UHGV virus genome: UHGV-0259576
Origin: a virus
DNA length: 59,361 nucleotides
Direction: 5' to 3' (one strand)
Shown here: in pieces, positions 1 through 59,361 of the stretch
Layout of the letters: every line of letters begins with the position of its first letter
How positions within the stretch are numbered: the stretch's first letter is position 1
The notes under the pieces: model-generated
Told to the model about the DNA's origin: nothing
What the model saw: the letters and a program-made list of their open reading frames with translations, nothing else
Databases searched by the model: none
Translations under genes and position numbers: made by a program

Positions 1-272
1 CGATCACCGTTAAATTTTGCCCGGCGACTAATTCCGGCCCGGCGTTTATGCGCGCTTATTCCTGGCTGTTCCCGCGCGGAATTAAAGTAAATTATTCCCC
101 CCGTGTGGCGGATGGTTCCGATATTCAGGCAAATGCTCGCTATGCCGCCGGAATTATGCTTGACCAGATTAACGAGTCCTGTAAAGAGCACAGCGATATG
201 CGCGGTTATAAACTGGCGGATTATGTCCAGCTGTATAACGGGGATCGCCTTTTTGTTCTCATTCCGGGTTAA
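1..272 (+). CDS. hypothetical early protein, C-terminal part; 5' end lies in ORF 59094..59361 if the genome is circular
   Basis: Frame is open from nt 2 to the stop at 272. No SD precedes the internal ATG at 48. Reading 59094..59361 across the junction continues in the same frame. Confidence 0.4.
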   Translation, partial: ITVKFCPATNSGPAFMRAYSWLFPRGIKVNYSPRVADGSDIQANARYAAGIMLDQINESCKEHSDMRGYKLADYVQLYNGDRLFVLIPG

Positions 273-282
273 CGGGGGAGCT

Positions 283-480
283 ATGCTGGTCATTATGTTT
301 ATCGGCTATTTCATTATCGGCGTTTATATCGGGGCGGATATCCGCCGCGTTTTAAAGCGTTGCCGCATTGAACGCCGCCCGTGTTTTGGTCGTATGACTA
401 TTTATTTGCGTGAACGTAAGACCGGACGTCTGATCGGCTGTTCCAATAATATTTTTACTTTGATTTTGCAAGCCGCATAA
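283..480 (+). CDS. small hydrophobic protein (65 aa)
   Basis: ATG preceded by GGGGGAG SD. Hydrophobic N-terminal segment MLVIMFIGYFIIGVYIG. The ORF track's longer version starts in upstream out-of-frame junk. Confidence 0.4.
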   Translation: MLVIMFIGYFIIGVYIGADIRRVLKRCRIERRPCFGRMTIYLRERKTGRLIGCSNNIFTLILQAA

Positions 481-491
481 GGGGAATAAAA

Positions 492-1115
492 ATGCGTACA
501 TTAAACGTTTTCACATTTAACGAATTATCTGACGCCGCAAAAGAAAAAGCCGTTGAATGTTTCCGCTCTTACCGTAGCGGCTATGACTTCGACTATTCAG
601 AATATAAAGCCAGTCTGGAAGCATTTGCGGAGGATATCGGGATCACTATCAAAGATTGGTCCTACGGCCTGGACGGTTGCACGGTTAGATTCGATTTTGG
701 CGACCAGGAGGGACTGGATACAATGACGGGCGCGCGGGCTTACACGTGGATCGTGAATAATGTAAAAGGATTGCGCCCCGGTCCGCGGGTTTACACCATA
801 TCACGGGAAGTAAATCGACACGGCTTTACCCGTAATGAAAGGATCGTAAAACGTGTAAGCGGCGTTTATCGTGCGGATGATTGCTGCAATTATACCGGCG
901 TGTTTTGTGACGAAAATTTAATGCAGCCATTCCGCGAATTCCTGTCAAAGCCGGATAACCGCACTATTGCGGACCTGATAAATGAGGCTATCGATAGCTA
1001 TTGCAGCTCTTTACAGGCGGATCTTGAGTATCAGGAAAGCGATGAATTCCTAACCGAAGAATTGGTCAACGGTGATACACCTGAATTTTTCGAAAACGGC
1101 ACAATTTACGCATAA
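492..1115 (+). CDS. hypothetical early protein (207 aa)
   Basis: ORF with AAGGGGA SD 7 nt upstream. Tightly packed with neighbouring same-strand genes. Confidence 0.6.
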   Translation: MRTLNVFTFNELSDAAKEKAVECFRSYRSGYDFDYSEYKASLEAFAEDIGITIKDWSYGLDGCTVRFDFGDQEGLDTMTGARAYTWIVNNVKGLRPGPRVYTISREVNRHGFTRNERIVKRVSGVYRADDCCNYTGVFCDENLMQPFREFLSKPDNRTIADLINEAIDSYCSSLQADLEYQESDEFLTEELVNGDTPEFFENGTIYA

Positions 1116-1126
1116 GGGGGTTTATC

Positions 1127-1756
1127 ATGTTTACCGTTAATTACGAAAACGCCGCTACTTATAAAACGATGTTTATCGCCGCTTGCCATTGCAACGTTGA
1201 CCAGTGGCGACAATTGTTAGCCCTGGCGGATGATAAAGCCGCGTTTTATTGCCACCGTACAACGCAATCTAACGACACGGGGATCATTGTTCGCCTTGAT
1301 CCTATTGGCGACGATATCGGCGACACGTTAGCCGCCGCCGGGATTGATGACGAATTGATCGAGCTATTGACCGATATCCGCGAAAACGGACTTGACGCCG
1401 TACATTTTGACGCGGACGCCGATTTGCTCGCGTATAAACCCTGGTACACGGACGACGGCGCGAAGGTTATCCCGCTGGCGTATGAGCTGGACTATGTGAG
1501 CTATTACGATTTAACGCCAGAACAGCGGGAACAGGTATATCAGGATCGCGACGGTACCGGCGACGAATATATCGAAAACGAATATTTTGACCTGAGCGGC
1601 CAGGTTTATTGTATGGCGGATTTTATGCGCATAGGTGACGGCGGAATGGCTGATTATGGTTTCATCGGTGTAATGGGTGAACCCAATACATCGGCGCTAT
1701 ATATCTCATTATCCGATAATAGCGATTTTGTGAACGTTGTACGCGTGATCGGATAA
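1127..1756 (+). CDS. very acidic hypothetical early protein (209 aa)
   Basis: AAGGGGG SD. Translation is rich in D/E throughout (DDIGDTLAAAGIDDELIELLTDIREN...). Confidence 0.6.
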   Translation: MFTVNYENAATYKTMFIAACHCNVDQWRQLLALADDKAAFYCHRTTQSNDTGIIVRLDPIGDDIGDTLAAAGIDDELIELLTDIRENGLDAVHFDADADLLAYKPWYTDDGAKVIPLAYELDYVSYYDLTPEQREQVYQDRDGTGDEYIENEYFDLSGQVYCMADFMRIGDGGMADYGFIGVMGEPNTSALYISLSDNSDFVNVVRVIG

Positions 1757-1765
1757 GGGGGCGCT

Positions 1766-2092
1766 ATGTCAATTTTAATCACCATCGATTCAATTAGCCG
1801 CCGCGATGACTTGACGACGTTTCCACGGGTGACGCTTAAACCCTGGAATGGCGCCTACACCGTATCGCAGCTGTTACAAAAGGCCGCTAACGTATACAAG
1901 GTCCGCAACGGCTTAAAGGGCGCTGTACGCTTTGACGCGCTGGACTTTCCGAAGAGGATATCTTACGCCGGGGTGCCTGTTTTCGTGGTAGTGGGACGCG
2001 TTATGGCGGAACGTCGTCATTATGTCAAAGATATATCCGGCGTGGTCGAGGTGCGGATCAGCGGCATAATTCCGGAGGACTTGAGATCATGA
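1766..2092 (+). CDS. hypothetical protein (108 aa)
   Basis: AAGGGGG SD. Stop overlaps the next start (ATGA). Confidence 0.55.
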   Translation: MSILITIDSISRRDDLTTFPRVTLKPWNGAYTVSQLLQKAANVYKVRNGLKGAVRFDALDFPKRISYAGVPVFVVVGRVMAERRHYVKDISGVVEVRISGIIPEDLRS

Positions 2093-2301
2093 ATAGTGAC
2101 GCAAAAAAGGCCGTCGTAAAGTTCTCCGCGTGCGGCCTTATCGCTGGCTTTACCGTGATCGCCATTATCGCGGGCGACGGGGGCGGCCTGTTCCGCCCGA
2201 TACTTTACACCGTGGCTGGAGGGGTATGCTGTGGGCTGATATGGCCCACACAGGACCAGGGCGACGCCCTGCTGGACTGGATCAAAGAAGGGCGGCGATA
2301 A
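2089..2301 (+). CDS. small membrane protein (70 aa, 2 predicted TM)
   Basis: GGAGGA SD. Hydrophobic stretches LIAGFTVIAIIAG and VAGGVCCGLIW. Confidence 0.5.
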   Translation: MNSDAKKAVVKFSACGLIAGFTVIAIIAGDGGGLFRPILYTVAGGVCCGLIWPTQDQGDALLDWIKEGRR

Positions 2302-2345
2302 GCCGCCTTTCTTATTGGCGCTGATACCCGAACCGCGAAAACCGG

Positions 2346-2448
2346 GGTGACGCGGACAGCAAAAATGAAATAAATCCGGCTAAGGGGGTTGCACTCGTTA
2401 CGTGTGCATATTATGTTTATCGGACCCGGCGGGGAAACGCAGACAACA
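2346..2448 (+). repeat. copy 1 of duplicated ~100-bp promoter/leader block (second copy 58696..58798)
   Basis: Near-identical to 58696..58798: GGGGTGACGCGGA(C/A)AGCAAAAATGAAATAAATCCGG...GGGGTTGCAC...GTGCATATTATGTTTATCGGACCCGGCGGGGAAACGCAGACAAC. Confidence 0.75.
2389..2417 (+). promoter_or_regulatory. sigma70-like early promoter (TTGCAC-N17-TATGTT) with AT-rich upstream element and TGCAC-N9-GTGCA dyad
   Basis: -35 TTGCAC at 2389-2394, 17-nt spacer, -10 TATGTT at 2412-2417. Upstream AAAAATGAAATAAAT. Dyad TGCACtcgttacgtGTGCA overlaps the spacer. Identical architecture at 58740-58768. Confidence 0.5.
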
Positions 2449-2464
2449 ACAAACGAGGTTCAAA

Positions 2465-3280
2465 ATGACACACGACGAAATCACCGCAAAAATCAACGCT
2501 TTCACCCTGAAAGATGGCGTAAAGGTTAATTATAACTTTGACCAGTACGGATCCACGCAAGTCGAATTCCGCGAAGAAGGCGGCTCTCTCATCTGGCGCG
2601 GCTGGTCCTTTGAGGCGGATTTTGCTTTCTACCTGGATCGCGAGCTGGACCGCTACGGCGTGAGCAAATCAGCGGAGGAAATCGCAGAACAAGCCGCCGC
2701 CGCCCGCGCCAGCCGTTTACGTAATGACGCGATTTTTTGCCAGGACAACGGATTTGAAGCGCTTATATATTCCGAGTTCACCCGCGAAGAGATAGACGCG
2801 GAGATCGCCGCGATGAATCGTGACCTGGCCGCCGTGGAGGCGTATTGCGTCGCTGATAACCGCCGCCCGTCTCACGTACACCGCGCGGACTACGCAACGG
2901 ACGCCGAATACAGCGCCGCGAAGGTGGCGTTTTATGCGCATATCCTCCGATCCCTGTGGACGGTACGCGGGAACAGCGTTTACCGTCGCCAGGTAAAGAA
3001 AACCATTAAATCCCTGCGAGACTGGAAAGCGGTTGCACGCAAGGACGCGGACGCCGCCGGGGTGGCGGCGGTATCCGGTAACGCTCTCATGGTTAAACCC
3101 GTAAAAATAACCACGGCGGGCGGGATGACGTTGATCGCCTCGCAAGGCGACATAAAGATTTACCCGGCATTGATGCGCCTTAATGCTCTGTGGGATATGC
3201 GCCACGGCCTGACCCGTGACACTCACTACAACCATTCGCTGCCGTTCCACTGCATCGCGGGGATTGAATATGCGGGCTAA
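2465..3280 (+). CDS. hypothetical early protein (271 aa)
   Basis: First gene after promoter copy 1. AACGAGG SD. Start chosen at the ATG with an SD rather than the upstream in-frame ATG at 2402. Confidence 0.6.
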   Translation: MTHDEITAKINAFTLKDGVKVNYNFDQYGSTQVEFREEGGSLIWRGWSFEADFAFYLDRELDRYGVSKSAEEIAEQAAAARASRLRNDAIFCQDNGFEALIYSEFTREEIDAEIAAMNRDLAAVEAYCVADNRRPSHVHRADYATDAEYSAAKVAFYAHILRSLWTVRGNSVYRRQVKKTIKSLRDWKAVARKDADAAGVAAVSGNALMVKPVKITTAGGMTLIASQGDIKIYPALMRLNALWDMRHGLTRDTHYNHSLPFHCIAGIEYAG

Positions 3281-3521
3281 AGATATGCGACACGCGCAAG
3301 CCCGTTACACCGCGGAAAAATGGTGCGGGCATATCACGGCAAAAGGCTTTAAAGCGGCGGGCGATCTTCGCTTTACGCGGGTGGATGCCGATCTAACGTG
3401 GGATGACAAGGCCCGCGCCTGGTCGGTGACTATCTGGACCACGGAGGGGCGGGACCGTCTCAAAGTGCTTACCATTCGCAAAAATCCGGTTCTACCGGCC
3501 TTGCTTAAATCATTCTTTTAG
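3270..3521 (+). CDS. hypothetical protein (83 aa)
   Basis: ATG with GGGGA upstream. Overlaps the stop of the previous gene. Confidence 0.45.
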   Translation: MRAKDMRHAQARYTAEKWCGHITAKGFKAAGDLRFTRVDADLTWDDKARAWSVTIWTTEGRDRLKVLTIRKNPVLPALLKSFF

Positions 3522-3671
3522 GGGGTATCTATGTTCGCTTTCCGTGATGTTCTGGAAGTCGTTTTCCCGGCGGTAATGTTCGCCGTGGCGGTTGTCATCA
3601 TTTCCAGCGACTACCGTCGCAAACTCCGCGCAAGCGGTCGTAAATTCAAAAAGTAAGAAGGGGGAATTATT

Positions 3672-3878
3672 ATGGCTTCGGTATGGTTTTTAGTGGTGAC
3701 ACTGTGCACCGTTAACCCTGGTGCGCTGGCATCGGATTGTGATGACTACGTGATCGACGGCGATTTGTCGTATACCGACTGCATCCAGTCTATTGCACAA
3801 TTCCCGGAGAAGGCGGCATTGTTCGCTATCAGCTGTAAGCGCGGGGAACCACTGGACGGCGTAGGGGGTGAGGAGTGA
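3672..3878 (+). CDS. small secreted or membrane protein (68 aa) with N-terminal signal-like segment
   Basis: AGAAGGGGGAA SD. N-terminus MASVWFLVVTLCTVNPGALAS resembles a signal peptide. Confidence 0.45.
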   Translation: MASVWFLVVTLCTVNPGALASDCDDYVIDGDLSYTDCIQSIAQFPEKAALFAISCKRGEPLDGVGGEE

Positions 3879-4063
3879 AAAATTTTACAGTGTTACTCCA
3901 GGGCGGAACCACTGGCACAGTCCTTGCCGATAGCGTGGAGGTAGGTGACGTCGTCACCATAACCGGACACGATGAAAACGGCATGGTCTTTACTCTTACT
4001 GGTGTTGTGGAAGAAGTCCTGATAGAACACGACTAGCCGCCTGCCGTATTCCCGCCCCATAAG

Positions 4064-4088
4064 GCCCGCCATTGAGCGGGTCTTTTTA
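4064..4088 (+). terminator. rho-independent terminator closing the rightward early block
   Basis: Stem CCCGC/GCGGG with loop ATTGA, followed by TCTTTTT. Confidence 0.5.
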
Positions 4089-4848
4089 CGTCTGCCTTAT
4101 ACCCGAACCTACGTATCGCAGCCTATCGCCCTGGCCGCTGGCATAGCCCCCGGCGTGACCAGTGGATGAAAGAAGTTGCACTCACCCCGTTTCATAAAAT
4201 ACCCCTTTACGCCGTCCTAACAGCCTTTCTGAAATCCGATTAATTGCACGCGGTGCAGGTGCATCCCTGCCAGGTGGCGAGCGCGTTATATCGTGCTGTG
4301 GGCTTTCGGTATTGCACACGGGGAGTGTGTTATAGGCGCTGCCCTTGTGTGACCGTATCAATGCACCTGATGCATGTTCAATGAGGCCGCTTATCGCAGT
4401 GATCAGGCGTGTTTTTGTGTCGGGGTGGAGGTGTGACCGTGTGACCTGGTGCCGGTATGCCGATTCTGCCGCCGCTACGGGGGCTAGACGGGGCGATCGT
4501 GGGGGTGGTATGTAGGGGTATACCATGATCGAGGTTGCGCCCGTCTGCGTGGCGCTGGCGAAGGAATCCGGATCGAATTCAAAAAGGTACTTCCCGGGGG
4601 TCCTGGCGTGCCGGGGGTGCGCAGCGCGGTGGAAGAAAATGCGGCGAAATCCCCATAGCCCCACTTCGGAAATACATGATTTGCAGGCGTTTTTTCGAGT
4701 TTTGCCCGTAGGGCAGACGTGATTTTGCGTTCCAGGGGTGGTGCCATAAAGGCCGTTTTAGCCCCGCAACCGATTGATTGCATTACGTTTTGGGGTGGTG
4801 CTCTTACAAGGCCGGTTATCGACTTACGACAGCCCGAGTAACAATTTT

Positions 4849-5103
4849 ATTTGTTACCACGTTTGTTACCACGTTTGTTACCTCACTATCTTACTGTATT
4901 TCTTCTACTTTTCTCTTACTAAGACTAAAGGTAACAAATAAAAGCGATATTAAGTATGAAAGGTTTTTAAAGTTGAGTGTATGAGGTACATATTATTATA
5001 CATGTATAGAGTGAACCCCGTTTGTTACCTGCGTTACCTCGTCGTAAACCACTGGTACGCAAGGCAAAAACTCGGTAACAGACCGTGGTACTCGTTTGTT
5101 ACC
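4849..5103. repeat. iteron array (TTTGTTACC, 5 direct + 2 inverted copies) flanking an AT-rich palindromic core; candidate origin of replication
   Basis: Three tandem 12-mers GTTTGTTACCAC at 4849-4884. Inverted GGTAACAAA at 4931-4939. Further direct copies at 5021-5029 and 5095-5103. TGGTAC repeats at 5053-5058 and 5087-5092. AT-rich core 4940-5010 contains the palindrome ATACATGTAT. Confidence 0.5.
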
Positions 5104-5132
5104 AGCCAAAAATCGTGATTTTTTGAAAACCC

Positions 5133-5170
5133 GCAAAAACGGAAAAAGGGGCAAACGCCCCTTCGATTTT
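5133..5170. terminator. bidirectional hairpin terminator downstream of the prim-pol/helicase gene
   Basis: GGGGC-AAAC-GCCCC stem-loop at 5148-5161, flanked by an A-run (5133-5147, a T-run on the minus strand) and TTCGATTTT on the plus strand. Confidence 0.55.
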
Positions 5171-5185
5171 CCCCATTTTTGGAAA

Positions 5186-7777
5186 TTACACCTCGTCATC
5201 GTCTTCATAATCGAACGGATTTTTCGCTTTTCCGATCTTGTTTTCGACGATCTGGTTATGGTCTTTTAGCGTCTTAACGGCCCAAACGGTGTTCAGTTTT
5301 CCGTTCTCTCTTTTGGCCGCTCTAACGTTTCTTCTGGTGAAGCACCGGCCGGTAACGCCATCGATTTTTAGCAGTCCACCCGGCTCAAAACCGAGGTCCA
5401 GGAGAAGGTTTTTTAGTCTGTTCGTCTTCGGCATTTCGACGTCCGGCATCTCCATAAAAGCGTCCTTTAAAGCGGGCGAGAAAATAATGTCTTTGCACAC
5501 GCCTAGTGTCTCGTTCTCCCTGATCATGGTGGCTAACATCTCGCCGACGCCATCGCTGGAAGCCTCCATCATTACCTGGAAAGCACGGGTGTCCTGCGGG
5601 GCATGGCCCTTATGGTTGAAGTCCGGGGAGATCTCCCATTCTAGGAACCATTTCTTAATGGCAGGACCGTGATTTTCGATAGCCCGATAAACGTTAGAGA
5701 AGAACTTCTCGCGTTCCTTAGCCGAACCGTAAACGCGGTCCATGTCCATGTGGTTTTCGGCCTGCGTGGAGACGACCAGGTAGCGGCGCTGGTTCTCGTC
5801 CAGCGGCAGCGCGTTGATGTGGTTGGTGAACATCAATTTCGAGCTGGTATTCACCACGTCACGCGGCTTGACGCCTTTCCCTTCCACCTGGAAGCGGTCG
5901 TTCGAGATAAATTCCTTCTGCTTATCGACGGCGCTGTACCGATCGCCTTTGTCATACACCTCTTCCACGATTTTCAGGATGTGGCCTTCCGCCCAGTCGG
6001 TGAAACGGCCATTCATGACGGAGTTAGAGACGTATCCGATGTTCTGCGCCCCCAGCATTTCGCGCATAAGCACCCCGATCGTGGATTTACCCGAACCGTG
6101 CGCCCCGCGGATGAGCAGCGAATAGTTGATGCGCTTTGTCGGGTGCTGGACGATGTGCGCCAGCCAGTCCATGACGTACGTCCGCTCTTTCGTGTCAGGG
6201 AACAGCACGATAAATAGGTCTTTGACGATAGAAATGGCTTTTTTGTCCAGTTTTGACAGCTTTTCTGCTGCTTTTGGGATGCTTTCAGGCGAAAACGTGT
6301 TCAAACGTAGCAATCCGGAGTCGTCATAGAAGAATTCCGGCCCTAAAAGACCTTCTTTTTGCGTCCATTTCGTCTCCTGCATACCGCCATGCATCTCCGG
6401 ATAGTACATAACGTCGTGAATAATCGGGATTTTTACGACGTCCGTGGCGAACTTATTCGGCGATAAACCGCCTTCCACGTCGCCGATATCACGCCCATGG
6501 GACGAATCAAACGCGCTTTTTGACAGTAAAATCCCGGTTTTACGGCTAACAAAGGCGTCCTGGGCCTGGGCAAAGACGTATTCTTTCAGCCAATTCGGGG
6601 TATCCGCACGGGAAAAGTCGAAACTGAGGTACTCTTTAACGGCTTTGTTAGTCAGCGCGCTTTCGTTCAGGCGTTTGTAGGCTTTCTTGGCCGCGTCAAT
6701 AGTCGGCTGGCGCTCAATGCCGAAAACCCGCAGCTTACGGAAGTCGTCTGCCCAGGCTTTCCAGTCCGCCATGGTGGTGACTTCGTTGAATGCCTCGGTG
6801 AACTCGGAAACCTGTTCCCGGGCTTCCTTCTCTTCGATTTCGTGGACCGTTTTGATGATGGTGCCGATTGTAACCAGCGTCTGGGCATCATGGGTAAAGC
6901 CTTTTTCCCACTTGTACTCGAATTCTGACTCGTCATAGTTATCCGCCTGCATGGACCAGTCGCGGGCGATCTCTTTCGCTTCATCCTGGTCACGGCATGA
7001 CACCTGCAGCGCGGCCATTACCCGGATCCAGTTTTCATAGTTCTCCGGGTCAGGGTATTTCATGACGATATCGCGCAGCTCGTCGTAGGTGCCGTCCCAC
7101 TTGGTGACGGTGGCCATTGCCGCCCAGTCGTCATCGTCCGCTTCGCCTTCCGCCGCCCGTCCGTTAATGGCCCGTGCGACTTTCATCCATCCCTGTTTTT
7201 CGGCATAGGCGTCGAACGCGTCGGCGATATCGCGGGCGATCTCCAGCGTGATTTCAGGCAGGTCCATGGCGGCCGCGCAGTTCACCGGGGTATCATCGGT
7301 GATCCAGGTGTATTCCTTGCGCGTATCCGGGTGGATACCGAAGGCGACGAACTGCTGGCCATCACCCAGGATTTCGACTGCATGGCGCTGTCCGAAGTCA
7401 TCTTCCCAGGTGGCGGACTTGACCTTTTTGAACGGCTCGTCGGTATGGCAAAGCACCAGTTTTTTCGGTTGACGGCCAACACGAACCGGGCCGGCGCCGA
7501 TTTTCTTTTCGACAACGGCCATCATGTGCTTAACCCCGTCTTTGTCGTAGACGTCAATGTCTACCGCGGGGGTGTGCTTGGTCAGGATGCCGATGCCAGA
7601 TGACGCGTATTTCTTCACGAAACCGTTAATCTGGCCACGGGTGTTCTCGATTTTCTGCCAGTCTTCGAACGCAGGCCGTTTTCCTGCTTTTGGCCTGGGC
7701 GAGTCAGGCGGAATGATGGGAACGACGGTGAAGCCGTTTTCCCACAGCGCTATTCCGTATTCGTTCCAGTAGTTCAT
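5186..7777 (-). CDS. bifunctional primase-polymerase (prim-pol N-domain) fused to D5-like SF3 helicase (863 aa); C-terminal acidic tail ...YEDDDEV
   Basis: N-terminal prim-pol signature (VVPIIP...KRPAFEDW...AVDIDVYD...GIHPDTRKEYTW). Walker A GAHGSGKST in the C-terminal half. No competing ORFs over its length. Confidence 0.85.
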   Translation of the reverse strand: MNYWNEYGIALWENGFTVVPIIPPDSPRPKAGKRPAFEDWQKIENTRGQINGFVKKYASSGIGILTKHTPAVDIDVYDKDGVKHMMAVVEKKIGAGPVRVGRQPKKLVLCHTDEPFKKVKSATWEDDFGQRHAVEILGDGQQFVAFGIHPDTRKEYTWITDDTPVNCAAAMDLPEITLEIARDIADAFDAYAEKQGWMKVARAINGRAAEGEADDDDWAAMATVTKWDGTYDELRDIVMKYPDPENYENWIRVMAALQVSCRDQDEAKEIARDWSMQADNYDESEFEYKWEKGFTHDAQTLVTIGTIIKTVHEIEEKEAREQVSEFTEAFNEVTTMADWKAWADDFRKLRVFGIERQPTIDAAKKAYKRLNESALTNKAVKEYLSFDFSRADTPNWLKEYVFAQAQDAFVSRKTGILLSKSAFDSSHGRDIGDVEGGLSPNKFATDVVKIPIIHDVMYYPEMHGGMQETKWTQKEGLLGPEFFYDDSGLLRLNTFSPESIPKAAEKLSKLDKKAISIVKDLFIVLFPDTKERTYVMDWLAHIVQHPTKRINYSLLIRGAHGSGKSTIGVLMREMLGAQNIGYVSNSVMNGRFTDWAEGHILKIVEEVYDKGDRYSAVDKQKEFISNDRFQVEGKGVKPRDVVNTSSKLMFTNHINALPLDENQRRYLVVSTQAENHMDMDRVYGSAKEREKFFSNVYRAIENHGPAIKKWFLEWEISPDFNHKGHAPQDTRAFQVMMEASSDGVGEMLATMIRENETLGVCKDIIFSPALKDAFMEMPDVEMPKTNRLKNLLLDLGFEPGGLLKIDGVTGRCFTRRNVRAAKRENGKLNTVWAVKTLKDHNQIVENKIGKAKNPFDYEDDDEV

Positions 7778-8055
7778 TCAAGAATTTCCCCTGTATCCGG
7801 GTCGATTTTTATCCAGTCCGGGTTAGTGAACCAATGTGGTCGGATGCCAGAAGTTTTAGCGGCCTCACAAATTTTGACGGCCATCTGCCCGGAAACGGTG
7901 TTGCGGATATTCCAGATCATAGTGTCGTAATTTACGCCGGCCGCCTTCGCCAGTTTGGTAAGGTTGCCGTCCGGATCTACCTCCAGGGCAGCGATACCAG
8001 CGAGGTAACGCGGTCTTAGGGAGTGGTCTTTAATAGCCCACGGTGGGAATTTCAT
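7774..8055 (-). CDS. Cro/YdaS-like HTH transcriptional regulator (93 aa)
   Basis: ATG with GAGGA SD. HTH-like segment LTKLAKAAGVNYDTMIWNIRN. First gene of the leftward unit from the divergent control region. The TTG-extended ORF (to 8226) was rejected. Confidence 0.5.
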   Translation of the reverse strand: MKFPPWAIKDHSLRPRYLAGIAALEVDPDGNLTKLAKAAGVNYDTMIWNIRNTVSGQMAVKICEAAKTSGIRPHWFTNPDWIKIDPDTGEILE

Positions 8056-8093
8056 AGATGATCCTCGCGTGTGTGTGCGTGTAAGTAAAACGG

Positions 8094-8122
8094 ATATTAG
8101 TCTCGCGCTGCTACAAAGTAAA
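8094..8122 (-). promoter_or_regulatory. putative leftward promoter for the cro-like/prim-pol unit
   Basis: Minus strand reads TTTACT-N17-TAATAT about 40 nt upstream of the 8055 start. Confidence 0.4.
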
Positions 8123-8207
8123 GAGGGCGATACCCGGCGACCCCCGGTCATTTCACAAAGATCCCAGAAAAAACCAATGGGTGCCGAAAAATATTTTTGC
8201 GAAAGTG

Positions 8208-8236
8208 TTGACACGGGATGCGGCAATGGCCATACT
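8208..8236 (+). promoter_or_regulatory. putative rightward promoter for the replication/structural arm
   Basis: TTGACA at 8208-8213, 17-nt spacer, CATACT at 8231-8236. AT-rich upstream element AAAAATATTTTTG. Sits 50 nt upstream of gene 8286. Confidence 0.5.
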
Positions 8237-8285
8237 CCAAACCGTCAACACGACAAACCCAAATTAACCGAACGAGGATTTAACT

Positions 8286-8678
8286 ATGTCAGGTATTTTT
8301 GAACAGCTGCTGGCCGAACAACAAAAAACCAACTCCCTGCTGGAACAGCTGCTGGCGAATGGCGGTGCTTCTTCCGCTGCAGCAGGTGAAGACGCTGGCG
8401 CCGGTAAGACCACCGCCAAAGGTAAAACCACCGCCAAAGGCAAATCCACTGCTGCGGCAGACAAGCCGAAACACACCAAAGACGAAGTAGTCGCTGCGGT
8501 CGTAGCGGTGAAAGACCGCTTTGGCGCACCGGAAGCCAAAAAGATCACCGCTAAATTCGGCCTGGCCAAAATCGCCGAAGCGAAAGAAGAACACTTCGAC
8601 GCGATTTTCGACCTGTGTGAAGCCAAACTGGCCGAACCGGAAGAGGATGAAGGCAACTCCGAAGAAGACGACGTTTAA
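8286..8678 (+). CDS. acidic low-complexity protein (130 aa) with in-frame 18-bp tandem repeat; C-terminus ...SEEDDV
   Basis: GAACGAGGA SD. Contains GKTTAKGKTTAKGKSTAA repeats. First gene of the rightward arm. Confidence 0.6.
   Translation: MSGIFEQLLAEQQKTNSLLEQLLANGGASSAAAGEDAGAGKTTAKGKTTAKGKSTAAADKPKHTKDEVVAAVVAVKDRFGAPEAKKITAKFGLAKIAEAKEEHFDAIFDLCEAKLAEPEEDEGNSEEDDV
8403..8456 (+). repeat. 18-bp tandem repeat (x2 perfect + 1 degenerate) inside CDS 8286..8678
   Basis: GGTAAGACCACCGCCAAA / GGTAAAACCACCGCCAAA / GGCAAATCCACTGCTGCG. Confidence 0.7.
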
Positions 8679-8696
8679 TCGTCGATCGTGTAACTC

Positions 8697-8717
8697 GGCC
8701 CCTGCGGGGGCCGTTTT
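8697..8717 (+). terminator. intra-operon hairpin+T-run (terminator or attenuator)
   Basis: GGCCCC-TGCG-GGGGCC followed by GTTTT, between genes 8286..8678 and 8733..9083. Confidence 0.45.
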
Positions 8718-8732
8718 AGCAGAGAGGTTATT

Positions 8733-9083
8733 GTGAATAAGTTTGGAACGGCAATAGCTATGACTACCGGCGGCGGAGAGGAAGTGCCTATGTGGGCAGA
8801 GTTCCGCTTCGAAATTGGCGACCGTAACCCCTTATTCAGAGTAACTTCCCCCACACGTGGCCAGAACGGCCGGCGGATTAACGGGGAATTCCGTTTCGTC
8901 GTAACCCATGTTGGGTCCGGGTATCGTTTCACCGATTTCCGTTTCGACCTTTTAGCGAAAGCCCGTTACAACCTGAAACGGAACAACTACGGAAGGGCCG
9001 GCGCAATGGCGGTTAAAAAGACAATCGATGAAGTAGGCATTGAACGAGTTTTACGCGCCATAAAAGGCTACCCGGATGAGTAA
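8733..9083 (+). CDS. hypothetical protein (116 aa, GTG start)
   Basis: GTG preceded by AGAGAGG SD. Stop overlaps the next gene. Confidence 0.5.
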   Translation: MNKFGTAIAMTTGGGEEVPMWAEFRFEIGDRNPLFRVTSPTRGQNGRRINGEFRFVVTHVGSGYRFTDFRFDLLAKARYNLKRNNYGRAGAMAVKKTIDEVGIERVLRAIKGYPDE

Positions 9084-10425
9084 GTCTTTCCTGGTTCGTG
9101 TTATGCAGGAGTTTGCGGGCGGCGGGCATTCGATATTCGCGCCGTCTGCCTCTGCGATGTGGACGGCCTGCGGAGGAAGCCTGCTGGCCAACCTTTTCGA
9201 AGAGGACGAGTGCAGCTATGAAGCGGCGGAAGGAACCGTCGCCCACGGCATCGCCGAGCAGTGGCTGAAAACGGACATCCGACCGACGCATCTTATCGGA
9301 ACTACGCAGGTCATCGAGGAAAAAGGCGTTCGGCATGAGATTGTCGTCACCCGCTCTATGATCGACTATGTTCAGGATTACGTTGACTGGTGCCGGTTCG
9401 AAGAAGGAATGATGCTGACGGAAATCCGGGTCTGGTTCACCGACCTGATGCCGCCAGCCAACGCTGACGAGCTGGAGGAAGACCCGGATGCCGAAGTAGT
9501 GCCGTTTCTCCCGCAGGGCGGTACCGCGGATAACATCATCATTCGTGACCGGGTGCTGATTGTCACCGACCTGAAATACGGAACCGGCGTCCAGGTTTTC
9601 GCGGAAGGAAACCCCCAGGCGTTGCTCTATGCATACGGGGCGTACCGCGCATTTAGCGACGAGTACGAGTTTGACCGGGTCATCATCCGGATCGCACAGC
9701 CGAGGTTTGAGCATTTCGACGTTTGGGAAGTGACTGTCGACGAACTGCTGGACTTCGCCGAGTTCATCCGCGAGCGTGCAGCGGCCGCCTGGTCACTCAA
9801 AGCCAAACGCAAGGCGACTCTGAAAGGGTGCCGGTGGTGCCGGGCCGCGCATCATTGCGCAGCGGTGGCGTACATGATGGAATGCGCCGTCGGTGCCGAC
9901 CTCGAATTCCTGGACACTGAATTCGGAGATTATGAGATGTCGCAGTTACGCGCCGCCCTGGCGGAAGAATACAAAATGCGGAAGGCAAAGTTCGGCGATC
10001 TGTCCGTTGCCGAGATGGCCAAGATCCTGCCGTACCGCAAAGTGATTGAAAACTGGTTCGCCCGCCTGGACCTGGAGCTGGAGCGGGCGGCGAAAGACGG
10101 TAAGCCGGTTCCCGGGCATAAGCTGGTGGAATCACGCTCTAACCGTGCGCATACCAACGTCGAAAAGGCTAAGGAGCTGTATGATTTCCTCGGCCTTGAC
10201 GAAAAAGACTATATGAAAACTGAATTGCGCTCGCCGGCGCAGATGGAAGAAGTTCTTCGGGATAAACTTGGACTGTCACGCGCCGGCGCGCCAATGGTCA
10301 TCGAAAGCGTCGTATGGAAGCCGGAAGGCAAGCCGACCCTGGTACCACTGACTGATAAGCGGCCACCGCTGGATCAGAAATATTCCGGCGCCTATGACGA
10401 CGAAGATGACGACGATGACGTGTAA
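9076..10425 (+). CDS. PD-(D/E)XK nuclease of the DUF2800/Cas4-RecB-like family (449 aa); C-terminus ...DDDDDV
   Basis: Motifs IIIRDRVLIVTDLKYGTG (D..D.K) and QALLYAYGA (QxxxY). Four-Cys cluster ...CRWCRAAHHC... typical of Cas4-like Fe-S nucleases. Confidence 0.75.
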   Translation: MSKSFLVRVMQEFAGGGHSIFAPSASAMWTACGGSLLANLFEEDECSYEAAEGTVAHGIAEQWLKTDIRPTHLIGTTQVIEEKGVRHEIVVTRSMIDYVQDYVDWCRFEEGMMLTEIRVWFTDLMPPANADELEEDPDAEVVPFLPQGGTADNIIIRDRVLIVTDLKYGTGVQVFAEGNPQALLYAYGAYRAFSDEYEFDRVIIRIAQPRFEHFDVWEVTVDELLDFAEFIRERAAAAWSLKAKRKATLKGCRWCRAAHHCAAVAYMMECAVGADLEFLDTEFGDYEMSQLRAALAEEYKMRKAKFGDLSVAEMAKILPYRKVIENWFARLDLELERAAKDGKPVPGHKLVESRSNRAHTNVEKAKELYDFLGLDEKDYMKTELRSPAQMEEVLRDKLGLSRAGAPMVIESVVWKPEGKPTLVPLTDKRPPLDQKYSGAYDDEDDDDDV

Positions 10426-10471
10426 ATCGGTAAGATGGTAAACCCGTAAATTCGTAACCCGGAGTAGAGAA

Positions 10472-11092
10472 ATGGCTGAAAAATTAATTCCCATTAAGAA
10501 AGTTAAAAACGGCGTTCTGTATAAGAGCGGTCACATCAAAGTTTCCAACGTACGCGCTTCATATCCGCACCTGGGCGCACCATACGGCGGAGACGGCGAA
10601 GGCGAGCCTAAATACGGTATCGTCGGGCTTCTGCCGAAGAAAACGCACAAAGAGATTTACCTGCTGCTGAAAGAGCAGATCGAAGTCGCCAAAAAGAACC
10701 ACAAAACCGGTCCGCTTAAAGTTGCTCCGGCCATGTTGTTCCTGAAAGACGGCGATGCAGATTATCCGGATAAGCCGGATTACGCAGGCATGTGGGTTGT
10801 TTCTGCGCGCGAGAGCAAAAAGCCCGAGGTTTTTGACATTGATCGCGATGAGTTAACGAGTAAGGCTGAGATTGAGGAAGAGATTTACGGCGGTTGCTGG
10901 GTCTCCATGGTTATCCGTCCGTGGACCCAGGAGAACAAATACGGCAAACGCGTAAACGCTAACCTGATCTCTGTTTTAAAGCGTAAAGATGACGAACCGT
11001 TCGGCGAAGGTCGTGTTGATACCTCCGACGCGTGGGATGACGACGAAGACTGGGAAGACGACGACGCCGGCGATGAAGACGACGACGTTTAA
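10472..11092 (+). CDS. DUF2815-family phage ssDNA-binding-like protein (206 aa); C-terminus ...DEDDDV
   Basis: GGAG SD. Conserved DUF2815-like core (IYGGCWVSMVIRPWTQ...GKRVNANLISV). Long acidic tail. Position between DUF2800 nuclease and DNA polymerase is typical for this family. Confidence 0.65.
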   Translation: MAEKLIPIKKVKNGVLYKSGHIKVSNVRASYPHLGAPYGGDGEGEPKYGIVGLLPKKTHKEIYLLLKEQIEVAKKNHKTGPLKVAPAMLFLKDGDADYPDKPDYAGMWVVSARESKKPEVFDIDRDELTSKAEIEEEIYGGCWVSMVIRPWTQENKYGKRVNANLISVLKRKDDEPFGEGRVDTSDAWDDDEDWEDDDAGDEDDDV

Positions 11093-11158
11093 CCCCCAGC
11101 CCGTCGGGCATTGAAACCGGAAGCCCGCCTAGTGCGGGCTTTCTCATAAGAGGACACC

Positions 11159-13201
11159 ATGGCCGATATTATTAACCTTGACTACGAAAGCCGGGCGCGC
11201 GTCGATTTGACGAAGCAAGGCCTGGACCGTTATTCACGCTGTCCGGATGCTAAAATCCTGATGGCAGCATATTCTGTTAACAATGGCAAGGTACAGCATG
11301 CCGACCTGTCCCGTGGCGCGAAGATGCCGGCAGAGCTGAAAGAAGCGCTGCTTGACCCTCACGTGGAGAAGTGGGCGTTCAATGCGCAATTCGAAAGGGT
11401 GATGACCCGCCGAGTTCTTGGCCTGAAAACCCCGTATAAATCCTGGCGATGCACGATGGTTCTGGCTTACATGCTGGGCTTTGCTGGCGATCTTCTGCAG
11501 GTAGGTAAGCAGATCGGGCTGAAAGAAGACCAGCTGAAAGACCCGGATGGCAAGCGGTTGATACGGATGTTCTGCATGCCTCAACGCGTCACCAAAAATA
11601 ACCCTTTTGAGTGGCGTAACGAACTTACGGATCCCGAAGAGTGGTGGGGCTTCTGCCGGTACAACATTCGCGACGTTGAAACTGAAATGCTGATTAAAAA
11701 TCGGCTTATCAAATACCCCATACTGCCGCAGGAATGGGACTTATACGCGCTTGACCAGCTTATCAATGACCGCGGCGTAATGATCGATACCGAATTCGCG
11801 CAGGCCGCACTGGACTTGGCTGACATGCGCAAACCGCAAATCATCGAAGAGATGAAAGACCTTACCGGCCTTCAAAACCCTAATTCCGTCTCACAATTGC
11901 TCCCGTGGTTACGCGAACGCGGATATCCGTTTGACGACCTTAGAAAAGACACGGTCGAGAAGGTTATCAGGGAGCAGGAAGAGAACGGCATTGATAGCGA
12001 AGCCATTCCCATTCTTAGCCTCCGGCTTAATAGCGCAAAAAACTCGGTTGCCAAATACCGGACTATGAAAAATGCGGCGGGTCACGATGGTAGATTCCGC
12101 TACTCTCTGCAGTTCGCCGGTGCCAGCCGGACGAACCGCTGGGCGGGACGAAAGATCCAGACGCAAAACCTGCCACGTACTCCAAAATTCCTGGAAGCGG
12201 TTGAAGACCTCACTATCGCGAACCGGTTCATCGCGAATAGGGAACTGGACAACCTGGCACTTTTCGTAGGTGAACCGATGGATGCGCTTGTCGGATGCAT
12301 CCGGTCTGCGTTTATCCCCTCGCCCGGTCACAAGTTTATCGTTGCCGACCTTGCTTCGATTGAGTCGGTCGTGATCGGGTGGCTGACAGACTGCAAATGG
12401 TTCATGGATACGCTGGCGATAAAACATGACCTGTATCGGTCGTTTGCGGCCCACTGGCTCGGATTGCCATACGAGGAGACAATCCCTCATCGTACTAAAG
12501 CGAAACCCGCCACCCTGGGTGCAGGTTATCGCCTTGGTGGCGGCCACCTTGGCGACGATGGGAAGAAAACCGGTCTGTGGGGATACGCGGAGAACATGGG
12601 CGTTCATATGACCCAGAAAGAAGCCGCGGATTCGGTGAAAGCGTTTCGTGAACTTTGCCCGGAAATCGTGGAGGCATGGAAACAGCTGGAAAACTGTGTC
12701 TTCCAGGTTATCCGTACGCATCGCCCGGTTAAGTGGAAGTGTCTGACTATCGAATACACCAAGCCATTCCTGACTATTAAGTTACCGTCAGGCCGCAAGA
12801 TGTACTACTTCCGCCCGCGCATCGTAGAACGCCAGATGACGGTTCAGAGCGGTGAACGTAAAGGCGAAAAGTACACCACTCTGAACTTCCAGTACGAAGG
12901 GAAAATCGAAAAAGCCAATGGTTCGTCCTGGGGCAAGGTGTTCAGCCACGGCGGCAAACTGGTGGAAAACATAGTTCAGGCCCTGGCGCGTGACGTCCTC
13001 GCCGAAGGGATGAAGAAGGCACACCGCATGGGCTTTAAGATCGTCATGCATATCCACGATGAGATCGTTACCGAAGTCCCGGAAGACAGCCCGTTAACCC
13101 TTGCTGACCTGATCGGCTGCATGGCGGCTAAACTGCCATGGGCGCCCGGATTACCGCTTGGCGCCGCCGGATGGGAAGGATATTTCTACAGGAAAGACTG
13201 A
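11159..13201 (+). CDS. family-A DNA polymerase with N-terminal 3'-5' exonuclease domain (680 aa)
   Basis: Exo I LDYE. Pol motif A (IVADLASIES), motif B (RTKAKPATLGAGY), motif C (MHIHDEIV). AAGAGGA SD. Confidence 0.9.
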   Translation: MADIINLDYESRARVDLTKQGLDRYSRCPDAKILMAAYSVNNGKVQHADLSRGAKMPAELKEALLDPHVEKWAFNAQFERVMTRRVLGLKTPYKSWRCTMVLAYMLGFAGDLLQVGKQIGLKEDQLKDPDGKRLIRMFCMPQRVTKNNPFEWRNELTDPEEWWGFCRYNIRDVETEMLIKNRLIKYPILPQEWDLYALDQLINDRGVMIDTEFAQAALDLADMRKPQIIEEMKDLTGLQNPNSVSQLLPWLRERGYPFDDLRKDTVEKVIREQEENGIDSEAIPILSLRLNSAKNSVAKYRTMKNAAGHDGRFRYSLQFAGASRTNRWAGRKIQTQNLPRTPKFLEAVEDLTIANRFIANRELDNLALFVGEPMDALVGCIRSAFIPSPGHKFIVADLASIESVVIGWLTDCKWFMDTLAIKHDLYRSFAAHWLGLPYEETIPHRTKAKPATLGAGYRLGGGHLGDDGKKTGLWGYAENMGVHMTQKEAADSVKAFRELCPEIVEAWKQLENCVFQVIRTHRPVKWKCLTIEYTKPFLTIKLPSGRKMYYFRPRIVERQMTVQSGERKGEKYTTLNFQYEGKIEKANGSSWGKVFSHGGKLVENIVQALARDVLAEGMKKAHRMGFKIVMHIHDEIVTEVPEDSPLTLADLIGCMAAKLPWAPGLPLGAAGWEGYFYRKD

Positions 13202-13497
13202 TGGCCGAATGGGGAACCCCTGTCGTCAGGGAATCGAAGGTCGAAGGCCGCTGCTGCGAGTATGCGCAGGGCCGCGGCTGGTGGGTGTCGAAGTTCACGG
13301 CACCTGGGAAAAAGGCCGTTCCGGATCGCGTTTTTATCCGGAATGGCGTTGTGCTTTTTGTGGAATTCAAGCGCCCTGGCGAAGAGCCGACGCTGCAGCA
13401 GCGCAACCGCCATCGGCAGATGAAAGCCAAAGGGGCTAACGTGACATGGGTGGACAATTTTGAAGACTTTAAGAACTACCTTATCGCCTTTGAGTAA
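13201..13497 (+). CDS. VRR-NUC domain nuclease (98 aa)
   Basis: ATG overlaps the polymerase stop (ATGA). The ~100-aa sequence matches the VRR-NUC pattern (E..VEG.C..YA...GWWVSKFTAPGKK..PDRVFI.NG.VLFVEFKRPGE.PT..Q...H.QM.A.GA). Confidence 0.75.
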   Translation: MAEWGTPVVRESKVEGRCCEYAQGRGWWVSKFTAPGKKAVPDRVFIRNGVVLFVEFKRPGEEPTLQQRNRHRQMKAKGANVTWVDNFEDFKNYLIAFE

Positions 13498-15031
13498 GGC
13501 AATTGCGTATTGCCAGCGCAACGTGATTCGCCAGCGGTCGGACATGCACGGCTACCAGGACGAGGGCGTCGGCTTCATCAAAGACACGCCGTTCTGCGGC
13601 CTGTTCGTCGACCTTGGGCTGGGAAAGACGGTGATGGCCGCTACCGCCGCGCTGGACCGTATCGTCGACGGGAAGGTTAACAAAGTGCTGATCGTCGGGC
13701 CAAAGCGCGTTGCGAAAGTGGGCTGGCCGAGCGAATTCGAGGAATGGGGGCATCTCTGCTTCTGGAAGATATCGGTCATCGACGGTGATGCAGCGCAACG
13801 CGAGCGCGCCGCACGCGAGGACTGCCATTTCTACACGGTGAGCGTGGATAACCTCGCGTGGCTGTGTACGCTGTTCAAAAAGAAATGGCCATACGACATG
13901 GTTATCCTGGACGAGTCCAGCATGTTCAAGTCGCATACCTCGCAACGGTTCAAGCTGCTGCGACGCTGCCGGCCGTACATAAACTACCTGGTGGAGCTGA
14001 CTGCCACCCCTGCCGCCGAAGGGTACATGGGCATTTTCGCGCAGACGTACCTACTGGACGAAGGCGAGCGCTTTGGCACCACGATCACCGGGTATCAGGA
14101 AAACTATTTCATCCAAAACAAGTACAACTTCAAGTTCAAGTTACGCAATGGCGCCGAGGAAGAAATCATCCGTAAGATCTCCGACATCGTCATGGTGATG
14201 AAGGCGGAAGATTATCTTGACCTTAAAAAGCCGACCCCGGTTCCGATACCGGTCGAACTTGACCCGCATTCCGCCGACCTGTACCGGCAGATGGAAGAAG
14301 AATCCCTCGTCGAAATAATGCCCGACGAATTTGACGAATATCTGGATGACCCATTGACGATTGAAGCCGAGCAGGCCGCGTCCCTCCAGGCCAAATTGCT
14401 GCAGCTGGCGTCCGGATTCATCTACGACACCAAAATCGTCGGGATCACCAGTGACGATAAAGTCGTGAAGCAGAAAGACGCTTATCGGATTCACGACCTG
14501 AAATTCGATGCGCTGGAAGAATTACTGGACACCACCCTGGAGGGGAAAAACGTCTTTCTGGCCTATCACTTTAAGCCGACTCTGGCCCGCCTGCAGGAGC
14601 GGTTCGGGAAAAGGGGTCTGGTCGTCATGGATGATGACGGCAAGGCGATTAAGAAGTGGAACGCCGGCAAGATAAAGCTGCTGGCGGCGCACCCCCAGTC
14701 CGCCGGCCATGGGCTTAACCTGCAGCACGGTGGTCACATCATCGTATACGTCGATAACCCGTGGTCGCTTGAACGGTTTCTGCAATTCAATGGCCGCCTG
14801 GCGCGTCAGGGCCAGAAGCACCCGGTGACGGTCTATCAGATGAAAGCGATGATCCGCCATCCGAAAACCAAGGAGCTGATCGACACTGTCGACGGCACCG
14901 TCATCGAAGCGCTAAATACTAAGAGTGATGTGCAAGATGCTTTTTTTGATTTGCTAAACCGCATCAAAGGCCGCATAACTAAGCGCATGAAGGCTAAGAA
15001 AACGGAGCTATGGGATGACGAAGACGACTAA
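13460..15031 (+). CDS. SNF2-family DEAD/H helicase (523 aa by ORF track; true start uncertain)
   Basis: Walker A LGLGKT. DExx box ILDESSMFK. Helicase C-domain motifs present. Start is either TTG 13460 (GGGTGGA SD, overlaps VRR-NUC) or ATG 13544. C-terminus is acidic ...WDDEDD. Confidence 0.8.
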   Translation: MKTLRTTLSPLSKAIAYCQRNVIRQRSDMHGYQDEGVGFIKDTPFCGLFVDLGLGKTVMAATAALDRIVDGKVNKVLIVGPKRVAKVGWPSEFEEWGHLCFWKISVIDGDAAQRERAAREDCHFYTVSVDNLAWLCTLFKKKWPYDMVILDESSMFKSHTSQRFKLLRRCRPYINYLVELTATPAAEGYMGIFAQTYLLDEGERFGTTITGYQENYFIQNKYNFKFKLRNGAEEEIIRKISDIVMVMKAEDYLDLKKPTPVPIPVELDPHSADLYRQMEEESLVEIMPDEFDEYLDDPLTIEAEQAASLQAKLLQLASGFIYDTKIVGITSDDKVVKQKDAYRIHDLKFDALEELLDTTLEGKNVFLAYHFKPTLARLQERFGKRGLVVMDDDGKAIKKWNAGKIKLLAAHPQSAGHGLNLQHGGHIIVYVDNPWSLERFLQFNGRLARQGQKHPVTVYQMKAMIRHPKTKELIDTVDGTVIEALNTKSDVQDAFFDLLNRIKGRITKRMKAKKTELWDDEDD

Positions 15032-15584
15032 AACTGCCCCGCTGGCGACCCGCAATCGGCGGTCGAATGCGCCGGACGCTGATACCGAGGCGATGATTTT
15101 TCAGGGATGCAACATAACGCAACTGGCGAAGCTGTTCCGCATGGAGCGCCGGGACATCACGCCGAAGATCATGGATATCCCGCCCGTCGGGGAGCGCGGC
15201 GGGTACCCGATTTACGCAGTCCACGAAGTCGCGCCGTACCTGGTGAAACCGCTGTACGACGTCGAGACGTATCTGCGTCGCATGAACTTCAAAGACCTTC
15301 CCAAAGAGCTGTCGAAGGAGTTCTGGAACGGCCAGCGCGCGAAGCAGGAATATGACCTGCGCGCAGGGAACCTGTGGCCAACGGAAGACGTGGTCAGTGT
15401 ATTCGGCGAAGCAATCAAAACGCTGCGAATGAGTCTGCTGCTGATCCCCGACACATTATCGCGGCAGGTAGGGCTTACCGAAACGCAGCGCAACGTGGTG
15501 CAGTCATCGGTGGATTCAATACTGGATGACCTCGCGAATACACTGGAAAAACGGTTCGCGGAGGAAGAAGACGATGAAGTTTAA
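15015..15584 (+). CDS. putative terminase small subunit / DNA-packaging protein (189 aa); C-terminus ...EEDDEV
   Basis: ACGGAG SD. Located immediately upstream of, and overlapping, the GpA-type large terminase. Confidence 0.45.
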   Translation: MTKTTKTAPLATRNRRSNAPDADTEAMIFQGCNITQLAKLFRMERRDITPKIMDIPPVGERGGYPIYAVHEVAPYLVKPLYDVETYLRRMNFKDLPKELSKEFWNGQRAKQEYDLRAGNLWPTEDVVSVFGEAIKTLRMSLLLIPDTLSRQVGLTETQRNVVQSSVDSILDDLANTLEKRFAEEEDDEV

Positions 15585-17649
15585 ATCGTTAAACCACATC
15601 ATCCGGTCGGTCGGCAGTCAGCTGCGGCCGCCAATGCGCATGACGGTCGCCGAGGCGGCCGCCAAATACCGTTACGTGAATCAGCCCGGCGCATATGTCG
15701 GGCCTTGGCTTAATATGACCACGCCGTACATGGTCGAGCCGATGAATACGCTGAATAGCCGCCACTACAACAAAATGGCGTTTGTCGGCCCGGCGCAGAG
15801 CGGGAAAACGGATGCGCTGATCCTCAACGGTATTACCTATTCGGTGAAAGTGGACCCCATGGATATCATGGTGTTCTGCCCGACTTCTACCGCCGCACGC
15901 GACTTCTCCATGCGACGCGTGGACCGACTCCATCGGCACAGCCCGGAAGTAGGCGCCATGCTGATGAAGAACCGTGATGCCGATAACAAATTCGATAAAC
16001 ACTACACCACCGGGATCATTCTGACGCTTAGTTACCCATCGGTTACGGAACTGGCGGGGAGGCCGGTTGGCCGTATCATCATCACCGACTATGACCGTAT
16101 TGACGATGACATCGGCGGCGACGGTAACGCCTTTGACCTCGCGTCAAAACGTACAACGACCTTCGGGTCGTTTGCCATGTGCGCGGCAGAATCATCGCCG
16201 TCCCGCCCGGTAAAAGACCCAAACTGGATCAAGAAAACGCCGCATGAAGCGCCGCCGTGCGACGGCATTGTCGGGCTTTACAATCGCGGCGATCGCCGGC
16301 GCTGGAAATGGCCATGCCCCCATTGCGACCAGTATTTCGAAGGAACGTTCCAGCTGATGAAGTGGGACACTAAGTCAGCCGATGGCCGAACGCTCACCAA
16401 CCTGGAAAAAGCAGAAACGGCCAGAATGGTCTGCCCATGCTGCGGCTGCGAAATCGCGCCGGAAGAGAAGTACGAGATGAATTTGTGGGGTATGTGGGTA
16501 CCGGAAGGATGTACGGTAAACGAGAAAGGGCAACTGGTCGGCGAGCCGGTTCGGGCGACATTCGCGTCTTTCTGGCTGCGCGGTACGGCGGCGGCGTTTA
16601 TCTCATGGCAGACGCTGGTGCTGAACTACCTCGATGCATCCGACGACTATGAGCGCACGATGTCGGAAGAGTCGTTGAAAAAGTTCTGGAACAACGACAT
16701 GGGAGAACCCTATGTGCCGAAGTCGATCGAGTCGGTTCGTGTTCCGGAAATGCTGAAAGCCCGGGCAGAGCCATGGGCGGAAAAAACGGTCCCGCCCGCC
16801 GTACGTTTCCTGGCGGCGACGGTGGACGTCCAGAAACACCGCTTTGAAGTGGCCGTATTCGGCGTGGCGCCGGGGTACCCGTTCGATATTTACCTGATTG
16901 ACCGGTTCAACATCATCAAATCAGAGCGTCTCGATATAGACGGCGAGCGGGAGAAGTTAAGCCCGGCGGCGTACCTGGAGGACTGGGGTTTGATCGAGAA
17001 GCAGGTCATGATGAAGACCTATCCGCTGGCCGATGACCCCAGTCGCGTGATGCAGGTCAAGATGACAGCCTGTGACTCCGGCGGTGCAGCAGGCGTAACG
17101 GCCAATGCGTACGAGTATTATCGCAAGCTGCGCCGCGAGGGGAAAAACGGGCGATTCATCCTGGTCAAAGGCGACCCTATGCCGAAAAGCCCGCGTACCC
17201 ATATCGCGACACCGGACTCTAACCGGAAGGACAAAAACGCGATCGCTCGCGGCGACGTTCCGGTGCTGATGATAAACTCCAACATGGTGAAAGATATGCT
17301 TAACGGACGACTCGATGTGACGGTCCCCGGCAAAGGCATGTATCATTTCCCTACGTGGCTTCCCGACTACGCATACGGCGAGATGTGCGCCGAGCACCGC
17401 GACGAAAAAGGCTGGCAATGCCCGCAGGGTACCCGAAACGAAACGTGGGACTTGAGTTACTATCTGATCGGGATGTGTATCAGCGGGCGTGTCCTCGCGA
17501 TGGAAGCAATAGACTGGGATAACCCGCCCGTCTGGGCTGACGAGTGGGATAAAAACCCGCTGGTGGTCACAATAGATAAACCGGAGGCCATCGCAGAAAA
17601 ACCAGATACAGGTTATAGTTTTGCGCAACTGGCCGAAATGTTAGCATGA
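15574..17649 (+). CDS. terL: terminase large subunit, lambda GpA family (691 aa)
   Basis: ATG with GGAGGAAG SD. Length, N-terminal ATPase region and overall similarity are consistent with GpA-type terminases. Followed by W-portal-protease order. Confidence 0.8.
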   Translation: MKFKSLNHIIRSVGSQLRPPMRMTVAEAAAKYRYVNQPGAYVGPWLNMTTPYMVEPMNTLNSRHYNKMAFVGPAQSGKTDALILNGITYSVKVDPMDIMVFCPTSTAARDFSMRRVDRLHRHSPEVGAMLMKNRDADNKFDKHYTTGIILTLSYPSVTELAGRPVGRIIITDYDRIDDDIGGDGNAFDLASKRTTTFGSFAMCAAESSPSRPVKDPNWIKKTPHEAPPCDGIVGLYNRGDRRRWKWPCPHCDQYFEGTFQLMKWDTKSADGRTLTNLEKAETARMVCPCCGCEIAPEEKYEMNLWGMWVPEGCTVNEKGQLVGEPVRATFASFWLRGTAAAFISWQTLVLNYLDASDDYERTMSEESLKKFWNNDMGEPYVPKSIESVRVPEMLKARAEPWAEKTVPPAVRFLAATVDVQKHRFEVAVFGVAPGYPFDIYLIDRFNIIKSERLDIDGEREKLSPAAYLEDWGLIEKQVMMKTYPLADDPSRVMQVKMTACDSGGAAGVTANAYEYYRKLRREGKNGRFILVKGDPMPKSPRTHIATPDSNRKDKNAIARGDVPVLMINSNMVKDMLNGRLDVTVPGKGMYHFPTWLPDYAYGEMCAEHRDEKGWQCPQGTRNETWDLSYYLIGMCISGRVLAMEAIDWDNPPVWADEWDKNPLVVTIDKPEAIAEKPDTGYSFAQLAEMLA

Positions 17650-17912
17650 GGATGACCACCATGACCCCAGATGAATGCCGAGCCAAGTACCAACAATGGC
17701 TGAATGACGCTATGGACGCCTATAACCAGCTGAACGTCGGTGGTTCGGTGCGTGTTGTGGTGGATCAGAACGGCGAACGCGTAGAGTATACGGCGGCCAA
17801 CCGCCAGAGCCTGTGGGCGTATATTCTGCGACTGCAGAACGCAATTAACTCACCCGACCCGTGCAGAGCCTTCTTCGGCACGCCGAGTCGCCCAGCGAGG
17901 TTTATTTTCTGA
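17646..17912 (+). CDS. head-tail joining protein, lambda gpW-like
   Basis: Small protein between terminase and portal. C-terminus ...GTPSRPARFIF resembles lambda W ...RRRGPAGFYV. Alternative start at ATG 17661 (GAGGA SD). Confidence 0.55.
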   Translation: MRMTTMTPDECRAKYQQWLNDAMDAYNQLNVGGSVRVVVDQNGERVEYTAANRQSLWAYILRLQNAINSPDPCRAFFGTPSRPARFIF

Positions 17913-19576
17913 TGAGCGAAGTCAAGAAAGCCACTCGCGCGCGCAAGAAAACCGCGGTTGCTACGGTCGACGCCTCTCCGGCGAAACCTGCAGCGGGCGG
18001 CGGCCTTGAGGGCGCTGAACGAAACACCCGCGCAACCTTCAACTGGAATCCTGCGATAATCTCGCCTGACCAGCAGATCGCCCGTGATAAGGACATGGCG
18101 GACGCCCGAGCACAGGACATGGTGCAGAACGACGGCTATGCCTTTGGCGCCGTGGCGATCCACCGTGACAGTATTGTCGGGTCGCAGTATAAGCTGAACG
18201 CAAAGCCGAATTCCCTGATACTTGGCGCTCCTGACGGCTGGGCAGAGGACTTCCAGGCTATCGTCGAATCGCGGTTCAATATGGCGGCCGAGTCACCGGA
18301 AAACTGGTTCGACGCCCGGCGCGTCAACACGTTTACCGGCCTGGTTCGCCTCGCGGTCGGCGGATTTTTGATGACCGGGGAAGTGCTGGGGTCTGCCGAG
18401 TGGGTCAAGTCTACCGGGCGTGGCGCATTAGGCCGCCGGCCATTCGGTACCGCTATTCAGTTCATCTCGCCGTATCGTCTGTCGAACCCGGACATGCAGA
18501 CGGATACCGACCGGATCCGTAAGGGCGTCGAGGTTGACGAGTATGGCGCCCCGCAGGCGTACTGGTTCCGCGAAGCCTTCCCGGGAGACCACACCAACAT
18601 TGAAGGCCAGTGGCGCTGGAAGCGCGAGCCTGCGCGATTCGACTGGGGCCGCCGGCGCATTATCCACATCATTGAACAGCTGCTACCCGGGCAGACCCGA
18701 GGTATCAGCGAGATGGTGTCGGCGTTGAAGCAGATGCGGATGACCCGTAATTTCCAGGAGGTCACGCTGCAGAACGCCATCGTTAACGCGACGTATGCCG
18801 CCGTTATCGAATCCGAGCTGCCTACGCATGAAGTCTTCTCGCAGCTGGGCATGGGGCAGACCGCCTTTTCGGACTACTTCAATGCCTACATGGCGAGTAT
18901 GGCCGAGTATGTCGCTGCGTCGAAGAACATCATGATCGACGGCGTTAAAGTCCCGCACCTCTTCCCGGGAACGAAGTTCAACCTGAAACCGGCCGGCACA
19001 CCGGGCGGCGTCGGTACCGACTATGAAGAATCGCTGCTGCGCAATATCGCCGCGGCGCTCGGCCTTTCCTATGAGCAGTTCAGCCGCGATTACACGAAGA
19101 CTAACTACAGTTCTGCGCGTGCGTCGATGGCGGAAACGTGGAAGTTCATGGAGAGCCGTAAGAAGCTGGTGGCCGACCGCTTCGCGTCCATGGTCTATAC
19201 GCTGTGGCTGGAAGAAGAGATTAACGCCGGCAATGTGCCGCTGCCTCCGGGCAAGACCTGGCGCGACTTTTATGACCCGATGTTCCGTGATGCGATTTGC
19301 AACGCTGAATGGATCGGTGCCAGCCGTGGCCAGATTGACGAGAAGAAAGAAACCGAAGCCGCAATCCTGCGTATCAAGAATGGCCTGTCGACATACGAAG
19401 CCGAAATTGCGCGCCTGGGTGGCGATTTCCGTTCGGTGTTTGAGCAGCGTGCGCGGGAAGAAAATCTGATTAAATCGCTGGATTTGGATTTTTCAGGTAA
19501 AGTTGTCGAAGGCGCAGAGACGACATCATCTTCCTCGTCGGCGACCGATAACCCTGATAAGGAACAGAACCAATGA
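17912..19576 (+). CDS. portal protein, lambda gpB-like (554 aa)
   Basis: ATG overlaps the W stop (TGATG). Size and position after terminase/W fit a portal. Confidence 0.8.
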   Translation: MSEVKKATRARKKTAVATVDASPAKPAAGGGLEGAERNTRATFNWNPAIISPDQQIARDKDMADARAQDMVQNDGYAFGAVAIHRDSIVGSQYKLNAKPNSLILGAPDGWAEDFQAIVESRFNMAAESPENWFDARRVNTFTGLVRLAVGGFLMTGEVLGSAEWVKSTGRGALGRRPFGTAIQFISPYRLSNPDMQTDTDRIRKGVEVDEYGAPQAYWFREAFPGDHTNIEGQWRWKREPARFDWGRRRIIHIIEQLLPGQTRGISEMVSALKQMRMTRNFQEVTLQNAIVNATYAAVIESELPTHEVFSQLGMGQTAFSDYFNAYMASMAEYVAASKNIMIDGVKVPHLFPGTKFNLKPAGTPGGVGTDYEESLLRNIAAALGLSYEQFSRDYTKTNYSSARASMAETWKFMESRKKLVADRFASMVYTLWLEEEINAGNVPLPPGKTWRDFYDPMFRDAICNAEWIGASRGQIDEKKETEAAILRIKNGLSTYEAEIARLGGDFRSVFEQRAREENLIKSLDLDFSGKVVEGAETTSSSSSATDNPDKEQNQ

Positions 19577-20913
19577 ATGCACATGTTCGATCCAGCTTAA
19601 TGCAAGCGGTTCAGCGCATGAACGGGTCGCCGGTAGCTGTCCGTGAAAGCGACACCAATTTCCTGCTGAATATCCAGTCGGTGTTCCAGATGAGCGCCGA
19701 CGAGGACGACTTTGACCTCGATGCCGAAGAACGTATCGCCACGGAGCGCAATCGCAATCTGTGCGCGGCGTACGGCATGGCACCGTCGAGCGGAAATAAA
19801 CCTTTCGCCTTTTCCGGCGGCTTCGCCATCATCCCGATCCACGGCTCCCTGATTAACCGCTATGGCGGCTATTACTATGGCTACGTGACCGGCTACAATT
19901 TCATCCGCTCGCAGATGAACGCCGCACTGGCAGATCCTGACGTGGAAGCTATTATTTTCGACGTGAACTCTAACGGCGGCGAAGCAGCGGGCTGTTTTGA
20001 GCTGGCGAACGAGATTTTCGCATCCCGCGCAGTGAAGCCGTCATTCGCTGTCGTGGACTCCAATGCCTACTCTGCGGCTTACGCCCTGGGCAGCGCAGCG
20101 ACGAAAATGGCGGTCATTCCGTCGGGCGGCGCCGGGTCCATCGGGGTTATCTCGATGCACGTCGATATCAGTAAGATGTTGGAAGACTTCGGCGTTAAGG
20201 TTAGTATTATTAAATCTGGTGCGCACAAAGCCGACGGCAACCCGTTCGAATCGCTTTCCGATGAGACAAAGGCCCGCTGGCAGGCAGATGTCGACACCAT
20301 GCGTGAAGACTTCGTCAATCTTGTCGCACAAAACCGAAATTTAGATCCGAAAGTCGTGCGTGACACCGAGGCATTATGCTATAACGCCCCAGAAGCACTG
20401 GCCCTCGGACTAATAGATGCGGTCACAACGCCGGCGAAGGCAGTGGCTGAATTCCTAAACGGGCCGTCCGGTGGCTCGGATGAACAACCAGGAGCAAACG
20501 CGATGTTTACCCAAGAACAAATGGACGCTGCCCGTCAAGAAGCAGCAGACGAAGCAACTGCCACGGCGACCGCGGCAGCGACTACGGCGGAACGAACTCG
20601 CATTTCCGGAATTCTGGGATGCAAAGAGGCCGAAGGCCGTTTCACCCTGGCTTCACATATTGCGTTCAATACCGCAATGAGTGTTGCTGATGCAGAAGTT
20701 ATGCTGCGTGCTTCTGCGGTCGAGCAGGCACCGGCACCCGCGGCGACTAAAAATCAACCGGAAAAAGGGGCGGACAGCCCGTTCAAGACGGTGATGGATA
20801 ACGCCGACCACCCGAATATGGGTGCGGAAAACGAACAGCAGGCTGAACCCGGTAAAGGTGATGGCCTGATGGCTGCGATGGCCGCTGTAGCTGGCGACTC
20901 GTTCACTAAGTAA
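19573..20913 (+). CDS. prohead protease (S49/ClpP-like, lambda gpC-like) with C-terminal scaffold-like region (446 aa)
   Basis: S49 peptidase core (...IPIHGSLINRYGG...DVNSNGGEAAGC...SNAYSAAYALGSAATKMAVIPSGGAGSIGV...). Ala/Glu-rich, helix-prone C-terminal third. Confidence 0.8.
   Translation: MNAHVRSSLMQAVQRMNGSPVAVRESDTNFLLNIQSVFQMSADEDDFDLDAEERIATERNRNLCAAYGMAPSSGNKPFAFSGGFAIIPIHGSLINRYGGYYYGYVTGYNFIRSQMNAALADPDVEAIIFDVNSNGGEAAGCFELANEIFASRAVKPSFAVVDSNAYSAAYALGSAATKMAVIPSGGAGSIGVISMHVDISKMLEDFGVKVSIIKSGAHKADGNPFESLSDETKARWQADVDTMREDFVNLVAQNRNLDPKVVRDTEALCYNAPEALALGLIDAVTTPAKAVAEFLNGPSGGSDEQPGANAMFTQEQMDAARQEAADEATATATAAATTAERTRISGILGCKEAEGRFTLASHIAFNTAMSVADAEVMLRASAVEQAPAPAATKNQPEKGADSPFKTVMDNADHPNMGAENEQQAEPGKGDGLMAAMAAVAGDSFTK
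20503..20913 (+). CDS. possible nested in-frame scaffolding protein (Nu3-like) from an internal start
   Basis: In-frame ATG at 20503 with a strong GGAG SD 8 nt upstream, inside the protease gene. Arrangement mirrors lambda C/Nu3. Confidence 0.4.
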   Translation: MFTQEQMDAARQEAADEATATATAAATTAERTRISGILGCKEAEGRFTLASHIAFNTAMSVADAEVMLRASAVEQAPAPAATKNQPEKGADSPFKTVMDNADHPNMGAENEQQAEPGKGDGLMAAMAAVAGDSFTK

Positions 20914-20925
20914 GAGGCGACTAAC

Positions 20926-21315
20926 ATGTCTTTGATCTCCCTGATGGCAAGCCTCCCGAACTATCTCGCTGGCAACGGCGACCTCGGTTCGTGGGATCCA
21001 ACTCAGCTGTTTGCTGGTGAAGCTGATATCGTAACCGACGGCGGTGAAGTCGCAGTCGCGTTTGCGCGTTATCAGGTCATCGCCAAAAACGCAGCTGGCA
21101 AACTGGTACCTTATGACCCGACCATTCAGGCCAACCCGGAAGCGACGGCCATCGGTATCGCTAACGAAGCTGGTGTCGTGGGAACCTACGCACCGTATTA
21201 CATCGGTGGTGTGTTCAACCACGAAGCACTCGTATGGCCGGCAGCAGTCGACACTCTGCTGAAACGTCAGGCGGTGTTCGAACGTACGAACATCCACATC
21301 GGCAACCTGTACTAA
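20926..21315 (+). CDS. head decoration protein, lambda gpD-like (129 aa)
   Basis: Size and position between protease/scaffold and major capsid. Resembles lambda D. Confidence 0.55.
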   Translation: MSLISLMASLPNYLAGNGDLGSWDPTQLFAGEADIVTDGGEVAVAFARYQVIAKNAAGKLVPYDPTIQANPEATAIGIANEAGVVGTYAPYYIGGVFNHEALVWPAAVDTLLKRQAVFERTNIHIGNLY

Positions 21316-21327
21316 GGAGCAGCAGAA

Positions 21328-22392
21328 ATGGCTGGATTGTACGAAACTACCGTCCTGATGGGAGTGCAACGCAAGGTTAAGTCCCTGCCGGCGTTCTTCC
21401 TGCAGTGGTTCCCGCGCCAGATTAACTTCGAGGAAGACCAGATCGCGTTCGATAAGGTCATCCAGGACGTTACCCGCGTCGCGCCGTTTGTCGCACCTAC
21501 CGCGCAAGGCCGTGTGATCAAGGAACAAGGTTACAACACCAAGACCTTCAAACCGGCTTACGTTAAACCGAAGCACGTCATTGACCCGAACATGATCGTT
21601 CCGCGTCAACCCGGCGAAGCGCTCGGTACCGGTAGCCTCTCTAACGAGCAGCGTCGTGACCGTGTTATCGCATTCCTGCTGATGAAGCACCGCGCGATGC
21701 ATGAAAACACCTGGGAGTGGATGGCCGCGCAGGCTGCGCAGTACGGCTATGTTGACGTGGAAGGGCAGGATTACCCGAAAACCCGCGTAGACTTTGGCCG
21801 TGATGCGGCGCTGACCATGACTTCCGACTGGACCGCCACCGGCGTTACCCTGATGGACATGATCGCCGACCTGCGTGATGGCCAGCGTCTGGTGTCCGAT
21901 AAGTCACTTTCCGGCACGGTGATCCGCGATTACGTGTTCGGCGGCGACGCATGGGACCAGTTCGTTAAAGTCGGCGGCGCAGAGCTGTGGGGCAAAGACG
22001 GCCTAATGGATGGCAATATCCGCGGGTCCGACTCCAGTCTGACCCGTCTGTGGGACGATGTCGAAGGCGTTCAGCTCATGGGTGAACTGGTAGGCATCAA
22101 CGGCGCCGGCCGTATGCGTTTCTGGGTTAACACTCAGAAATTCCGCGACTGGAAAAATCAGGAACAGTACCTGATGAACCAGAAGGCCGTCATGGGCATC
22201 TCGTCTGCGATCGAAGGCGTTAAGTGCTTCGGTGCAATCATGGATAAAGCGGCCGGCTATCGGGCGCTGGAATACTTCCCGAAAATGTGGGAAGAAGAGG
22301 ACCCGAGCGTAGAATACCTGATGACTCAGGGCGCACCGCTGATGGTCCCGGCAGACCCGAATGCGTCGTTCCTGCTGACCGTCGTTCCGTAA
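21328..22392 (+). CDS. major capsid protein, lambda gpE-like (354 aa)
   Basis: AGGAG SD. Highly expressed-type codon usage. Position after the decoration protein. Confidence 0.8.
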   Translation: MAGLYETTVLMGVQRKVKSLPAFFLQWFPRQINFEEDQIAFDKVIQDVTRVAPFVAPTAQGRVIKEQGYNTKTFKPAYVKPKHVIDPNMIVPRQPGEALGTGSLSNEQRRDRVIAFLLMKHRAMHENTWEWMAAQAAQYGYVDVEGQDYPKTRVDFGRDAALTMTSDWTATGVTLMDMIADLRDGQRLVSDKSLSGTVIRDYVFGGDAWDQFVKVGGAELWGKDGLMDGNIRGSDSSLTRLWDDVEGVQLMGELVGINGAGRMRFWVNTQKFRDWKNQEQYLMNQKAVMGISSAIEGVKCFGAIMDKAAGYRALEYFPKMWEEEDPSVEYLMTQGAPLMVPADPNASFLLTVVP

Positions 22393-22442
22393 CCACCTGC
22401 AGGCCCGTCAATAATGGCGGGCCAATTTAAAGGACAGAGATT

Positions 22443-22712
22443 ATGCCACAACGTAAAGTAGTCCAGACGGTCATCGTTTTCCGCGACGGCCAGCGTATCC
22501 GCCCGGCGATCGGTGAAATCTTCAACTTCACCCAGAAAGAGCTGGAATCCATTAACAGCATGAACCCGGGCGCCCTTGACCGTCCTGTCATCGAAGTCGA
22601 TGCGGAAGAGCAGGCGGCGAAAGAAAAAGCGCCTGCGCAGGAAGAAAAGCCTGACGCGAAGGCTACCACCAAAAAAGGCGGTAAGGCCGGCGCAGCGGAC
22701 GACGAGGTCTGA
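22443..22712 (+). CDS. hypothetical protein at the lambda FI position (89 aa); C-terminus ...AADDEV
   Basis: AAAGGACAGAG SD. Lies between the major capsid and FII-like genes. Lys/Glu/Ala-rich linker followed by the acidic tail. Confidence 0.5.
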   Translation: MPQRKVVQTVIVFRDGQRIRPAIGEIFNFTQKELESINSMNPGALDRPVIEVDAEEQAAKEKAPAQEEKPDAKATTKKGGKAGAADDEV

Positions 22713-22713
22713 T

Positions 22714-23079
22714 ATGGCCTCTAACTTCGCGGCAATCAAAGCGAAGGCACGCAGGGACGTTCACGCGTCCCTGTCTGTATCTGCGCGGTATGAAAGCTAT
22801 TCGCAGGAAGTCATTGTCGACGGTCTTAGCGTGCGCTGGCACAACAAGCAGCAGCTGGTCGGCGATCGGGATAGCGGCGGTTACGCCCAGATTATCGATG
22901 GCATCGAGCGAATCGTTTTTATGCAGGACGAGCTGCAGGCGAAAGGTGTCACGCTGGAAGGCGGTGACGTGATTATCATCAAGGCGGAAGGATACGGCAA
23001 CGTTGGCCTGGTGCTGCAGACGCAGGAACCGATTGTCGGTCCGGTCGAAGTGATCTGGCAGGTGTCGAGGAAGAACTGA
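22714..23079 (+). CDS. head-tail attachment protein, lambda gpFII-like (121 aa)
   Basis: ATG with GAGG SD. Position and size fit FII. Confidence 0.5.
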   Translation: MASNFAAIKAKARRDVHASLSVSARYESYSQEVIVDGLSVRWHNKQQLVGDRDSGGYAQIIDGIERIVFMQDELQAKGVTLEGGDVIIIKAEGYGNVGLVLQTQEPIVGPVEVIWQVSRKN

Positions 23080-23699
23080 TGGCCGTTAACGTTATTTCCG
23101 TTGGCGACCTGGAGCTGCGTGACTACCTCAAGCGGCTTCCGGAAATAACTGAACTGGCGATGCAGATGGCCATCAACACCGTCGCATCGCGCACCGGCAT
23201 GTCGTTGGTCAAGAAAAACATGCTGAACGAGGTGGCCTTCCCATCCGGGTATCTCAACCCCGACCGCCTGAAAGTCACCAAGCGCGCCACCAGGTCCAAC
23301 CTCGAAGCCACCATCACCGGACGTAAACGGGCGACCTCCCTGGCCCGGTTCGTGACGAGTAACAGCGTCGTGAATAGCCGGCGAAAGGAAGGGGTATCCG
23401 TTCGGGTGAAGCGTGGTAAGACCACGTACCTGAAAAACGCCTTTCTCGTCAGGCTGAAAAAAGGCGCCAGTCTTTCCGAAGACAACTACAACATCGGCCT
23501 TGCCGTAAGACTTTCCACCGGGGAGTCATTATCGAACAAGCGGACGCAGCATAAATCATGGCTGGTCCCGGGCAAGGTAGCGTTGCTGTATGGCCCTTCG
23601 GTAGACCAGGTATTCTCGGAGGTGGCCGAGAAGGTCGGGCCGCAAATTGCTGACATGGTGGCGACGGAGTTTTTCCGTAATTTCGAGAGGTTATCATGA
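23079..23699 (+). CDS. minor tail protein, lambda gpZ-like (206 aa)
   Basis: Overlapping start/stop with FII-like. Size and order fit Z. Confidence 0.5.
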   Translation: MAVNVISVGDLELRDYLKRLPEITELAMQMAINTVASRTGMSLVKKNMLNEVAFPSGYLNPDRLKVTKRATRSNLEATITGRKRATSLARFVTSNSVVNSRRKEGVSVRVKRGKTTYLKNAFLVRLKKGASLSEDNYNIGLAVRLSTGESLSNKRTQHKSWLVPGKVALLYGPSVDQVFSEVAEKVGPQIADMVATEFFRNFERLS

Positions 23700-24199
23700 G
23701 TAAGCGCCTCGATGTGCTGAAAGCATTAACGGATTTCCTGGAAGGCATTTCCCCGGATAACGGGTATCCGTATGACTTCCGGGGAAAGGTGTACCGCGGT
23801 CGGGACCGATTCGGCGCGGAATACGTGGCAAAGATGCCATTCCTGTCTATCCTGGAAGCGAAAGCAACCGACTACGGGAAATTCGCTAACGAGGAACAGA
23901 CCGTCCGGATGGATGACTGGGTGCTGCTGGTTCAAGGGTGGTGCGCAGACGACGCGCGCAATCCAACGGACCCGATCTACGACATCGTGGCAGTCGTCGA
24001 AAAGCGCCTGTCAATGCTCATCTCGAAGGATGAAAATGGAAACCCGGAATTCCCGGGGGTCTATCGGTTGAAGGGAATGATTGCTACACTGACACTCGCA
24101 CAGCCGGTTGTTCGTCCGCCCGAGGAAGGACTATCGGATACGGCGTTTTTCTTCCTGCCTATTAGGGTAGGACTAAAAGTAGATATTCGGAATCCCTAA
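23696..24199 (+). CDS. tail terminator, lambda gpU-like (167 aa)
   Basis: Gene order Z-U-V. Overlapping start. Confidence 0.45.
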   Translation: MSKRLDVLKALTDFLEGISPDNGYPYDFRGKVYRGRDRFGAEYVAKMPFLSILEAKATDYGKFANEEQTVRMDDWVLLVQGWCADDARNPTDPIYDIVAVVEKRLSMLISKDENGNPEFPGVYRLKGMIATLTLAQPVVRPPEEGLSDTAFFFLPIRVGLKVDIRNP

Positions 24200-24212
24200 C
24201 AGGAGATGAAAG

Positions 24213-25352
24213 ATGCAAAGCGATTTCCAGAACGACTATACAATCGGACGCGGGAAAACCTATTTCGATAAGTTCTTGCCGAACTCTAACCGCAAGACTG
24301 GCGAAATGTACTTCGGCAACGGTCCGGAATTCACGATCACCACTGATACGGAAAACCTGGACCACTATGCGTCGGATTACGGCCTGCGCGTAAAAGATGC
24401 CTCCGTCCTGCTGGAAGCCGGCATGACCGGGACTTTCACCTGCGACAACATCGCGGCAGAGAACCTGGCGCTGTGGTTCCTTGGCGATCTGGTTAACATG
24501 ACCCTGACCGACCAGACCGGCGTCAAGGAAGTGTTCAAGCCGGTACTGCGTGGCAAGTATTACCAGATCGGTACCAGCGACGACACCCCGACGGGCCTGT
24601 TCAACGTGGATAACGTTGTGGTGGGCGTGGCAGACGGCGACGCTGAAATCGTCCCGGGCGCTGGCGACATTAGCACCCTGCCGGGCGTTACCGTCGTTAC
24701 CGCCGCTGGCAACTACGAGCTGGACCTGGCGCAAGGCCGTATCTACATCGAGCCGGACTCCACCGAGTTCGCGGGCAATAAGCAGATGATCATCCAGTGT
24801 GATATCGCTGCGCAGAACCGCAACATGGTGATCGGCAAGACCAACCAGATCTACGGCGCCCTGCGTTACATCGCGGACAACCCGGTCGGTACCAACAAAA
24901 ACTACTACTTCCCGAAAGTGGCGCTGCGCCCGGACGGGGATTACGCACTGAAAGGCGACGACTGGAACGTAATGTCGTTCTCGTTCGAAGCGCTGCAGCT
25001 GAACAACATCACCCAGCGTCTGTACATTGACGTGCTGCCGTCCGCGGCAACCGTTGACCCGGCGACGCTGCGTACCGTGTCTGTATCGCTGGCGAGCACT
25101 ACCGCTACGGCGGGCGGTGCGGGTATCGTAGCTACCGCTACGGTTCGTGACGGCAACGGTACCGTGGTTCAGGGTGAAACTGTAAACTTCACCACGGACA
25201 CCGGCGCTACCGTTACTCCGGCGAGCGCGTCCACCGCAAGCACCGGCCTGGCAACTACCACGCTGAACCGCGCGACGGCCGGCACTGCCAAAGTTACCGC
25301 AACGCTGGCGAACGGCAAGTCCGCAGTATCGCAAACTGCGACCTTCTCGTAA
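24213..25352 (+). CDS. major tail protein, lambda gpV-like, with C-terminal Ig-like (Big_2) domain (379 aa)
   Basis: AGGAG SD. C-terminal ~100 aa is Thr/Ala/Val-rich and Ig-like (ATVDPATLRTVSVSLAS...TATLANGKSAVSQTATFS). Followed by a strong terminator. Confidence 0.75.
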   Translation: MQSDFQNDYTIGRGKTYFDKFLPNSNRKTGEMYFGNGPEFTITTDTENLDHYASDYGLRVKDASVLLEAGMTGTFTCDNIAAENLALWFLGDLVNMTLTDQTGVKEVFKPVLRGKYYQIGTSDDTPTGLFNVDNVVVGVADGDAEIVPGAGDISTLPGVTVVTAAGNYELDLAQGRIYIEPDSTEFAGNKQMIIQCDIAAQNRNMVIGKTNQIYGALRYIADNPVGTNKNYYFPKVALRPDGDYALKGDDWNVMSFSFEALQLNNITQRLYIDVLPSAATVDPATLRTVSVSLASTTATAGGAGIVATATVRDGNGTVVQGETVNFTTDTGATVTPASASTASTGLATTTLNRATAGTAKVTATLANGKSAVSQTATFS

Positions 25353-25376
25353 GAGCAGACCGCAGTCACACCGGAA

Positions 25377-25400
25377 AGCGCCTACGGGCGCTTTTCTTTT
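25377..25400 (+). terminator. rho-independent terminator after the major tail gene
   Basis: AGCGCC-TACG-GGCGCT followed by TTTCTTTT. Confidence 0.6.
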
Positions 25401-25458
25401 ATGCTTTTCTGCCGACGTGCTACATTAACGACGTCAACCAACGAAGAGGATAAACCCC

Positions 25459-25917
25459 ATGTCACTGTCAGATTTCACTCCGGATACCGAAGAAATCATC
25501 GTTAAGCGCGCTAAAAAAGGCGATATGACATTCGAGGTCCGCGGCCTGTCCTTCCAGGACATTTCGAAGATCGTCCGCGTCCACTATGACGACCTGGAAG
25601 GGCTGTTCGACCTCTATGAAACCCACGGCGGCAGCGACCTCTCCTACGTGGCCATGGGCAAATTCGCCATGGGGCTGATTAACGATGCGCCCGGCCTGGT
25701 AGCGCATATCATCGCGCTGGCGGCGGACGACGAAGCCAACCTGGAGAAAGCCCAGCGCCTGCCGCTGACCGCCCAGATTGACGCGCTGAAAGCCGTTGGC
25801 CGCCTGACCTTCTCGGACGTTGAAGATATAAAAAAGATGCTACGAAAGGCCATGGACCTGATGAGGGAAACAAAGGCAAGCCGGACACCCGCGTCTACAG
25901 CAAAAGGGAAAAAGTAA
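25459..25917 (+). CDS. tail assembly chaperone, lambda gpG-like (152 aa)
   Basis: Position before tape measure. Contains a slippery heptamer near its 3' end. Confidence 0.7.
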   Translation: MSLSDFTPDTEEIIVKRAKKGDMTFEVRGLSFQDISKIVRVHYDDLEGLFDLYETHGGSDLSYVAMGKFAMGLINDAPGLVAHIIALAADDEANLEKAQRLPLTAQIDALKAVGRLTFSDVEDIKKMLRKAMDLMRETKASRTPASTAKGKK

Positions 25918-26156
25918 TCAGGTTTCACAATGAGCTGCGGGAAGGCGTGTCCTTCCTGATGTCTCAGGGACACCCAGACGCACGCCGGTACCCGCTGGGG
26001 TACCTGTGGTCTGAAATCAAGATTGCCCGGCGCCGCGTGAATATGCACCTGGTGACGGAAAGCACGTTACTGCAGGCGCTACTGGCCTCCGTCATGAACG
26101 GGAAGAAAGGTGGCCCGCACTACAAAAAACTGATTAAGGGCTTGAGCGATGGCTAA
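25459..26156 (+). CDS. G-T fusion tail assembly chaperone made by -1 programmed frameshift at A_AAA_AAG (25830-25836); T segment is 25836..26156 in the -1 frame
   Basis: The -1 frame is open from the stop at 25821-25823 to 26156 (stop overlaps the TMP start). The classic slippery heptamer A AAA AAG lies in register with the G frame at 25830-25836. Confidence 0.6.
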
Positions 26157-29100
26157 CAGCAAAGACGTCGAACTAAGGATCCGGGCGAGGGATTTCAGCC
26201 AGAAACCCCTTAAAGCCGTGGCCTCCGCGATTGAAGCAATGGCGAAGGCGCAGGACGACCAGCGTAAAGCGGCAGAACGGGGCGAAGTCTCGACGCGTCA
26301 GCTGGAAGCCTCGTACAAAAAACTTGAGCAGGCCGGGCAGCAGCTGTTAAAGCTGAATGCCCTTGTGGAGCTGTATAAACGTCAGAACGCCACGATGGTT
26401 GAAGCGGCGCAAAAGACGGAAGCCTTACGGGCCAAGCAAGCGCAGCTGCAGCAAGCGTATGACTCCGCGGCGAAGGTAACTAAAAAACAGGAAGCCGAAC
26501 TCGCCCGGGTTAACCGGCAGGTAGAGCGTGCAGAGCGCACCGAGGCGTCGCGGGCGGCGCAGGTGAGCCGGACTACCAAAGAACTGCAGCGATACGGTAT
26601 TGAGACGAAAAACCTTGGTGCCGCGCAGTCCAGCATCGTTAACAGCGTGGCGAGCGTTAATAAGGTACTGCAGCAGCAGGAAAACATCATCGCTACCGCG
26701 CCTGCGGCGGCCGCCCAAAATAAAGTCATACAGGGGCTGCAGCAGCAAGCGCAGCAGGCCCTGGCGGCGGCAAAAGGGTATTCAACCCTGGGCCGGGTCG
26801 TACAGACCACCACATCGCAGATGGGGCCGCTGGCGTCGCAAATCCAGCAAATCGTAAGCCCGTCAGACGCTGCGCGCCGGACGCTGTCTGGACTGCAGCA
26901 GCAGGTGACATCCCTTGCGACGGAGATAGCGAATAGCGGCAAAAAGATTACCGATATTACAGGCAAGATCCGCCAGCTGAATGACGCGAATAAGAGCGTC
27001 TCGGCCATGGCGCAGCAGATCGATATGTACCGTCAGCAGGTGGCAGCGATCCGGGCAGCGCGGGCGGAATACCGCACAGCAATGGGGGCGGTACAGGGTT
27101 TAGCGCAGCAAATGCGAACGGCCACTACCGACACGGGTGAATTGTCGGTCCGGATGCAGGCGGCACAGCAGAGACTTGCGGCGGCCGCCCGGTCATTGCG
27201 GGACACCGGAACTGCGGCCCGTACGACACAATCGGCTTTGCGGGCGGCGGGCATTGATACCCGTAATTTGGATAGCGCAGAACAAGCGCTGATTTCTACG
27301 AGCCGGCAGACTACCAGTTCGATAAACTCCTTAACGCAGGCGTTGCGGAATAACTCAGGTGCCACGCGCGACGGTTCAAAAGCCTTCTCCCTTTTCCGGG
27401 ATGAGGGACGAACCACCCTATCCATGCTGCAGCGTATCCGCGGCGAGGTCCTGGGGCTGGCCACGGCGTATGTAGGCGTTCAGGGCGCGCTTAATCAGGC
27501 ATCGGGTGCGGTGAATGCGTATAAGATGCGCCAGCAAGCCCTGGTTAAGATCTCCACCGTTGTTGGGGAAAGCCAGGCGGCACTTAACGACGAATGGCGA
27601 TATATGCTCGGTCTTTCCGACAAACTGGGTATTGATATCGGCGTGGTATCGAACTCGTATACCCGGTTCGCGGTAGCGGCGAAAGCCGTCGGCCTGTCGT
27701 TGCAGGACTCAAAATTCATATTCGAAAGCGTGGCGAAAGCCGGTCGTGTTTTCCACCTCTCCGCGGATGATATGAACGGTATTTTCCGCGCACTGGAACA
27801 GATGCTGTCGAAAGGGCAGGTTTACGCCGAAGAACTGCGCGGCCAGCTGGGTGAACGTTTACCCGGGGCGGTGGCGCTGTTCGCGAAAGGCATGAACATG
27901 ACCACGACGGAGCTGATGAAGGCGATGGAAAACGGCGAGGTTTCAGGTGAAGCGGTTATAAACTTCGCCCGTGAACAAGCCAAGGCTATTGATGCCCAAC
28001 TGGAAACCGCAAGCAAAGGCGTAGACGCGATGGAAGCGCGTACCCGTAACGCGATGAATGCATTCCAGCTGGCGTTAGCGGACTCCGGTTATATCGATGC
28101 ATACGTTCAGCTGCTGCAGAAGGTCACGGACTTCCTTAACAGCTCGGATGGGAAGGAGGCCGCGGTAAAACTGGGTGCGGCATTCAGCTACGTGGCGGAT
28201 ACCCTCGGATATCTGATTGACAACCTGGACACGGTTATCACGGTGCTCGGCGTCCTGGCCGGCCTTAAAATAACGCGGATGGTCCTGGGGTTAGTCGGGT
28301 CTATCCGTACGATGTTGCCAATGCTGAAAGAAGGCGTCGTTCTCATCCGCGGGGTATACACCGGCCTTCTGTCATGGGCGTCAGGTCTTGCAACGGTTGA
28401 AGGTGCGGTCGGGCTTCTAGGCGTCGCGTTACGCGGGCTGCTGCGTATCATCCCGTTTGTCGGTGCAGCGCTTATCGCGTACGACATCGGCTCAATCATG
28501 TACGACCAGTCGTCGACCTTCCGGCAGGGGGTGGATGAGGTCATCCGTGATTACAAAAACCTAGGCAATCAGCTGCTGGCGGTTGGGGAGTCAATCCCGA
28601 CGATGCTGTACGACATCCTGATCGGCTGGGTGCGCCCGGTCACGACGCAATTCGCCACGGCCACGAAGATGATCATGGGCTGGATTGCGGATGTGTTGCG
28701 CCTGATCCCCGGTGTCGGCGAAACGCTGGCAAACTGGGCGGATAGCCTGGCCGAAGACATGACGAAAGAACACCGCGACTTCCTGGAGTCCACGGGCAAG
28801 GTCTGGGATGACGTCGATAAAAAATGGGCCGAGTTAAATAAAAACATGGTCGACACCAACAAGACTGCGGTGGATGTTATCCGTGGTCAGGTGGCGACGC
28901 TGATGGCCGATATTAAGGCGATCACAAACCCTCAATTCCAGTACACCGCTGACCCGGAAACTGGAGTCACCCAGCGCGACCGCGACATCAAAGGCATGAC
29001 GAAAGATCTTGCCAAGATGGAAGAACAGGCGAAAAAGGCAGGGGTGGCTGCGCAGAAAGCGTTGCAGCGTAAAAACCTACCCGGCCGCCTGGCGATTATC

Positions 29101-30456
29101 GACGAGGAATTCGCTCCGCAATACCAGCGCGCCAAGTCGATCGGCGGTGATGAAGGGGCTACGATGGTCAAGCGTCTCGACGCGATTGTGGCCGCGCGGA
29201 AGAAAGCCGAGACGGATTCGTATAACGCCATGGACAACGGCAGCAAGGCCCGGGCGAATGCCGCGAAGCGCGAGGAAAACGCCCTGGCGGCGCTGACCTC
29301 GCAGTATGAAAAACTGGATGACGCTGTCGGGGTCAAGCAGTCTAAGGTCGACCCGAATGCCACGTTTGATGACCGACTGCAGGCGAAACTGCAGGCTGTT
29401 AATACCCAGTACGACCAGCTGATCGCCAAGGCGAAGAAACTCGGTTCGGGCGGGGAAGAACTGGCCGGCAAGTTCGAAGACCTGCGCAAGCGGAATCTCG
29501 AATACACCACCACGCAGGCGAAGCTGGAAGAAATCAAGCGCGTGGAAGACCAGCTTAACGCGGTCCAGGAAACGAAGAAAAGCCTGCTGGACGAGATTAA
29601 TGCCAAGCGTCAGGCGGGCATCATCTCCGAAGATGAGGCGGTGAAGCAGACGTCCGAGCTGTATGCGACGATGAACGTGAACCTGCAGCAGTCGGCGAAC
29701 ACCCTGGACCAGCTGGCGCAGAAATTCCGCAATGTGTTGTCGCCGGAAGACTATGCGGCGCTCATGGCCAAAATTGCGCAGATCCGCGCGGGCCTGAATG
29801 ACGTCACCGGCACATTCACCCAGATGGATAGTACGGTGGTGCAGGGCGTTCTGGATGGCCTGGCGACGGGGCTGCAGTCTGTTACGGATAGCCTTGTCCA
29901 AGTCCTTAGCGGCACGATGTCCCTGCAGGATGCATTCCGGAGCCTCGGCGCGACCGTAACCAAGTTCTTCGCGGACTTCCTGATGAAGATTGCGCAGGCG
30001 ATTCTACAGCAGATGGTACTAAACTCCCTGGCAGGGATGGGCGGCGGCATCGGTGCGGCAGCGGCATCCCTCGGTGGCGTAGCGGCGAAACACAATGGCG
30101 GCATCATCGGCAGCAAAACGACGGGCGGCCAGCAGCGGAAAAACTCCGTCAGCCCGTCGTTGTTTGTCGGGGCGCCGCGCTTCCATGATGGTGGCCTGCC
30201 GGGTCTTAAATCAGATGAGGTACCAATCATCGCGCAGAAAGGCGAACAGATCCTGTCCAAAGATGACCCGAATAATATAATGAACCAGGGAAGCGGCGGT
30301 GGTTCAGGGTCATCGAATCCGCAGGATATCCGGGTTATCAATACGATAGATTCGGCATCGGTTGTCGCCGCTGGGCTAACCGCCCCGGAAAATAGTAAAG
30401 TGATCCTTAACTACATCAAGGCCAATAAACAGGCCGTTAAACAGGTTCTGGGGTGA
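26149..30456 (+). CDS. tail tape measure protein (1435 aa)
   Basis: Very long protein rich in Ala/Gln/Leu coiled-coil sequence, with hydrophobic glycine-rich segments and a Gly-rich C-terminus. Located after G/G-T. Confidence 0.9.
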   Translation: MANSKDVELRIRARDFSQKPLKAVASAIEAMAKAQDDQRKAAERGEVSTRQLEASYKKLEQAGQQLLKLNALVELYKRQNATMVEAAQKTEALRAKQAQLQQAYDSAAKVTKKQEAELARVNRQVERAERTEASRAAQVSRTTKELQRYGIETKNLGAAQSSIVNSVASVNKVLQQQENIIATAPAAAAQNKVIQGLQQQAQQALAAAKGYSTLGRVVQTTTSQMGPLASQIQQIVSPSDAARRTLSGLQQQVTSLATEIANSGKKITDITGKIRQLNDANKSVSAMAQQIDMYRQQVAAIRAARAEYRTAMGAVQGLAQQMRTATTDTGELSVRMQAAQQRLAAAARSLRDTGTAARTTQSALRAAGIDTRNLDSAEQALISTSRQTTSSINSLTQALRNNSGATRDGSKAFSLFRDEGRTTLSMLQRIRGEVLGLATAYVGVQGALNQASGAVNAYKMRQQALVKISTVVGESQAALNDEWRYMLGLSDKLGIDIGVVSNSYTRFAVAAKAVGLSLQDSKFIFESVAKAGRVFHLSADDMNGIFRALEQMLSKGQVYAEELRGQLGERLPGAVALFAKGMNMTTTELMKAMENGEVSGEAVINFAREQAKAIDAQLETASKGVDAMEARTRNAMNAFQLALADSGYIDAYVQLLQKVTDFLNSSDGKEAAVKLGAAFSYVADTLGYLIDNLDTVITVLGVLAGLKITRMVLGLVGSIRTMLPMLKEGVVLIRGVYTGLLSWASGLATVEGAVGLLGVALRGLLRIIPFVGAALIAYDIGSIMYDQSSTFRQGVDEVIRDYKNLGNQLLAVGESIPTMLYDILIGWVRPVTTQFATATKMIMGWIADVLRLIPGVGETLANWADSLAEDMTKEHRDFLESTGKVWDDVDKKWAELNKNMVDTNKTAVDVIRGQVATLMADIKAITNPQFQYTADPETGVTQRDRDIKGMTKDLAKMEEQAKKAGVAAQKALQRKNLPGRLAIIDEEFAPQYQRAKSIGGDEGATMVKRLDAIVAARKKAETDSYNAMDNGSKARANAAKREENALAALTSQYEKLDDAVGVKQSKVDPNATFDDRLQAKLQAVNTQYDQLIAKAKKLGSGGEELAGKFEDLRKRNLEYTTTQAKLEEIKRVEDQLNAVQETKKSLLDEINAKRQAGIISEDEAVKQTSELYATMNVNLQQSANTLDQLAQKFRNVLSPEDYAALMAKIAQIRAGLNDVTGTFTQMDSTVVQGVLDGLATGLQSVTDSLVQVLSGTMSLQDAFRSLGATVTKFFADFLMKIAQAILQQMVLNSLAGMGGGIGAAAASLGGVAAKHNGGIIGSKTTGGQQRKNSVSPSLFVGAPRFHDGGLPGLKSDEVPIIAQKGEQILSKDDPNNIMNQGSGGGSGSSNPQDIRVINTIDSASVVAAGLTAPENSKVILNYIKANKQAVKQVLG

Positions 30457-30459
30457 TGA

Positions 30460-33249
30460 ATGGCGGGATTAACCGACAATGATGCACTGGTCAGCAGCGA
30501 TGGACTGGTAGCGCACAGCCTTACTGACTCGACGACTGACGCATCGGGCATTAATCCGGCGGCGGGAACGTCGTCGGAACAGTTCCGGATGGTGACGGGA
30601 CTTCTGCGGGCGCACCGTATCGATCCCCGCCCGGCGGCTGTACAGCTGGCCAATCGCATCCTGACTGCAGCCGTATCCTATCTCTACCGTGGTCAGTCGT
30701 CAGAAACCGGGACGTTTATCCCGCACTACCTTATCGGCGTCCGCCATAACTTCACGTTGAGCAATGGCGACGTGGTGCAGCCCGGTGATGCATACCGTAT
30801 CGCCCCGACGATGGAGATTGAGCCGAGTACCGATACCGACTCGGAAAACCGTGCTTTTCGTGATGCGTATGAAGCCTTCTCGACCGGCTCCGACGTAATG
30901 GGGGAGAACGCCTGGACAAAAGGGCGGGACGCTACGGTAAATCAGGTCAACGTCTCGATGCAATACAGTGGCCTGATGTATACGCCCGGCGCCGTGCCGG
31001 TAATAACGCAGTTCACTCCGGGCGATAACGGCTGGCGGTCCCCGGCGTATGTCGGAAAGCAGATCGGGAGCCAATGGGCCGCACAGGGCAATACTACGGC
31101 GACGGGTAACGTTCTGTCGCTGATGCAGGCCGCGCAGGAAGCATGGGCGTCCAGTTACCCAACGCGAGTGGCCGGCTTGTTCGTCCCGGTGTTCTATTTC
31201 GACGCGCCCGGGTCGACGGCGTACGGCGCAGCCAATACATTCGGGTGGGGCGGTCCGCTGGACTCAAGAGGCATGCTCGACCAGCTGGTAGCGATGCGGG
31301 ATGCCGCTGATATCGCTCGACTGACGAACAACGCCAGCCTCAAGACGCAGGCGCAGAACATCGCGACTAACGCGCTCTACTGGTTCGCCAATGACCGCAA
31401 CTGGATCCCGTCAAACCCGGGCATCGCAGACGCCTGGAGCGCGGCGATCCGCAAAGCGGCCGTTCTGGGGTACCAGGAGGGTGATACCGTTACGCTGCCT
31501 GAACTCTGGTTCACCGTCCCGAACCGCCTGAATACCGACGGCTCATTCCCCACGCCTGTCTATGAGCCGGGGCTACTGGCGGTGGCGCTGCAGGCGGCGA
31601 TCGCGGTGGATAAGCTGCAGCGGCCCAACAACGCCGCCGGTGCGCTGTCTACCGAAGTGGCGCGTGTGGTAGAAAAGTGCGTCCAGATGTTCGACTTCAC
31701 CTACGTTACCAGCGGCGTAATGGCCGGAACATTCAGTCCGGACCCGGCGAATCTTAAATGGCAAGGGCGCTGGCATGCGGAGCTGCTGAATGCCATGGTG
31801 GACCTGTATAACTGGTGTGGGCAGTCGAATAATAACTACACCACCACGCGGGCGAAGGCGCGGGAGTGGATCACGGGGCTACTGGACTCGGCGGAAGGGC
31901 TATCGGCAGATCAGTCAGGCGGGTTTATCTATGGTCGCTCCATGTGGCCGCTGCAGCCAAACTGGAAAGATGGCATGACAGAGGCGTTTGAGTTCTCCAC
32001 GCAGATCATCACGGCAGATAGCGGCAGAGAGCAGCGCTTGTCCCGTCGCACTAAACCGCGCCGGGCGTTGTCCATGCGCCATACGCTGACGACCGCCGAC
32101 GAGGCTGCGCAGTACCAGGCCATCATCCGGAAGCGCCAGTGGCGGCCAATGCTCGTTCCGCAGTGGCACATGGCATCTCGCACGCTGGTAGCAGGGAAAG
32201 TCGGCGATACCACCCTGACCCTGGACAAAGAACCGCCGGCCACCTGGGGCGTGGTGAAAGCACTCTATCTCGTATCCTGGGATGACCGCCAGCTGCTTAA
32301 CGTGCTGCGGGTATCCGGGACGACGGTTATGCTGCGTGATTCGCTGATGTTCCCCGTACCGCGAGGGTCGGATATTATGCCGGTGCAGTACGGGCTGCTG
32401 AACAATGACCTGTCGTCTTCCAGGGCGACCTCCACTACGGTCGAAGCGCAGGTCGGCTTCACGATCCTGCCGCAGACGGACTCGTTTACCGTGCCGGCAG
32501 TATCATCGTACAACGACCTGATTTCGTTTATCGCGGAACAGGGTCATCGCTGGGCTAAATACATCCGACTGGCGGCGTTGCTTGACCCGGCAGTCTGGCC
32601 GACATGGCCGCCAATGCCGTCGAACTATACGACGCGAATGACCTTCGAACTGAATGGCGATACCCGCATGGTCATCACCCGTAAGCCTAACTGGGTATCC
32701 GCGGTGACAGTGGCCGATGCCTGGCAGTACGACCTGATCGACTACTACAACTCGGCGGTTACGCCTGGGTATGCGGAGAACGCTGGGCGCCGTACATTCC
32801 AGGCGCAGTGGACCGCATTCACGTATGATGAAGTTATCGACATCCTCTCGGTGTTCTACGCGCTGCGTGGCGCGCAGGTGGTCTGCTGGGTGCCATCATG
32901 GTCGCACGACCTGACGGCGGCCGCCGATATGCCGGCACCGAATCAGTTACGGGTGGAGCGGAATGCTGTCATTGATGAAGAGATTTTGCTGGACGACCCG
33001 AGTATCGCATTGATGGTTGAAACGTTTGACGGCCGCATGTATTGCGCGGCTGCTACCAGCGTAACAACGTCAGTGGGGGTGTCGACGATCACACTGGACC
33101 GCGAGTTTTTCAGCGCGCTCAAAAAGACGGACATAATGCGGATCAGCCTGATGTACCGCGTACGGCAGGCCAGTGATTCGGTTGAACTTACATGGCATGC
33201 CCGCGGCATCGCCGAATTGCAGACGGCCTTTATCACCGTCCAGGAGTAA
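30460..33249 (+). CDS. large tail protein (929 aa), possibly distal-tail/baseplate with N-terminal enzymatic-like extension
   Basis: Immediately follows the TMP. C-terminal ~200 aa resemble distal-tail (GTA g12/DUF2460-like) proteins. N-terminal 700 aa are unrecognised. Confidence 0.55.
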   Translation: MAGLTDNDALVSSDGLVAHSLTDSTTDASGINPAAGTSSEQFRMVTGLLRAHRIDPRPAAVQLANRILTAAVSYLYRGQSSETGTFIPHYLIGVRHNFTLSNGDVVQPGDAYRIAPTMEIEPSTDTDSENRAFRDAYEAFSTGSDVMGENAWTKGRDATVNQVNVSMQYSGLMYTPGAVPVITQFTPGDNGWRSPAYVGKQIGSQWAAQGNTTATGNVLSLMQAAQEAWASSYPTRVAGLFVPVFYFDAPGSTAYGAANTFGWGGPLDSRGMLDQLVAMRDAADIARLTNNASLKTQAQNIATNALYWFANDRNWIPSNPGIADAWSAAIRKAAVLGYQEGDTVTLPELWFTVPNRLNTDGSFPTPVYEPGLLAVALQAAIAVDKLQRPNNAAGALSTEVARVVEKCVQMFDFTYVTSGVMAGTFSPDPANLKWQGRWHAELLNAMVDLYNWCGQSNNNYTTTRAKAREWITGLLDSAEGLSADQSGGFIYGRSMWPLQPNWKDGMTEAFEFSTQIITADSGREQRLSRRTKPRRALSMRHTLTTADEAAQYQAIIRKRQWRPMLVPQWHMASRTLVAGKVGDTTLTLDKEPPATWGVVKALYLVSWDDRQLLNVLRVSGTTVMLRDSLMFPVPRGSDIMPVQYGLLNNDLSSSRATSTTVEAQVGFTILPQTDSFTVPAVSSYNDLISFIAEQGHRWAKYIRLAALLDPAVWPTWPPMPSNYTTRMTFELNGDTRMVITRKPNWVSAVTVADAWQYDLIDYYNSAVTPGYAENAGRRTFQAQWTAFTYDEVIDILSVFYALRGAQVVCWVPSWSHDLTAAADMPAPNQLRVERNAVIDEEILLDDPSIALMVETFDGRMYCAAATSVTTSVGVSTITLDREFFSALKKTDIMRISLMYRVRQASDSVELTWHARGIAELQTAFITVQE

Positions 33250-33252
33250 AAC

Positions 33253-34101
33253 GTGTCATATCCTCAACTGGAAGATAGCGTTGACCGCGGGAAACCGCTG
33301 TATTTTTACGAGTTCATTTACGGTGATGCAGCGACCAATGCGTACCGTTACGTCGCCGCGCTGGACCTCACTATCTACGGCGGCCGACCATGGACACCTT
33401 TCCCGATAAAACACAGTGAAATCGTCACATCGGGGTCACTGGATAAGCAGACACTGACGGTGACGGCGAGGGAGGACATCGATATTACAGGTCTGGTAGT
33501 GACCCGCGCGCCAAGCCGCATCACGACGCTGAATATCTACCGTGGCCATGCTGGCGATGATGACCTGCGGATGATCTGGACTGGGCGCGTCCTGTCCGGC
33601 AACATGATAGAGTCGTCCGAGGTGGAACTGGCCTGCGAGTCCATAAGCACATCGCAGCTGAATATCGGTCTGCGGCGTAAGTATCAACGCGGATGCCCGC
33701 ATGCACTTTACGGTCGGGCCTGTTCAGCGGATAAGTCGCTGCATTCGGAGTCCGGTTCGTCCACGGCGGTCGCTAATTCAATGACGGTATCCGTTACACT
33801 GACTAGTGAAGACCGCGGGCTGACCGAGGCTACCCTGACTGGTGGTATCTTCCGCATCACGTTGAAGAACGGCCTGACCGAAATCCGGGCGATCTCGTCT
33901 GCGATAAACAACGGTGGCCGCAACTGGACGTTGAATATCATCGCGCCTATTTCCGACATGACCGCTGGCCGTCCGGTTTCAGTATCGAAAGGTTGCCTCC
34001 ACACCTTCGATGCGTGTAAAAACGTGTTTAATAACGCGGATAATTATGGCGGATGTGCCAATATCCCTGTCAAAAACCCGTTCAATGCAAACCAGTTCTA
34101 G
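33253..34101 (+). CDS. tail tip protein of the DUF2163 (phage BR0599/TIGR02218-like) family (282 aa)
   Basis: N-terminal KPLYFYEFIYGD...YRYVAALDLTIYGGRPWTPFPI and C-terminal Cys pairs (GCPHALYGRAC, GCLHTFDACK) match this family's pattern. Confidence 0.5.
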   Translation: MSYPQLEDSVDRGKPLYFYEFIYGDAATNAYRYVAALDLTIYGGRPWTPFPIKHSEIVTSGSLDKQTLTVTAREDIDITGLVVTRAPSRITTLNIYRGHAGDDDLRMIWTGRVLSGNMIESSEVELACESISTSQLNIGLRRKYQRGCPHALYGRACSADKSLHSESGSSTAVANSMTVSVTLTSEDRGLTEATLTGGIFRITLKNGLTEIRAISSAINNGGRNWTLNIIAPISDMTAGRPVSVSKGCLHTFDACKNVFNNADNYGGCANIPVKNPFNANQF

Positions 34102-34109
34102 GGGGCGCC

Positions 34110-34337
34110 ATGCCAGATTGGGTCGTTTATATAATCATTTCCATCGCGATGTCGCTGGCCAGTTACGCCCTGACTCCGCGGGCCAAAACGTCCAGCGCTA
34201 ACCAGTCTCCGCAGACGGTCGATGTGCCGACGGTCGACGCTGGACGATCCATTCCGGTAGTCTTCGGGACGGTGCGTGTGAAATCGCCTAACCTGTTATG
34301 GATGGGCGGACAACTGACAACGGAGATCAAGAAATGA
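34110..34337 (+). CDS. small membrane protein (75 aa)
   Basis: GGGGG SD. TM segment WVVYIIISIAMSLASYAL. Confidence 0.4.
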   Translation: MPDWVVYIIISIAMSLASYALTPRAKTSSANQSPQTVDVPTVDAGRSIPVVFGTVRVKSPNLLWMGGQLTTEIKK

Positions 34338-34540
34338 GTGATATCCGCGTATTACCTACCGACCTGCCGACGGCGGGTCTTTGCGTTAATGGCGCTCGCG
34401 ACTGGTTCGCGAAACATGGGCTGGACTTTCGGGATTTCATTAAGAACGGAACTCCGGTAGAGGTCATGCGGGCGACCCGTTGCCCGCTGGCGGAACGTGC
34501 TTGCCAGGCCGCCGAGAAGCGCGTCAACGGAGATAACTGA
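34334..34540 (+). CDS. small hypothetical tail-module protein (68 aa)
   Basis: GGAG SD. Overlapping start/stop with its neighbours. Confidence 0.4.
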   Translation: MSDIRVLPTDLPTAGLCVNGARDWFAKHGLDFRDFIKNGTPVEVMRATRCPLAERACQAAEKRVNGDN

Positions 34541-36825
34541 TGGGCGGGAAAAGCAAGAAAAAATCGGTCGTCGGCTATAAGTACAATATCGGGCTTCATT
34601 TCGCCATTTGCCATGGGCCGATCGCCAAGCTGCAGGAAATCTGGTGGGCCGATAAAGTCGCCTGGTCCGGCAACGTGGAAAACCCGGGCGACGAGTCACA
34701 GGCGCTTGTGGCGGTGGACAATACCGGCCTGTTCGGCGGGGACTCATCGGAAGGCGGCGTAAAGGGCCTGGTGGAAATCGGCTTCGGTGGCTGGGGGCAG
34801 CGCTGTATCGGCGTTGGCTCTGACGGGTCGTATTCCGCGCCGGCCATCCTGGCCTGGTTCATTTCCAAAGGGTATAACTGGAAGCCGCAGGTTAAGGTGC
34901 CGGACCTCGGCCTGAATTACCGTGGGCTGGCGGTCGCGCTGATGCATGACCACTACATCGGGAACAACGCCTACCTGAAAGATGTGTCGTTCAAGGTCAG
35001 CTGCTTCTGGGCCGACTGGCACCCTGAACTTTGCTACATCGGCGATAACATGAACCCGGCGCACATCATCCGCGAAGGATTGGTGAACACGGAATGGGGT
35101 CTGGGGTACGCGCCCGCTACGATCGATGACGCCGCATATCTTTCTGCCGCGCAGACTCTGTATAACGAGGGCTTCGGGCTATCCTTCGTCTGGGATGACG
35201 ACAAAGACCTCTACACCTTCATTGACGATGTGAAGTCGTGCATTAACGCCGTGACGTATCTCGACCCGCGTTCCGGGTTATGGACGATTAAACTTATCCG
35301 GGCGGGTGAGCCATCGGCGCTGACCATTAATCCGGATAACGCCAGTCTGAAATCCTTTACCCGGAAAGCGCTGGGCGAAACGTACAACGAGATAAGCACG
35401 AAGTACACGAATCCGGAAAATGAAGAGTACGAGACTGTCACCGTTCAGGATCCGGCTAACATTGAGGCGCAGGGCCGCGTCGTGTCTACGACAAAAGAGT
35501 ACGTCGGCGTGCGGGACGCAAACCTGGCCATTCGGCTTACCGAACGTGACCTGCAGGTGGCCAGCGCGCAGCTGTGTACAGCCGAGGTGACGGTGAACCG
35601 CGAAGCGTGGGCCATCGCGCCGGGGATGAACGTTACCTTCAACTGGCCGAGGCACGGCATCTCGAACATGGTCATGCGTGTCGAAGAGGTGAGCATTGCC
35701 GCGGTCGGGGATGACTCGATCTCCCTGCGCATCGTGGAGGACGTCTTCTCGCGGTCCTCGGCGACCTTCGCCGGCTCGCAGGATAACGGCTGGGTCGACC
35801 CGGCACAACCGGCAACGTTGTTCCCGTACCGCCATACCTGGGAGTATCCGTTCTGGTATCTCATCCGTGCTGCAGGTCTGCCAGCAGACGTCCTGCCGAC
35901 CTTTGCGGGCTTCTCGACCGAGATTGCTACCGGCGGCAACGATAACGCGCAATCGGTCCAGCTGTTCTCCTACATCACCACGGAAGCCGGTCCATCGTGG
36001 CAGCTGGTCGCAGTTGGACCGCTGACGCCGAAATCCGCGTTGTCCGATGCTCTGGTTCCGGAAATTACCTCCCTGATGAAGCTGAATACGTCGGCCAGCT
36101 ACCGCCTGGCAGACATGGAGACGAACAGCTTTGCGCTTCTCACGGATGGTACCAACGAAGAGATCGTCCAGGTGACGAATTTCGCGGACGTCTCGCAGCA
36201 GGCTACCATTACCCGCGGTCTGATGGATACACAACCGCGTAACTGGCCAGCGGGTACCATCGTGTACTTCATCGGCTCCAGCTCCTTCCCGGAAGACGAG
36301 TCAGTCAGGTCATTCGGCGAGACGGTGCAATACCGGCCGGTGATGCAGACCTCCATTGACCAGATGGACATTAACAACGTTACGACGGATACCATCACCC
36401 TGCGCGGGCGGTACGAACTGCCGTACCCGGTTGCCAATGTGAAGATCGGCGGCACATACTGGCCAGGGTTGGTAAACGTCAATGGCATTGACCTCGCTGT
36501 CACCTGGGCCAACCGAAACCGCCTGCTGCAGGACGCGGCGACCCAGGTACCGTGGGACGCGGGCAATATCATTCCGGAAGACGGAACCACGGTGACGATC
36601 GAGCTGTGGCGTAGCGGCTCAATGGTATACCAGCAGCAGGGCATCACCGGCACGTCGTTTAACATCCCCGTGGATGCCTTATCGACCGGGTCCCATGAGA
36701 TCCGCATTTACACCGTGTGTGACGGTCGTCGGAACTACACGGATTTTCAGCACACCTTTAACGTCATCCTCCCGTCTCGCGATACGGGGTATGGCAATAG
36801 TTACGGATTCACTTACGGAGTATAA
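34540..36825 (+). CDS. tail tip / host-specificity-like protein (761 aa)
   Basis: Large protein in the tail-tip cluster. ATG overlaps the previous stop. Confidence 0.6.
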   Translation: MGGKSKKKSVVGYKYNIGLHFAICHGPIAKLQEIWWADKVAWSGNVENPGDESQALVAVDNTGLFGGDSSEGGVKGLVEIGFGGWGQRCIGVGSDGSYSAPAILAWFISKGYNWKPQVKVPDLGLNYRGLAVALMHDHYIGNNAYLKDVSFKVSCFWADWHPELCYIGDNMNPAHIIREGLVNTEWGLGYAPATIDDAAYLSAAQTLYNEGFGLSFVWDDDKDLYTFIDDVKSCINAVTYLDPRSGLWTIKLIRAGEPSALTINPDNASLKSFTRKALGETYNEISTKYTNPENEEYETVTVQDPANIEAQGRVVSTTKEYVGVRDANLAIRLTERDLQVASAQLCTAEVTVNREAWAIAPGMNVTFNWPRHGISNMVMRVEEVSIAAVGDDSISLRIVEDVFSRSSATFAGSQDNGWVDPAQPATLFPYRHTWEYPFWYLIRAAGLPADVLPTFAGFSTEIATGGNDNAQSVQLFSYITTEAGPSWQLVAVGPLTPKSALSDALVPEITSLMKLNTSASYRLADMETNSFALLTDGTNEEIVQVTNFADVSQQATITRGLMDTQPRNWPAGTIVYFIGSSSFPEDESVRSFGETVQYRPVMQTSIDQMDINNVTTDTITLRGRYELPYPVANVKIGGTYWPGLVNVNGIDLAVTWANRNRLLQDAATQVPWDAGNIIPEDGTTVTIELWRSGSMVYQQQGITGTSFNIPVDALSTGSHEIRIYTVCDGRRNYTDFQHTFNVILPSRDTGYGNSYGFTYGV

Positions 36826-36827
36826 CC

Positions 36828-37610
36828 ATGGCGCAGAAAACAGCCCCGAACCTGGGCATGACCTACGGCTGGGATTTAGGCGAAAGCGGGTGGAAGCCGG
36901 GCATGGATGCCAACATGAAAAAACTGGATGCAATTGTGGGCGCCGCGGTGCTGGCCATTGCGAATAGTCCGTCAGTCACGGATGACGGAACGCGCTACAT
37001 TGTCGGGACGTCGCCGTCCGGCGCCTTTGCCGGCCAGGCGGGCAAGCTGGCCGTACGTGTTGAAGGCGCATGGGAATTCTATACGCCCCGGGCGGGATGG
37101 ACTATTTACAACCTGGCGAATAGCACGGCGTACCGGTACACCGGTTCTGCATGGATTATCCCGGCGATTGCGATCCCCGCACAGCCATTCCTGGAAGTAT
37201 CCGGGCCGGGTACCGAAACCTTTGATAATACTGCGTGGGTGAAAGTCCCGCTGACCGTCATCGCGTCAGATACGGCAGACGGGTGGGACGCAACGGCCAA
37301 CACCGACTACGTCATCCCGCAGGCCGGCATGTACCAGATTCAGGGAATTGTCCGCCCTGCGCGAACCGTAAGCAATCCGTTCCCGGACTCAACGGCATTT
37401 GCCGCAGGGGTAGGGACGACGGCGGCAGACGGGGATGATGTGGCGTGGACGGTTAGCCCGGATGTAGCCGGAGCGCATTTTACCCTGCAGGTGGCCGCAT
37501 TGCGGCGCTATAATGTGGGGGACCGGGTATCTCTTTTTGTAAAGCATTCTGCGACTTCACCTATCGCTATCTCGCGCGCCCGCTTACAGGTTTTGCGTTT
37601 AATAGATTAA
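36828..37610 (+). CDS. DUF2793-like tail fibre-associated protein (260 aa)
   Basis: N-terminal ...APNLGMTYGWDLGESGWKPGMDANMKKLDAIV matches the DUF2793 N-terminal pattern seen in GTA-like tail modules. Confidence 0.45.
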   Translation: MAQKTAPNLGMTYGWDLGESGWKPGMDANMKKLDAIVGAAVLAIANSPSVTDDGTRYIVGTSPSGAFAGQAGKLAVRVEGAWEFYTPRAGWTIYNLANSTAYRYTGSAWIIPAIAIPAQPFLEVSGPGTETFDNTAWVKVPLTVIASDTADGWDATANTDYVIPQAGMYQIQGIVRPARTVSNPFPDSTAFAAGVGTTAADGDDVAWTVSPDVAGAHFTLQVAALRRYNVGDRVSLFVKHSATSPIAISRARLQVLRLID

Positions 37611-37655
37611 GGCCGGATGCTATATTGTGCAAATGGTTAATCGAGGGTAACTAAA

Positions 37656-40600
37656 ATGTCAGATATGGACCCGTTGTACGAATCGATGAAAGACTCCGCG
37701 GAGGATATGTCCAAGGCGGCGGTTGAAATGAAGGACATGATGACGGCGGACCAAAACACCGACGTCAATGTCGAAGGGTACGGCCCGAAGCCTTCTTTCA
37801 GCAAACAGATCAAGGGGCTGGTTCAGCCCGCGATTGACGCGTTTAACACGTGGTACGAAGCCACCCGTGGCTCATGGGACACATGGTACCTCTCAACGAA
37901 GACTATTTGGGGGAATTGGTTCAATTCTGCGAATGACCAGTTTGACGCGCAGATAACGGGTCAGAGGAAGGAATTTAATGACCTGCTTACCGCATCCGGT
38001 TATTCTTGGCTTGCGGACTATGTCGAAGGTCCAGTTACATTTACAAACCGCAGTCAGGTCACGGTTTATAATGGCGTGGCATATCGACTTGCTGAAAGTA
38101 CGCCTATTGGGTTTACGACTACGGGCACTGATGCAACGAGCTGGGATACCGATTCTCAGTATCTTGTCCCTATTGGTGACAATGATATCCGTCAGCAAGT
38201 TCAGTACCAGTTAGGTCAGTGGATGCCATCTGTGTCAGCTGTGCTCAGTTCGACCGATACGTACTCATCGATTCGCGTTCGTGGGTTTTATACGCCTAAT
38301 GATGGGGGGGAGGGAACGTGGGTAGCTACTGGAAATACTGATGCCTCAAAAGCTGGAACCCACGTCATCACCGAAGCGAAAATCTATAACGCCAGTGGTG
38401 TTGAATACCAGTTGCAAGTTGGTGTTGGGATGGGCGTCATAAGCCCCAAGGCCAACGGTGCGAAAGAAGCGGCCAACTACACAGAAACGCAACTCGACAC
38501 CGATAATTTTGTCTGTCTGGGGCAGGCAATCAACGGCATTATCAGCGCTCTTCCGCTGTGGATGCAGCCGGGTAATAACATCAATGACCAGAGCACCTAC
38601 GCTGTAATCACCTTCAATATTTCATCTGGTATTTGGCGTATCGGGAAAGAAGCTGCGAAGTTGCGCTCGAACGTCGTCTATAATCTTGGCGCGTCCACCA
38701 TTTATGTTAAGGCCAGTGCGTCTCGGAAATTCCAGGTTACGGGTGAGTACCTTAACGGCTTTGAGCACTCTGTAGAAGATGTGGAAGAAGTGTACGCAGC
38801 ACTTGGAAACCAGCTCTACTGGGAGTCAGTAAGTCTTGGGTTCACCCAGATGACCGGGGGGAAGATCATTGGTGATCATGTCCCTGGAACGCTGGATGCG
38901 GACTGTACTGCCGGTGTGGGTATCCTGGCGCTTAACCCCTGGTACTGTTCTTTTGAAGACAGCCGCGTAGAAAATTTCCGTGTCAACCTCGTCGGGATGC
39001 AGGTTCGCATTGAGGAAGATGGCGTGATGTCCAGCGATATCATCCCATACAAATCTAGCGTTCTCCCCGAGAAGATTGGCAACTTCTACGGGTGTACATT
39101 CAAAAATATGTATATCAGTACAGCACGTTATTGCTGTGCGCGACTACATATTGACTGGTGTCAGTGGATTGGTGGGACTATCTCCAACAACGGGCGCTGG
39201 GCCTCTTCGCCAAGCGGCCAGCAGTGCGACTACTATTTAATCGAAACTGGTCATGGCTTCCATTGCTCAGGCGCATATCTCAGCATCCCGGCGTACAACC
39301 CGACCGGACGCAAACCGAACAAGTCTGTTATCGCAACCGCTGCCCGTGGCTCCGTCTACACTGCGTGCTACATGGAAGACACTCCTTCCTATGTCACCAT
39401 CCTGAACAAGTGGTGGAACGACGGCAACGAGAAGGGATTCGGCTTAAATATCGACTGTATTGGTTCGCAGTACCGTCCTGACCGAACCTATAAGTACCTG
39501 ACTTTCGAGCCAGGCGCATTTGGGTATTATGATGCTAATGAGAACTGGGTGCCGCCAGCCGGATACGGTTCGTACCCGTCAACCAACGGCATTGACTTCG
39601 TTCGCTTCGGTAGTCCGACACACGATACTGGTGCATTCCCACATGGCGGGTTTGACTTCAAGTACGGTACCTATGGTGTGATGTACAGCACAAACACCAC
39701 TTATCCAAATCCGCCAGATGTGGATAGTATGCGCGGTCACAAAACCACCAAGGAGATGTTCTCTCCGTATGGGCTGATGGCGGCGAATGGTATCCTGCAA
39801 CTGCCTGTGTTGTCGCCTGCAATGCACAGCAATATCTGTATCTGGTATAAAGACTTGACCGGAAGTTTTGACCTGTCCAACATCGCTATCTGGACTAATG
39901 CCAACATTGACCAGAATTCCGCAGATGCCGGGTACAACCAGAACCTGTTCTTTGCCCGCGCGGAAATGGCCATTGATTATGGTAATGGCTATAAAATGGC
40001 GATTATCCAGAACCTGAAATGGAACAACAATGACGGCGTTGGTACAGCAGGAAGCCAGCAGTCATTGCAGTTTACTATCCCCGACACCACTCCGATTATT
40101 CTCAAGGCGGTCCAGGCATTCACTGGGGGTATTCCAGTTTTTCCTGTCGGACTGGATTATCGCCCAGAGACGTCAGATTTATGTGTGTGGGGTCACGTCA
40201 ATCCGAGTAACGGGTTTAAATATAACCTGTTCAAAAAGGTTGGCGGCGGTATCTTCATGCCAGAGGATGTCATTTATCCCTGGACGGCACACCAGCGGGC
40301 GAACACAGATTATAAGTTTGCGACCACTGTTTACGAGGATTATGGCTTTACGAATCTGCCGTTAATCATCAAAGGCGGGAATAGCATCGGTGCCTTCTTC
40401 GCTAAAGAGTTCACTGTATCGATCGTTGAGGTTGACTCCACCAATGGCAGGACAACCGTAGACGTACCTGCTGCGTATAAGCCATACGTTTTCATGGGGG
40501 TCCCTCTTAATATTACCGGGGGGTCTTCTACCGGATACACAGGGGAAGTTCGCATTCATAAGCGTAACCTGAAAACTGATGGATCCCTCAGTGGGCAATA

Positions 40601-41441
40601 TGTTCTCGATGCGGTTGTTGGTGCAGTTGGCGATACTCTGAATATTAACCAGCGAACGCTCACGGCACGGACTTATCGCCGTGACTATACCGCTGACGCC
40701 TTGACAGCGAACGGCAGCTTTACCCTGCGTGGTACCACAATGAGATTCGGGTATAACGCTGGGTCGACAGGCACGCGAACAGTTGAATTTTATGTCGGAG
40801 GTGGCACCACTAAATCCGCCGATATAAACGCATACGGAACCTCACTTGGTTTTAATGCCTCGGCTCTTGTCTTCGGTGGGAATATCGGTTTCAGCGCGAC
40901 AAACACCTGGGATATAGGCTCCCCGGGTAATACGGTCAAAAACATCTACGCCCAGAATGCGGTAACTGTTGTTTCAGACCGCGACCGTAAGCCTGTACGG
41001 GAAGGGATACCGGATAAGATCCTTGATATCTGGGGGACAATCGGCATCAAACGGTTTAAGTATGACTGGGCTATTGCTAGGAAGGGTGAAGATAGTGCGC
41101 GCTGGCATGTTGGCTACATTGCTCAGGACATTATTGAAGCATTCGAAGCCGCAGGGGAGGACGCTACCGAATGGGCGTTGCTTGTACGCAATGAATGGGA
41201 CGCGGTTCCGGAGCAGGTGGAGTCATGGGACGATGAGTACGAAACCATTCCGGCGCAGTACGATGAGCAGGGGGTTATGATCTCAGATGAGATGCAGGTC
41301 CTTGTGCGCCCGGCAGGATCGCGAGTTACCAAAGAAGCGATACCGGCAGGGGGTGAATGGCGACTTGTTATGGATGAGTGTAATGCTATGGAGGCTGCGT
41401 ATCAGCGCCGGAGACTTGAGCGCATAGAGGCGGCGCTTTAG
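37656..41441 (+). CDS. tailspike/tail fibre (1261 aa) with C-terminal intramolecular chaperone (peptidase S74) domain; possible depolymerase
   Basis: C-terminal ~150 aa (...VVSDRDRKPVREGIPDKILDIWGTIGIKRFKYDWAIARKGEDSARWHVGYIAQDIIEAFEAAGEDATEWALL...) matches the S74 chaperone of endosialidases and the T5 L-shaped fibre. AACTAAA-ATG with GAGGG upstream. Confidence 0.8.
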   Translation: MSDMDPLYESMKDSAEDMSKAAVEMKDMMTADQNTDVNVEGYGPKPSFSKQIKGLVQPAIDAFNTWYEATRGSWDTWYLSTKTIWGNWFNSANDQFDAQITGQRKEFNDLLTASGYSWLADYVEGPVTFTNRSQVTVYNGVAYRLAESTPIGFTTTGTDATSWDTDSQYLVPIGDNDIRQQVQYQLGQWMPSVSAVLSSTDTYSSIRVRGFYTPNDGGEGTWVATGNTDASKAGTHVITEAKIYNASGVEYQLQVGVGMGVISPKANGAKEAANYTETQLDTDNFVCLGQAINGIISALPLWMQPGNNINDQSTYAVITFNISSGIWRIGKEAAKLRSNVVYNLGASTIYVKASASRKFQVTGEYLNGFEHSVEDVEEVYAALGNQLYWESVSLGFTQMTGGKIIGDHVPGTLDADCTAGVGILALNPWYCSFEDSRVENFRVNLVGMQVRIEEDGVMSSDIIPYKSSVLPEKIGNFYGCTFKNMYISTARYCCARLHIDWCQWIGGTISNNGRWASSPSGQQCDYYLIETGHGFHCSGAYLSIPAYNPTGRKPNKSVIATAARGSVYTACYMEDTPSYVTILNKWWNDGNEKGFGLNIDCIGSQYRPDRTYKYLTFEPGAFGYYDANENWVPPAGYGSYPSTNGIDFVRFGSPTHDTGAFPHGGFDFKYGTYGVMYSTNTTYPNPPDVDSMRGHKTTKEMFSPYGLMAANGILQLPVLSPAMHSNICIWYKDLTGSFDLSNIAIWTNANIDQNSADAGYNQNLFFARAEMAIDYGNGYKMAIIQNLKWNNNDGVGTAGSQQSLQFTIPDTTPIILKAVQAFTGGIPVFPVGLDYRPETSDLCVWGHVNPSNGFKYNLFKKVGGGIFMPEDVIYPWTAHQRANTDYKFATTVYEDYGFTNLPLIIKGGNSIGAFFAKEFTVSIVEVDSTNGRTTVDVPAAYKPYVFMGVPLNITGGSSTGYTGEVRIHKRNLKTDGSLSGQYVLDAVVGAVGDTLNINQRTLTARTYRRDYTADALTANGSFTLRGTTMRFGYNAGSTGTRTVEFYVGGGTTKSADINAYGTSLGFNASALVFGGNIGFSATNTWDIGSPGNTVKNIYAQNAVTVVSDRDRKPVREGIPDKILDIWGTIGIKRFKYDWAIARKGEDSARWHVGYIAQDIIEAFEAAGEDATEWALLVRNEWDAVPEQVESWDDEYETIPAQYDEQGVMISDEMQVLVRPAGSRVTKEAIPAGGEWRLVMDECNAMEAAYQRRRLERIEAAL

Positions 41442-41590
41442 CGGTTGCAGACGTAGATGCATTGCCCGAGAATGGATTCTCGCGGCACACCACCTAAAGC
41501 CCAGTATTAACACCGCCCCAGTAGGAATTTCCACCAAAAGTGTACAGAATAGTCTTAGTGATCCGCTAACCTGACTACAGGACTATTCTT

Positions 41591-42013
41591 ATGACTGAAC
41601 CCGTTACCACTGGTACCGTACTTACCGCCAGCGCCGCCGGAATCGGGGCGCTCGGCTGGTGGGCCGGACTTGACCCAGGAGTTGCTATCGGGGCTTTCTG
41701 GGGCGCCATTTTCTTCGTTCTTTCTTCCAAAGAGTTAACACTGATAGCAAAAACAGGTTTTGGCGGAGTGAGTTTCTTTTTCGGAATTATCTGCGCGAAC
41801 TGGGCCGCCGAACTGATAACATGGGGCGTGCATAAGTTTGCGTCAGGCGCCAGCGATGCGCCATCTGCAATGGGAGCGTTCATTGCGGCCGCCGTGGCGA
41901 TCCAAACCCTCATGGCCATCACGACGAAAGATTTCACCAAGGCACTACTGGACCGGTTCCTGGCATGGCTGAAAAGTGCGCTGGTGAAGTCGGATATCGG
42001 AGGACCGAAATAA
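41591..42013 (+). CDS. holin-like membrane protein (140 aa, ~4 TM)
   Basis: First gene of the lysis cassette. Multiple hydrophobic helices. Confidence 0.45.
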   Translation: MTEPVTTGTVLTASAAGIGALGWWAGLDPGVAIGAFWGAIFFVLSSKELTLIAKTGFGGVSFFFGIICANWAAELITWGVHKFASGASDAPSAMGAFIAAAVAIQTLMAITTKDFTKALLDRFLAWLKSALVKSDIGGPK

Positions 42014-42345
42014 TGTCTACCTTCGCATTTTCGGATACCATCATTACTACATTGCCGGATAGCCCGGTATCCCTTTTCATCACCCATACATTCGCTATTT
42101 TCAACGTTCTCCTCTGCCTGTCTATCGTGTGGCGGTTGTTCACTTTCCAGCGGAAAGGGTCGCGCCACCGTTTAGCCGGCGGCGTGATCGCCATGCATCT
42201 CATGGGGTTTTATATGTGGACCCCGATACTCTTCGTACTGGGGCGCGTGGCCATTGTGGACTGGGCAACGGTCGGTATTAACTGCATCGTCTTCATCGCG
42301 ATATTCCGGGCGCGGGGAAATGTGATGCAACTATTCAAGTCGTGA
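42013..42345 (+). CDS. second holin/antiholin-like membrane protein (110 aa, 3 TM)
   Basis: GGAGGA SD. ATG overlaps the previous stop (ATAATG). Three hydrophobic segments. Confidence 0.45.
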   Translation: MSTFAFSDTIITTLPDSPVSLFITHTFAIFNVLLCLSIVWRLFTFQRKGSRHRLAGGVIAMHLMGFYMWTPILFVLGRVAIVDWATVGINCIVFIAIFRARGNVMQLFKS

Positions 42346-42351
42346 GGGCAT

Positions 42352-42897
42352 ATGGCTACTGCAGACCAGATCATTGAAGGCGTGCTGGGCAAGGAAGGCG
42401 GCTATGTGAATAACCCGGCAGACAAAGGAGGCCCGACTCGCTGGGGCATCACGCAGAACACCGCGCGGGCGTACGGGTACAAAGGCGACATGAAAGACCT
42501 CCCACGGGAAACCGCCAAAGAGATCTACATGAAGCAATACTGGCTGGAACCCAAGTTCGATAAGATTGCCGAGCTGTCACCGTCGATCGCCGAAGAGTTA
42601 TGCGACACCGGCGTTAATATGGGGCCGCGGGTCGCCAGCACTTTCCTGCAACGCTGGCTGACCGCCCTGAACCAACGTGGCAAACTGTATCCCGACCTGA
42701 AACCTGACGGGGTCATCGGGAACATCACGATCGCCGCGCTGCGCAGTTATCTCGCCGTACGGGGTAGCGCCGGCGTAACGGTGATGCTGAAAGGGTTGAA
42801 CTGCAGTCAGGGCGCACGGTATCTAGAACTGGCGGAAGCGCGGGAAGCCAACGAAGAATTTCTCTTCGGCTGGGTGCAAAACCGGGTCAGCTTATGA
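42352..42897 (+). CDS. endolysin, GH108 lysozyme-like domain + peptidoglycan-binding (PG_binding_3) domain (181 aa)
   Basis: N-terminus ...ILGKEGGYVNNPADKGGPTRWGIT... is the GH108 signature. C-terminal region matches PG_binding_3. Confidence 0.8.
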   Translation: MATADQIIEGVLGKEGGYVNNPADKGGPTRWGITQNTARAYGYKGDMKDLPRETAKEIYMKQYWLEPKFDKIAELSPSIAEELCDTGVNMGPRVASTFLQRWLTALNQRGKLYPDLKPDGVIGNITIAALRSYLAVRGSAGVTVMLKGLNCSQGARYLELAEAREANEEFLFGWVQNRVSL

Positions 42898-43283
42898 CGC
42901 CGGCCGCTATTAAAACCGTAGTGGCGGCGGTCATGGCCGCCGCTGTCGTCTTCGCCCTGGTGTGGCTGCATAACACGCTTGCCGAGCGCCACTACCAGCC
43001 CACCATCGATAGCCTGAATAAAACCCTGGGCAGCGTGAAGCAGCACAACGCTAACCTGACTGCCCAGCTGCAAGCGCAGAACGCCACCATCTCGGCTATG
43101 GCGGTACAAAGCGAGAAAGACAAGCAACGTATCGCCGAGCTTGAGAAAGCCGCGCAGCGGGGCGCTGGCGAGGAATACGGCAGGGCAAATGAAGTCCTGC
43201 AGGAGCGCACCACCGGACCCGACGTCTGCCGGGCGGCCAGTGATGCCTTCGACGCCGAGCTGCGGAAGGAGCGAGCAAAATGA
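42894..43283 (+). CDS. i-spanin (Rz-like; N-terminal TM + coiled coil) (129 aa)
   Basis: N-terminal TM AAVMAAAVVFALVWL followed by coiled-coil sequence. Located after the endolysin. Confidence 0.6.
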   Translation: MTPAAIKTVVAAVMAAAVVFALVWLHNTLAERHYQPTIDSLNKTLGSVKQHNANLTAQLQAQNATISAMAVQSEKDKQRIAELEKAAQRGAGEEYGRANEVLQERTTGPDVCRAASDAFDAELRKERAK

Positions 43284-43543
43284 GAAAGCTGATCGTGACC
43301 ATGGCCATGCTGCTTGTCGGCTGTTCCGCCCGAACCGAAACGCCGCCGGCCGTCGTGGAAGTCAAAGTGCCGGTGCTGCAGAAGTGCGATATACGCCAGC
43401 CTGACGCGCCGGCATTCGCGGTGGACTCGTTACCCATAGGCGCGCCGATCGACGCCCAGATGCGCGCCCTGCGAGCGGAACGGCACCAGCGGCAGGGGTA
43501 TGAAATATTACTGCGAGCCGAGATAGACAAGTGCAAAAAGTAA
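43280..43543 (+). CDS. o-spanin (Rz1-like outer-membrane lipoprotein) (87 aa)
   Basis: Signal peptide plus lipobox MRKLIVTMAMLLVGC|S. Separate gene, not embedded in the i-spanin gene. Confidence 0.65.
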   Translation: MRKLIVTMAMLLVGCSARTETPPAVVEVKVPVLQKCDIRQPDAPAFAVDSLPIGAPIDAQMRALRAERHQRQGYEILLRAEIDKCKK

Positions 43544-43566
43544 GCCCGGGAAACCGGGCTTTTTCG
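43543..43566. terminator. bidirectional terminator at the convergent junction of rightward and leftward arms
   Basis: AGCCCGG-GAAA-CCGGGCT followed by TTTTT. Genes converge from both sides. Confidence 0.65.
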
Positions 43567-43767
43567 TTACTGGGATTTGCGTTTACGCCGCTGGAGCATC
43601 CGGTATTTGAACTCGTCCCATCCCCACTGGATTAAGACCAGCATTATCGCCAGCGGCCAAAAGATAACCGCGAAGAACCGACCGACTGACTCGTCCTCTG
43701 ACGTTATGCCGGCCATGAGCGCCATACCCAGAATCCAGACCACCACTAACATGATGTCATTCAGCAT
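43567..43767 (-). CDS. small membrane protein (66 aa, 2 TM)
   Basis: Hydrophobic helices. Last gene of the leftward block. Confidence 0.45.
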   Translation of the reverse strand: MLNDIMLVVVWILGMALMAGITSEDESVGRFFAVIFWPLAIMLVLIQWGWDEFKYRMLQRRKRKSQ

Positions 43768-44534
43768 TCTTTACCCTCCACGCGCCGCATAACGACTTTG
43801 AAAATTTCAGCGTAGTGGTAGCGTTCGGATGTACCGTTAGCCCAGTTCAACTTAATGATTAGACCATCAAGCTGTTCGGTGCTGTTAACGACATCGCCGC
43901 TACTTAACACGTCGCCCGGGCGCAGGTTAACTGCGGCGACAGGGGTTTCAGTTAATGTCGCCAGTACACGGTCTTCCAGTTTGGAGAATTCCTGTACGGT
44001 CAAAGGCCCATCGGTATCCCACGCCTTACCTGCGCCCGGAGACATTTGCATGAAACGCCGGTGGGTTTCTTCTTCGTTACGGCGCAGGAGTTCATACATT
44101 CCCTGCAGTCCGGTACGGTCCGGGAGGATCAGCTGAATCGGCAGACGGACGACCTGGTTTTGCTGCGCGGCCCGGCGTAACGCGTCAAAACTGCGGTATA
44201 CCTGGATGCCCAGCTGGTACGCGCGGTGGACTTCCGCCTTTGTGCCGCTACTCACCTCGTCCGCATTTGGCATGGTCAGCAGCACGGCATCGCAACGTTC
44301 CAACCTGGACATCGTTCCGTCCAGGAAATACTGGTCGTCATTTTGCTCCACCTGATTTTCGAAGTCCCGGGTATTCAGGTGCGGTACCACCGGGAACAAG
44401 CCGAGATGGCCTAGTTCATTTACTAAGTTGACCGCGGTTACTTCGGCGTTACGGATGTTCATTGACGTCTCTACCCATGTGCCGTCGGCGCAGGTGTACG
44501 GTCGGTACGGCCCGGCAATGTAGATCAGTTTCAT
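43761..44534 (-). CDS. DUF4406 (nucleoside 2-deoxyribosyltransferase-like fold) protein with ~130-aa C-terminal extension (257 aa)
   Basis: N-terminal KLIYIAGPY ... RCDAVLLTMPNADEVSSGTKAEVHRAYQLGIQVY matches the DUF4406 pattern. Confidence 0.5.
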   Translation of the reverse strand: MKLIYIAGPYRPYTCADGTWVETSMNIRNAEVTAVNLVNELGHLGLFPVVPHLNTRDFENQVEQNDDQYFLDGTMSRLERCDAVLLTMPNADEVSSGTKAEVHRAYQLGIQVYRSFDALRRAAQQNQVVRLPIQLILPDRTGLQGMYELLRRNEEETHRRFMQMSPGAGKAWDTDGPLTVQEFSKLEDRVLATLTETPVAAVNLRPGDVLSSGDVVNSTEQLDGLIIKLNWANGTSERYHYAEIFKVVMRRVEGKEC

Positions 44535-44857
44535 TGGCCGTCCCCTTTCATCGCGCCGATCGATACGGTTTCCGGAATGGCTTCTGGCGGCAGGTCATCG
44601 AACTCCACTGCCTCCACGATATCCTCGCCGGCGCGCCGCTTGATCTTGCGCAGGTAGCGGCTGTCATTGGTCAGCACCACGGCTTTAACGCCACGCTCGG
44701 CCAGGTAGCCCAAGGCATCAACGCTGATACCGGACATCCGCACATCGTCTTCTTCCAGAACGCAATGCGCATCAAAATACGCCCGGATAGACTCTGCGTT
44801 ACGGGTCTTTCCGCAGCCGCGCGGGCCAATAACAACAACAATTTTTCCGCTCATCAT
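44531..44857 (-). CDS. small P-loop NTPase (108 aa)
   Basis: Walker A VIGPRGCGKT near the N-terminus. Overlapping start/stop with neighbours. Confidence 0.5.
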   Translation of the reverse strand: MMSGKIVVVIGPRGCGKTRNAESIRAYFDAHCVLEEDDVRMSGISVDALGYLAERGVKAVVLTNDSRYLRKIKRRAGEDIVEAVEFDDLPPEAIPETVSIGAMKGDGQ

Positions 44858-45150
44858 TTCATACCTTTGAAGTTTTTAGGGTGGCCGATGTTACTCTGAA
44901 CATCGATAGTGATTTCATCCATGAAGCAGGACACGTAGATCCGCACCAGCGTTTTTGCGTTTACCATGTCCACCAGGCAAGTCGTTTGCCCGGTCACTAC
45001 GGCGTTAACCCGTTCATGGCCCTTCACCTTCGCTAACTCGCTATACGCGGCAACCGTATCGGCGACCATATTGGCCATGAAGTCCCACTGGACCTCGTTT
45101 ATCTTCCGCTGGATGTGATGGGGAATGACCGCTTTATTCGCTTTGAACAT
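44854..45150 (-). CDS. hypothetical protein (98 aa)
   Basis: ATG with GAGGAA SD. The longer ORF-track version has no SD. Confidence 0.45.
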   Translation of the reverse strand: MFKANKAVIPHHIQRKINEVQWDFMANMVADTVAAYSELAKVKGHERVNAVVTGQTTCLVDMVNAKTLVRIYVSCFMDEITIDVQSNIGHPKNFKGMK

Positions 45151-45817
45151 CGTCGAATTCCTCGCATAACGGGATGAAGTGACTATGCCCGCCACCGGAC
45201 CCCGGGAACATTTGATATAACGCCTTGTCCTTCAACGTCAGTTTGTCTTTCGAGAGGCAGCGACGATAGTAATCTGCGGCGCCGTCCGAGTAAGTTCGAT
45301 CCATCCCTTCTTCTGGGTCGTGAGGGCAGAAGTGAACCGCTAAGACCTCTCTCCAGTCCGGGCGGTCTATGCGCGAGATCATCATGTGCTGATTAGATAC
45401 GCGGCAATACCCCGACAAGAGATAGTGTTTAGAGTTTGCACGTTGGTCTTTTGACAGGTGCGGTATCTTCCGGTTTAGCCAATTACGGCTATGCACACTG
45501 CCCGGATACTGGATGAAAATAGATACCGGGTCGCGGAGCACAACGCCGTACTTCGCGCGGCCATACCCGGATACCAACTGGTAAGCATCGCAATGGCGGA
45601 GCAACATGGCATCGGTTATCCTGGCGTTCTCCGGGTCTTTCTTTTTCCACCAGTTATACACGTCGATCAGGCGACGAATACCTTCCGGTCCGAACCACAC
45701 ACGGGCGCACGGGTGTTTAGAGAACTCAAAATACTGCGGGTCCAGGTCTTTTTCGACGAACCAGATCTGCCCGTTTACCGTGAAATGCGGCTTTATATGC
45801 CGGTCTTTTGCGCGCAT
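45134..45817 (-). CDS. hypothetical protein (227 aa) with His/Cys-rich C-terminal region
   Basis: Start at the ATG with strong GGGGAGGAAATAAG SD. HFCPHDPEEG...HSHF may be a metal-binding site. Confidence 0.5.
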   Translation of the reverse strand: MRAKDRHIKPHFTVNGQIWFVEKDLDPQYFEFSKHPCARVWFGPEGIRRLIDVYNWWKKKDPENARITDAMLLRHCDAYQLVSGYGRAKYGVVLRDPVSIFIQYPGSVHSRNWLNRKIPHLSKDQRANSKHYLLSGYCRVSNQHMMISRIDRPDWREVLAVHFCPHDPEEGMDRTYSDGAADYYRRCLSKDKLTLKDKALYQMFPGSGGGHSHFIPLCEEFDDVQSE

Positions 45818-45818
45818 C

Positions 45819-46028
45819 TTATTTCCTCCCCATGGGGCGATGTGAGCCAATTCCTTTCCGGTGGCCGATATGGATCTTCCCGCACAGTTTGCAGTGATAG
45901 GCATCCATCGGCCCGCTGTACCCGTACGTCCGCTGGATATGCCTGATGCCTACCATGGCGGACGGGATGTCCGGATAACGCTGCTTCCCTTCGCATGACT
46001 TCCGGCGCAGTCTGCGCTTACTGGCCAT
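45819..46028 (-). CDS. small zinc-ribbon protein (69 aa)
   Basis: CEGK...HCKLCGK Cys/His arrangement. Basic. Confidence 0.45.
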   Translation of the reverse strand: MASKRRLRRKSCEGKQRYPDIPSAMVGIRHIQRTYGYSGPMDAYHCKLCGKIHIGHRKGIGSHRPMGRK

Positions 46029-46030
46029 GG

Positions 46031-46378
46031 TTACAGGCTCCAGTTAGGCAGGATGCCCATGGCGGCCAGGATGGCTGCGATGACGAACAGCGCAGACAGC
46101 AGGCAGAAGATAAATCCGGTGCGGCGGTTCGTCTTGTCGCCATCCAGCGGTAAAGACTCGATGTACTCTTCCGCCTTCTTACGGCCAGCCTCCCAGCGCC
46201 AGTATTCCCGGCATTTCTCCCCGGTGCCGGTCGGCTGGTGCAAGTAGGGGTTACTCTTTTCGGTAGCGCCCTGCAGTCCCGCCAGCACGCCTTCCGCCTC
46301 TTCCAGAGTACGGGCCGGGATGAATTCCTGCGCGCCGGGTACCGGTACTTCAAAGCCTTTCTCGCTTTCGTTGATCAT
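46031..46378 (-). CDS. tail-anchored membrane protein (115 aa)
   Basis: Single C-terminal TM IFCLLSALFVIAAILAAMGIL. Confidence 0.5.
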   Translation of the reverse strand: MINESEKGFEVPVPGAQEFIPARTLEEAEGVLAGLQGATEKSNPYLHQPTGTGEKCREYWRWEAGRKKAEEYIESLPLDGDKTNRRTGFIFCLLSALFVIAAILAAMGILPNWSL

Positions 46379-46381
46379 GGG

Positions 46382-46894
46382 TTAACCCTCGTAGTTAGTG
46401 TTAAAGGTGATGCGTATTACTGACTTAATGCCCAGGTGGTCGGTGATCGCCCGGTAATTCGGCGGCTCGCTCATCATGGCGAATTCTTTTACCGCCATGT
46501 ACCCGGGGCTTAACTGCCGCCACCTGGCCCTCATCCCGGTTTCATAGGCGGAGATGAACACTTTCGCGCTAACGATCTTACGGTCCAGTACAAACCCCCA
46601 TTCCATGAGCAAGGGGTAGCGTGGTGGTGCAGTTTTGGCCGTCGGCTTATCAGCGAATCTACGGCGGCTGCAAGAAACGCCATACGGGGTGCGGAATGTC
46701 CGACAAATTCCGTGATAGCGCCCCAGTTCTTCCAGCCCATAGAAGGTGTTGCAGCTGATATCATATTCGCGTTCGCCGTCCATTAAGGCTGCAACCGCGG
46801 CTTTCAGTTCGTAGTAATACTGGAACCACTGGTGGTGGCGGTTGACCACGTTCGACACGATCTGCTGGTCAATCCGGTGAACAATCTGGCTCAT
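46382..46894 (-). CDS. hypothetical protein (170 aa)
   Basis: First gene after the conserved leftward promoter at 46928-46956. SD GGGAG lies inside a leader hairpin. Confidence 0.55.
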   Translation of the reverse strand: MSQIVHRIDQQIVSNVVNRHHQWFQYYYELKAAVAALMDGEREYDISCNTFYGLEELGRYHGICRTFRTPYGVSCSRRRFADKPTAKTAPPRYPLLMEWGFVLDRKIVSAKVFISAYETGMRARWRQLSPGYMAVKEFAMMSEPPNYRAITDHLGIKSVIRITFNTNYEG

Positions 46895-46927
46895 AATGAA
46901 AAACTCCCGTCGTTGCCTTCGGGAGTA

Positions 46928-46956
46928 ATATTAGTTGCACACGAATCGTATGTCAA
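46928..46956 (-). promoter_or_regulatory. conserved leftward promoter/operator copy D (minus strand TTGACA-N17-TAATAT, with dyad CATACGATTCGTGTG in the spacer)
   Basis: One of four near-identical ~32-bp elements (others at 49280-49308, 54355-54383 and 58183-58211). Confidence 0.6.
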
Positions 46957-46968
46957 ACGTTTTTTAAG

Positions 46969-47727
46969 TTATTCATGCTCGGGTTTCAGCCGCGGGAATC
47001 GCTCCAGCCAGCCATGATCGATAATCACCATGTACGCCTGGCGGTAGGCATCCCGTATGGCAGTGTGTTGCGCTAACGGGCAGCGTACTTCCGCCTGTGC
47101 GTCAGCGAGTTCCCACAAGCCGCCTTCTCCCGGTCTGAGACGGCTCCAGCGCTTCATGAGGGTACGGGTGTCGTTCTCCTGACGGAAATTCCATGGCCCT
47201 TTACCTTCACCGCCGAACAGAACGTTTTCCAATTGGATAATATCTACGCGCGGTGCATGCCCCCAGACCTGCAGGTCCAGTTCTGCGAAATAATCTGGGC
47301 GGCCATGCTGCTTTAACTTGGTATCCCGGACGAAGTTCATTTCCTCCGGCCTTACTTCAACATAATCGCGAAGGGTTTCGTTCAGCCAGTTCCCGAACTG
47401 GAATGCGGCGGCGTCAATCGACCACGTATCGTCATCTGACCGAGTGAAGTTGAACGTTTCCATTGCGGCTTCCGGGTTTTGCAGCGCCTGCATGATCCAC
47501 CATTTAACGGTGTCCGGATCGATATGGCCGTTCGGCTTCCCGCGTTCCTGTTTAAGCGAAAAGCTGACATCTTCCATCCAGCCTTCGTCCGCGTGGAACA
47601 TGACGCACGCAAATGACAGCAGGTGGCCGTTGGTCATGCATGACAGGTTTTCCACGTCGAATACGAGGTGGATTTTGCCGATATGTTCTGGTTTTGCTTT
47701 CATAGGTGTTCCCCTTCTTTGGTCCAT
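46969..47727 (-). CDS. DnaQ-like (DEDDh) 3'-5' exonuclease (252 aa)
   Basis: Exo I HLVFDVE. Exo III H-x4-D (HTAIRDAY). N-terminal extension. Confidence 0.65.
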   Translation of the reverse strand: MDQRRGTPMKAKPEHIGKIHLVFDVENLSCMTNGHLLSFACVMFHADEGWMEDVSFSLKQERGKPNGHIDPDTVKWWIMQALQNPEAAMETFNFTRSDDDTWSIDAAAFQFGNWLNETLRDYVEVRPEEMNFVRDTKLKQHGRPDYFAELDLQVWGHAPRVDIIQLENVLFGGEGKGPWNFRQENDTRTLMKRWSRLRPGEGGLWELADAQAEVRCPLAQHTAIRDAYRQAYMVIIDHGWLERFPRLKPEHE

Positions 47728-48020
47728 TCTCCGCTGCCGTCGGCGCGGGTCACTTTAATAATTTCGTCTTTTTCCACGTGCATCACCGGCAGCGGTGGAA
47801 ACGCTACGGTACCGTCGGTGTGGCATACCCGCACTTCCACCCGCCATGGCTTCCAGAAAATCGGGATACCATCGCAATGTCCGAGGACGATGCCGGAGTA
47901 TTCCCGACCGTTGTATTTGTCACGAAAGCGGATCATATCCCCATAGAGCGGGTAATCAGGGTCCGGTGGCATCGCTGCGTATTTCTCCGCGATACTCCGG
48001 GCTACGTCGAACATTGACAT
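47700..48020 (-). CDS. hypothetical protein (106 aa)
   Basis: ORF with overlapping start/stop with neighbours. Confidence 0.5.
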   Translation of the reverse strand: MSMFDVARSIAEKYAAMPPDPDYPLYGDMIRFRDKYNGREYSGIVLGHCDGIPIFWKPWRVEVRVCHTDGTVAFPPLPVMHVEKDEIIKVTRADGSGEWTKEGEHL

Positions 48021-48134
48021 GTTAATCTCCCATAAATGGTTCGCAGCTGGCCGCGCATCCTTTCAGGATCCGGTATGTCATGTAAGCGGAGGTACGACCC
48101 CCGCTGAACAGCACCAGTAAGCGCGGCTTTGCCT

Positions 48135-49244
48135 TTAGAGGTCGATCTCGTCAGGGTCATCGGCACGGCCATACATCTCTTCGAACAGGATCATAGCTGC
48201 GGCGTACACCAGCGTCCCGCGAAGTTCGTTGATCCGGGCCTGTTTAGTCGGCAGCGACCGGGCCTCAATGGTTTTCTTGATAACCTGCTGCGCCAGGCCG
48301 GCGTCGCTGTCCAGCATCTGCGCCATGGTCAGGATCGGCTGCTCGATGAACGGCAGGTCATTGGCATGACGCTCACGGCCTTTACCGTACGCCGCCTGTT
48401 CCAGCGCGCCGAGGAAGGTGCGCAGCAACGGCAGATAGTCATCCCGGTCTTTCTTGTTTTTGAAACGGAACATTACCGACGGGAAGCCGGACTCATCGGC
48501 TTCCATCGTCAATTCGTATTGCTGCTGTTTAGCCGCCTTAACGCCGTACGGCGCGGCCATAGCGGGCGACGTACCGACTTTACGACCCTCCCACGCGAAG
48601 GCCGCCGGTTGGTTATTCGCTTTTATCATCTTCGCGATGTTTTCCATGGCATCCTGGGCCGTACCTCCGGTGATCCTGACTTCGGTTACGGCATCCCAGC
48701 AGCGCTTAACGAGAAAATGGACGGTGGAGATAATCGTATCTGCCGGGGCATCCGGGTCGAGTTTTAATTCTTTCGCGACCGCCTCAATCGTTTTTTCCTG
48801 TTCGACGGCCTGCGCCTTCACCGCACCTACCATGGCCAGCATTTCGTCCCAGCTGCGGCCGGTGACGCCCATCGCTTTCGCCAGCTGGTCACGCATTTGC
48901 GAATCAATGCTGACCAGTTCGTCAGTGGACGGGTTACGCAGCGAAAGGAGTTTATGCCCGTTGAGATGCGCGAACATGAGATAGTTCATCGCGTCGATCA
49001 GCTTACCTTTAGCCAGCGAATCGCGAATGCAGGTGCGGCATTCATGCTCGGTCAGTTCTTTCCACGGTTCGGCTGTCGCCCAGTCTTTACGTTTTTTAGC
49101 GCCGTGGTAAAGGCGCGATAACATTTCATCGAAGACGACGTTTACGGTACGAAGGAATTCCAGGGAAAGGTAGCCCCCAATATTGCCTTCAACACTTTCG
49201 ACGGTGAGGCGCACGGCAGGCACAGTGGTATTAAGATTTGACAT
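48135..49244 (-). CDS. hypothetical protein (369 aa)
   Basis: CGGAGA SD. First gene after conserved promoter copy C. Confidence 0.6.
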   Translation of the reverse strand: MSNLNTTVPAVRLTVESVEGNIGGYLSLEFLRTVNVVFDEMLSRLYHGAKKRKDWATAEPWKELTEHECRTCIRDSLAKGKLIDAMNYLMFAHLNGHKLLSLRNPSTDELVSIDSQMRDQLAKAMGVTGRSWDEMLAMVGAVKAQAVEQEKTIEAVAKELKLDPDAPADTIISTVHFLVKRCWDAVTEVRITGGTAQDAMENIAKMIKANNQPAAFAWEGRKVGTSPAMAAPYGVKAAKQQQYELTMEADESGFPSVMFRFKNKKDRDDYLPLLRTFLGALEQAAYGKGRERHANDLPFIEQPILTMAQMLDSDAGLAQQVIKKTIEARSLPTKQARINELRGTLVYAAAMILFEEMYGRADDPDEIDL

Positions 49245-49279
49245 GGTATATCTCCGGGTTGTTTTGTTGTTCGATTAGA

Positions 49280-49308
49280 ATACTAGCTGCACACGTTCTG
49301 TGTGTCAA
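49280..49308 (-). promoter_or_regulatory. conserved leftward promoter/operator copy C (TTGACA-N17-TAGTAT; dyad CACACAGAACGTGTG)
   Basis: Same ~32-bp element. Overlaps the stop of the C5-MTase gene. Confidence 0.6.
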
Positions 49309-50489
49309 ACGTTTTCCAGAAAATCTACAGTTCCCACCATAAAGTTTCGGATGAACTGGGCGGCGACTTGCGGGACGATGGCGTTTCCGTATCCGCGCAG
49401 TCGCACCACTCGGGCGGGTACCCCATTAGCCAGCGGGAATGTGCCGGATTCAACGGGCCGGAAATTTCCATCCCTGCATAGCAGCCAGTCAGCATTTGAC
49501 CATGCGCCGTGATCCTGATCGGGAAGTCCGGAACAGGCGTACACTTCTCCATACCCTTCCTGTAACTCCCCGATAGCTGCCCCCTCGATGCCGGCGAGTC
49601 CGGTACCGTCAGCGGTGTCGGGTAGCTGGCGAGACGAACAGCGCCGCCCAGGGTCGTCGACCGATCCGGATGGCCCGCTGCGCCCGCCTCCCCGCGTACC
49701 TGATTGTTGTCGATCGTCGTCACCGTTGGCCATCCCGCCATCCCCGCGATGTCCTGCAGGCGGATATGCTTCTTCGTCCCGTCCTCCCGGAACCATCCCG
49801 CCCGCGCGTAGTCCGGACATGGGCTGCGGTCGTTGCAGGTGTTCGGCGTTGGGTAGGTCGCCAGCTGCGCCGCCACGTCCAGCCGGTCGACGGATAGTTT
49901 GCCATTCCTTATCCGCCCACCCGCGTAGCCGCCTTTCCAGTCCGTCGCTGACGAGGTCGGCCAGGTCGATAGCGCCAAAGAAAAGGCGATCTCTTTTGTG
50001 CGGGGCGCCGACGCTGCACGCTGGCAATACTGCCGATGCGCAGGCGTAGCCTTCGTCTTCCAGCTCAACGAATAGAGCATCGAGCCACAGTTCTTTAATT
50101 GCTGCGCTAACCTGTTCGCCAAAAATAGCTGGAGGTCGCAGCTCTGCGATGAGGTCGAGAAAGGCCGGAGCCAGGTGACGGGAGTCGTCCCGCCCGCCTC
50201 GTTTTCCAGCCACACTAAAAGGCTGGCACGGCGGACTTCCCGTACACACTGGCGCATCTGCCGGCCATCCGGCGAGTTTAAGGGCCAGCGGCCAGCCCCC
50301 GATCCCGGCGAAGAAATGGTGTTGGGTGAAGCCTTTGAGGTCTTCCGGTGCGACTTCTGTGATTGATCGTTCATCGACAATTCCATCTGGCAGGTGGCCG
50401 CGCCTGATTAGTTCACGAAGCCACGCTGCGGTTTTTGGGTCCCACTCGTTAAAATAGTGGAACGGTTTAGAGCCGTTTATGTATGCCAT
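49305..50489 (-). pseudogene. DNA (cytosine-5)-methyltransferase gene read across two frames (two compensating frameshifts: pseudogene, sequencing error, or recoding)
   Basis: Frame A (49305..50489) carries motifs [26 protein letters not shown] and [13 protein letters not shown], then G/R-rich junk, and ends with motif [14 protein letters not shown]. The overlapping frame B ORF (49325..50386) carries the TRD-like WPT(P/S)...D and YPTP repeats and motif IX-like [10 protein letters not shown]. Shifts map near 49977-49985 (AAAGAAAAG tract) and 49388-49405. Confidence 0.6.
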
Positions 50490-50634
50490 TCTGCGCCTTT
50501 TCCGCGCGTTGCTTGAACACGCATTCGACATGGATGGTTCGCCATGACCCGGCATAGCGTTCGTAATGGCCGGCGCCGGCCGGCACATGCTTTTTGCAGT
50601 AGTAGCAGACGCCCGCGTATTTATTTCTGGCCAT
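50467..50634 (-). CDS. small Cys/His-containing protein (55 aa)
   Basis: ATG with GAGGG SD. CYYCKK...H...ECV. Only the last 55 codons of the 160-aa ORF-track entry look real. Confidence 0.35.
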   Translation of the reverse strand: MARNKYAGVCYYCKKHVPAGAGHYERYAGSWRTIHVECVFKQRAEKAQNGIHKRL

Positions 50635-51013
50635 CTTTGACCCTCGCGAAACAGGCATACGGCCCATCGAATTCCGTCGGCGCCGTATACAGGAGAAACC
50701 AGCCGGACCCGTTAAGCGATGTCGGGCGAGGCATCCAGGTACGCAGCACGGAGGCACGCATATCGTCCGTCTTTGCGTTGTCGTACGCCACCCGCAGCGG
50801 CACTTCCAGCGCTCGCGGATAGCCTTCGCCCAGGTAGAAGCCCTCGCACTCCAGGTGGTATGCGTCCAGCAGCGCGTCGAGATTGGACCCATCGTAGTTA
50901 TTACTGGCGTGGAAGAAGACGGGGTGGTGGTACCAGGCGTCCGGGTCATACCCGTCCGCCAGGCTTACCTGCTCGCCAATTACGCCATCGTTATACACGT
51001 TTGGCTTTGGCAT
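50621..51013 (-). CDS. hypothetical protein (130 aa)
   Basis: ATG with GAGGAAGGAAAGA SD. The upstream extension in the ORF track is out-of-frame junk. Confidence 0.5.
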   Translation of the reverse strand: MPKPNVYNDGVIGEQVSLADGYDPDAWYHHPVFFHASNNYDGSNLDALLDAYHLECEGFYLGEGYPRALEVPLRVAYDNAKTDDMRASVLRTWMPRPTSLNGSGWFLLYTAPTEFDGPYACFARVKDGQK

Positions 51014-51254
51014 TCTTTCCTTCCTCTTCGGCGACTGACCAGACGACCTCGGTGAACGGGTCAGGATTGATTTTCTTTCCGACCTTATTCTGGTCGAGGT
51101 ACCAGTCGTCGCCGCACCACAGCTTGACGCCGTGGGCGTCACGGCGGACTTCCACGTCGAACGTTTTCACCTCGGTGATCTTGCCGTTACGGGTTACAGT
51201 TTTGGTTAATTTCATGGTCTTGGCCTCACGTTTATGAACACGAACATCTTTCAT
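50991..51254 (-). CDS. hypothetical Lys-rich protein (87 aa)
   Basis: ATG with GAGG SD. ATGA overlap with the Dam stop. Confidence 0.5.
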   Translation of the reverse strand: MKDVRVHKREAKTMKLTKTVTRNGKITEVKTFDVEVRRDAHGVKLWCGDDWYLDQNKVGKKINPDPFTEVVWSVAEEEGKNAKAKRV

Positions 51255-51255
51255 C

Positions 51256-51969
51256 TCATACCTCGTCCCACTGGGCGATCCACTTCTCGCGGATGTCCTG
51301 CATGATGTTGGCCATGGGCAGTCCGATGTCCATGAGCGCTTCCCGGGAGATGTACTCCGGGGCATGTTTTTCTTCGTCTTCCGGGTCGAAGATGACTATC
51401 GCGGCGCCGAAGCCCGCGGACGTGGCGCCAGCGGCATCCTTCTTCGCTTTGAACCATACCGGCGGTTCGAAACCGATGCGCCCTTTGATGAATATGGTGC
51501 GCGTGGCGATGGTATCGGGCCACCATGTTTCAGCCGTTGCCGCTTTGATCACCCAGACCGTACCCGCGCCTTTCTTCCGTTCCTCTTCCGCCTTGGCCAT
51601 GATGTTGACCATGCCGGTTAGCGGCACTTCCACAGCACGGTTACGGCTGTATGGCGGGTTGCCGAAACCCCATACCCGCCGAACGTGGTCGGCGACATCG
51701 TACACTTCCGCCTCGGCCTCCAGTTCCGCCTGTATCCTTTTCAGCCGGCCCGCCCAGTCCTGGCGCAGCGCGTTGTCCTCGGCAGTGTAATAGCGCGGGC
51801 ATTTGGCGTTCTGGCCATCGGTGAACAGGTCCAGCACCAGCGGGCCGAACAGCTTGTCCAGCGCAAAGAACAGCCAGTCCGGTGTCCGCCACTGGTCGCC
51901 TATCTCTTTCAGGTCATGCGCTTCCCGGGCTTTCAGCGCGATGAGGTTGTCAACGTATTCAGAACTCAA
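51256..51969 (-). CDS. phage-type DNA N6-adenine methyltransferase (Dam family) (237 aa)
   Basis: DQWRTPDWLF near the N-terminus, LDLFTDGQNA, DWAGR, catalytic motif IV WGFGNPPYS, GRIGFEP. This is the phage Dam (pfam05869-like) pattern. Confidence 0.85.
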   Translation of the reverse strand: MSSEYVDNLIALKAREAHDLKEIGDQWRTPDWLFFALDKLFGPLVLDLFTDGQNAKCPRYYTAEDNALRQDWAGRLKRIQAELEAEAEVYDVADHVRRVWGFGNPPYSRNRAVEVPLTGMVNIMAKAEEERKKGAGTVWVIKAATAETWWPDTIATRTIFIKGRIGFEPPVWFKAKKDAAGATSAGFGAAIVIFDPEDEEKHAPEYISREALMDIGLPMANIMQDIREKWIAQWDEV

Positions 51970-52294
51970 CTTGATGCCTCCATGTGATGATTTCGTTCTC
52001 CTGGGTGGTAGCAGTTACGAGGATGAAGCCGCTGTCAGCGTCCATCCGTTTAGTTTCGACAAAACCCGGGAGCGCTTTGAAAAACCCATCCACGTCCAGG
52101 TGGTTGAAAGCGCCAATGGAGACGCTGCATTCCATATTTTTATCGCCGCCGGCCATGTGGCTTACGGAACGAAGACTGGTACCGGTATGTTCCCGGAACC
52201 AGCGGTCAACGGACCGCAGGAATACCCCGTAATGCTCGGTGAGGGTATCGCACATAACTACGACATTTGTAACTCTACTCATGGTCATCACCAT
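51959..52294 (-). CDS. hypothetical protein (111 aa; start uncertain)
   Basis: ORF overlapping both neighbours. No clear SD. Confidence 0.4.
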   Translation of the reverse strand: MVMTMSRVTNVVVMCDTLTEHYGVFLRSVDRWFREHTGTSLRSVSHMAGGDKNMECSVSIGAFNHLDVDGFFKALPGFVETKRMDADSGFILVTATTQENEIITWRHQVEF

Positions 52295-52685
52295 TTAGTA
52301 TTTTCAGGACTGACTCACGGTTCGCCCGCAAGACGGCCATGATTGTCTTTGCATAGCTGGACTCGCCGTCATGCGATTGGCTGAACGTACGCCGAAAAGT
52401 TTCTTCCCGTACTAAGATCCGTTTGTGTTCAGGCGCGGAGGCACCGGCATACGCGCGGGATACCGGAACGATGTGTAATTCAATAGACACAAAATACTGG
52501 CCCAGCTCATTACGGTTGCAGAGTAGCTTGGTCGAATGTACGTGGTCTTCCGGACTTCCGTCGAAAAGCCCCTTCCTCACGTTCAGGTAACTTGTGATAT
52601 TAAAGGCATCCGGTATAACGCCGGCTTTCATAATATCCACACAGATTTCCCGAAGGGTATTTGGATCTGTGATGTACTTTATCAT
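52275..52685 (-). CDS. hypothetical protein (136 aa)
   Basis: ORF within the tightly packed leftward unit. Confidence 0.5.
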   Translation of the reverse strand: MIKYITDPNTLREICVDIMKAGVIPDAFNITSYLNVRKGLFDGSPEDHVHSTKLLCNRNELGQYFVSIELHIVPVSRAYAGASAPEHKRILVREETFRRTFSQSHDGESSYAKTIMAVLRANRESVLKILNGDDHE

Positions 52686-53164
52686 TTCCGTTTTTCCTTC
52701 TGTCGTGACACGAACTGGACCGGGGTGACGACCTCACCGAAATTCGGGTAACAGCTGCGCACCAGCTCCAGGGTCAGTGGGTTGATCTCCGCACGCGGCG
52801 TCTTCACGTCGTACGCGCGGTCCGGGATGTCGATGCGGCGCATGTACGTCGGTCGCATCCCGACGCGTACGGCGTAGTTATACGCTTCCTTCGGGCCGTT
52901 CGCCCAGACCACGAAGCCGACCCCGCGGCGCTGCAGATAATATGCCTGCGCCGTATTGGAGTCATCGCGAGGCAGATTTTGTGGTATCGCAGGAAAACGG
53001 GCGCTACTTCCTTTCACGGTTCCGGTATACCAATTGGTCGAAGCATGGCGTTCTTCCGAACACTCCGGCGGGTACGGGTCATTGATATCCCACGTCTTTC
53101 CGCACCAAGAACAGAACACCTGGTCCGATTGCTGGATAGCGTTTTTGTGGCCGTTAGTTTCCAT
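52682..53164 (-). CDS. hypothetical protein with N-terminal CxxC (160 aa)
   Basis: CSWCGK...PPEC. Basic C-terminus. Confidence 0.5.
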   Translation of the reverse strand: METNGHKNAIQQSDQVFCSWCGKTWDINDPYPPECSEERHASTNWYTGTVKGSSARFPAIPQNLPRDDSNTAQAYYLQRRGVGFVVWANGPKEAYNYAVRVGMRPTYMRRIDIPDRAYDVKTPRAEINPLTLELVRSCYPNFGEVVTPVQFVSRQKEKRK

Positions 53165-53561
53165 CGGTGTCCTCCATCATCCACGATGGCCATACGCCAT
53201 CGCGGATCATCTGGCGCTGGGCCTTCCAGTCAGCCTGCGCGAGTTCTTTAACCCGGGTCCGGATGACAGCGTCAGGCATAAACGCCGTCATTACTTTCGT
53301 CAGGAAAACTTTGTTGTAGGGGTCTTCCACGCGGCGGTTTAACGCCTGCGCGCAGGACTGGATCGCCGCCTTGTCATTGCCGTGTTCTTTCATGCACAGC
53401 ATGAGCGTAACGATCATGTCTATCGCCTCGGCGATATCCCGGCACGCTTTCTTTTCTGGCCCATGGACCTCAATGGAAATGCTGGTCGCCGGGAATAACA
53501 GGTGGTCTTTGTACGGGCGCAGCCAGTCCGCTTTTGCCCGGTCTTCTGCGCTGGTGGTCAT
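53154..53561 (-). CDS. hypothetical helical protein (135 aa)
   Basis: ATG with GGGAAGAGGA SD. The longer ORF-track start was rejected. Confidence 0.5.
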   Translation of the reverse strand: MTTSAEDRAKADWLRPYKDHLLFPATSISIEVHGPEKKACRDIAEAIDMIVTLMLCMKEHGNDKAAIQSCAQALNRRVEDPYNKVFLTKVMTAFMPDAVIRTRVKELAQADWKAQRQMIRDGVWPSWMMEDTDGN

Positions 53562-54325
53562 ACTTCGATGTCCTCTTCCCGGATAAGCTGCAGGGCGTTG
53601 CCGTTCACCGCCCACGGTTGCCACACGTCCACCACCAGCGCCGCACGGAATGACCGGTTGAAGCAGTTCTCGATCATCGCCCAGTTATCGTCCGGACGGT
53701 CTGACGCGATGCCATTGCGCTCCCAGTGCCACTGGCGTGGCGCCTGGGCCAGCTCGCGGAGGGGCGGGCGTGGGTGTGAGTAGGGGTTGCACAGGCCGGA
53801 ACGCAGCAGGCCGCGCTGGAGCCATGAGCGCTGCCACCAGAGGTCACAGCGGGTCGACCCGACGGCGTATTCCTCTTCCAGCATGACGCACATGATCAGC
53901 GCGCACACAGTATCGCGTGGCGCCGGCGCGCCGATGAGGTCGAAATCCTCCAGCCTCTTCGCCAGGCGGTCGGCGGACCCTTCGTCCTGCCCGTTGCCGT
54001 CGGTACGGTCATGCAGAATTACATCGAGGATGATGGCCGGAAAGACGACCTGTTTGCCGTTGCGGGTGAAGCGGGGGTCAGGCTCATTGAAGAGGGCGTG
54101 ATACAGCCGCCCGAACCACTCCGACAGGTCAGGCACGAAGTCGGCGATATCCGGCCAGCTGCGTTCCTCTGTGTTGTGGATGCGCACGGACGTCTCTTCC
54201 TCTATCGGGTCATACTCGACGCGGACGATGCAGCGCGGGCCGTGCGGGAGGGGGAAAATGTAGATGGTCTGTTTGCCGATTCGATTCTGGTCAAAGCGGC
54301 CAAACGACATTAAGTGCTTCTTCAT
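53558..54325 (-). CDS. hypothetical protein (255 aa); C-terminus ...IREEDIEV
   Basis: ATG with AAAAAGGAA SD directly downstream of conserved promoter copy B. The ORF-track TTG start was rejected. Confidence 0.55.
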   Translation of the reverse strand: MKKHLMSFGRFDQNRIGKQTIYIFPLPHGPRCIVRVEYDPIEEETSVRIHNTEERSWPDIADFVPDLSEWFGRLYHALFNEPDPRFTRNGKQVVFPAIILDVILHDRTDGNGQDEGSADRLAKRLEDFDLIGAPAPRDTVCALIMCVMLEEEYAVGSTRCDLWWQRSWLQRGLLRSGLCNPYSHPRPPLRELAQAPRQWHWERNGIASDRPDDNWAMIENCFNRSFRAALVVDVWQPWAVNGNALQLIREEDIEV

Positions 54326-54354
54326 GGGATGTTCCTTTTTGTGGACTCCCAAGA

Positions 54355-54383
54355 AATGTAGCTGAACACGATTCGTGTGTCAA
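54355..54383 (-). promoter_or_regulatory. conserved leftward promoter/operator copy B (TTGACA-N17-TACATT; dyad CACACGAATCGTGTT)
   Basis: Same ~32-bp element. Preceded on its upstream side by a strong terminator. Confidence 0.6.
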
Positions 54384-54396
54384 ACGCTTTCTGCAG

Positions 54397-54430
54397 GCAA
54401 AAAAGAAGCCCGGACAAAGCGTGCCGGGCT
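54397..54430 (-). terminator. rho-independent terminator (minus strand) separating leftward units A and B
   Basis: Minus strand reads AGCCCGG-cacgctttgt-CCGGGCT followed by TCTTTTTT. Confidence 0.65.
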
Positions 54431-54481
54431 TTAATGTCAGTGGAACACCGAGCATGAAGATTTCATCCCATGTCCCGATCA

Positions 54482-54754
54482 CTATACGTCAGGATTGCGA
54501 TAAATCAAATCCCAGTAGATGAATGTTTCCAGGTCGACTTCCGTCCAGTCCGGGTCATCCCGGAACGACAGGCAGGTGCCGGCATCCTCCGCGCAGACCT
54601 GCCCGGCGGCCGCGTTATGCAGCAGGCGGACTTCCCGGAAATAGATGAACCACTCGCGGCATGGCGTATAGGACTCGGGCTGACGGGTCTTGATGATCTG
54701 GCCCGTCTTTTTGTCCTGCCAGTACGCCGTCCGTTTCTTCGCCAGGTAGCCCAT
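54482..54754 (-). CDS. hypothetical protein (90 aa)
   Basis: Last ORF of leftward unit A. Confidence 0.5.
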   Translation of the reverse strand: MGYLAKKRTAYWQDKKTGQIIKTRQPESYTPCREWFIYFREVRLLHNAAAGQVCAEDAGTCLSFRDDPDWTEVDLETFIYWDLIYRNPDV

Positions 54755-54755
54755 A

Positions 54756-54983
54756 TCAGCCCACCCTCATGACGCGGGATCCCATGCGGCCGTAAATCGG
54801 GTCGCGCAGCACCCAGCGGATAGCCAGCTTATATCCCAACTGGTACCCCAGGCGCCGCACGTAGCCCAGGTCCGCAGGCCGCTTGCCGCTCACGAAGAAG
54901 GACTCGCCGACAGCCATAGCGCCAAGCAGGCGTTTATGCTCGGCGATATGGGGATTCGGTTTAGCGTGTTTACGGCCTGCCAT
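54756..54983 (-). CDS. small basic protein (75 aa), possible DNA-binding
   Basis: ATG with GACGAGGTG SD. Basic, helix-prone. Confidence 0.45.
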   Translation of the reverse strand: MAGRKHAKPNPHIAEHKRLLGAMAVGESFFVSGKRPADLGYVRRLGYQLGYKLAIRWVLRDPIYGRMGSRVMRVG

Positions 54984-54984
54984 G

Positions 54985-56076
54985 TCACACCTCGTCGTCG
55001 TCTTCCAGCTGCGCGTCGACCTCAACCGTGATGTCCATCTTATCGCGGAAGACGTCAATGACGTCCTGCAGCGACAGCACCGTCTGGAACAGGTTGGCCA
55101 TGTAGGTCAGGAACGTACCGCTGTCATTGTTGTAGCGCTCCAGGGTGGCCTCGTAATTGGCGTCAACGTCAGCCTCGCCGATATGGATCCCGGAGATGAT
55201 CGCCTTGTCGGTCAGGCGGAAGAACACGTTGCCCACGCCCGGGCGCATCTCGCCTTCGTCGATTCGCATGTTCAGCGCCCGAACCGTGTAATGCCGCGCC
55301 AGGTAGTCGAGGACCACTTCGTCCTTGTGGATGTCAATGTCCTTGAACTTCACGTCATCGCCATCGTCGTGCTTGATGTGGATGAAGTCGTCGCCGGTGA
55401 CACCCTCGATGTCGCCGCGTACGACCTTCTCCATTGACTGACGCAGCACGAAGTCATTGATCAGCAGGTGTTCCACTGGCCAGGTACCGAACGCGGCACG
55501 CAGCAGGGAGTTAATCTCTTCGGCGGTCTTGGCGCTGGTGGTGAACACGTAGACGTACGGGACGGCGATGATCACGTTGTAGCGGGTTGGGCGGATAGGC
55601 GCGGTTTTCAGCATTTCGGCTTCAACATCGTCTTTCAGCTGCGCCCAGTCTTTCCGGGTCGGCTCCCAGCCTTCAATCTCTTTCTCGCGCCAGGTGTCCA
55701 TACGCTTCGTCACTTCGTTGCGCACGCTGACGCCGGGCAGCACGCGTTCACGCTTTTCGGCCTGCAGCACGATCGCGTTGGTACCGGGGATGCCCATGGC
55801 GAACTTGCCGCCCACGTAGTCCGCGTACGGCGCAAAGCCAATCGTCTTATAGCCGATCGGGTCTTTCACTTCGTGCTTCGCCAGCAGGTCGCTCACACGG
55901 CCGGCGGCGAATTCATGGACCGACATTTCATCCAGATTCGGCGTGTTCAGCAGCGTGCGGTGGAAACTTTTTACCGACTTCTCGCCAGCGTTTGCGGCGC
56001 CAAAGAGCGCGCCGAGATGCAGAATGATGACTTTCTCAAAGCCTTTAACTTTCATTGGGGTTATCTCCGTTTGCAA
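54985..56076 (-). CDS. rdgC: RdgC-like recombination-associated protein (363 aa); C-terminus ...LEDDDEV
   Basis: By-eye similarity to E. coli RdgC over its length (e.g. ...IVLQAEKRERVLPGVSVRNEV vs ...[21 protein letters not shown]). Size fits. Confidence 0.55.
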   Translation of the reverse strand: MQTEITPMKVKGFEKVIILHLGALFGAANAGEKSVKSFHRTLLNTPNLDEMSVHEFAAGRVSDLLAKHEVKDPIGYKTIGFAPYADYVGGKFAMGIPGTNAIVLQAEKRERVLPGVSVRNEVTKRMDTWREKEIEGWEPTRKDWAQLKDDVEAEMLKTAPIRPTRYNVIIAVPYVYVFTTSAKTAEEINSLLRAAFGTWPVEHLLINDFVLRQSMEKVVRGDIEGVTGDDFIHIKHDDGDDVKFKDIDIHKDEVVLDYLARHYTVRALNMRIDEGEMRPGVGNVFFRLTDKAIISGIHIGEADVDANYEATLERYNNDSGTFLTYMANLFQTVLSLQDVIDVFRDKMDITVEVDAQLEDDDEV

Positions 56077-56377
56077 ACAGATTCAGGAATGGCGCACGCA
56101 CAAGAGCGGCGGTTAGATGGGCCAGCAGCACACGGTTCGTCTCCCGGGCGCTACGCAGGTCTGCCGCCATTTCGGCGTACTCTTTATCGACTTTGACAAA
56201 GGCGCCTTCGTCAGCGTTAGGGTCGATCACCGTGTTGCCGAGGACTTCGGTATACACCCGGGTAGCTTCATCCTCGATGTCGGCAATAATGCTGTTCAGG
56301 ATAGCGATCTTACTGCGTACCTGGTCGAGCCGGTCGGCTCGGGTCTTCGCGTACGCCTGCAGTAATTCGGTATTCAT
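56045..56377 (-). CDS. hypothetical protein (110 aa)
   Basis: ORF overlapping its neighbours. Confidence 0.5.
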   Translation of the reverse strand: MNTELLQAYAKTRADRLDQVRSKIAILNSIIADIEDEATRVYTEVLGNTVIDPNADEGAFVKVDKEYAEMAADLRSARETNRVLLAHLTAALVRAPFLNLFANGDNPNES

Positions 56378-56688
56378 CCGCGTGCTCTCTTTTCGTTACG
56401 GCGGCGCTGGCGGTCTTCCTTACGCTTCTCCACCTGTGCATTCCAGCGGTCGCGTTCCTCTGCCTCCGCCCAGTGTTTACGCCAGCGTTCTTCCCGTTCG
56501 CCAAGCGCTTTACTGACCGCACCGTCGATAACTTCCATGGCCCGGACCAGCTCGTCTTCCGTCATCTCGGCAGCGGAGCACTTCCCGATCTCCGTCTGCA
56601 GCAAACGGACAACGGCAGAGATGCCGATCGCGTCGATGGCGATACGCGCCTTTTGCGCATACAGTAGTCTTTGGTTAACCTGCATCAT
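56374..56688 (-). CDS. hypothetical protein with highly charged C-terminus (104 aa)
   Basis: ORF with ATGA overlap to the next gene. Confidence 0.5.
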   Translation of the reverse strand: MMQVNQRLLYAQKARIAIDAIGISAVVRLLQTEIGKCSAAEMTEDELVRAMEVIDGAVSKALGEREERWRKHWAEAEERDRWNAQVEKRKEDRQRRRNEKRARG

Positions 56689-56921
56689 TTCGCCCCCGTT
56701 GTCAGGACGACATAAAGGACCGCCACGCAGGCGACCAGCTCGATCAGTACCATGAACAGGATGGACGCCAGCAGCAGTTTCGCAAATGACGGCAGGTACG
56801 GCGTCAGGCGTATGCGAGCATGACCGTCAAGCGCTTTATGCTTCATTGGACGTCGATTGCGTTTGGTCCAGCGGCGCGCCCAGTTTTCTCCGCGGCGGCG
56901 GGATAAGCTATCAAGCGACAT
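56685..56921 (-). CDS. small membrane protein (78 aa)
   Basis: C-terminal TM segments LLLASILFMVLIELVACVAVLYVVL. Confidence 0.45.
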   Translation of the reverse strand: MSLDSLSRRRGENWARRWTKRNRRPMKHKALDGHARIRLTPYLPSFAKLLLASILFMVLIELVACVAVLYVVLTTGAK

Positions 56922-56933
56922 GGGGTTTCCTTC

Positions 56934-57278
56934 TTAGTGTTTTTCGCCAGCAATGTCAGCCAGTACGGCTGCGACTTCCGGCGTGGGCATGTGGGTATTG
57001 GCCCAGTACAGCAGCCCGATGATGTAGTGGATCATCTGGCCGACCTCTGCGGCGCCGCGCGCTTTTCCGCCTTTGGCTTTCGCATAATCGCCTTCGCTGA
57101 ACAGCACTTTGCCGGTACCGCGGTAGCCAACAATGGCCGAACCGGTATGCGTGACATAGATGGCCACCGCATATTTGTCTTCCAGGGAGCGGAACGCCGG
57201 GCCAGCGTCGAGTCGTTTGCGCGGCGCCGCAACGCGGTTCACCGCCAGCGCGACATTACTCGGTGTCGGGTTTTCCAT
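56934..57278 (-). CDS. hypothetical protein (114 aa)
   Basis: ORF. GAGAGG-type SD upstream. Confidence 0.5.
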   Translation of the reverse strand: MENPTPSNVALAVNRVAAPRKRLDAGPAFRSLEDKYAVAIYVTHTGSAIVGYRGTGKVLFSEGDYAKAKGGKARGAAEVGQMIHYIIGLLYWANTHMPTPEVAAVLADIAGEKH

Positions 57279-57705
57279 TGAGAGGCTCTCCGTTCAGGGT
57301 GTAGATGACGACGCCCGGCACGCTGACGTCGATCGACAGCGATGGCACAAAGCCGGACATAACGTTCTGCGGGGTGATGGTGGCGCGTTTCAGGCCGTTC
57401 TCGTACATGATGTTCGCGATGCCTGCCATGACGGACTTCTCCATGAGGTTCAGGGTCGTCTCTTCGCGCATCTCCAGTAGCAGTTCCAGTTCGGCGGCGC
57501 GGTCAGGGATATCGAACGCCCGCTGCAGCGCAGCAATCAGCACAATGGCGTCATCACGGGTAAGGCGGCTGATAGCGTCAATATCGCCATTCGGGCTTTC
57601 GACCCTGATGGACCCGCGCTGTTCATCGTAGCCATACTGACGGGAAACCGTGGCTTCACGGCCATCGCTAAGGTCAAGTTCTTCGAATGCTTCTGCTGTG
57701 GTCAT
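57256..57705 (-). CDS. hypothetical protein (149 aa)
   Basis: ORF. GGAGACACC-ATG. Confidence 0.5.
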   Translation of the reverse strand: MTTAEAFEELDLSDGREATVSRQYGYDEQRGSIRVESPNGDIDAISRLTRDDAIVLIAALQRAFDIPDRAAELELLLEMREETTLNLMEKSVMAGIANIMYENGLKRATITPQNVMSGFVPSLSIDVSVPGVVIYTLNGEPLNGKPDTE

Positions 57706-57764
57706 GTGGTGTCTCCGGGGGAAAAGGGTGGTACGGCAAAAAAGAGGTGCCGCGTCCTACAGGA

Positions 57765-58142
57765 TTAAACTTCGTCGTCTTCCTGGGTGCCGGCGCCATC
57801 ATCAACGCGCTTGATCGCCACCTGGATAAACGCACGGCCCGACGGGTACATGACCAGCGCCGTTTCCAGTGAGAACTGACTATTGCAGGCCCGTTTGGCG
57901 TTACGCAGGGAAGACGACACGCCGTTACGCATTTTGTAGCGCAGCGCCGTGGCTTCGGTCTGCAGGTCCGCCAGCGCCTTGCTGCTGTCCAGCTCCTGCG
58001 CATAAACGTAGACCTCGCCAGGCTTGAGGCCGATCAGGTTGCCAGTGATACTGTTAGCCCGGATACCTGACGGCAGTTCCACGTCCGTCTCCATGGTCAT
58101 CATGGCCGGCGTCAGGTCATCCAGGATAATCGCGTCGTTCAT
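57765..58142 (-). CDS. hypothetical protein (125 aa); C-terminus ...QEDDEV
   Basis: First gene after conserved promoter copy A. GGAGAATACCG-ATG. Confidence 0.55.
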   Translation of the reverse strand: MNDAIILDDLTPAMMTMETDVELPSGIRANSITGNLIGLKPGEVYVYAQELDSSKALADLQTEATALRYKMRNGVSSSLRNAKRACNSQFSLETALVMYPSGRAFIQVAIKRVDDGAGTQEDDEV

Positions 58143-58182
58143 CGGTATTCTCCGTCGTTAAATTTGCGTATCTGTCACGCTG

Positions 58183-58211
58183 AAAGATAGTTGCATACGT
58201 TCCGTGTGTCA
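58183..58211 (-). promoter_or_regulatory. conserved leftward promoter/operator copy A (TTGACA-N17-TATCTT; dyad CACACGGAACGTATG)
   Basis: Same ~32-bp element as at 46928, 49280 and 54355. Confidence 0.55.
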
Positions 58212-58224
58212 ATCGTTTTCACTG

Positions 58225-58500
58225 AACGACAACCTGCCAGCTTTTTCAAGTAAGAAATTTCAGCCGGCTAACTTTTTGAAGTAAGACCCGAACCGTTATG
58301 GCGCCGGCCATGGTTATTATGGGATGGCCACCGTGGCGCCGCAGGAATTTTACCTCGAGGATTGCCGGGCATGGCCACCGGTCAGGCCCATGGCGCCGAC
58401 CTGGCTGGCGCGGCCCGCCGCCGGGTTTCAGCCTGCCAGCTTTTTCAAGTAAGCGCGCACCGCTAAAAATTTTCAGCCCGCTAGGTTTGCCAAGTAAGGA
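58225..58500. repeat. repeat-rich non-coding region: two copies of a ~60-bp unit (CCTGCCAGCTTTTTCAAGTAAG ... AAATTTTCAGCC(G/C)GCTA ... TTGAAG/CCAAGTAAG) flanking a ~150-bp GC-rich inverted-repeat island
   Basis: 17-mer CAGCTTTTTCAAGTAAG at 58236 and 58436. Related 12-mers (TTGAAGTAAGAC at 58277-58288, TGCCAAGTAAGG at 58487-58498). GGCGCCGGCCATGG / CCATGGCGCCGACC inverted repeats and ATGGCCACCG direct repeats in the core 58290-58440. Confidence 0.6.
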
Positions 58501-58695
58501 AGTCCAAAATTTTTATAGAAAATCCGGATTTCGGCGTCACCATGGATCCCGAAAAAGGTGCGATTTTTGTAAACCATTGATTTTATCGGTTTCGCGGGGA
58601 TGGCGCCGATGGGGCGGAAAGGCCCGCAAGCCAGGCGTGGCGCGGGTTGCAGGGGTATAGATCCCCGTTGGGTGACGGCGTGGCGGCGCGCCCTG

Positions 58696-58798
58696 GGGTG
58701 ACGCGGAAAGCAAAAATGAAATAAATCCGGTTAAAGGGGTTGCACACGGAATGAGTGCATATTATGTTTATCGGACCCGGCGGGGAAACGCAGACAAC
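58696..58798 (+). repeat. copy 2 of duplicated ~100-bp promoter/leader block
   Basis: See 2346..2448. Confidence 0.75.
58740..58768 (+). promoter_or_regulatory. sigma70-like early promoter copy 2 (TTGCAC-N17-TATGTT; dyad TGCACacggaatgaGTGCA)
   Basis: Same spacing and hexamers as 2389-2417. Confidence 0.5.
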
Positions 58799-58822
58799 GA
58801 AACAACATAAACGAGGTACACA

Positions 58823-59080
58823 ATGGAAAGAGTCTATAACACCCTTAAAGGCGAAACGCTGCAACACTGGTTGACCATCGTTATCAAGCGCGACGAAAAC
58901 GGCGACGCCACCGTGACAACTAACAGCACGATCCACGTTAACAAGGTGCATCCGGTTAGCTTTTCGTGGGGTCCGGAATACTCGGACGCGGATATTTTGA
59001 ACGACAACGATCTGCTGCGTGTTGTGTATCAGCGTTTCGGGCGTGAGATTTTCACCGCCGATCATACTCGTAAATTTTAA
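58823..59080 (+). CDS. hypothetical early protein (85 aa)
   Basis: AACGAGG SD, identical context to gene 2465. Confidence 0.55.
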   Translation: MERVYNTLKGETLQHWLTIVIKRDENGDATVTTNSTIHVNKVHPVSFSWGPEYSDADILNDNDLLRVVYQRFGREIFTADHTRKF

Positions 59081-59093
59081 GGGAGGTACGATC

Positions 59094-59361
59094 ATGCAAA
59101 CTATCACGACTAAATATGTATGTTCTGCCCAGGGCCAAGGCCGTGTTAGCGTTATTACCCAGTACGGAAATAAACGCGTGCTGTGGGATGACGCTTTGAA
59201 CAGTGAACAGAATCACCGCGCCGCCGTTGAAAAAGTGATCGCCGGCATTAACGCCGCCCGGGGGCTGCGATTCCATGTTGTTAACAGCGCGCCGTTACCC
59301 AATTCAAGCGGATGGGCATTCATGATTGACCGTGTCCCGGAGGTCGCGCCGCTGCAAATGT
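59094..59361 (+). CDS. hypothetical early protein, N-terminal part (3'-truncated by window end; continues in frame into 1..272)
   Basis: GGGAGG SD. No stop before the window end. One leftover nt plus nts 1-2 keep the frame of the 5'-end ORF. Confidence 0.5.
   Translation, partial: MQTITTKYVCSAQGQGRVSVITQYGNKRVLWDDALNSEQNHRAAVEKVIAGINAARGLRFHVVNSAPLPNSSGWAFMIDRVPEVAPLQM

Follow-up and report, generated by a model that had tools for sequence, protein, structure and literature searches.

Map of the locus and the repeated cassettes

Two rightward operons of small genes follow one another near the right end of the UHGV-0259576 genome, each preceded by a predicted promoter and leader of closely similar sequence. 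The window, meaning the whole stretch of DNA analyzed here (59,361 nucleotides), shows a chi-like, cos-ended genome in circularly permuted form, and its relatives are Klebsiella phages of the genus Yonseivirus (Casjensviridae). For the sake of clarity, we call the two promoter and leader units cassettes A and B and the genes downstream of them operons A and B. In the order of the true map, the features are as follows.

58695..58822, plus strand: cassette B, first rightward promoter and leader, followed by an ATG at 58823
58695-58711, plus strand: upstream segment of cassette B common with cassette A
58712-58726, plus strand: A-rich, UP-like tract of cassette B
58740-58745 and 58763-58768, plus strand: -35 (TTGCAC) and -10 (TATGTT) hexamers of cassette B
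58741-58759, plus strand: 19-bp dyad of cassette B
about 58773-58775, plus strand: predicted start of cassette B
58776-58785, plus strand: GC hairpin CCCGGCGGGG of cassette B, then a CA-rich leader
58809-58816, plus strand: Shine-Dalgarno (SD) sequence AAACGAGG of cassette B
58823..59361 and 1..2301, plus strand: operon B, crossing the arbitrary window start; genes 58823..59080 (DUF7300), 59095..272, 492..1115, 1127..1756 (DUF5983), 1766..2092, and 2089..2301
2285..2316, plus strand: intrinsic terminator of operon B, a 12-bp stem (-21.9 kcal/mol) and then a U-rich tail
2344..2464, plus strand: cassette A, second rightward promoter and leader, followed by an ATG at 2465
2361-2375, plus strand: A-rich tract of cassette A
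2389-2394 and 2412-2417, plus strand: -35 (TTGCAC) and -10 (TATGTT) hexamers of cassette A
2390-2408, plus strand: dyad of cassette A
about 2422-2424, plus strand: predicted start of cassette A
2425-2434 and 2451-2458, plus strand: hairpin CCCGGCGGGG and SD sequence AAACGAGG of cassette A
2465..4036, plus strand: operon A, transcribed toward the right cos end; genes 2465..3280 (DUF905-like), 3270..3521, 3531..3656, 3672..3878, and 3875..4036
4061..4088, plus strand: intrinsic terminator of operon A (-15.0 kcal/mol), then UCUUUUU
4616-4627, plus strand: probable cos 12-nt overhang GGTGCGCAGCGC, where the linear ends of Soft and Seifer map

The cassettes lie 3 kb apart on the true map with an operon and a terminator between them, and they are consecutive promoters rather than elements of opposite genome ends. 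The products of operon B are all small proteins of unknown function. Its final gene, 2089..2301, encodes a 70-aa membrane-like protein whose counterpart stands directly before the second promoter in Chi, Enc34, Smarc5, PibeRecoleta, and JC01, the genera in which both have been mapped. The operon B terminator is directly upstream of cassette A, which lies 40 bp further on, and a second promoter is needed because operon B terminates at this point.

The preliminary description reported near-identical segments upstream of unrelated open reading frames, and both parts of that claim hold. By pairwise alignment and repeat search, 2344-2447 and 58695-58798 are 92% identical over 104 nt, and a 39-nt segment, TATTATGTTTATCGGACCCGGCGGGGAAACGCAGACAAC, is identical in the two cassettes and unique to them (0 of 100 shuffles gave a match). 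Beyond an indel of 7 to 8 nt, the similarity resumes through AAACGAGGT, so that the common unit extends from about -78 to the SD sequence, persisting for some 40 to 50 nt past the predicted start. The sequences on either side are unrelated between the copies, and the first downstream genes encode a DUF905-like protein of 271 aa (2465..3280) and a DUF7300 protein of 85 aa (58823..59080).

An assembly or circularization artefact, which the preliminary description had raised, would account for the position of the copies, one close to each end of the window in its given form. It is virtually impossible here: the flanks and downstream genes differ, as do the copies themselves at 8% of positions, and two copies, no more and no fewer, are present in every one of the 22 related Klebsiella Yonseivirus genomes, so the duplication is real. 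Both cassettes also occur in the same contexts on independent contigs from IMG/VR and metagenomes. Scans of IMG/VR and metagenomes returned only further Yonseivirus copies, with no new hairpin variant except one broken pair.

The arrangement extends well beyond Yonseivirus. Chi, PibeRecoleta, Enc34, Smarc5, JS26, PM87, and JC01 each possess two or three mutually similar promoter and leader units, with a leader identity of 0.74 within a genome versus 0.50 between genera, and the second promoter sits between orthologous genes across genera. The paired-cassette arrangement is an ancestral, family-wide layout and is not peculiar to UHGV-0259576.

Promoter elements and timing

The promoter proposed in the preliminary description, TTGCAC-N17-TATGTT enclosing a TGCAC-N9-GTGCA dyad, is present in both copies, and the hexamers of A and B conform to the sigma-70 pattern (TTGnnn and TAnnnT, 16 to 18 bp apart). 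The spacing is 17 bp in every one of 30 unique promoter cores. The -35 hexamer is TTGCAC in 29 cores and TTGAAC in 1, while the -10 hexamer is TATGTT in 20, TACATT in 8, and TATGGT in 2. Positions T1, A2, and T6 of the -10 hexamer are therefore invariant and positions 3 to 5 variable, which is a sigma-70 signature. A simple sigma-70 scan listed four leftward promoters and missed A and B because these match the consensus at only 7 of 12 positions. The A-rich tract of A and B, at -63 to -49, fits only the distal subsite of an UP element (about -40 to -60); A-rich tracts also occur upstream of the -35 hexamer in the other genera. From these sequence features, it is very likely that A and B duplicate a single promoter for the host RNA polymerase (RNAP) and head the two rightward operons.

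Two other interpretations of the promoter region were rejected. Hairpin promoters of the N4 type are at odds with the absence of an annotated RNA polymerase in the fully annotated relative Seifer and with the canonical -35 and -10 hexamers, 17 bp apart, of all six dyad-bearing promoters. As for a leader peptide, the open reading frames 2389..2529 and 58755..58874 have residues in common only through their shared DNA, and they begin with an ATG that falls within the -10 hexamer, ahead of the predicted start.

Early expression is plausible given the cos-adjacent position of the cassettes and the transcriptome sequencing (RNA-seq) and transposon sequencing (Tn-seq) data for the Serratia phage JS26 (Dunedinvirus), in which the cluster gp01-gp13 next to cos is non-essential and is expressed at 5 min (PMC8754663; bioRxiv 10.64898/2025.12.19.695335). 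Neither paper gives an account of promoters or leaders. The JS26 RNA-seq reads are public under PRJNA746619 / GSE186673. JS26 resembles the window in its cos end, in two operons of small genes of unknown function running toward cos, and in the divergent DNA-metabolism genes that come next. At the heads of its two operons, a sigma-70-like promoter is duplicated together with a CCC-UUCG-GGG hairpin and a leader that is near-identical in both copies, and TATATT hexamers are present upstream of gp13 and gp05. It differs in that its early promoters lack the dyad, which is found only in the first “middle” promoter, and in that no homology was detected between the operon A and B proteins and the JS26 early cluster. 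Because of this lack of protein homology, “early” is an analogy drawn from position and architecture only.

The spacer dyad as a putative operator

A 19-bp near-palindrome, TGCAC(W)CG-N3-CG(W)GTGCA, contains the dyad and in A and B runs from position 2 of the -35 hexamer to 3 bp short of the -10 hexamer. With up to 3 mismatches allowed, 8 sites were observed versus 0.77 expected, and 6 of the 8 are located equivalently within promoter spacers. The remaining sites discussed here, together with a candidate regulator gene, are as follows.

58184..58212, minus strand: leftward promoter TTGACA-17-TATCTT with the dyad in its spacer, divergent from cassette B
54355..54383, minus strand: leftward promoter TTGACA-17-TACATT with the dyad
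49280..49308, minus strand: leftward promoter TTGACA-17-TAGTAT with the dyad
46928..46956, minus strand: leftward promoter TTGACA-17-TAATAT with the dyad
4244-4263, 4312-4331, and 4361-4380, plus strand: three TTGCAC-N9-GTGCA sites without a -10 hexamer, in non-coding DNA
7774..8055, minus strand: candidate regulator of 93 aa with a Cro/XRE-like helix-turn-helix (HTH), upstream of the primase gene

The four leftward promoters are the best four sigma-70 matches in the 44- to 58-kb region (10 of 12 positions each), and their dyads are offset by 1 bp relative to those of A and B. The promoter at 58184..58212 would drive the DUF7609 gene 58142..57765 and the DNA-metabolism genes downstream. The three promoter-less sites lie about 250 to 370 bp from the cos end and are kept in the 10 relatives (of 11 compared) whose DNA covers that stretch. 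Their conservation in the absence of a -10 hexamer indicates that the motif does not depend on promoter function for its maintenance. The recurrence of TGCAC at 4.1 to 4.8 kb had been noticed before and is confirmed, with TGCACgcgGTGCA at 4245-4257; the second site is also present, but it starts at 4312 and not at 4309.

Since the dyad is also found in four leftward promoters and at three promoter-less sites near cos, the near-palindrome is probably an operator. The preliminary description suggested operator-level control of the first rightward genes. A dyad that behaves like an operator common to several sites agrees with the first half of that suggestion, but its presence in the leftward promoters argues for a genome-wide regulon and not for a control special to the first rightward genes. 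Beyond Yonseivirus, a CAYACG half-site with 3-bp spacing is present in the early and leftward promoters of Chi, Enc34, Smarc5, and PibeRecoleta, and in a looser form in JC01. In JS26, the palindrome is confined to one “middle” promoter, upstream of position 7132 of its record, and is found in no early promoter, which disagrees with a simple model of early shut-off.

The 93-aa protein is a candidate for the dyad binder. Its sequence contains an HTH-like motif, and its counterparts in Chi, Soft, and Seifer are annotated as “transcriptional regulator.” AF2, run on a shallow alignment of 6 sequences from a word-indexed homologue search, gave one confident model out of five (pLDDT 92). A Foldseek search with this model matched exclusively XRE/Cro/cI HTH proteins, but with E values of at least 0.14; Pfam recognized no HTH in the protein, and a PDB sequence search returned no match. 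The protein accompanies the operator across genera, and none was seen in the operator-less Proteus phages, a pattern confounded by phylogeny. Its alleles are 52 to 100% identical among Yonseivirus phages sharing one operator, and the region upstream of its gene contains no dyad. Pfam and PHROGs found no DNA-binding domain in any of 36 window proteins. Among two Seifer proteins from around the region, the sole DNA-binding match was HTH_37 in gp001, the gene for which is absent from the window. The DUF7609 protein beside the divergent region was rejected as the regulator: it is acidic, with no HTH and no PDB relative, and a repeated tblastn search with it gave nothing further.

The binder could instead be a transcription factor of the host (Enterobacterales), which would make early and DNA-metabolism promoters responsive to host physiology. 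Conservation of CAYACG-N3-CGTRTG across phages of Klebsiella, Salmonella, Hafnia, Serratia, and Providencia is in keeping with this possibility, as is the strong divergence of the candidate phage regulator among those phages, even within Yonseivirus. We nevertheless consider a host factor very unlikely, given that early promoters in JS26 and PM87 lack the motif although the hosts of these phages are related. We know of no host factor that matches the motif. The nearest host site is that of NtrC, TGCAC-N7-GTGCA, which differs from the dyad in its spacing.

The conserved leader and the origin of its similarity

In A and B, the hairpin CCC-GGCG-GGG, with a 3-bp stem, starts 1 to 3 nt past the predicted start. 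Its folding energy is -4.5 kcal/mol, with a z-score of about 0 against shuffles, and the full leaders give z-scores of -1.85 and -0.02. Among 36 unique copies, pair 3:8 of the hairpin is C:G in 31, G:C in 4, and A.C in 1, while the other two stem pairs are invariant. A search of the whole window against Rfam at gathering thresholds returned no matches. The motif CCC-NNCG-GGG occurs at an equal distance from the -10 hexamer in Yonseivirus, Chi, and JS26; in Chi and JS26 it takes the form CCC-UUCG-GGG and is followed by a second GC stem-loop. The leaders of JS26 and Smarc5 fold with z-scores of -2 to -3.9. An Enc34 hairpin seen by eye was discarded as too near the -10 hexamer to be transcribed, and Enc34 has no hairpin at the corresponding place.

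The preliminary description had inferred RNA-level control from the conserved leader. The similarity past the promoter to the SD sequence stands, but the control itself is weakly supported, as the structure prediction and covariation comparison proposed at that time gave leaders no more stable than shuffles and one covarying pair out of three, with one exception. Under such a reading, the leader would be a cis-acting regulatory RNA, either modifying RNA polymerase in the manner of put- or nut-like antitermination or serving as the target of a phage RNA-binding protein or RNase, and its conservation past +1 would be owed to RNA function rather than promoter function. Paired leaders below paired early promoters recall nutL/nutR of lambda and putL/putR of HK022. 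Similarity persisting to the SD sequence in both copies agrees with this reading, as do the occurrence of CCC-NNCG-GGG, in part with the extra-stable UUCG loop, at one position across three genera, the second stem-loop of Chi and JS26, the low z-scores in JS26 and Smarc5, and the compensatory C:G to G:C change in Yonseivirus. Set against these are the lack of Rfam matches, the ordinary stability of the window leaders, and a covarying pair that may reflect a single event and is broken in one sequence. No boxA- or boxB-like sequence or N-like protein was identified, and a terminator followed by a fresh promoter after operon B is the opposite of what processive antitermination needs. We regard a regulatory RNA as unlikely.

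The extended similarity could also be functionless beyond an ordinary promoter. In that case, two direct repeats 3 kb apart would be kept alike mainly by recombining with each other or by gene conversion, and also by exchange between phages that uses the cassette as a module junction, the leader and upstream 20 nt hitchhiking. Signs of exchange are plentiful. Three different genes follow cassette B among these phages, the break falling directly after the SD sequence, and cassette parts are mixed between the A and B types: RAH2 and S9a have an 8-nt insert in their A copies, MAG26fr_B is nearest to Soft_A, and dyad orientation is shuffled among copies. Seifer_A has lost the upstream common segment with no apparent harm, and in 8 of 8 genera paralogues are closer than cross-genus orthologues (the 0.74 versus 0.50 given above), a signature of concerted evolution. 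Within Yonseivirus, however, the identities are 0.836 between A copies, 0.878 between B copies, and 0.825 between A and B of one genome. We therefore reject strong recent concerted evolution within the genus, the pattern holding at the between-genus scale only; orthologous copies that are closer than paralogues indicate that conversion is infrequent, yet the leader is about as conserved as the core promoter. A functionless repeat also sits poorly with a hairpin position common to genera whose leaders are otherwise unalignable and with the conservation of the dyad at promoter-less sites. Recombination as the whole explanation appears rather unlikely.

Both ideas of RNA-level signaling and operator control might be combined in a two-level, family-wide module, in which a small Cro-like phage protein reads the spacer operator, which recurs in the DNA-metabolism promoters and in the array of sites close to the cos end that would be injected first. 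The hairpin and leader would act as a cis-RNA signal setting the lifetime or elongation of early transcripts, through put-like modification of the polymerase or as the target of a phage nuclease or RNA-binding protein, the paralogues co-evolving with these trans-acting factors in each Casjensviridae lineage. We consider this combination quite unlikely.

Proposed model and its significance

On balance, we think it probable that the two segments are paralogous sigma-70 cassettes, each at the head of one of two successive rightward operons that consist of small accessory genes and lie at the physical right end of the genome. Cassette B would fire into operon B, with transcription stopping at the strong intrinsic terminator, and cassette A would restart transcription for operon A, toward cos. 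The dyad would serve as the operator of a dimeric DNA-binding protein, most likely phage encoded, which may occlude RNA polymerase and co-regulate A and B with the four leftward DNA-metabolism promoters and the three cos-near sites. The GC hairpin, at about +1 to +12, might protect the 5' end of the mRNA as in ompA, which is a guess, and the unstructured CA-rich leader ending in AAACGAGG would provide a standard efficient translation start. Shared functional constraint and occasional exchange between A and B would keep the copies alike, and the cassette ends would also act as junctions for swapping downstream genes between phages.

Parts of this model are familiar from other systems. Lambda PL and PR, with OL/OR and nutL/nutR, likewise combine two sigma-70 promoters with a common operator overlapping the core and a similar transcribed element. 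A lambda-like arrangement would lead one to expect a small binder of the Cro/cI HTH fold, for which the window offers only a candidate. In contrast to lambda, the promoters of the window point in the same direction and stand in series, with an operon and a terminator between them; a single spacer dyad replaces the tripartite operators and recurs in four other promoters and at three non-promoter sites; and there is no lysogeny module, boxA/boxB, or N-like protein. Like the cassettes, the T7 promoters A1, A2, and A3 are similar sigma-70 promoters clustered at the genome end that probably enters first, driving small non-essential genes for host takeover or anti-defense. The T7 promoters are arranged in tandem for one transcription unit with no common operator, whereas each cassette of the window has its own operon, an operator-like palindrome, and a common leader. 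The ompA 5' untranslated region and the T7 gene 10 leader share with the cassettes a short GC stem-loop near the 5' end (a predicted end in the window), an unstructured A/C-rich segment, and a strong SD sequence, but the stem in the window is only 3 bp and no stabler than shuffled sequence.

No paper describing the promoters, dyad, or leaders was found. Placing several early promoters under one operator is an ordinary solution and would not surprise specialists in phage transcription. However, transcriptional control is essentially undescribed in the Casjensviridae, which comprise chi-like flagellotropic phages and their Klebsiella relatives and include several phages proposed for therapy. The analysis supplies a testable regulatory map of six predicted sigma-70 promoters with exact coordinates, an operator consensus, three cos-near sites, two terminators, and a candidate regulator. 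This map would aid annotation of the family and the reading of the JS26 RNA-seq and Tn-seq data, and for phage engineering the cassettes may offer natural portable units of early expression as well as natural recombination junctions.

Location and extent of the duplicated cassettes

The whole genome of a chi-like Klebsiella phage (Yonseivirus, Casjensviridae) makes up the window; among its relatives are Soft, Seifer, KPN N137, and PIN1/2. The Soft and Seifer genomes, which are linear, have their ends at about 4615-4628, where GGTGCGCAGCGC (4616-4627) is the probable 12-nt cos overhang, or cohesive end. The window is thus a circular permutation of the packaged linear genome, and the two promoter-plus-leader cassettes, A and B, lie just 3 kb apart on the real map. 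The features below follow the order of that map, which ends at cos:

58.14-58.82 kb, divergent control region
58695-58822, plus strand, cassette B (promoter and leader)
58823-2301 (spanning the window start), plus strand, operon B
2285-2316, strong intrinsic terminator after operon B (-21.9 kcal/mol)
2344-2464, plus strand, cassette A (promoter and leader)
2465-4036, plus strand, operon A
4061-4088, second terminator, after operon A
about 530 nt of non-coding DNA between the second terminator and cos

The products of both operons are all small and match DUF7300, DUF5983, DUF905, and unannotated PHROGs families.

Pairwise alignment and a repeat finder (family D2) show 92% identity over 104 nt between 2344-2447 and 58695-58798, with unrelated flanks on both sides. 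A 39-nt run that takes in the -10 region and reaches into the leader is identical in both copies; it is absent elsewhere in the window, and 0 of 100 shuffles gave a match. Similarity picks up again past a 7- to 8-nt indel and continues through AAACGAGGT, indicating that the shared unit reaches the Shine-Dalgarno sequence. The downstream open reading frames, a DUF7300 protein (85 aa) and a DUF905-like protein (271 aa), are unrelated. The preliminary description of two near-identical segments upstream of unrelated genes is therefore borne out, and their positions were correct. Exactly two cassette-matching places were found in all 22 related phage records, and two are also present in independent IMG/VR and metagenome contigs, which rules out an artefactual duplication.

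Other repeats occur on either side of this region. TTTGTTACC has five copies genome-wide, all just inside the left cos end (4850-5103); three are in tandem at 4850-4882, with inverted GGTAAC copies close by. All are candidates for terminase/cos binding or for the initiation of replication. Iteron-like 25-nt repeats, CAGCCTGCCAGCTTTTTCAAGTAAG, occur in the divergent region that separates the leftward promoter from cassette B (58230-58498), with plus-strand copies at 58230, 58261, 58429, and 58474. At the equivalent place, the same unit, ...TTTTTCAAGTAAG, has five copies each in Chi, Enc34, Smarc5, PibeRecoleta, and JC01, three in PM87, and six variant copies in JS26, and the iteron-like repeats are probably a family-conserved replication origin or regulator array. 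A 120-aa open reading frame (58298-58660, plus strand), annotated as a CDS in PIN2, spans the iteron region; it is probably not a gene, as its translation is oddly rich in Arg, Pro, Gly, and Trp and it overlaps the repeats.

Promoter cores and the shared dyad

Both cassette copies were aligned from 12 genomes, and copies were parsed from all loci (63 copies, 36 unique). Of 30 unique promoter cores, 29 have TTGCAC and one has TTGAAC as the -35 hexamer; the -10 hexamer is TATGTT in 20, TACATT in 8, and TATGGT in 2. In the -35, TTG is invariant, as are T1, A2, and T6 in the -10 and the 17-bp spacing, and less critical positions vary. Judged from these alignments, the substitution pattern is the signature of a sigma-70 promoter. 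Cassettes A and B score a modest 7/12 on a raw consensus count, which is why a simple scan overlooked them. Both carry an A-rich tract at -63 to -49.

The TGCAC-N9-GTGCA dyad in the spacer supplies the outer arms of a longer, 19-bp near-palindrome, TGCAC(W)CG-N3-CG(W)GTGCA. Scanning the genome with at most 3 mismatches found 8 sites where 0.77 were expected: both cassettes, four leftward promoters, and two of three sites near cos, the third having 4 mismatches. The sites outside the cassettes are as follows:

46928-46956, leftward promoter with the dyad (repeat family D1)
49280-49308, leftward promoter with the dyad (repeat family D1)
54355-54383, leftward promoter with the dyad (repeat family D1)
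58184-58212, leftward promoter with the dyad (repeat family D1)
4244-4263, near-cos dyad site without a -10 element
4312-4331, near-cos dyad site without a -10 element
4361-4380, near-cos dyad site without a -10 element

The four leftward promoters are the best four sigma-70 matches in 44-58 kb (TTGACA-17-TAnnnT, 10/12), and in all six promoters the dyad is placed alike, reaching from the -35 and stopping 2-3 bp short of the -10. A protein bound there should occlude RNA polymerase. The three near-cos sites, which lack a -10, retain TTGCAC-N9-GT(G/T)(C/T)A in those relatives, 10 of 11, whose fetched DNA covers them. The motif is therefore kept for its own sake, as would be expected of a protein-binding site. 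Operator-level control, one of two modes proposed in the preliminary description, is thereby supported and broadened to promoters and sites beyond the cassettes.

The 9-bp core between the dyad arms (2395-2403 and 58746-58754, and the same place in the relatives) occurs as exact reverse complements among copies and phages (TCGTTCCGT versus ACGGAACGA; TCATTCCGT versus ACGGAATGA). These pairs imply recurrent small inversions of the promoter spacer between the 5-bp arms, with the promoter retained, and fit a symmetric, orientation-indifferent binder. Separately, the Soft record shows about 20 consecutive A residues just upstream of the first near-cos TTGCAC (about 5715-5740 of its locus, L001; window about 4165-4176), in place of the GATGAAAAG seen in the other phages; an expanded homopolymer or a sequencing error in that record may account for them.

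Leader sequence and expected timing

The second proposed mode, RNA-level control through the leader, has weak support. The predicted transcription start (2422-2424 and 58773-58775) is directly followed by CCCGGCGGGG, a hairpin with a 3-bp stem and a 4-nt loop. The same CCC-NNCG-GGG, spaced equally from the -10, is found in Chi and JS26, where the loop is UUCG. A compensatory variant, CCGGGCGCGG, is present in 4 of the 36 unique Yonseivirus copies, and in one copy a pair is broken. Speaking against a strong structural claim, the other two stem pairs are invariant, and neither the hairpin (z about 0) nor the full leaders (z = -1.85 and -0.02) are more stable than shuffles. Rfam returned no match. 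The remainder, unstructured and CA-rich, runs to a terminal AACGAGG, and similar CA-rich leaders precede other promoter-proximal genes of this phage. We infer that the leader provides a generic, efficient translation start and that the small 5' hairpin may protect the transcript end.

Strand-specific RNA-seq of JS26 shows its cos-proximal small genes (gp01-gp13) expressed at 5 min; Tn-seq shows that they are non-essential and highly expressed and that they probably lie on the DNA injected first (PMC8754663; bioRxiv 10.64898/2025.12.19.695335). The JS26 operon heads (gp13 and gp05) have TTGCAT-N17-TATATT, a CCC-UUCG-GGG hairpin, and a second GC hairpin, and their leaders are nearly identical as far as the ATG. 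The analogy of this cluster with the window operons is one of position and architecture only; no protein homology was found between them. JS26 also carries a 35-nt translation-initiation unit (TAAACCGAACGCTTAGGAGTTC..., coding strand) ahead of five different early genes (2965-2999, 4236-4270, 4854-4888, 6067-6101, and 6307-6341 of its locus, L046), not confined to promoter-proximal ones.

Distribution in Casjensviridae and a candidate binder

Equivalent regions of other genera were fetched via the first leftward gene, DUF7609, which is conserved across Casjensviridae. Chi, PibeRecoleta, Enc34, Smarc5, JS26, PM87, and JC01 each have two to three mutually similar promoter-plus-leader units ahead of rightward small-gene operons, where homologues of the window genes, detected outside JS26, keep their order. 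The 70-aa protein at 2089-2301 is the last gene before the second promoter in every genus for which the two could be mapped (Chi, Enc34, Smarc5, PibeRecoleta, and JC01), and the gene starting at 2465 is the first after it in Chi, PibeRecoleta, and Enc34, indicating that the two-promoter layout is ancestral. Leader identity is 0.74 within a genome versus 0.50 between genera; on these sequences, each lineage evidently has its paralogous cassettes co-evolving. In Yonseivirus itself, identity is slightly higher for orthologues (A-A, 0.836; B-B, 0.878) than for same-genome paralogues (A-B, 0.825), and a few copies show clear exchanges of parts between the A type and the B type. The gene after cassette B is one of three different ones, depending on the phage, with the break directly after the Shine-Dalgarno sequence, so the cassette is also a module junction.

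The operator half-site, CAYACG with 3-bp spacing, recurs in rightward and leftward promoters of Chi, Enc34, Smarc5, and PibeRecoleta; it is looser in JC01, limited to the first DNA-metabolism promoter in JS26, and absent from PM87.

No DNA-binding domain was found by Pfam or PHROGs in the 36 window proteins examined. The Seifer annotation offers two regulator candidates. One, an HTH_37 protein (gp001), adjoins the left cos end (554-886 of locus L049); the window has no counterpart at 4640-5186, so the genus has this regulator-like gene as an accessory. The other, a "transcriptional regulator" upstream of the primase, corresponds to a 93-aa protein at 7774-8055 (minus strand) with an HTH-like motif, LTKLAKAAGVNYDTMIWNI. 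Its AF2 model is confident in one of five models (pLDDT, 92), and its Foldseek matches are all XRE/Cro/cI HTH proteins with weak E values (at least 0.14). The protein is present in operator-bearing genera; in Proteus phages none was seen. Its alleles differ markedly among Yonseivirus phages with a common operator, and no dyad lies upstream of its own gene. As the dyad binder, it is a lead rather than a result. Its leader (8056-8110, minus strand) contains direct ACACGC/CACACG repeats (ACACGCACACACACGCG), which resemble operator half-sites and are non-palindromic.

We found no description of this cassette layout in the literature. The best explanation is a serial pair of paralogous, early-type expression cassettes for sigma-70, with an operator that they share with four further promoters and with three sites near cos. 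The arrangement is family-wide and is a well-known kind of phage regulation.

Follow-up and report, generated by a model that had tools for sequence, protein, structure and literature searches.

Acidic C-terminal tails with a common terminal residue on otherwise unrelated, mostly DNA-handling proteins of a Chi-like Klebsiella phage

The stretch of DNA that we analysed (59,361 nucleotides; the window) is from a Chi-like Klebsiella siphovirus (Casjensviridae). An earlier note reported that nine of its proteins, from replication, recombination, packaging and uncharacterised genes, end in a run of acidic residues capped by a single Val, and proposed that these ends dock on one hub partner. Do the tails recur more often than chance allows, and could proteins of unrelated families share them for a common purpose?

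Tails in the window and in other phages

We found all nine open reading frames, with their C-termini exactly as had been described (Table 1). The SNF2-family helicase ends without the Val, also as described; its variant tail combines an acidic run with an aromatic residue and lacks a terminal aliphatic residue. The functional labels held as well, with matches to Prim-Pol, DUF2800, gp2.5-like SSB, SNF2, TerS and RdgC domains.

Table 1. Genes of the window and the C-terminal ends of their products
Position	Strand	Product	C-terminal end
5186..7777	-	primase-helicase, Prim-Pol+PriCT_2+DUF5906	tail ..NPFDYEDDDEV
8286..8678	+	130-aa conserved protein, phrog_7721	tail ..NSEEDDV
9076..10425	+	DUF2800 PD-(D/E)XK-type exonuclease	tail ..GAYDDEDDDDDV, ORF end ..DDDDDV
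10472..11092	+	gp2.5-like / Enc34-type SSB (Enc34_ssDNA-bd, PHROG 112)	tail ..DWEDDDAGDEDDDV, ORF end ..DEDDDV
11159..13201	+	family A DNA polymerase (PolA)	without tail, ..GWEGYFYRKD
13460..15031	+	SNF2-family helicase	variant tail ..ELWDDEDD
15015..15584	+	DUF1441 small terminase subunit (TerS)	tail ..RFAEEEDDEV
22443..22712	+	DUF7443 protein, directly after major capsid gene	tail ..GKAGAADDEV
48135..49244	-	369-aa protein, phrog_8209	..DDPDEIDL
49305..50588	-	C5 cytosine DNA methyltransferase	..VDFLENV (doubtful carrier)
51256..51969	-	Dam-type N6-adenine methyltransferase	short tail ..IAQWDEV
53558..54352	-	phrog_6886 protein (mechanical ORF start TTG 54352)	tail ..LIREEDIEV
54985..56076	-	RdgC-like recombination-associated protein	tail ..AQLEDDDEV
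57765..58142	-	DUF7609 protein	tail ..GAGTQEDDEV

We then defined a tail by a fixed rule: a last residue that is V, I, L, M, F, W or Y, at least three Asp or Glu residues at positions -6 to -2, and Asp or Glu at -2 or -3. Nine of the 77 greedy open reading frames in the window end this way, whereas the frequency among internal 6-mers of these proteins predicts 0.43 (binomial P = 5.8e-10), and the rule is passed by 1 of 303 shadow open reading frames. Val caps eight of the nine tails that pass, compared to 13 of 100 internal matches. Genomes of related phages have 12 (Smarc1), 10 (Stilesk), 6, 6 and 5 tails; the unrelated control phages T7, Vibrio MAR, Edwardsiella EPP-1 and Pseudomonas Itty13 have 0 or 1 each. 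RdgC of Vibrio MAR has no tail (it ends ..ETGEDEGK), and whole-genome scans flagged none on the RdgC genes of EPP-1 and Itty13. That is, the tail motif exists, far above chance.

Three further ends had been overlooked or are less clear. The Dam-type methyltransferase, missed in the earlier note, is a tenth carrier; its orthologues end ..MWDEI (SP-030), ..LWDEI (Stilesk), ..SFDDL (Jing313) and ..EEEEI (BUCT551). The C5 cytosine methyltransferase is a weak and doubtful eleventh, and a candidate orthologue in Serratia phage Smarc1 ends ..LAADEL. The 369-aa protein, also overlooked, has the sole Leu-capped acidic end in this Val-type genome. That end is probably due to chance or recent change, because it is absent from the orthologues in SP-030, Stilesk and AH2. 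In all, the phage has ten to twelve carriers. The primase-helicase gene has a terminator-like hairpin 3' of its stop codon, and related records call the protein encoded just 3' of this gene a transcriptional regulator.

Conservation of the tail and concerted change of its last residue

Comparison of orthologues revealed that the tail is conserved over deep divergence, being retained down to 25-50% identity in SSB, TerS, the 130-aa protein and the RdgC-like protein. Among distinct sequences, it is present in all 19 orthologues of the 130-aa protein from the loci compared, all 13 of the DUF7443 protein (V 5, I 3, L 5, the residue fitting the clade), all 6 of RdgC, 48 of 59 SSBs and 26 of 33 TerS proteins. 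None of 75 PolA or 60 TerL sequences has one, nor do the capsid, protease or decoration proteins. The portal carries a tail only rarely. With this rare exception, the tail is confined to non-virion proteins, mostly ones that handle DNA.

Larger sets of homologues gave a similar picture. The last residue is aliphatic in 119 of 120 clusters of SSB homologues (L 73, I 33, V 10, M 3) and aromatic in none, that is, there is no Phe and no IPF-like tip. The 130-aa protein ends in Val in 119 of 120 homologue clusters (EEDDV in 110). In this protein an N-terminal helix and a T/K/G-rich disordered linker come before a small helical domain and the tail, and Foldseek found no PDB match to it. The DUF7443 protein is built along the same lines, with a small N-terminal domain and a K/A/G-rich linker before the tail. 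Nearly all full-length members among 73 TerS homologue clusters have an acidic run and a V, I or L end: Val at ~70% identity and above, Ile at ~57-63%, and Leu or Ile below ~55%. In a library of 1.8 billion proteins, 125 of the best 150 RdgC-like representatives have an acidic run and an aliphatic end, mostly -DDEL. The tail is not peculiar to this phage but is an ancient trait of the entire Chi/Nazgul-like supergroup, in which Leu is the widespread state.

The remaining carriers follow the clade. Among distinct sequences from the clade with Val tails, the acidic run and Val are found in 12 of 14 primase-helicases (L, I or F in other clades) and 16 of 16 DUF2800 exonucleases (I or L in the Ile and Leu clades). 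SNF2 helicases of the Val clade all end [LVI]WDDE[DE], and those of the Ile and Leu clades have canonical tails (..AEEDDEI, ..AFDDDDL, ..ADEDDLL). DUF7609 orthologues in SP-030 and Stilesk end ..DDDEV. The tail of the phrog_6886 protein is the weakest of the nine; a single orthologue was recovered (Jing313, ..TEDATL).

We found that the last residue changes in concert on proteins of different families. In the clade of Chi, Klebsiella, Redjac and Enc34 phages, every locus has Val tails only or almost only, with 3-6 per locus in regions flanking polA and as many as 10 in whole genomes; one Ile tail occurs besides in two of the loci. Aeromonas-type loci have only Ile-ended tails, many clades have only Leu-ended tails, and one contig has four proteins ending -GL. 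Within genomes, 150 of 187 pairs of tails from different families (80%) have the same terminal residue, compared to 56.5 +/- 6.2 (30%) after permutation; none of 10000 permutations, which ignore kinship among the genomes, reached the observed value. The switches may represent three to five independent events on the PolA tree. The terminal residue is lineage-specific and common to the non-homologous proteins of one genome. It tracks the phage rather than the host: phages of Serratia marcescens differ (V in Smarc5, L in Smarc1), as do those of Providencia (V in Stilesk, M/I in L033).

Not all lineages are uniform. Proteus-type phages combine F, I, L and M within one genome, and Stilesk has kept Ile on two proteins; Dam is Ile-ended in both SP-030 and Stilesk. 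Any reader of the tails must therefore tolerate several aliphatic residues, and the argument from specificity is weakened to that extent. The acidic positions are also biased: in the Val class, -3 is Asp in 49 of 57 tails and -2 is Glu in 46 of 57. The terminal codons vary synonymously (GTG, GTT, GTA and GTC for Val; CTT, CTG, CTA and TTA for Leu), indicating selection on the amino acid.

A putative common reader and its known counterparts

It seems probable, though far from certain, that the tails are C-terminal short linear motifs that dock on one phage-encoded reader. The earlier idea of a shared docking peptide is partly supported, as three things that it predicts were checked and all held: the conservation among orthologues, the concerted change of residue and the lack of tails on PolA, TerL and virion proteins; that there is only one hub is what we infer from the concerted evolution. 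Each has a flexible linker, in many cases one aromatic residue, then an Asp/Glu run, and last a single aliphatic residue with its free carboxylate; all would fit one basic, hydrophobic pocket on the common partner. Docking would bring the primase-helicase, exonuclease, SSB, SNF2 helicase and RdgC together on replicating phage DNA, along with the DNA methylases, the small terminase and several small uncharacterised proteins. If so, about a dozen otherwise unrelated, mostly DNA-handling proteins have a shared address tag.

The family A DNA polymerase is the most likely reader, because it is never tailed and because gp2.5 and gp4 of T7 attach by their acidic tails to its counterpart gp5. Sequence comparison matched PolA only weakly to proteins of solved structure, Pol theta being the best match, and detected no similarity to T7 gp5. 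Next in line is the gp2.5-like SSB, whose beta-sheet groove might take up the tails; the SSB would then be both reader and client. In AF2 models the tails of SSB and the 130-aa protein are disordered; for SSB, pLDDT is above 90 in the core and falls to 64-49 in the tail, and nothing in the model suggests that this tail docks on the core of its own protein. It is not obvious why TerS, the DUF7443 head-module protein or the rare tailed portal would dock on either polymerase or SSB.

A close counterpart is found in T7, where a basic patch on the DNA polymerase anchors the gp2.5 tail (PMC12339929). The SSB of the window belongs to the gp2.5 family, SSB and primase-helicase end in both phages in a disordered acidic run with one hydrophobic cap, and the polymerase is without a tail in both. 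The differences are that T7 has only two carriers, gp2.5 (..EADEDGDF) and gp4 (..DWSNDTDF), compared to the ten to twelve here and at least 12 in Smarc1; that the anchor is Phe in T7 and V, I, L or M here; and that the carriers here extend to recombination, DNA-modification and packaging proteins. The analogy to T7 drawn earlier fits, except that the anchor here is aliphatic and not aromatic as in T7 and bacterial SSB. We read the system as an enlarged form of the two-member tail system of T7 gp2.5 and gp4, with an aliphatic anchor.

The tip of bacterial SSB (..DDDIPF) likewise combines an acidic run with a hydrophobic free-carboxylate end and docks many enzymes of DNA metabolism. However, its Pro-Phe is absent here, its protein has a homotetramer-type rather than a gp2.5-type fold, and it is one hook for about twenty pockets, whereas here there would be many hooks and presumably one pocket. 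The ORF6 SSB of Enc34, from the same phage family, is an orthologue whose tail, deduced from a cloning primer, is ..WDEDEV (Cernooka et al. 2017, PMC5686142). In its crystal the C-terminus of one molecule occupies the beta-sheet groove of the next. That paper noted the acidic tail and this contact, took the tail for an ordinary SSB feature and did not report its recurrence on primase, exonuclease, terminase and other proteins. Eukaryotic EEVD-TPR (Hsp70/Hsp90), EEY/F-CAP-Gly (tubulin/EB1) and class III PDZ ligands are also short, acidic and hydrophobic-ended, with a free carboxylate and several clients for one class of reader domain. They are analogies without an evolutionary link, and Pfam scans of 21 window proteins found no TPR, CAP-Gly or PDZ domain.

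Other explanations for the tails

It is possible, but in our view unlikely, that there is no hub and that each tail mimics DNA within its own protein or oligomer, shielding the DNA-binding surface. The tails would then tune DNA affinity or specificity as in T7 gp2.5, T4 gp32 and Enc34 ORF6, and would be alike because their carriers bind DNA. Most carriers of assigned function do act on DNA or nucleic acid, the tail-less Enc34 SSB bound dsDNA besides ssDNA, and the Enc34 tail lies on an adjoining SSB molecule (PMC5686142). However, a generic DNA mimic needs no fixed end, yet 119 of 120 SSB homologues have an aliphatic cap and the Val class prefers Asp at -3 and Glu at -2. The common V, I, L or -GL of unrelated proteins and its joint change would be unexplained, the SSB model has no sign of self-docking, and PolA, TerL and the protein encoded 3' of the primase gene bind DNA and are never tailed.

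The E. coli SSB tip is DFDDDIPF, and the tails resemble it in their aromatic residue, acidic run and hydrophobic end with a free carboxylate. They might imitate it, so that the phage proteins plug into or block the host enzymes that interact with SSB, or some other conserved hub of the host, and SSBs of the most distant PolA loci end ..DDFLS, ..DDFLG or ..DDIP. We give this little credence: the bacterial tip is essential for binding SSB's host partners, yet Phe or an IPF-like tip is missing from all 120 SSB homologues, and Val-type phages share Serratia marcescens with Leu-type phages and Providencia with M/I-type phages. It is less probable still that the tail is a signal for a protease or adaptor, or a protection from C-terminal degradation, that would time the removal or retention of early proteins. 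In bacteria the C-terminal sequence has a strong effect on proteolysis, and the tail is found on early and middle proteins and not on those of the virion. However, TerS and the DUF7443 protein are products of the late packaging and head module, ClpXP usually fails to recognise proteins with acidic residues close to the C-terminus, the homologous tails of T7 serve for docking and not as degrons, and we know of no bacterial degron of this form.

We can hardly credit base composition, or a terminal GAG-GTN (Glu-Val) that serves as the ribosome-binding site of the next coupled gene, as the origin of the tails. Overlap with such a site would fit three genes of the window, those for the DUF7443 protein (GACGAGGTCTGAtATG), Dam (GAGGTATGAgATG) and the RdgC-like protein (GACGAGGTGTGAcATG). 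However, among 48 tails from six genomes, only 7 have a 4-mer resembling a ribosome-binding site within the last four codons, and just 2 of the 7 also lie within 16 nt of a downstream gene. In the window, several tails precede a terminator-like hairpin or a gap of at least 45 nt before the next gene, Leu and Ile tails (CTN, TTA, ATH) cannot encode such a site, and shadow reading frames almost never have a tail. As a general cause, a nucleotide artefact is refuted. Tail codons have a secondary use in a few genes only: the last codons of the DUF7443 gene, and those of the Dam gene, double as the ribosome-binding site of the gene that follows.

Acidic tails in the window and their codons

The window (59.4 kb) covers essentially the entire genome of a Klebsiella siphovirus belonging to the Chi-like Casjensviridae. 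Its nucleotide identity is 94-96% to Klebsiella phages such as OU509537, vB_Kpn_RAH2 and KPN N98/N137, and ~75% to Salmonella Chi-like phages. Scans of the window for tRNAs and Rfam families found none. Deposited genomes of close relatives start at differing points inside the region 1-5200, so that the window, compared with these, seems permuted.

We found that all nine ORFs listed in the earlier note as ending in an acidic run and a terminal Val are present, with C-termini exactly as written there. Their functional labels were upheld by Pfam and PHROGs; apart from the primase-helicase, these are a DUF2800 exonuclease, a gp2.5-like (Enc34-type) SSB, a DUF1441 small terminase (TerS), DUF7443, an RdgC-like protein and DUF7609. 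The list was correct and incomplete: it lacked the adenine methylase Dam and, as a weak case, the C5-methylase (see the table).

We scored as a tail any C-terminus with a hydrophobic last residue, at least three D/E at positions -6 to -2, and D/E at -2 or -3. Nine of 77 non-overlapping ORFs fit this rule, whereas internal 6-mers taken from these proteins predict 0.43 (P = 5.8e-10); among 303 shadow ORFs, a single one passed. Val was the last residue in eight of these nine tails versus 13% of internal matches. Unrelated phages scanned the same way had no tail or one (Vibrio MAR, 1; Edwardsiella EPP-1, 1; Pseudomonas Itty13, 0). Under the strict rule T7 has gp2.5 only, with gp4 (..DWSNDTDF) as an additional case. 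The tail marks about one protein in seven of the phage proteome and spans modules for replication, recombination, DNA modification and packaging.

Glu-Val ends might have arisen at the nucleotide level: where GAG-GTN encodes them, these codons could also serve a coupled gene downstream as its ribosome-binding site. This fits three genes in the window (22443-22712, 51256-51969 and 54985-56076), whose last tail codons, GAC GAG GTN, also make up the ribosome-binding site for the gene that follows. That gene begins 1-4 nt past the stop codon, and the peptide motif and the translation signal lie on the same bases. The remaining window tails are encoded with GAC-GTT, GAA-GTT or GAC-GTG and have after them either a terminator-like hairpin or at least 45 nt before the next gene. 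Across six genomes, a 4-mer resembling a ribosome-binding site was found in only 7 of 48 tails, and we rejected this overlap as a general cause of the Glu-Val ends. Synonymous codons of the tails vary freely; therefore, selection is on the peptide.

Coordinates, C-termini and conservation of tailed and untailed proteins and associated sites (window unless a locus is named; counts are distinct sequences with a tail)
Feature	Coordinates (strand)	C-terminus	With tail	Remark
Primase-helicase (Prim-Pol/PriCT_2/DUF5906)	5186-7777	..YEDDDEV	28/52	Pfam, PHROGs
130-aa protein (phrog_7721)	8286-8678 (+)	..EEDDV	19/19	
DUF2800			32/70	
SSB	10472-11092 (+)		48/59	
DNA polymerase (PolA)	11159-13201 (+)		0/75	
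119-aa ORF	13138-13497 (+)			putative small basic protein
SNF2 helicase	13460-15031 (+)	[LVI]-W-D-D-E-[DE](D)	10/72	variant tail; consensus of the V clade
TerS	15015-15584 (+)		26/33	
DUF7443			13/13	
Protein of 48135-49244	48135-49244	..DPDEIDL		ending absent from its orthologues
C5-methylase	49305-50588 (-)	..DFLENV		weak case
Dam	51256-51969 (-)	..AQWDEV		
RdgC-like			6/6	
TerL (large terminase)			0/60	
Capsid, protease, decoration, adaptor			0	
Portal			2/50	
Portal, locus L039	18854-20524	..NQEDDEL		canonical tail, distant locus
Portal, locus L056	17925-19637	..FDEDDDL		canonical tail, distant locus
PAPS-reductase-like, SP-030 (L001)	42178-43077	..EDDEV		
Ribosome-binding site, gene 22443-22712	22700-22716			tail codons GAC GAG GTN
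Ribosome-binding site, gene 51256-51969	51253-51268			tail codons GAC GAG GTN
Ribosome-binding site, gene 54985-56076	54982-54997			tail codons GAC GAG GTN

Conservation and concerted change of the last residue

We compared the C-termini of orthologues in six whole genomes (Salmonella FSL SP-030, Providencia Stilesk, Serratia Smarc1, Proteus Jing313, Aeromonas BUCT551 and Burkholderia AH2) and in 77 IMG/VR loci centered on the DNA polymerase. The tail recurred on the same protein families throughout (see the table). In the V clade, whose tails end in Val, 12 of 14 distinct primase orthologues had it. Large database searches agreed: the 130-aa protein was V-terminal in 119 of 120 homologues, nearly all full-length TerS homologues had the tail, and 119 of 120 SSB homologue clusters ended in an aliphatic residue (L in 73, I in 33, V in 10, M in 3; none in an aromatic residue, Phe included).

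For the RdgC-like protein, 125 of the best 150 representatives ended in an acidic run and an aliphatic residue, mostly -DDEL, down to 23-35% identity. One distant tailed representative is on a 57.6-kb contig that has genes for the same primase, DUF7609 and exoribonuclease and thus belongs to the same supergroup; there, the ending is ..YEDDEL on the exoribonuclease and ..SPNDEL on a further protein. The recurrence of tails on such distant relatives shows the tail network to be ancient within a large supergroup of phages, most of them uncultured. We rejected the tail as a general property of RdgC: that of Vibrio MAR ends ..ETGEDEGK and has no tail, and in Edwardsiella EPP-1 and Pseudomonas Itty13 no RdgC gene was flagged as tailed by the genome scans. 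A single distant RdgC query against viral contigs found nothing, and the SSB and RdgC alignments contained no stretch of sufficient conservation to look for related loci with. For Casjensviridae and related genomes, the tail provides a simple annotation rule.

The terminal residue is clade-specific (V, I, L or -GL). On the polymerase tree, L is the widespread state. A monophyletic clade of Chi, Klebsiella, Redjac and Enc34-type phages has V tails only or almost only, with three to six per locus flanking the polymerase and up to ten per whole genome. Its sister groups have I only or a mixture: Aeromonas BUCT551 and locus L032 each have six proteins ending in an acidic residue and I, and the Proteus type has mixed last residues (F, I, L and M). 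In one -GL-type contig the primase ends ..GCGL, DUF2800 ..DDGL, the SSB ..NGGL and SNF2 ..AAGL. Because the same families are tailed in all clades, the switches of the last residue occurred in place, in at least six unrelated genes. Among 49 dereplicated genomes, 150 of 187 pairs of different families within a genome (80%) had the same last residue, versus 56.5 +/- 6.2 (30%) expected from shuffling; none of 10000 shuffles reached 150, in a test that ignores kinship. Truly independent switches are few, perhaps three to five.

The tails are built alike. In the V class, D is at -3 in 49 of 57 tails and E at -2 in 46 of 57, and an aromatic residue is often found 4-8 positions upstream (..AWDDEDDDEV, ..EDWEDEV, ..AQWDEV). 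The linkers ahead of the tails are variable and of low complexity, and the last three to five residues are fixed. In AF2 models, pLDDT fell from >90 in the SSB core to 64-49 in its tail (96-sequence alignment) and was <50 in the tail of the 130-aa protein. The SSB tail was simply disordered in the model and showed no docking on its own core, which has no bearing on what the tail might bind elsewhere. That is, the motif is short, conserved, in a predicted disordered region behind a variable linker, and present on non-homologous proteins among which it co-varies. In build, the tails match short linear docking motifs (SLiMs).

The 130-aa protein combines an N-terminal helix with a variable repeat linker rich in T/K/G (..GKTTAKGKTTAKGKS..) and the invariant acidic end. 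Foldseek comparison of its model, a small helical domain, to the PDB gave no significant match. Some database records call its homologues 'RecT protein', a name for which we found no support.

Known acidic tails and a possible common reader

SSBs are well known for acidic C-terminal tails, as is the T7 replisome, which has two carriers. The T7 tails, those of gp2.5 and gp4, both end in Phe, and suppressors of a gp2.5 that has lost this Phe map to gene 5. The tails bind the DNA polymerase, and that of gp2.5 is anchored on a basic patch (PMC12339929). The likeness to T7 proposed in the earlier note holds in part. The window SSB is of the gp2.5 type (Pfam PF10991, 7.5e-31; PHROG 112 'Gp2.5-like', 2.3e-53), with a low-confidence tail as described, and the primase-helicase is also tailed. 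However, the terminal residue is aliphatic, V in the window, and not Phe. We also looked for the bacterial SSB tip, D-D-D-[IL]-P-F on a homotetrameric OB-fold SSB. There is no IPF-like tip in the window or in the 120 SSB homologues, and the window SSB is of the gp2.5/Enc34 type. In bacteria one hook protein serves many pocket partners; here at least ten proteins have the hook, for what is presumably a single pocket. Among them are methylases, RdgC, the small terminase and a head-module protein. By analogy, the network would work like the T7 tails and the bacterial SSB tip, yet it falls outside both on their defining features, the anchor being neither Phe nor Pro-Phe.

In open-access papers we found no description of the tail recurring on multiple proteins; the nearest is a report on the SSB of Enc34 (ORF6). 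It treats the tail as a normal SSB feature and does not mention other carriers (PMC5686142). In the crystal, the C-terminus lies in a beta-sheet groove of the neighboring molecule, burying 842 A2, and the protein ends ..WDEDEV, as deduced from the cloning primer (PMC5686142).

It is possible that the tails act purely in cis, as DNA mimics. This would account for their acidity. It leaves unexplained a fixed, lineage-specific last residue that is common to unrelated proteins. Docking of the tails on a shared partner (a reader), as the earlier note had suggested, is supported by the comparative evidence: the motif is above chance, kept in orthologues, and co-varies between non-homologous proteins. 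Docking itself is a proposal.

The reader could be encoded by the phage or by the host. The last-residue code tracks the phage lineage. Serratia marcescens is the host of both Smarc5, of the V type (..DDDEV, ..EDDEV, ..DDDEV, ..ADDEV, ..EDDEV), and Smarc1, with eleven L tails; Providencia has Stilesk (V) and locus L033 (M/I). This pattern argues against a conserved host pocket and favors a reader encoded by the phage, or else a permissive one with drift by lineage. The candidates are the polymerase, the SSB and a host protein. Since the SSB is homologous to gp2.5, and since of the core replisome proteins only the polymerase is never tailed, we would rank the polymerase first, by analogy with T7, and the SSB itself second, in view of the groove occupied in the Enc34 crystal. 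Compared by sequence to the PDB in search of the basic patches of gp5, the polymerase, a family A enzyme, matched only Pol theta, weakly (1e-6), and gave no alignment to gp5 that would cover its thioredoxin-binding insertion.

It is conceivable, if rather doubtful, that a single phage-encoded reader (polymerase or SSB) recognizes a C-terminal address that is private to the lineage (-[DE]n-V, -I, -L or -GL) and thereby ties proteins of replication, recombination, DNA methylation and packaging into one machine. Anchor and pocket would co-evolve, there would be no cross-talk with related co-infecting phages, and new genes would join by gaining a tail. If one reader exists, a short synthetic peptide could fish out the organizing center of phage DNA metabolism, and the 130-aa protein, DUF7443, DUF7609 and phrog_6886 could be assigned to that machine by their tails alone. 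The system would also be a natural case of motif-pocket co-evolution, and the tail a portable tag for recruiting cargo to the phage replisome.

Variant tails and neighboring genes

Several endings depart from the canonical form. Proteins of two IMG/VR contigs (L041 and L047; polymerases 44-48% identical) end in -G-L or -G-G-L, and their acidic run is weaker (..GCGL, ..DDGL, ..NGGL, ..AAGL, ..DDGGL, ..DHGL). These lineages suggest that the last residue outweighs charge in importance. The SNF2 helicase of every V-clade phage has a second type of tail that lacks the terminal aliphatic residue (in the window, L001, L003 and the V-clade loci L013-L035); its tail is canonical in the I and L clades. 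DUF2800 proteins of Proteus-type loci have similar endings (..EVWDD, ..GVWDDD). In the SNF2-type tail the anchor may be shifted to Trp.

In the three loci with the most distant polymerases (L083, L084 and L086; 37-39% identical), Phe-bearing acidic ends were found only on the SSB (..DDFLG, ..DFLD, ..DDFLS) and partly on DUF2800 (..EADFMED, ..VEDFS). A small protein encoded directly upstream of DUF2800 in these loci ends ..KKAEEL, ..DAEVL or ..KKAEVL. Such endings may mark a separate form of the network with fewer members.

Tails or short forms of them are also present on the DNA-modification enzymes Dam and the C5-methylase, and in SP-030 on a PAPS-reductase-like protein. The tails on modification enzymes hint that modification is coupled to replication.

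A Pfam scan of an ORF at 13158-13439, in a frame other than that of the 119-aa ORF, gave no match. The gene between those for the polymerase and the SNF2 helicase, putatively the 119-aa ORF, encodes a small basic protein and sits where relatives have the VRR-NUC nuclease.

Follow-up and report, generated by a model that had tools for sequence, protein, structure and literature searches.

In the window analyzed here, the 59,361-nucleotide stretch UHGV-0259576, six strong host-type promoters carry the same dyad in their −35/−10 spacers; the likeliest prediction from the sequence is that one phage repressor binds there and shuts them off jointly. The stretch comprises a whole phage genome in circularly permuted form; the phage is a virulent, Chi-like one of Klebsiella (Casjensviridae, Yonseivirus), and its group is described as virulent (PMC4342425). 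Judging from the pattern of sites, we consider it fairly likely that the dyad is the operator through which one phage-encoded repressor would control all early and accessory operons. A shared-operator plan is an ordinary design in principle, and we found no description of one for this phage family in the literature.

Six promoters with a spacer dyad

Four of the promoters form a leftward series on the minus strand, at 46928–46956 (A; TTGACA TACGATTCGTGTGCAAC TAATAT), 49280–49308 (B; TTGACA CACAGAACGTGTGCAGC TAGTAT), 54355–54383 (C; TTGACA CACGAATCGTGTTCAGC TACATT), and 58184–58212 (D, the first of the series; TTGACA CACGGAACGTATGCAAC TATCTT). Each has a perfect TTGACA, a 17-bp spacer, and a TAnnnT hexamer, as stated in the original prediction, whose coordinates hold for A, B, and C but end 1 nt short for D. 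The pattern TTGACANACNNNNCGTNTNCANCTA gave 4 matches against a mean of 0.13 by chance (100 dinucleotide-preserving shuffles, none of which reached 4), and the copies constitute the largest direct-repeat family of the window (D1; 40 nt, 75 to 80% identity). In a σ70 scan of positions 44000 to 59361, A to D were the sole 10/12 matches and the best promoter matches. Their earlier assignment as promoters is supported, and the type is that of σ70. The start codons lie 29 to 41 nt downstream, within the 20 to 60 nt originally given, and each is preceded by a GGAG- or AGGA-like Shine-Dalgarno sequence.

The predicted units run leftward from an ATG at 46894 to ∼43761 for A, from 49244 to 46969 for B, from 54325 to 49325 for C (containing Dam-like and C5 methyltransferase genes), and from 58142 to 54482 for D (containing an RdgC-like gene). 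An intrinsic terminator on the minus strand at about 54399–54431 (hairpin of −15.5 kcal/mol, followed by CUUCUUUUUU) terminates unit D shortly before promoter C. This hairpin had been recognized before at 54397–54430 but assigned to a “copy B,” which is the third element in order, 54355–54383; our promoter B has no terminator on its upstream side. Another minus-strand hairpin, at 46898–46926 (ACUCCCG..CGGGAGU, then U5), begins 2 nt past the −10 hexamer of promoter A, whose predicted start site coincides with the end of the hairpin's 5′ arm. By its sequence, it appears terminator-like toward read-through out of unit B.

The dyad has a 13-bp core, RYACG-N3-CGTRY, which is flush with the −35 hexamer and lies within the spacer (46939–46951 in A, 49291–49303 with one mismatch in B, 54366–54378 in C, and 58195–58207 in D). 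Its full form in Yonseivirus is TGCACACG-N3-CGTGTGCA, with the flanks and the central three bases free to vary. The spacer dyad noticed originally is real, but imperfect, with 5 to 7 of 7 symmetric pairs per copy in A to D. The 15-mer CACACGNNNCGTGTG had 6 matches with at most one mismatch, compared with a mean of 0.23 and a maximum of 2 by chance. For a 19-mer consensus allowing up to three mismatches, 8 matches were found versus 0.33 expected, this consensus being built partly from the two further promoters, E and F, themselves.

Promoters E (58740–58768; 19-bp dyad at 58741–58759) and F (2389–2417; near-perfect 19-bp palindrome TGCACTCGTTACGTGTGCA at 2390–2408) lie on the plus strand and read TTGCAC-N17-TATGTT. 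E is the first of the rightward series, and its predicted unit extends from the downstream ATG at 58823 over the window end into 1–2301; that of F spans 2465 to 4036. Within the former, the gene at 2089–2301, annotated “DNA binding protein” in relatives, looks by its sequence like a membrane protein with two helices. Only 8/12 positions of E and of F agree with the σ70 consensus, and both promoters lie inside a 104-nt direct repeat (family D2; 2344–2447 and 58695–58798, 92% identical). Given that they differ from A to D in the −35, the −10, and the flanks and have nothing but the dyad in common with them, the spacer is under a constraint of its own. A regulon limited to the leftward block, as first proposed, does not hold, since E, F, and three promoter-less sites next to cos also have the dyad. 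The replication-operon promoter at 8209–8237 (TTGACA-N17-CATACT) has a perfect −35 hexamer and no dyad.

Conservation across Casjensviridae and the candidate regulator

The same core occurs in the same register at promoters of Chivirus, Enc34, and Redjacvirus, and Jacunavirus has the version ACAC-N5-GTGT. The elements are present in relatives of four other genera, contrary to the absence from related phages that would have refuted the original prediction. We counted six dyad promoters in SPN19 (Chivirus), at least five in Redjac, at least three in Enc34, and four, of the ACAC-N5-GTGT version, in JC01. Copies within one genome keep the arms and differ in the spacer center and the downstream part; between genera, conservation does not extend to the central 3 nt, the remaining spacer, or the flanks. 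JS26 and N133, which belong to the family as well, contain no dyad promoter; they are the most distant relatives compared. At dyad position 2, the 25 distinct sites show 11 complementary pairs, 9 T·G, and 5 C·A; the arms vary independently, as expected of a degenerate half-site for a protein rather than of pairing bases. As originally proposed from its conservation, the spacer appears to behave like a protein operator, and one regulator is the most economical reading.

The probable cos site lies at 4616–4627 on the plus strand (GGTGCGCAGCGC; the cohesive end of phage Chi is GGTGCGCAGAGC [PMC4342425]), and the records of several relatives begin at 4616–4697. Three promoter-less dyads (4245–4263, 4313–4331, and 4362–4380) lie between cos and the plus-strand terminator (4061–4089) that ends the rightward early operon. 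Two of the three are degenerate at inner positions, and in phage KPN N137 the copy at 4313–4331 has the perfect form ACACG-GGG-CGTGT. In each of the four genomes that were read over their full length (one for each genus), three or four promoter-less dyads in the version of that genus cluster between the early operon and cos; in the window, SPN19, and JC01 they fall within ∼450 bp of cos, and in Redjac they occupy the matching noncoding region. A separate set of iterons, CGTTTGTTACC, occupies 4850–5100 on the opposite side of cos.

The dyad might be bound by a host transcription factor that Enterobacterales have in common, which would tie early and accessory expression to host physiology. The dyad is common to phages of Klebsiella, Salmonella, Hafnia/Enterobacter, Providencia, and Cronobacter, all flagellotropic or Chi-like, and a host-factor precedent is reported for other flagellotropic phages, those of Alphaproteobacteria, in which CtrA sites have been proposed (PMC9437464). 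However, the inner dyad bases are genus specific (ACACG..CGTGT, GCACG..CGTAT, or ACACT..GGTGT), both at promoters and in the cos-proximal clusters, and this shift with the phage genus looks like coevolution with a phage-borne protein. Moreover, N133 infects the same host species as the window phage and has no copy, and JS26, which infects another member of the Enterobacterales, has different spacers. An ACAC-N5-GTGT site is not known to us for any enterobacterial factor; NrdR has ACAC-N8-GTGT as its box, the NtrC site is TGCAC-N7-GTGCA, and the FabR site is ACACGTGT. We therefore regard a host factor as unlikely.

The best candidate for a phage-encoded dyad-binding regulator is a 93-amino-acid protein encoded on the minus strand at 7777–8055, for which a lambda-repressor/XRE-like helix-turn-helix fold is modeled. 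One of five AlphaFold models was confident and the others had a pLDDT of ∼50, from an alignment of seven sequences. Every Foldseek E value was above 0.1, with C.AhdI, C.BclI, C.Esp1396I, and others among the best structural matches, and the sequence had no match in Pfam or PDB. Homologues found with tblastn in Yonseivirus, Chivirus, Enc34, Redjac/Providencia phages, and JC01 cover 5/5 dyad-bearing genera (Yonseivirus, Chivirus, Enc34, Redjacvirus, and Jacunavirus). The positional counterpart in JS26 did not align with it, and no N133 or Dunedinvirus record was among the matches listed. This co-occurrence of dyad and protein is confounded by phylogeny, because the two genomes without both are the most distant ones, and the conserved small proteins DUF7300 and DUF7609 probably have the same distribution. 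On the cos-linear map, the gene is found at the opposite end, where it heads the primase operon. Every dyad promoter is over 5 kb away from it, and it is transcribed from none of them; the promoter read by eye upstream of it (TTTACT-N17-TAATAT) contains no dyad.

Among the three regulators suggested originally, fold and co-occurrence thus speak for the “Cro/YdaS-like” one (7774–8055). The other two found no support: the 75-amino-acid basic protein (54756–54983) is modeled as an alpha/beta fold without a helix-turn-helix, and nothing points to the 69-amino-acid Zn-ribbon-like protein (45819–46028). Pfam and PHROGs scans of ∼45 early or accessory proteins returned no other DNA-binding domain, and gp1, the other helix-turn-helix protein of Chi, has no homologue in the window phage.

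Predicted mode of action

We propose that A to F are σ70 promoters used by the host RNA polymerase for two divergent sets of early/accessory operons, four leftward and two rightward, and that the dyad would be bound by one sequence-specific dimeric protein, most likely phage encoded. A protein sitting at about −31 to −13 would keep RNA polymerase off the promoter, so that it would act as a repressor and, once accumulated, shut off or throttle the six units together. The same protein would bind the copies next to the right cos end, whose role may be that of a decoy or timer, a roadblock, a looping partner, or an end-related function.

A phage protein at the dyad could instead activate or time the promoters, as a middle-gene activator or antisilencer. 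RNA sequencing of JS26 placed the gene block in synteny with the leftward units in a “middle” and not an “early” class, its Dcm, RdgC-like, Dam-like, and deoxyribosyltransferase homologues being transcribed at 20 min and not at 5 min (PMC8754663); a positive or delaying role is therefore conceivable. The 8/12 matches of E and F point the same way. Yet the delay could stem from stepwise DNA entry, as the JS26 authors suggested (PMC8754663), and given that JS26 has no dyad, its timing says little about it. With a consensus −35 and an optimal 17-bp spacer, A to D should not need an activator, and E and F, presumably the earliest promoters, carry the same dyad. A −31 to −13 site filling the spacer is a classical repression position, while MerR-type spacer-binding activators need 19 to 20 bp. 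We accordingly give activation little credence next to repression.

Somewhat less probable again is that there is no regulator and that the spacers reflect duplication or gene conversion of a promoter cassette or an improved RNA polymerase performance. E and F clearly are a recent duplication, and an upstream GAAA/AAAA tract is conserved along with the hexamers, as plain promoter strength predicts. Against this, the arms are kept where the rest of the spacer differs within a genome and also between genera with flanks too diverged to align, the cos-adjacent dyads of four genera have no −35 or −10, and the perfect −35 at 8209–8237 goes without a dyad.

It is quite improbable that the main task of the binder lies at the genome ends or in packaging (e.g., as a small terminase subunit or end-binding protein), with early-gene silencing as a side function. 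The cos-adjacent clusters bring to mind lambda cosB with its several R sites, but by analogy with the lambda gene order they would lie on the last-packaged, first-injected side, the position of cosQ and not cosB. The JS26 authors likewise suggested that the early-gene end enters first (PMC8754663); moreover, the iterons lie on the other side of cos, and nothing found links a terminase subunit to the dyad sequence. Least likely of all is a nucleic acid hairpin. It could act in read-through RNA, on processing or stability, or be extruded from the DNA as in the early, virion-polymerase promoters of phage N4, whose hairpins are similar in size to the 5- to 6-bp arms and 3-nt center of the dyad. 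Against it, the arm changes (C·A and T·G at pair 2) are uncompensated, Rfam had no match to the element, the open reading frame map and the relatives' annotations contained no large virion RNA polymerase gene, transcripts begun at the dyad promoters would start downstream of the element, and perfect σ70 hexamers have no need of a hairpin.

Relation to known systems

The predicted arrangement resembles the lambdoid operators of Cro/CI-type (XRE helix-turn-helix) repressors, especially those of 434 (ACAA-N6-TTGT) and P22 c2, which likewise are short dyads with conserved outer arms and a free center overlapping the core promoter. Unlike lambdoid phages, the window phage has no CI/Cro pair, tripartite OR/OL, integrase, or lysogeny module; its six operators are single and spread over ∼18 kb, far from the candidate gene. 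The P1 C1 repressor, with many genome-wide operators, and the “stoperators” of mycobacteriophages L5 and Bxb1 offer a parallel for what we propose, namely, one repressor and a dispersed short site serving many units, with some copies off promoters. However, the P1 and L5 sites are asymmetric and those of the window phage are dyads, and no C1 or gp71 homologue was seen in the window phage. Those systems maintain lysogeny, whereas the window phage is virulent, so the role here would be a temporal shut-off.

Like T7 A1 to A3 and the T5 early promoters, the dyad promoters are near-consensus σ70 sequences serving the earliest genes at the first-entering genome end, with the leftward series pointing into the genome. 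To our knowledge, the T7 and T5 promoters share no spacer operator, and early shut-off in these phages works via RNA polymerase inhibitors. Restriction-modification C proteins are among the best structural matches of the 93-amino-acid protein, and their C-boxes are small dyads overlapping a −35. In contrast to those systems, the window phage has no restriction endonuclease gene, its dyads are single (13 to 19 bp) and not double C-boxes, and the candidate regulator is not autoregulated via a dyad-bearing promoter; as in those systems, the putatively regulated units here contain two DNA methyltransferases.

Six promoters with a shared putative operator

The set of dyad-bearing promoters is real, family-wide, and more extensive than the four minus-strand elements from which the original prediction started. 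These elements, promoters A (46928-46956), B (49280-49308), C (54355-54383), and D (58184-58212), are present as described, each reading TTGACA-N17-TAnnnT, and the start codons with a Shine-Dalgarno sequence claimed for them were found 29 to 41 nt downstream. The terminator that had been placed near promoter C was also borne out (−15.5 kcal/mol, with a U-run) and closes the first leftward unit. Against four observed matches to the 25-mer pattern of A to D, 100 dinucleotide-preserving shuffles gave a mean of 0.13, and the 15-mer dyad with up to one mismatch had six hits against a mean of 0.23. A to D were also the sole 10/12 sites when 44000-59361 was scanned for σ70 promoters, and they make up the largest direct-repeat family of the window. 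What did not hold was the size of the set. The best further matches of a weight matrix trained on A to D were two plus-strand promoters, E (58740-58768) and F (2389-2417), both of the sequence TTGCAC-N17-TATGTT; E precedes the gene that opens the rightward block, F precedes a later gene there, and each sits in one copy of a direct repeat (104 nt, 92% identity). Under a σ70 hexamer criterion (−35 and −10 at 16 to 18 bp), all six are recognized as promoters, with 17-bp spacers throughout and scores of 10/12 for A to D and 8/12 for E and F.

The only feature common to A to D and to E and F is a dyad, RYACG-N3-CGTRY, in the promoter spacer; both hexamers and the flanks differ. This dyad is almost perfect in F (TGCACTCGTTACGTGTGCA), and we read the full operator of Yonseivirus as TGCACACG-N3-CGTGTGCA; its outer left arm is altered to GACACACG in A to D, which gives the consensus TTGACA. 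The dyad begins with base 6 of the −35 hexamer in A to D and in every copy from Chivirus, Redjac, and JC01; in E and F it begins with base 5. Its anatomy is that of an operator, i.e., a dyad of about 13 to 19 bp with conserved arms and a free center, held in fixed register within the promoter. Consensus promoters can do without the dyad in this phage, since an internal control promoter ahead of the rightward replication operon (TTGACA-N17-CATACT, 8209-8237, plus strand) combines a perfect −35 with an unrelated spacer.

The genome that carries these promoters shares, over long stretches, 92 to 94% identity with Klebsiella phages in the genus Yonseivirus, within the Chi-like siphoviruses (Casjensviridae), and it is the whole phage genome, circularly closed, with the gene starting at 59094 resuming in frame at position 1. 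The 12-mer GGTGCGCAGCGC at 4616-4627 is one base off the known cohesive end of phage Chi, GGTGCGCAGAGC (PMC4342425), and the records of several relatives start at 4616-4697 in window coordinates. Read from this probable cos, the gene order is as follows: putative iterons; the leftward regulator-primase operon (5186-8055); the rightward replication, packaging, virion, and lysis genes; the 14-kb accessory block, leftward from 58142 to ∼43761; a divergent non-coding region of 680 bp; the 4.5-kb small-gene block, rightward from 58823 across the window end to 4036; and a terminator, after which cos is reached again. No tRNA genes were found in the whole window.

The dyad across genera and beside cos

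All sites are retained in close relatives. A motif search of related phages, as the original prediction had proposed, located the dyad in four phages of other genera but not in two further family members. SPN19 (Chivirus) has six dyad promoters, four toward the accessory block and two toward the small-gene block, of the form TTGAC-RYACG-N3-CGTRY; at least five in Redjac (Redjacvirus) and at least three in the partial Enc34 locus (L013) have the same core, and the four of JC01 (Jacunavirus) read ACAC-N5-GTGT, with the inner G/C pair replaced. The dyad was not found in Serratia phage JS26 (Dunedinvirus), whose promoters hold other conserved spacers, or in the temperate Klebsiella phage N133 (Seodaemunguvirus), which shares its host species with the window phage. 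An IMG/VR scan with the 14-base pattern TTGACANACGNNNCGTGT gave mostly chance occurrences among the matches listed, and four IMG/VR contigs with the 25-mer pattern (L005, L006, L011, and L024) were taken to be chance or unrelated, having no similarity to the window.

Intergenic DNA of the other dyad-bearing genera does not align with the window. When the promoters were aligned on the −35, only the upstream AAA tract, the −35, the dyad arms, and the −10 were conserved, and the central three bases, the remaining spacer, and the flanks were variable. Among 25 distinct dyads, arm position 2 is complementary in 11, T.G in 9, and C.A in 5, so that the arms vary independently, which argues for a degenerate protein half-site and not for a hairpin.

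The JS26 promoters at 6411(−), 3072(−), 7064(+), 16713(+), and 20828(+) (locus L136) have conserved spacers of their own: the two early ones read TTGCAT-CCGnCnCATATTCGG-TATATT, and the middle ones contain ACTCG-TCG-CGAGT or ACATGC-N5-GCnTGT dyads. Judging by these motifs, JS26 seems to have the same architecture as the dyad genera with different operator-regulator pairs, and its spacer types could be compared against the published JS26 RNA-seq classes.

Three further dyads of the window (4245-4263, 4313-4331, and 4362-4380) lack a −10 at any workable spacing and occupy the interval from the terminator of the rightward block (4061-4089) to cos; the middle copy is a perfect ACACG-GGG-CGTGT in phage KPN N137. 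All four genomes read end to end, one per genus, have three to four such promoter-less dyads, each in its own version, grouped in the region from the small-gene block to the cos end. They lie at 252, 322, 373, and 432 in SPN19 (all GCACG-NNN-(C/T)GTATATCA, which is the SPN19 E/F operator minus the −35), at 29632, 29714, and 29811 in Redjac, and ∼300 to 400 bp from cos in JC01 (three, of the ACACT-TCG-GATGT type). Within each lineage, the promoter dyads and the cos-side dyads have changed together in sequence. Separate promoter-less clusters and lineage-wise drift both point to a dyad that is separable from promoter activity and is a functional unit in its own right. The conserved cluster at cos is the only part of the system that standard models leave unexplained.

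A further dyad-like site, TTGCACACGCCTAGTGTCTC at 5494-5512 (+), lies within the primase gene on the opposite strand (ACACG-CCT-AGTGT, one mismatch) and has no −10; it is kept in relatives, which may merely reflect the coding sequence.

Candidate regulator and proposed mode of action

The best candidate for the regulator that binds the dyad is a 93-amino-acid protein (7777-8055, minus strand), given its modeled helix-turn-helix (HTH), its distribution, and the lack of a rival among the proteins searched. It is labeled "transcriptional regulator" in some relatives, and tblastn found homologues in Yonseivirus, Chivirus (52% identity), Enc34, Redjac, and JC01 (34%), with no N133 record among the matches listed; the counterpart position in JS26 is occupied by an unrelated 86-amino-acid protein. 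Altogether, 142 phage records gave a match to the 93-amino-acid protein. This co-occurrence of dyad and protein is confounded by phylogeny, and together with the predicted fold it is what the candidacy rests on. The protein had no Pfam, PHROG-function, or PDB sequence match (the PDB search gave spurious repeat-protein matches only) and no BLASTP match to lambda Cro, and its matches in a large protein database were close relatives only. The best AlphaFold model, from an alignment of seven sequences, is confident (pLDDT of 92, with the other four at ∼50), and its predicted fold, of the lambda-repressor/XRE-like type, places the HTH at residues 32 to 51 (LTKLAKAAGVNYDTMIWNIR). All genera keep Y43 and T45, where the second helix begins. 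The HTH region diverges most in JC01, the phage with an operator that has lost the inner CG.

Other candidates fared worse. Pfam and PHROGs searches of ∼45 early or accessory proteins revealed no DNA-binding family, only DUFs, Dam, an exoribonuclease, and a deoxyribosyltransferase. The 75-amino-acid basic protein (54759-54983) that the original prediction had put forward gave a confident model of an alpha/beta fold without an HTH; its matches were methyltransferase fragments, R3H, and L17. A 90-amino-acid protein (54482-54754) was unconvincing as a paralogue of the 93-amino-acid protein, the two having only a PDW..D.ET motif in common. The 70-amino-acid product of 2089-2301 (+) was rejected too: relatives carry it under the label "putative DNA binding protein", but its two extended hydrophobic segments, which we read as helices, suggest a small membrane protein. 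Chi gp1, the other HTH protein of Chi, has no counterpart in the window, and neither does JS26 gp30, a predicted winged-helix regulator that was classed as essential in a transposon screen (bioRxiv 10.64898/2025.12.19.695335).

The dyad spans about −31 to −13 in promoters with a consensus −35 and an optimal 17-bp spacer, where a bound protein is predicted to block RNA polymerase. Given this position inside the core promoter, repression is the economical reading of what a dyad-bound protein would do. We keep as a rival that the dyad has an activating or delaying role for A to D. That a packaging or end-binding protein occupies the dyad would fit the cos-proximal cluster but has a low probability, and binding by a host factor is disfavored because the site drifts lineage by lineage and is missing from N133. 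Plain duplication of a promoter cassette is contradicted by the promoter-less clusters and the selective conservation of the arms, and a hairpin function is contradicted by the uncompensated arm variation and the absence of any Rfam match at the gathering threshold in the whole window.

A repressor acting at dispersed operators would make this, in kind, a system of the phage repressor-operator type, with operators resembling those of the Cro/434 type in anatomy and the P1 C1 and mycobacteriophage stoperator regulons in their dispersed layout. It falls outside four other classes, a defining feature of each being absent. For a lambdoid immunity region, no integrase and no CI were found in the window, the divergent region between D and E is bordered by DUF7609 and DUF7300 genes, and the candidate regulator is encoded ∼9 kb from E round the circle. 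MerR-type activation involves a 19- to 20-bp spacer with a centered dyad, whereas all six spacers are 17 bp. C-protein/C-box control was rejected because the dyads are single and not double C-boxes, there is no restriction endonuclease gene, and the promoter upstream of the 93-amino-acid gene (TTTACT-N17-TAATAT, read by eye) has no dyad. N4-type hairpin promoters were rejected in view of the missing giant virion RNA polymerase gene in this 59-kb genome and the arm complementarity, which is not kept.

The 93-amino-acid gene heads the primase operon, ∼3.4 kb from the left end of the cos-linear genome, and all dyad promoters are within its right-hand 18 kb. Gene-level RNA-seq of the distant relative JS26 assigned the cos-adjacent small-gene block to early (5 min), the large divergent accessory block to middle (20 min), and the replication genes to middle-late expression, and its authors propose that the early DNA end enters first (PMC8754663; bioRxiv 10.64898/2025.12.19.695335). 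Homologues of five JS26 middle-block proteins are present in the leftward block of the window. By analogy with JS26, a distant relative without the dyad, we infer that E and F would fire first and A to D next, and that the repressor, encoded on DNA that would enter last, would then close all six promoters. Such a six-promoter, one-operator regulon with its candidate repressor would explain how ∼18 kb of accessory and anti-defense-type genes could be shut down jointly.

It seems to us unlikely that the dyad-binding protein is more than a repressor, with the cos-proximal cluster working as a decoy, as a timer, or in some end- or packaging-linked capacity and with entry or packaging signaling the silencing. 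The promoter-less cluster would lie at the end probably entering first and the regulator gene at the end that would enter last, and completed DNA entry or the onset of packaging would signal silencing of all early and accessory operons. If true, this would be a genome-geometry timer coupling DNA entry or packaging to operon silencing; to our knowledge, a timer of this kind has been described in no phage.

Chi-like phages are under development against Klebsiella and Salmonella. We found no description of transcription control in Casjensviridae in the searchable literature, nor any of these promoters or the dyad in the literature on Casjensviridae, Chivirus, Yonseivirus, Chi, and JS26. The compact, strong, and possibly repressible promoters and the promoter-terminator modules would be usable for phage engineering.

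Hairpins, leaders, and repeats

At some dyad promoters, a terminator-like hairpin with a U-run starts 2 to 3 nt past the −10. The one at promoter A (46898-46926, minus strand; ACUCCCG..CGGGAGU followed by U5) has a predicted energy of −12.8 kcal/mol and a z-score of −4, and the predicted start site of the promoter is at the end of its 5′ arm. Since a transcript starting at 46921 folds at just −3 kcal/mol, the hairpin should stop read-through from the upstream unit yet spare transcripts from promoter A itself. The same layout, with different stem sequences, is found in other genera, after 12492 and 15190 in SPN19 (L030) and after 17558 and 15089 in Redjac (L138). Another type of leader, which is not present in the window phage, opens the rightward (early) transcripts of Chivirus and Dunedinvirus with a conserved aaatCCCTTCGGGG hairpin carrying a UUCG-type tetraloop, after 5322(−) and 2545(−) in SPN19 and after 6411(−) and 3072(−) in JS26; it may be a 5′ stabilizer.

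The 5′ leader of the 93-amino-acid gene (8056-8100, minus strand) has ACACGCACACACACGCGAGGA immediately before the start codon, and comparable leaders are found in SPN19 (ACACGCACACATGCGAGGG) and Redjac (ACACGCGCACATGCGAGGT). This element contains an ACACG half-site and the Shine-Dalgarno sequence and may be autoregulatory or translational.

Two families of repeats were also observed. Four copies of the 25-nt repeat CAGCCTGCCAGCTTTTTCAAGTAAG, 76 to 100% identical, occur at 58230-58498 (+), as two pairs in the 680-bp non-coding region between promoters D and E, and might constitute another array of binding sites or serve in replication or DNA entry. The other family, CGTTTGTTACC, is present several times within 4850-5110 (+), in the stretch that separates cos from the 3′ end of the primase gene, with three tandem copies at ∼4858-4882; its members are candidate origin iterons or cosB-like sites for terminase, and Chi has GTTACAA-type repeats at the corresponding place.
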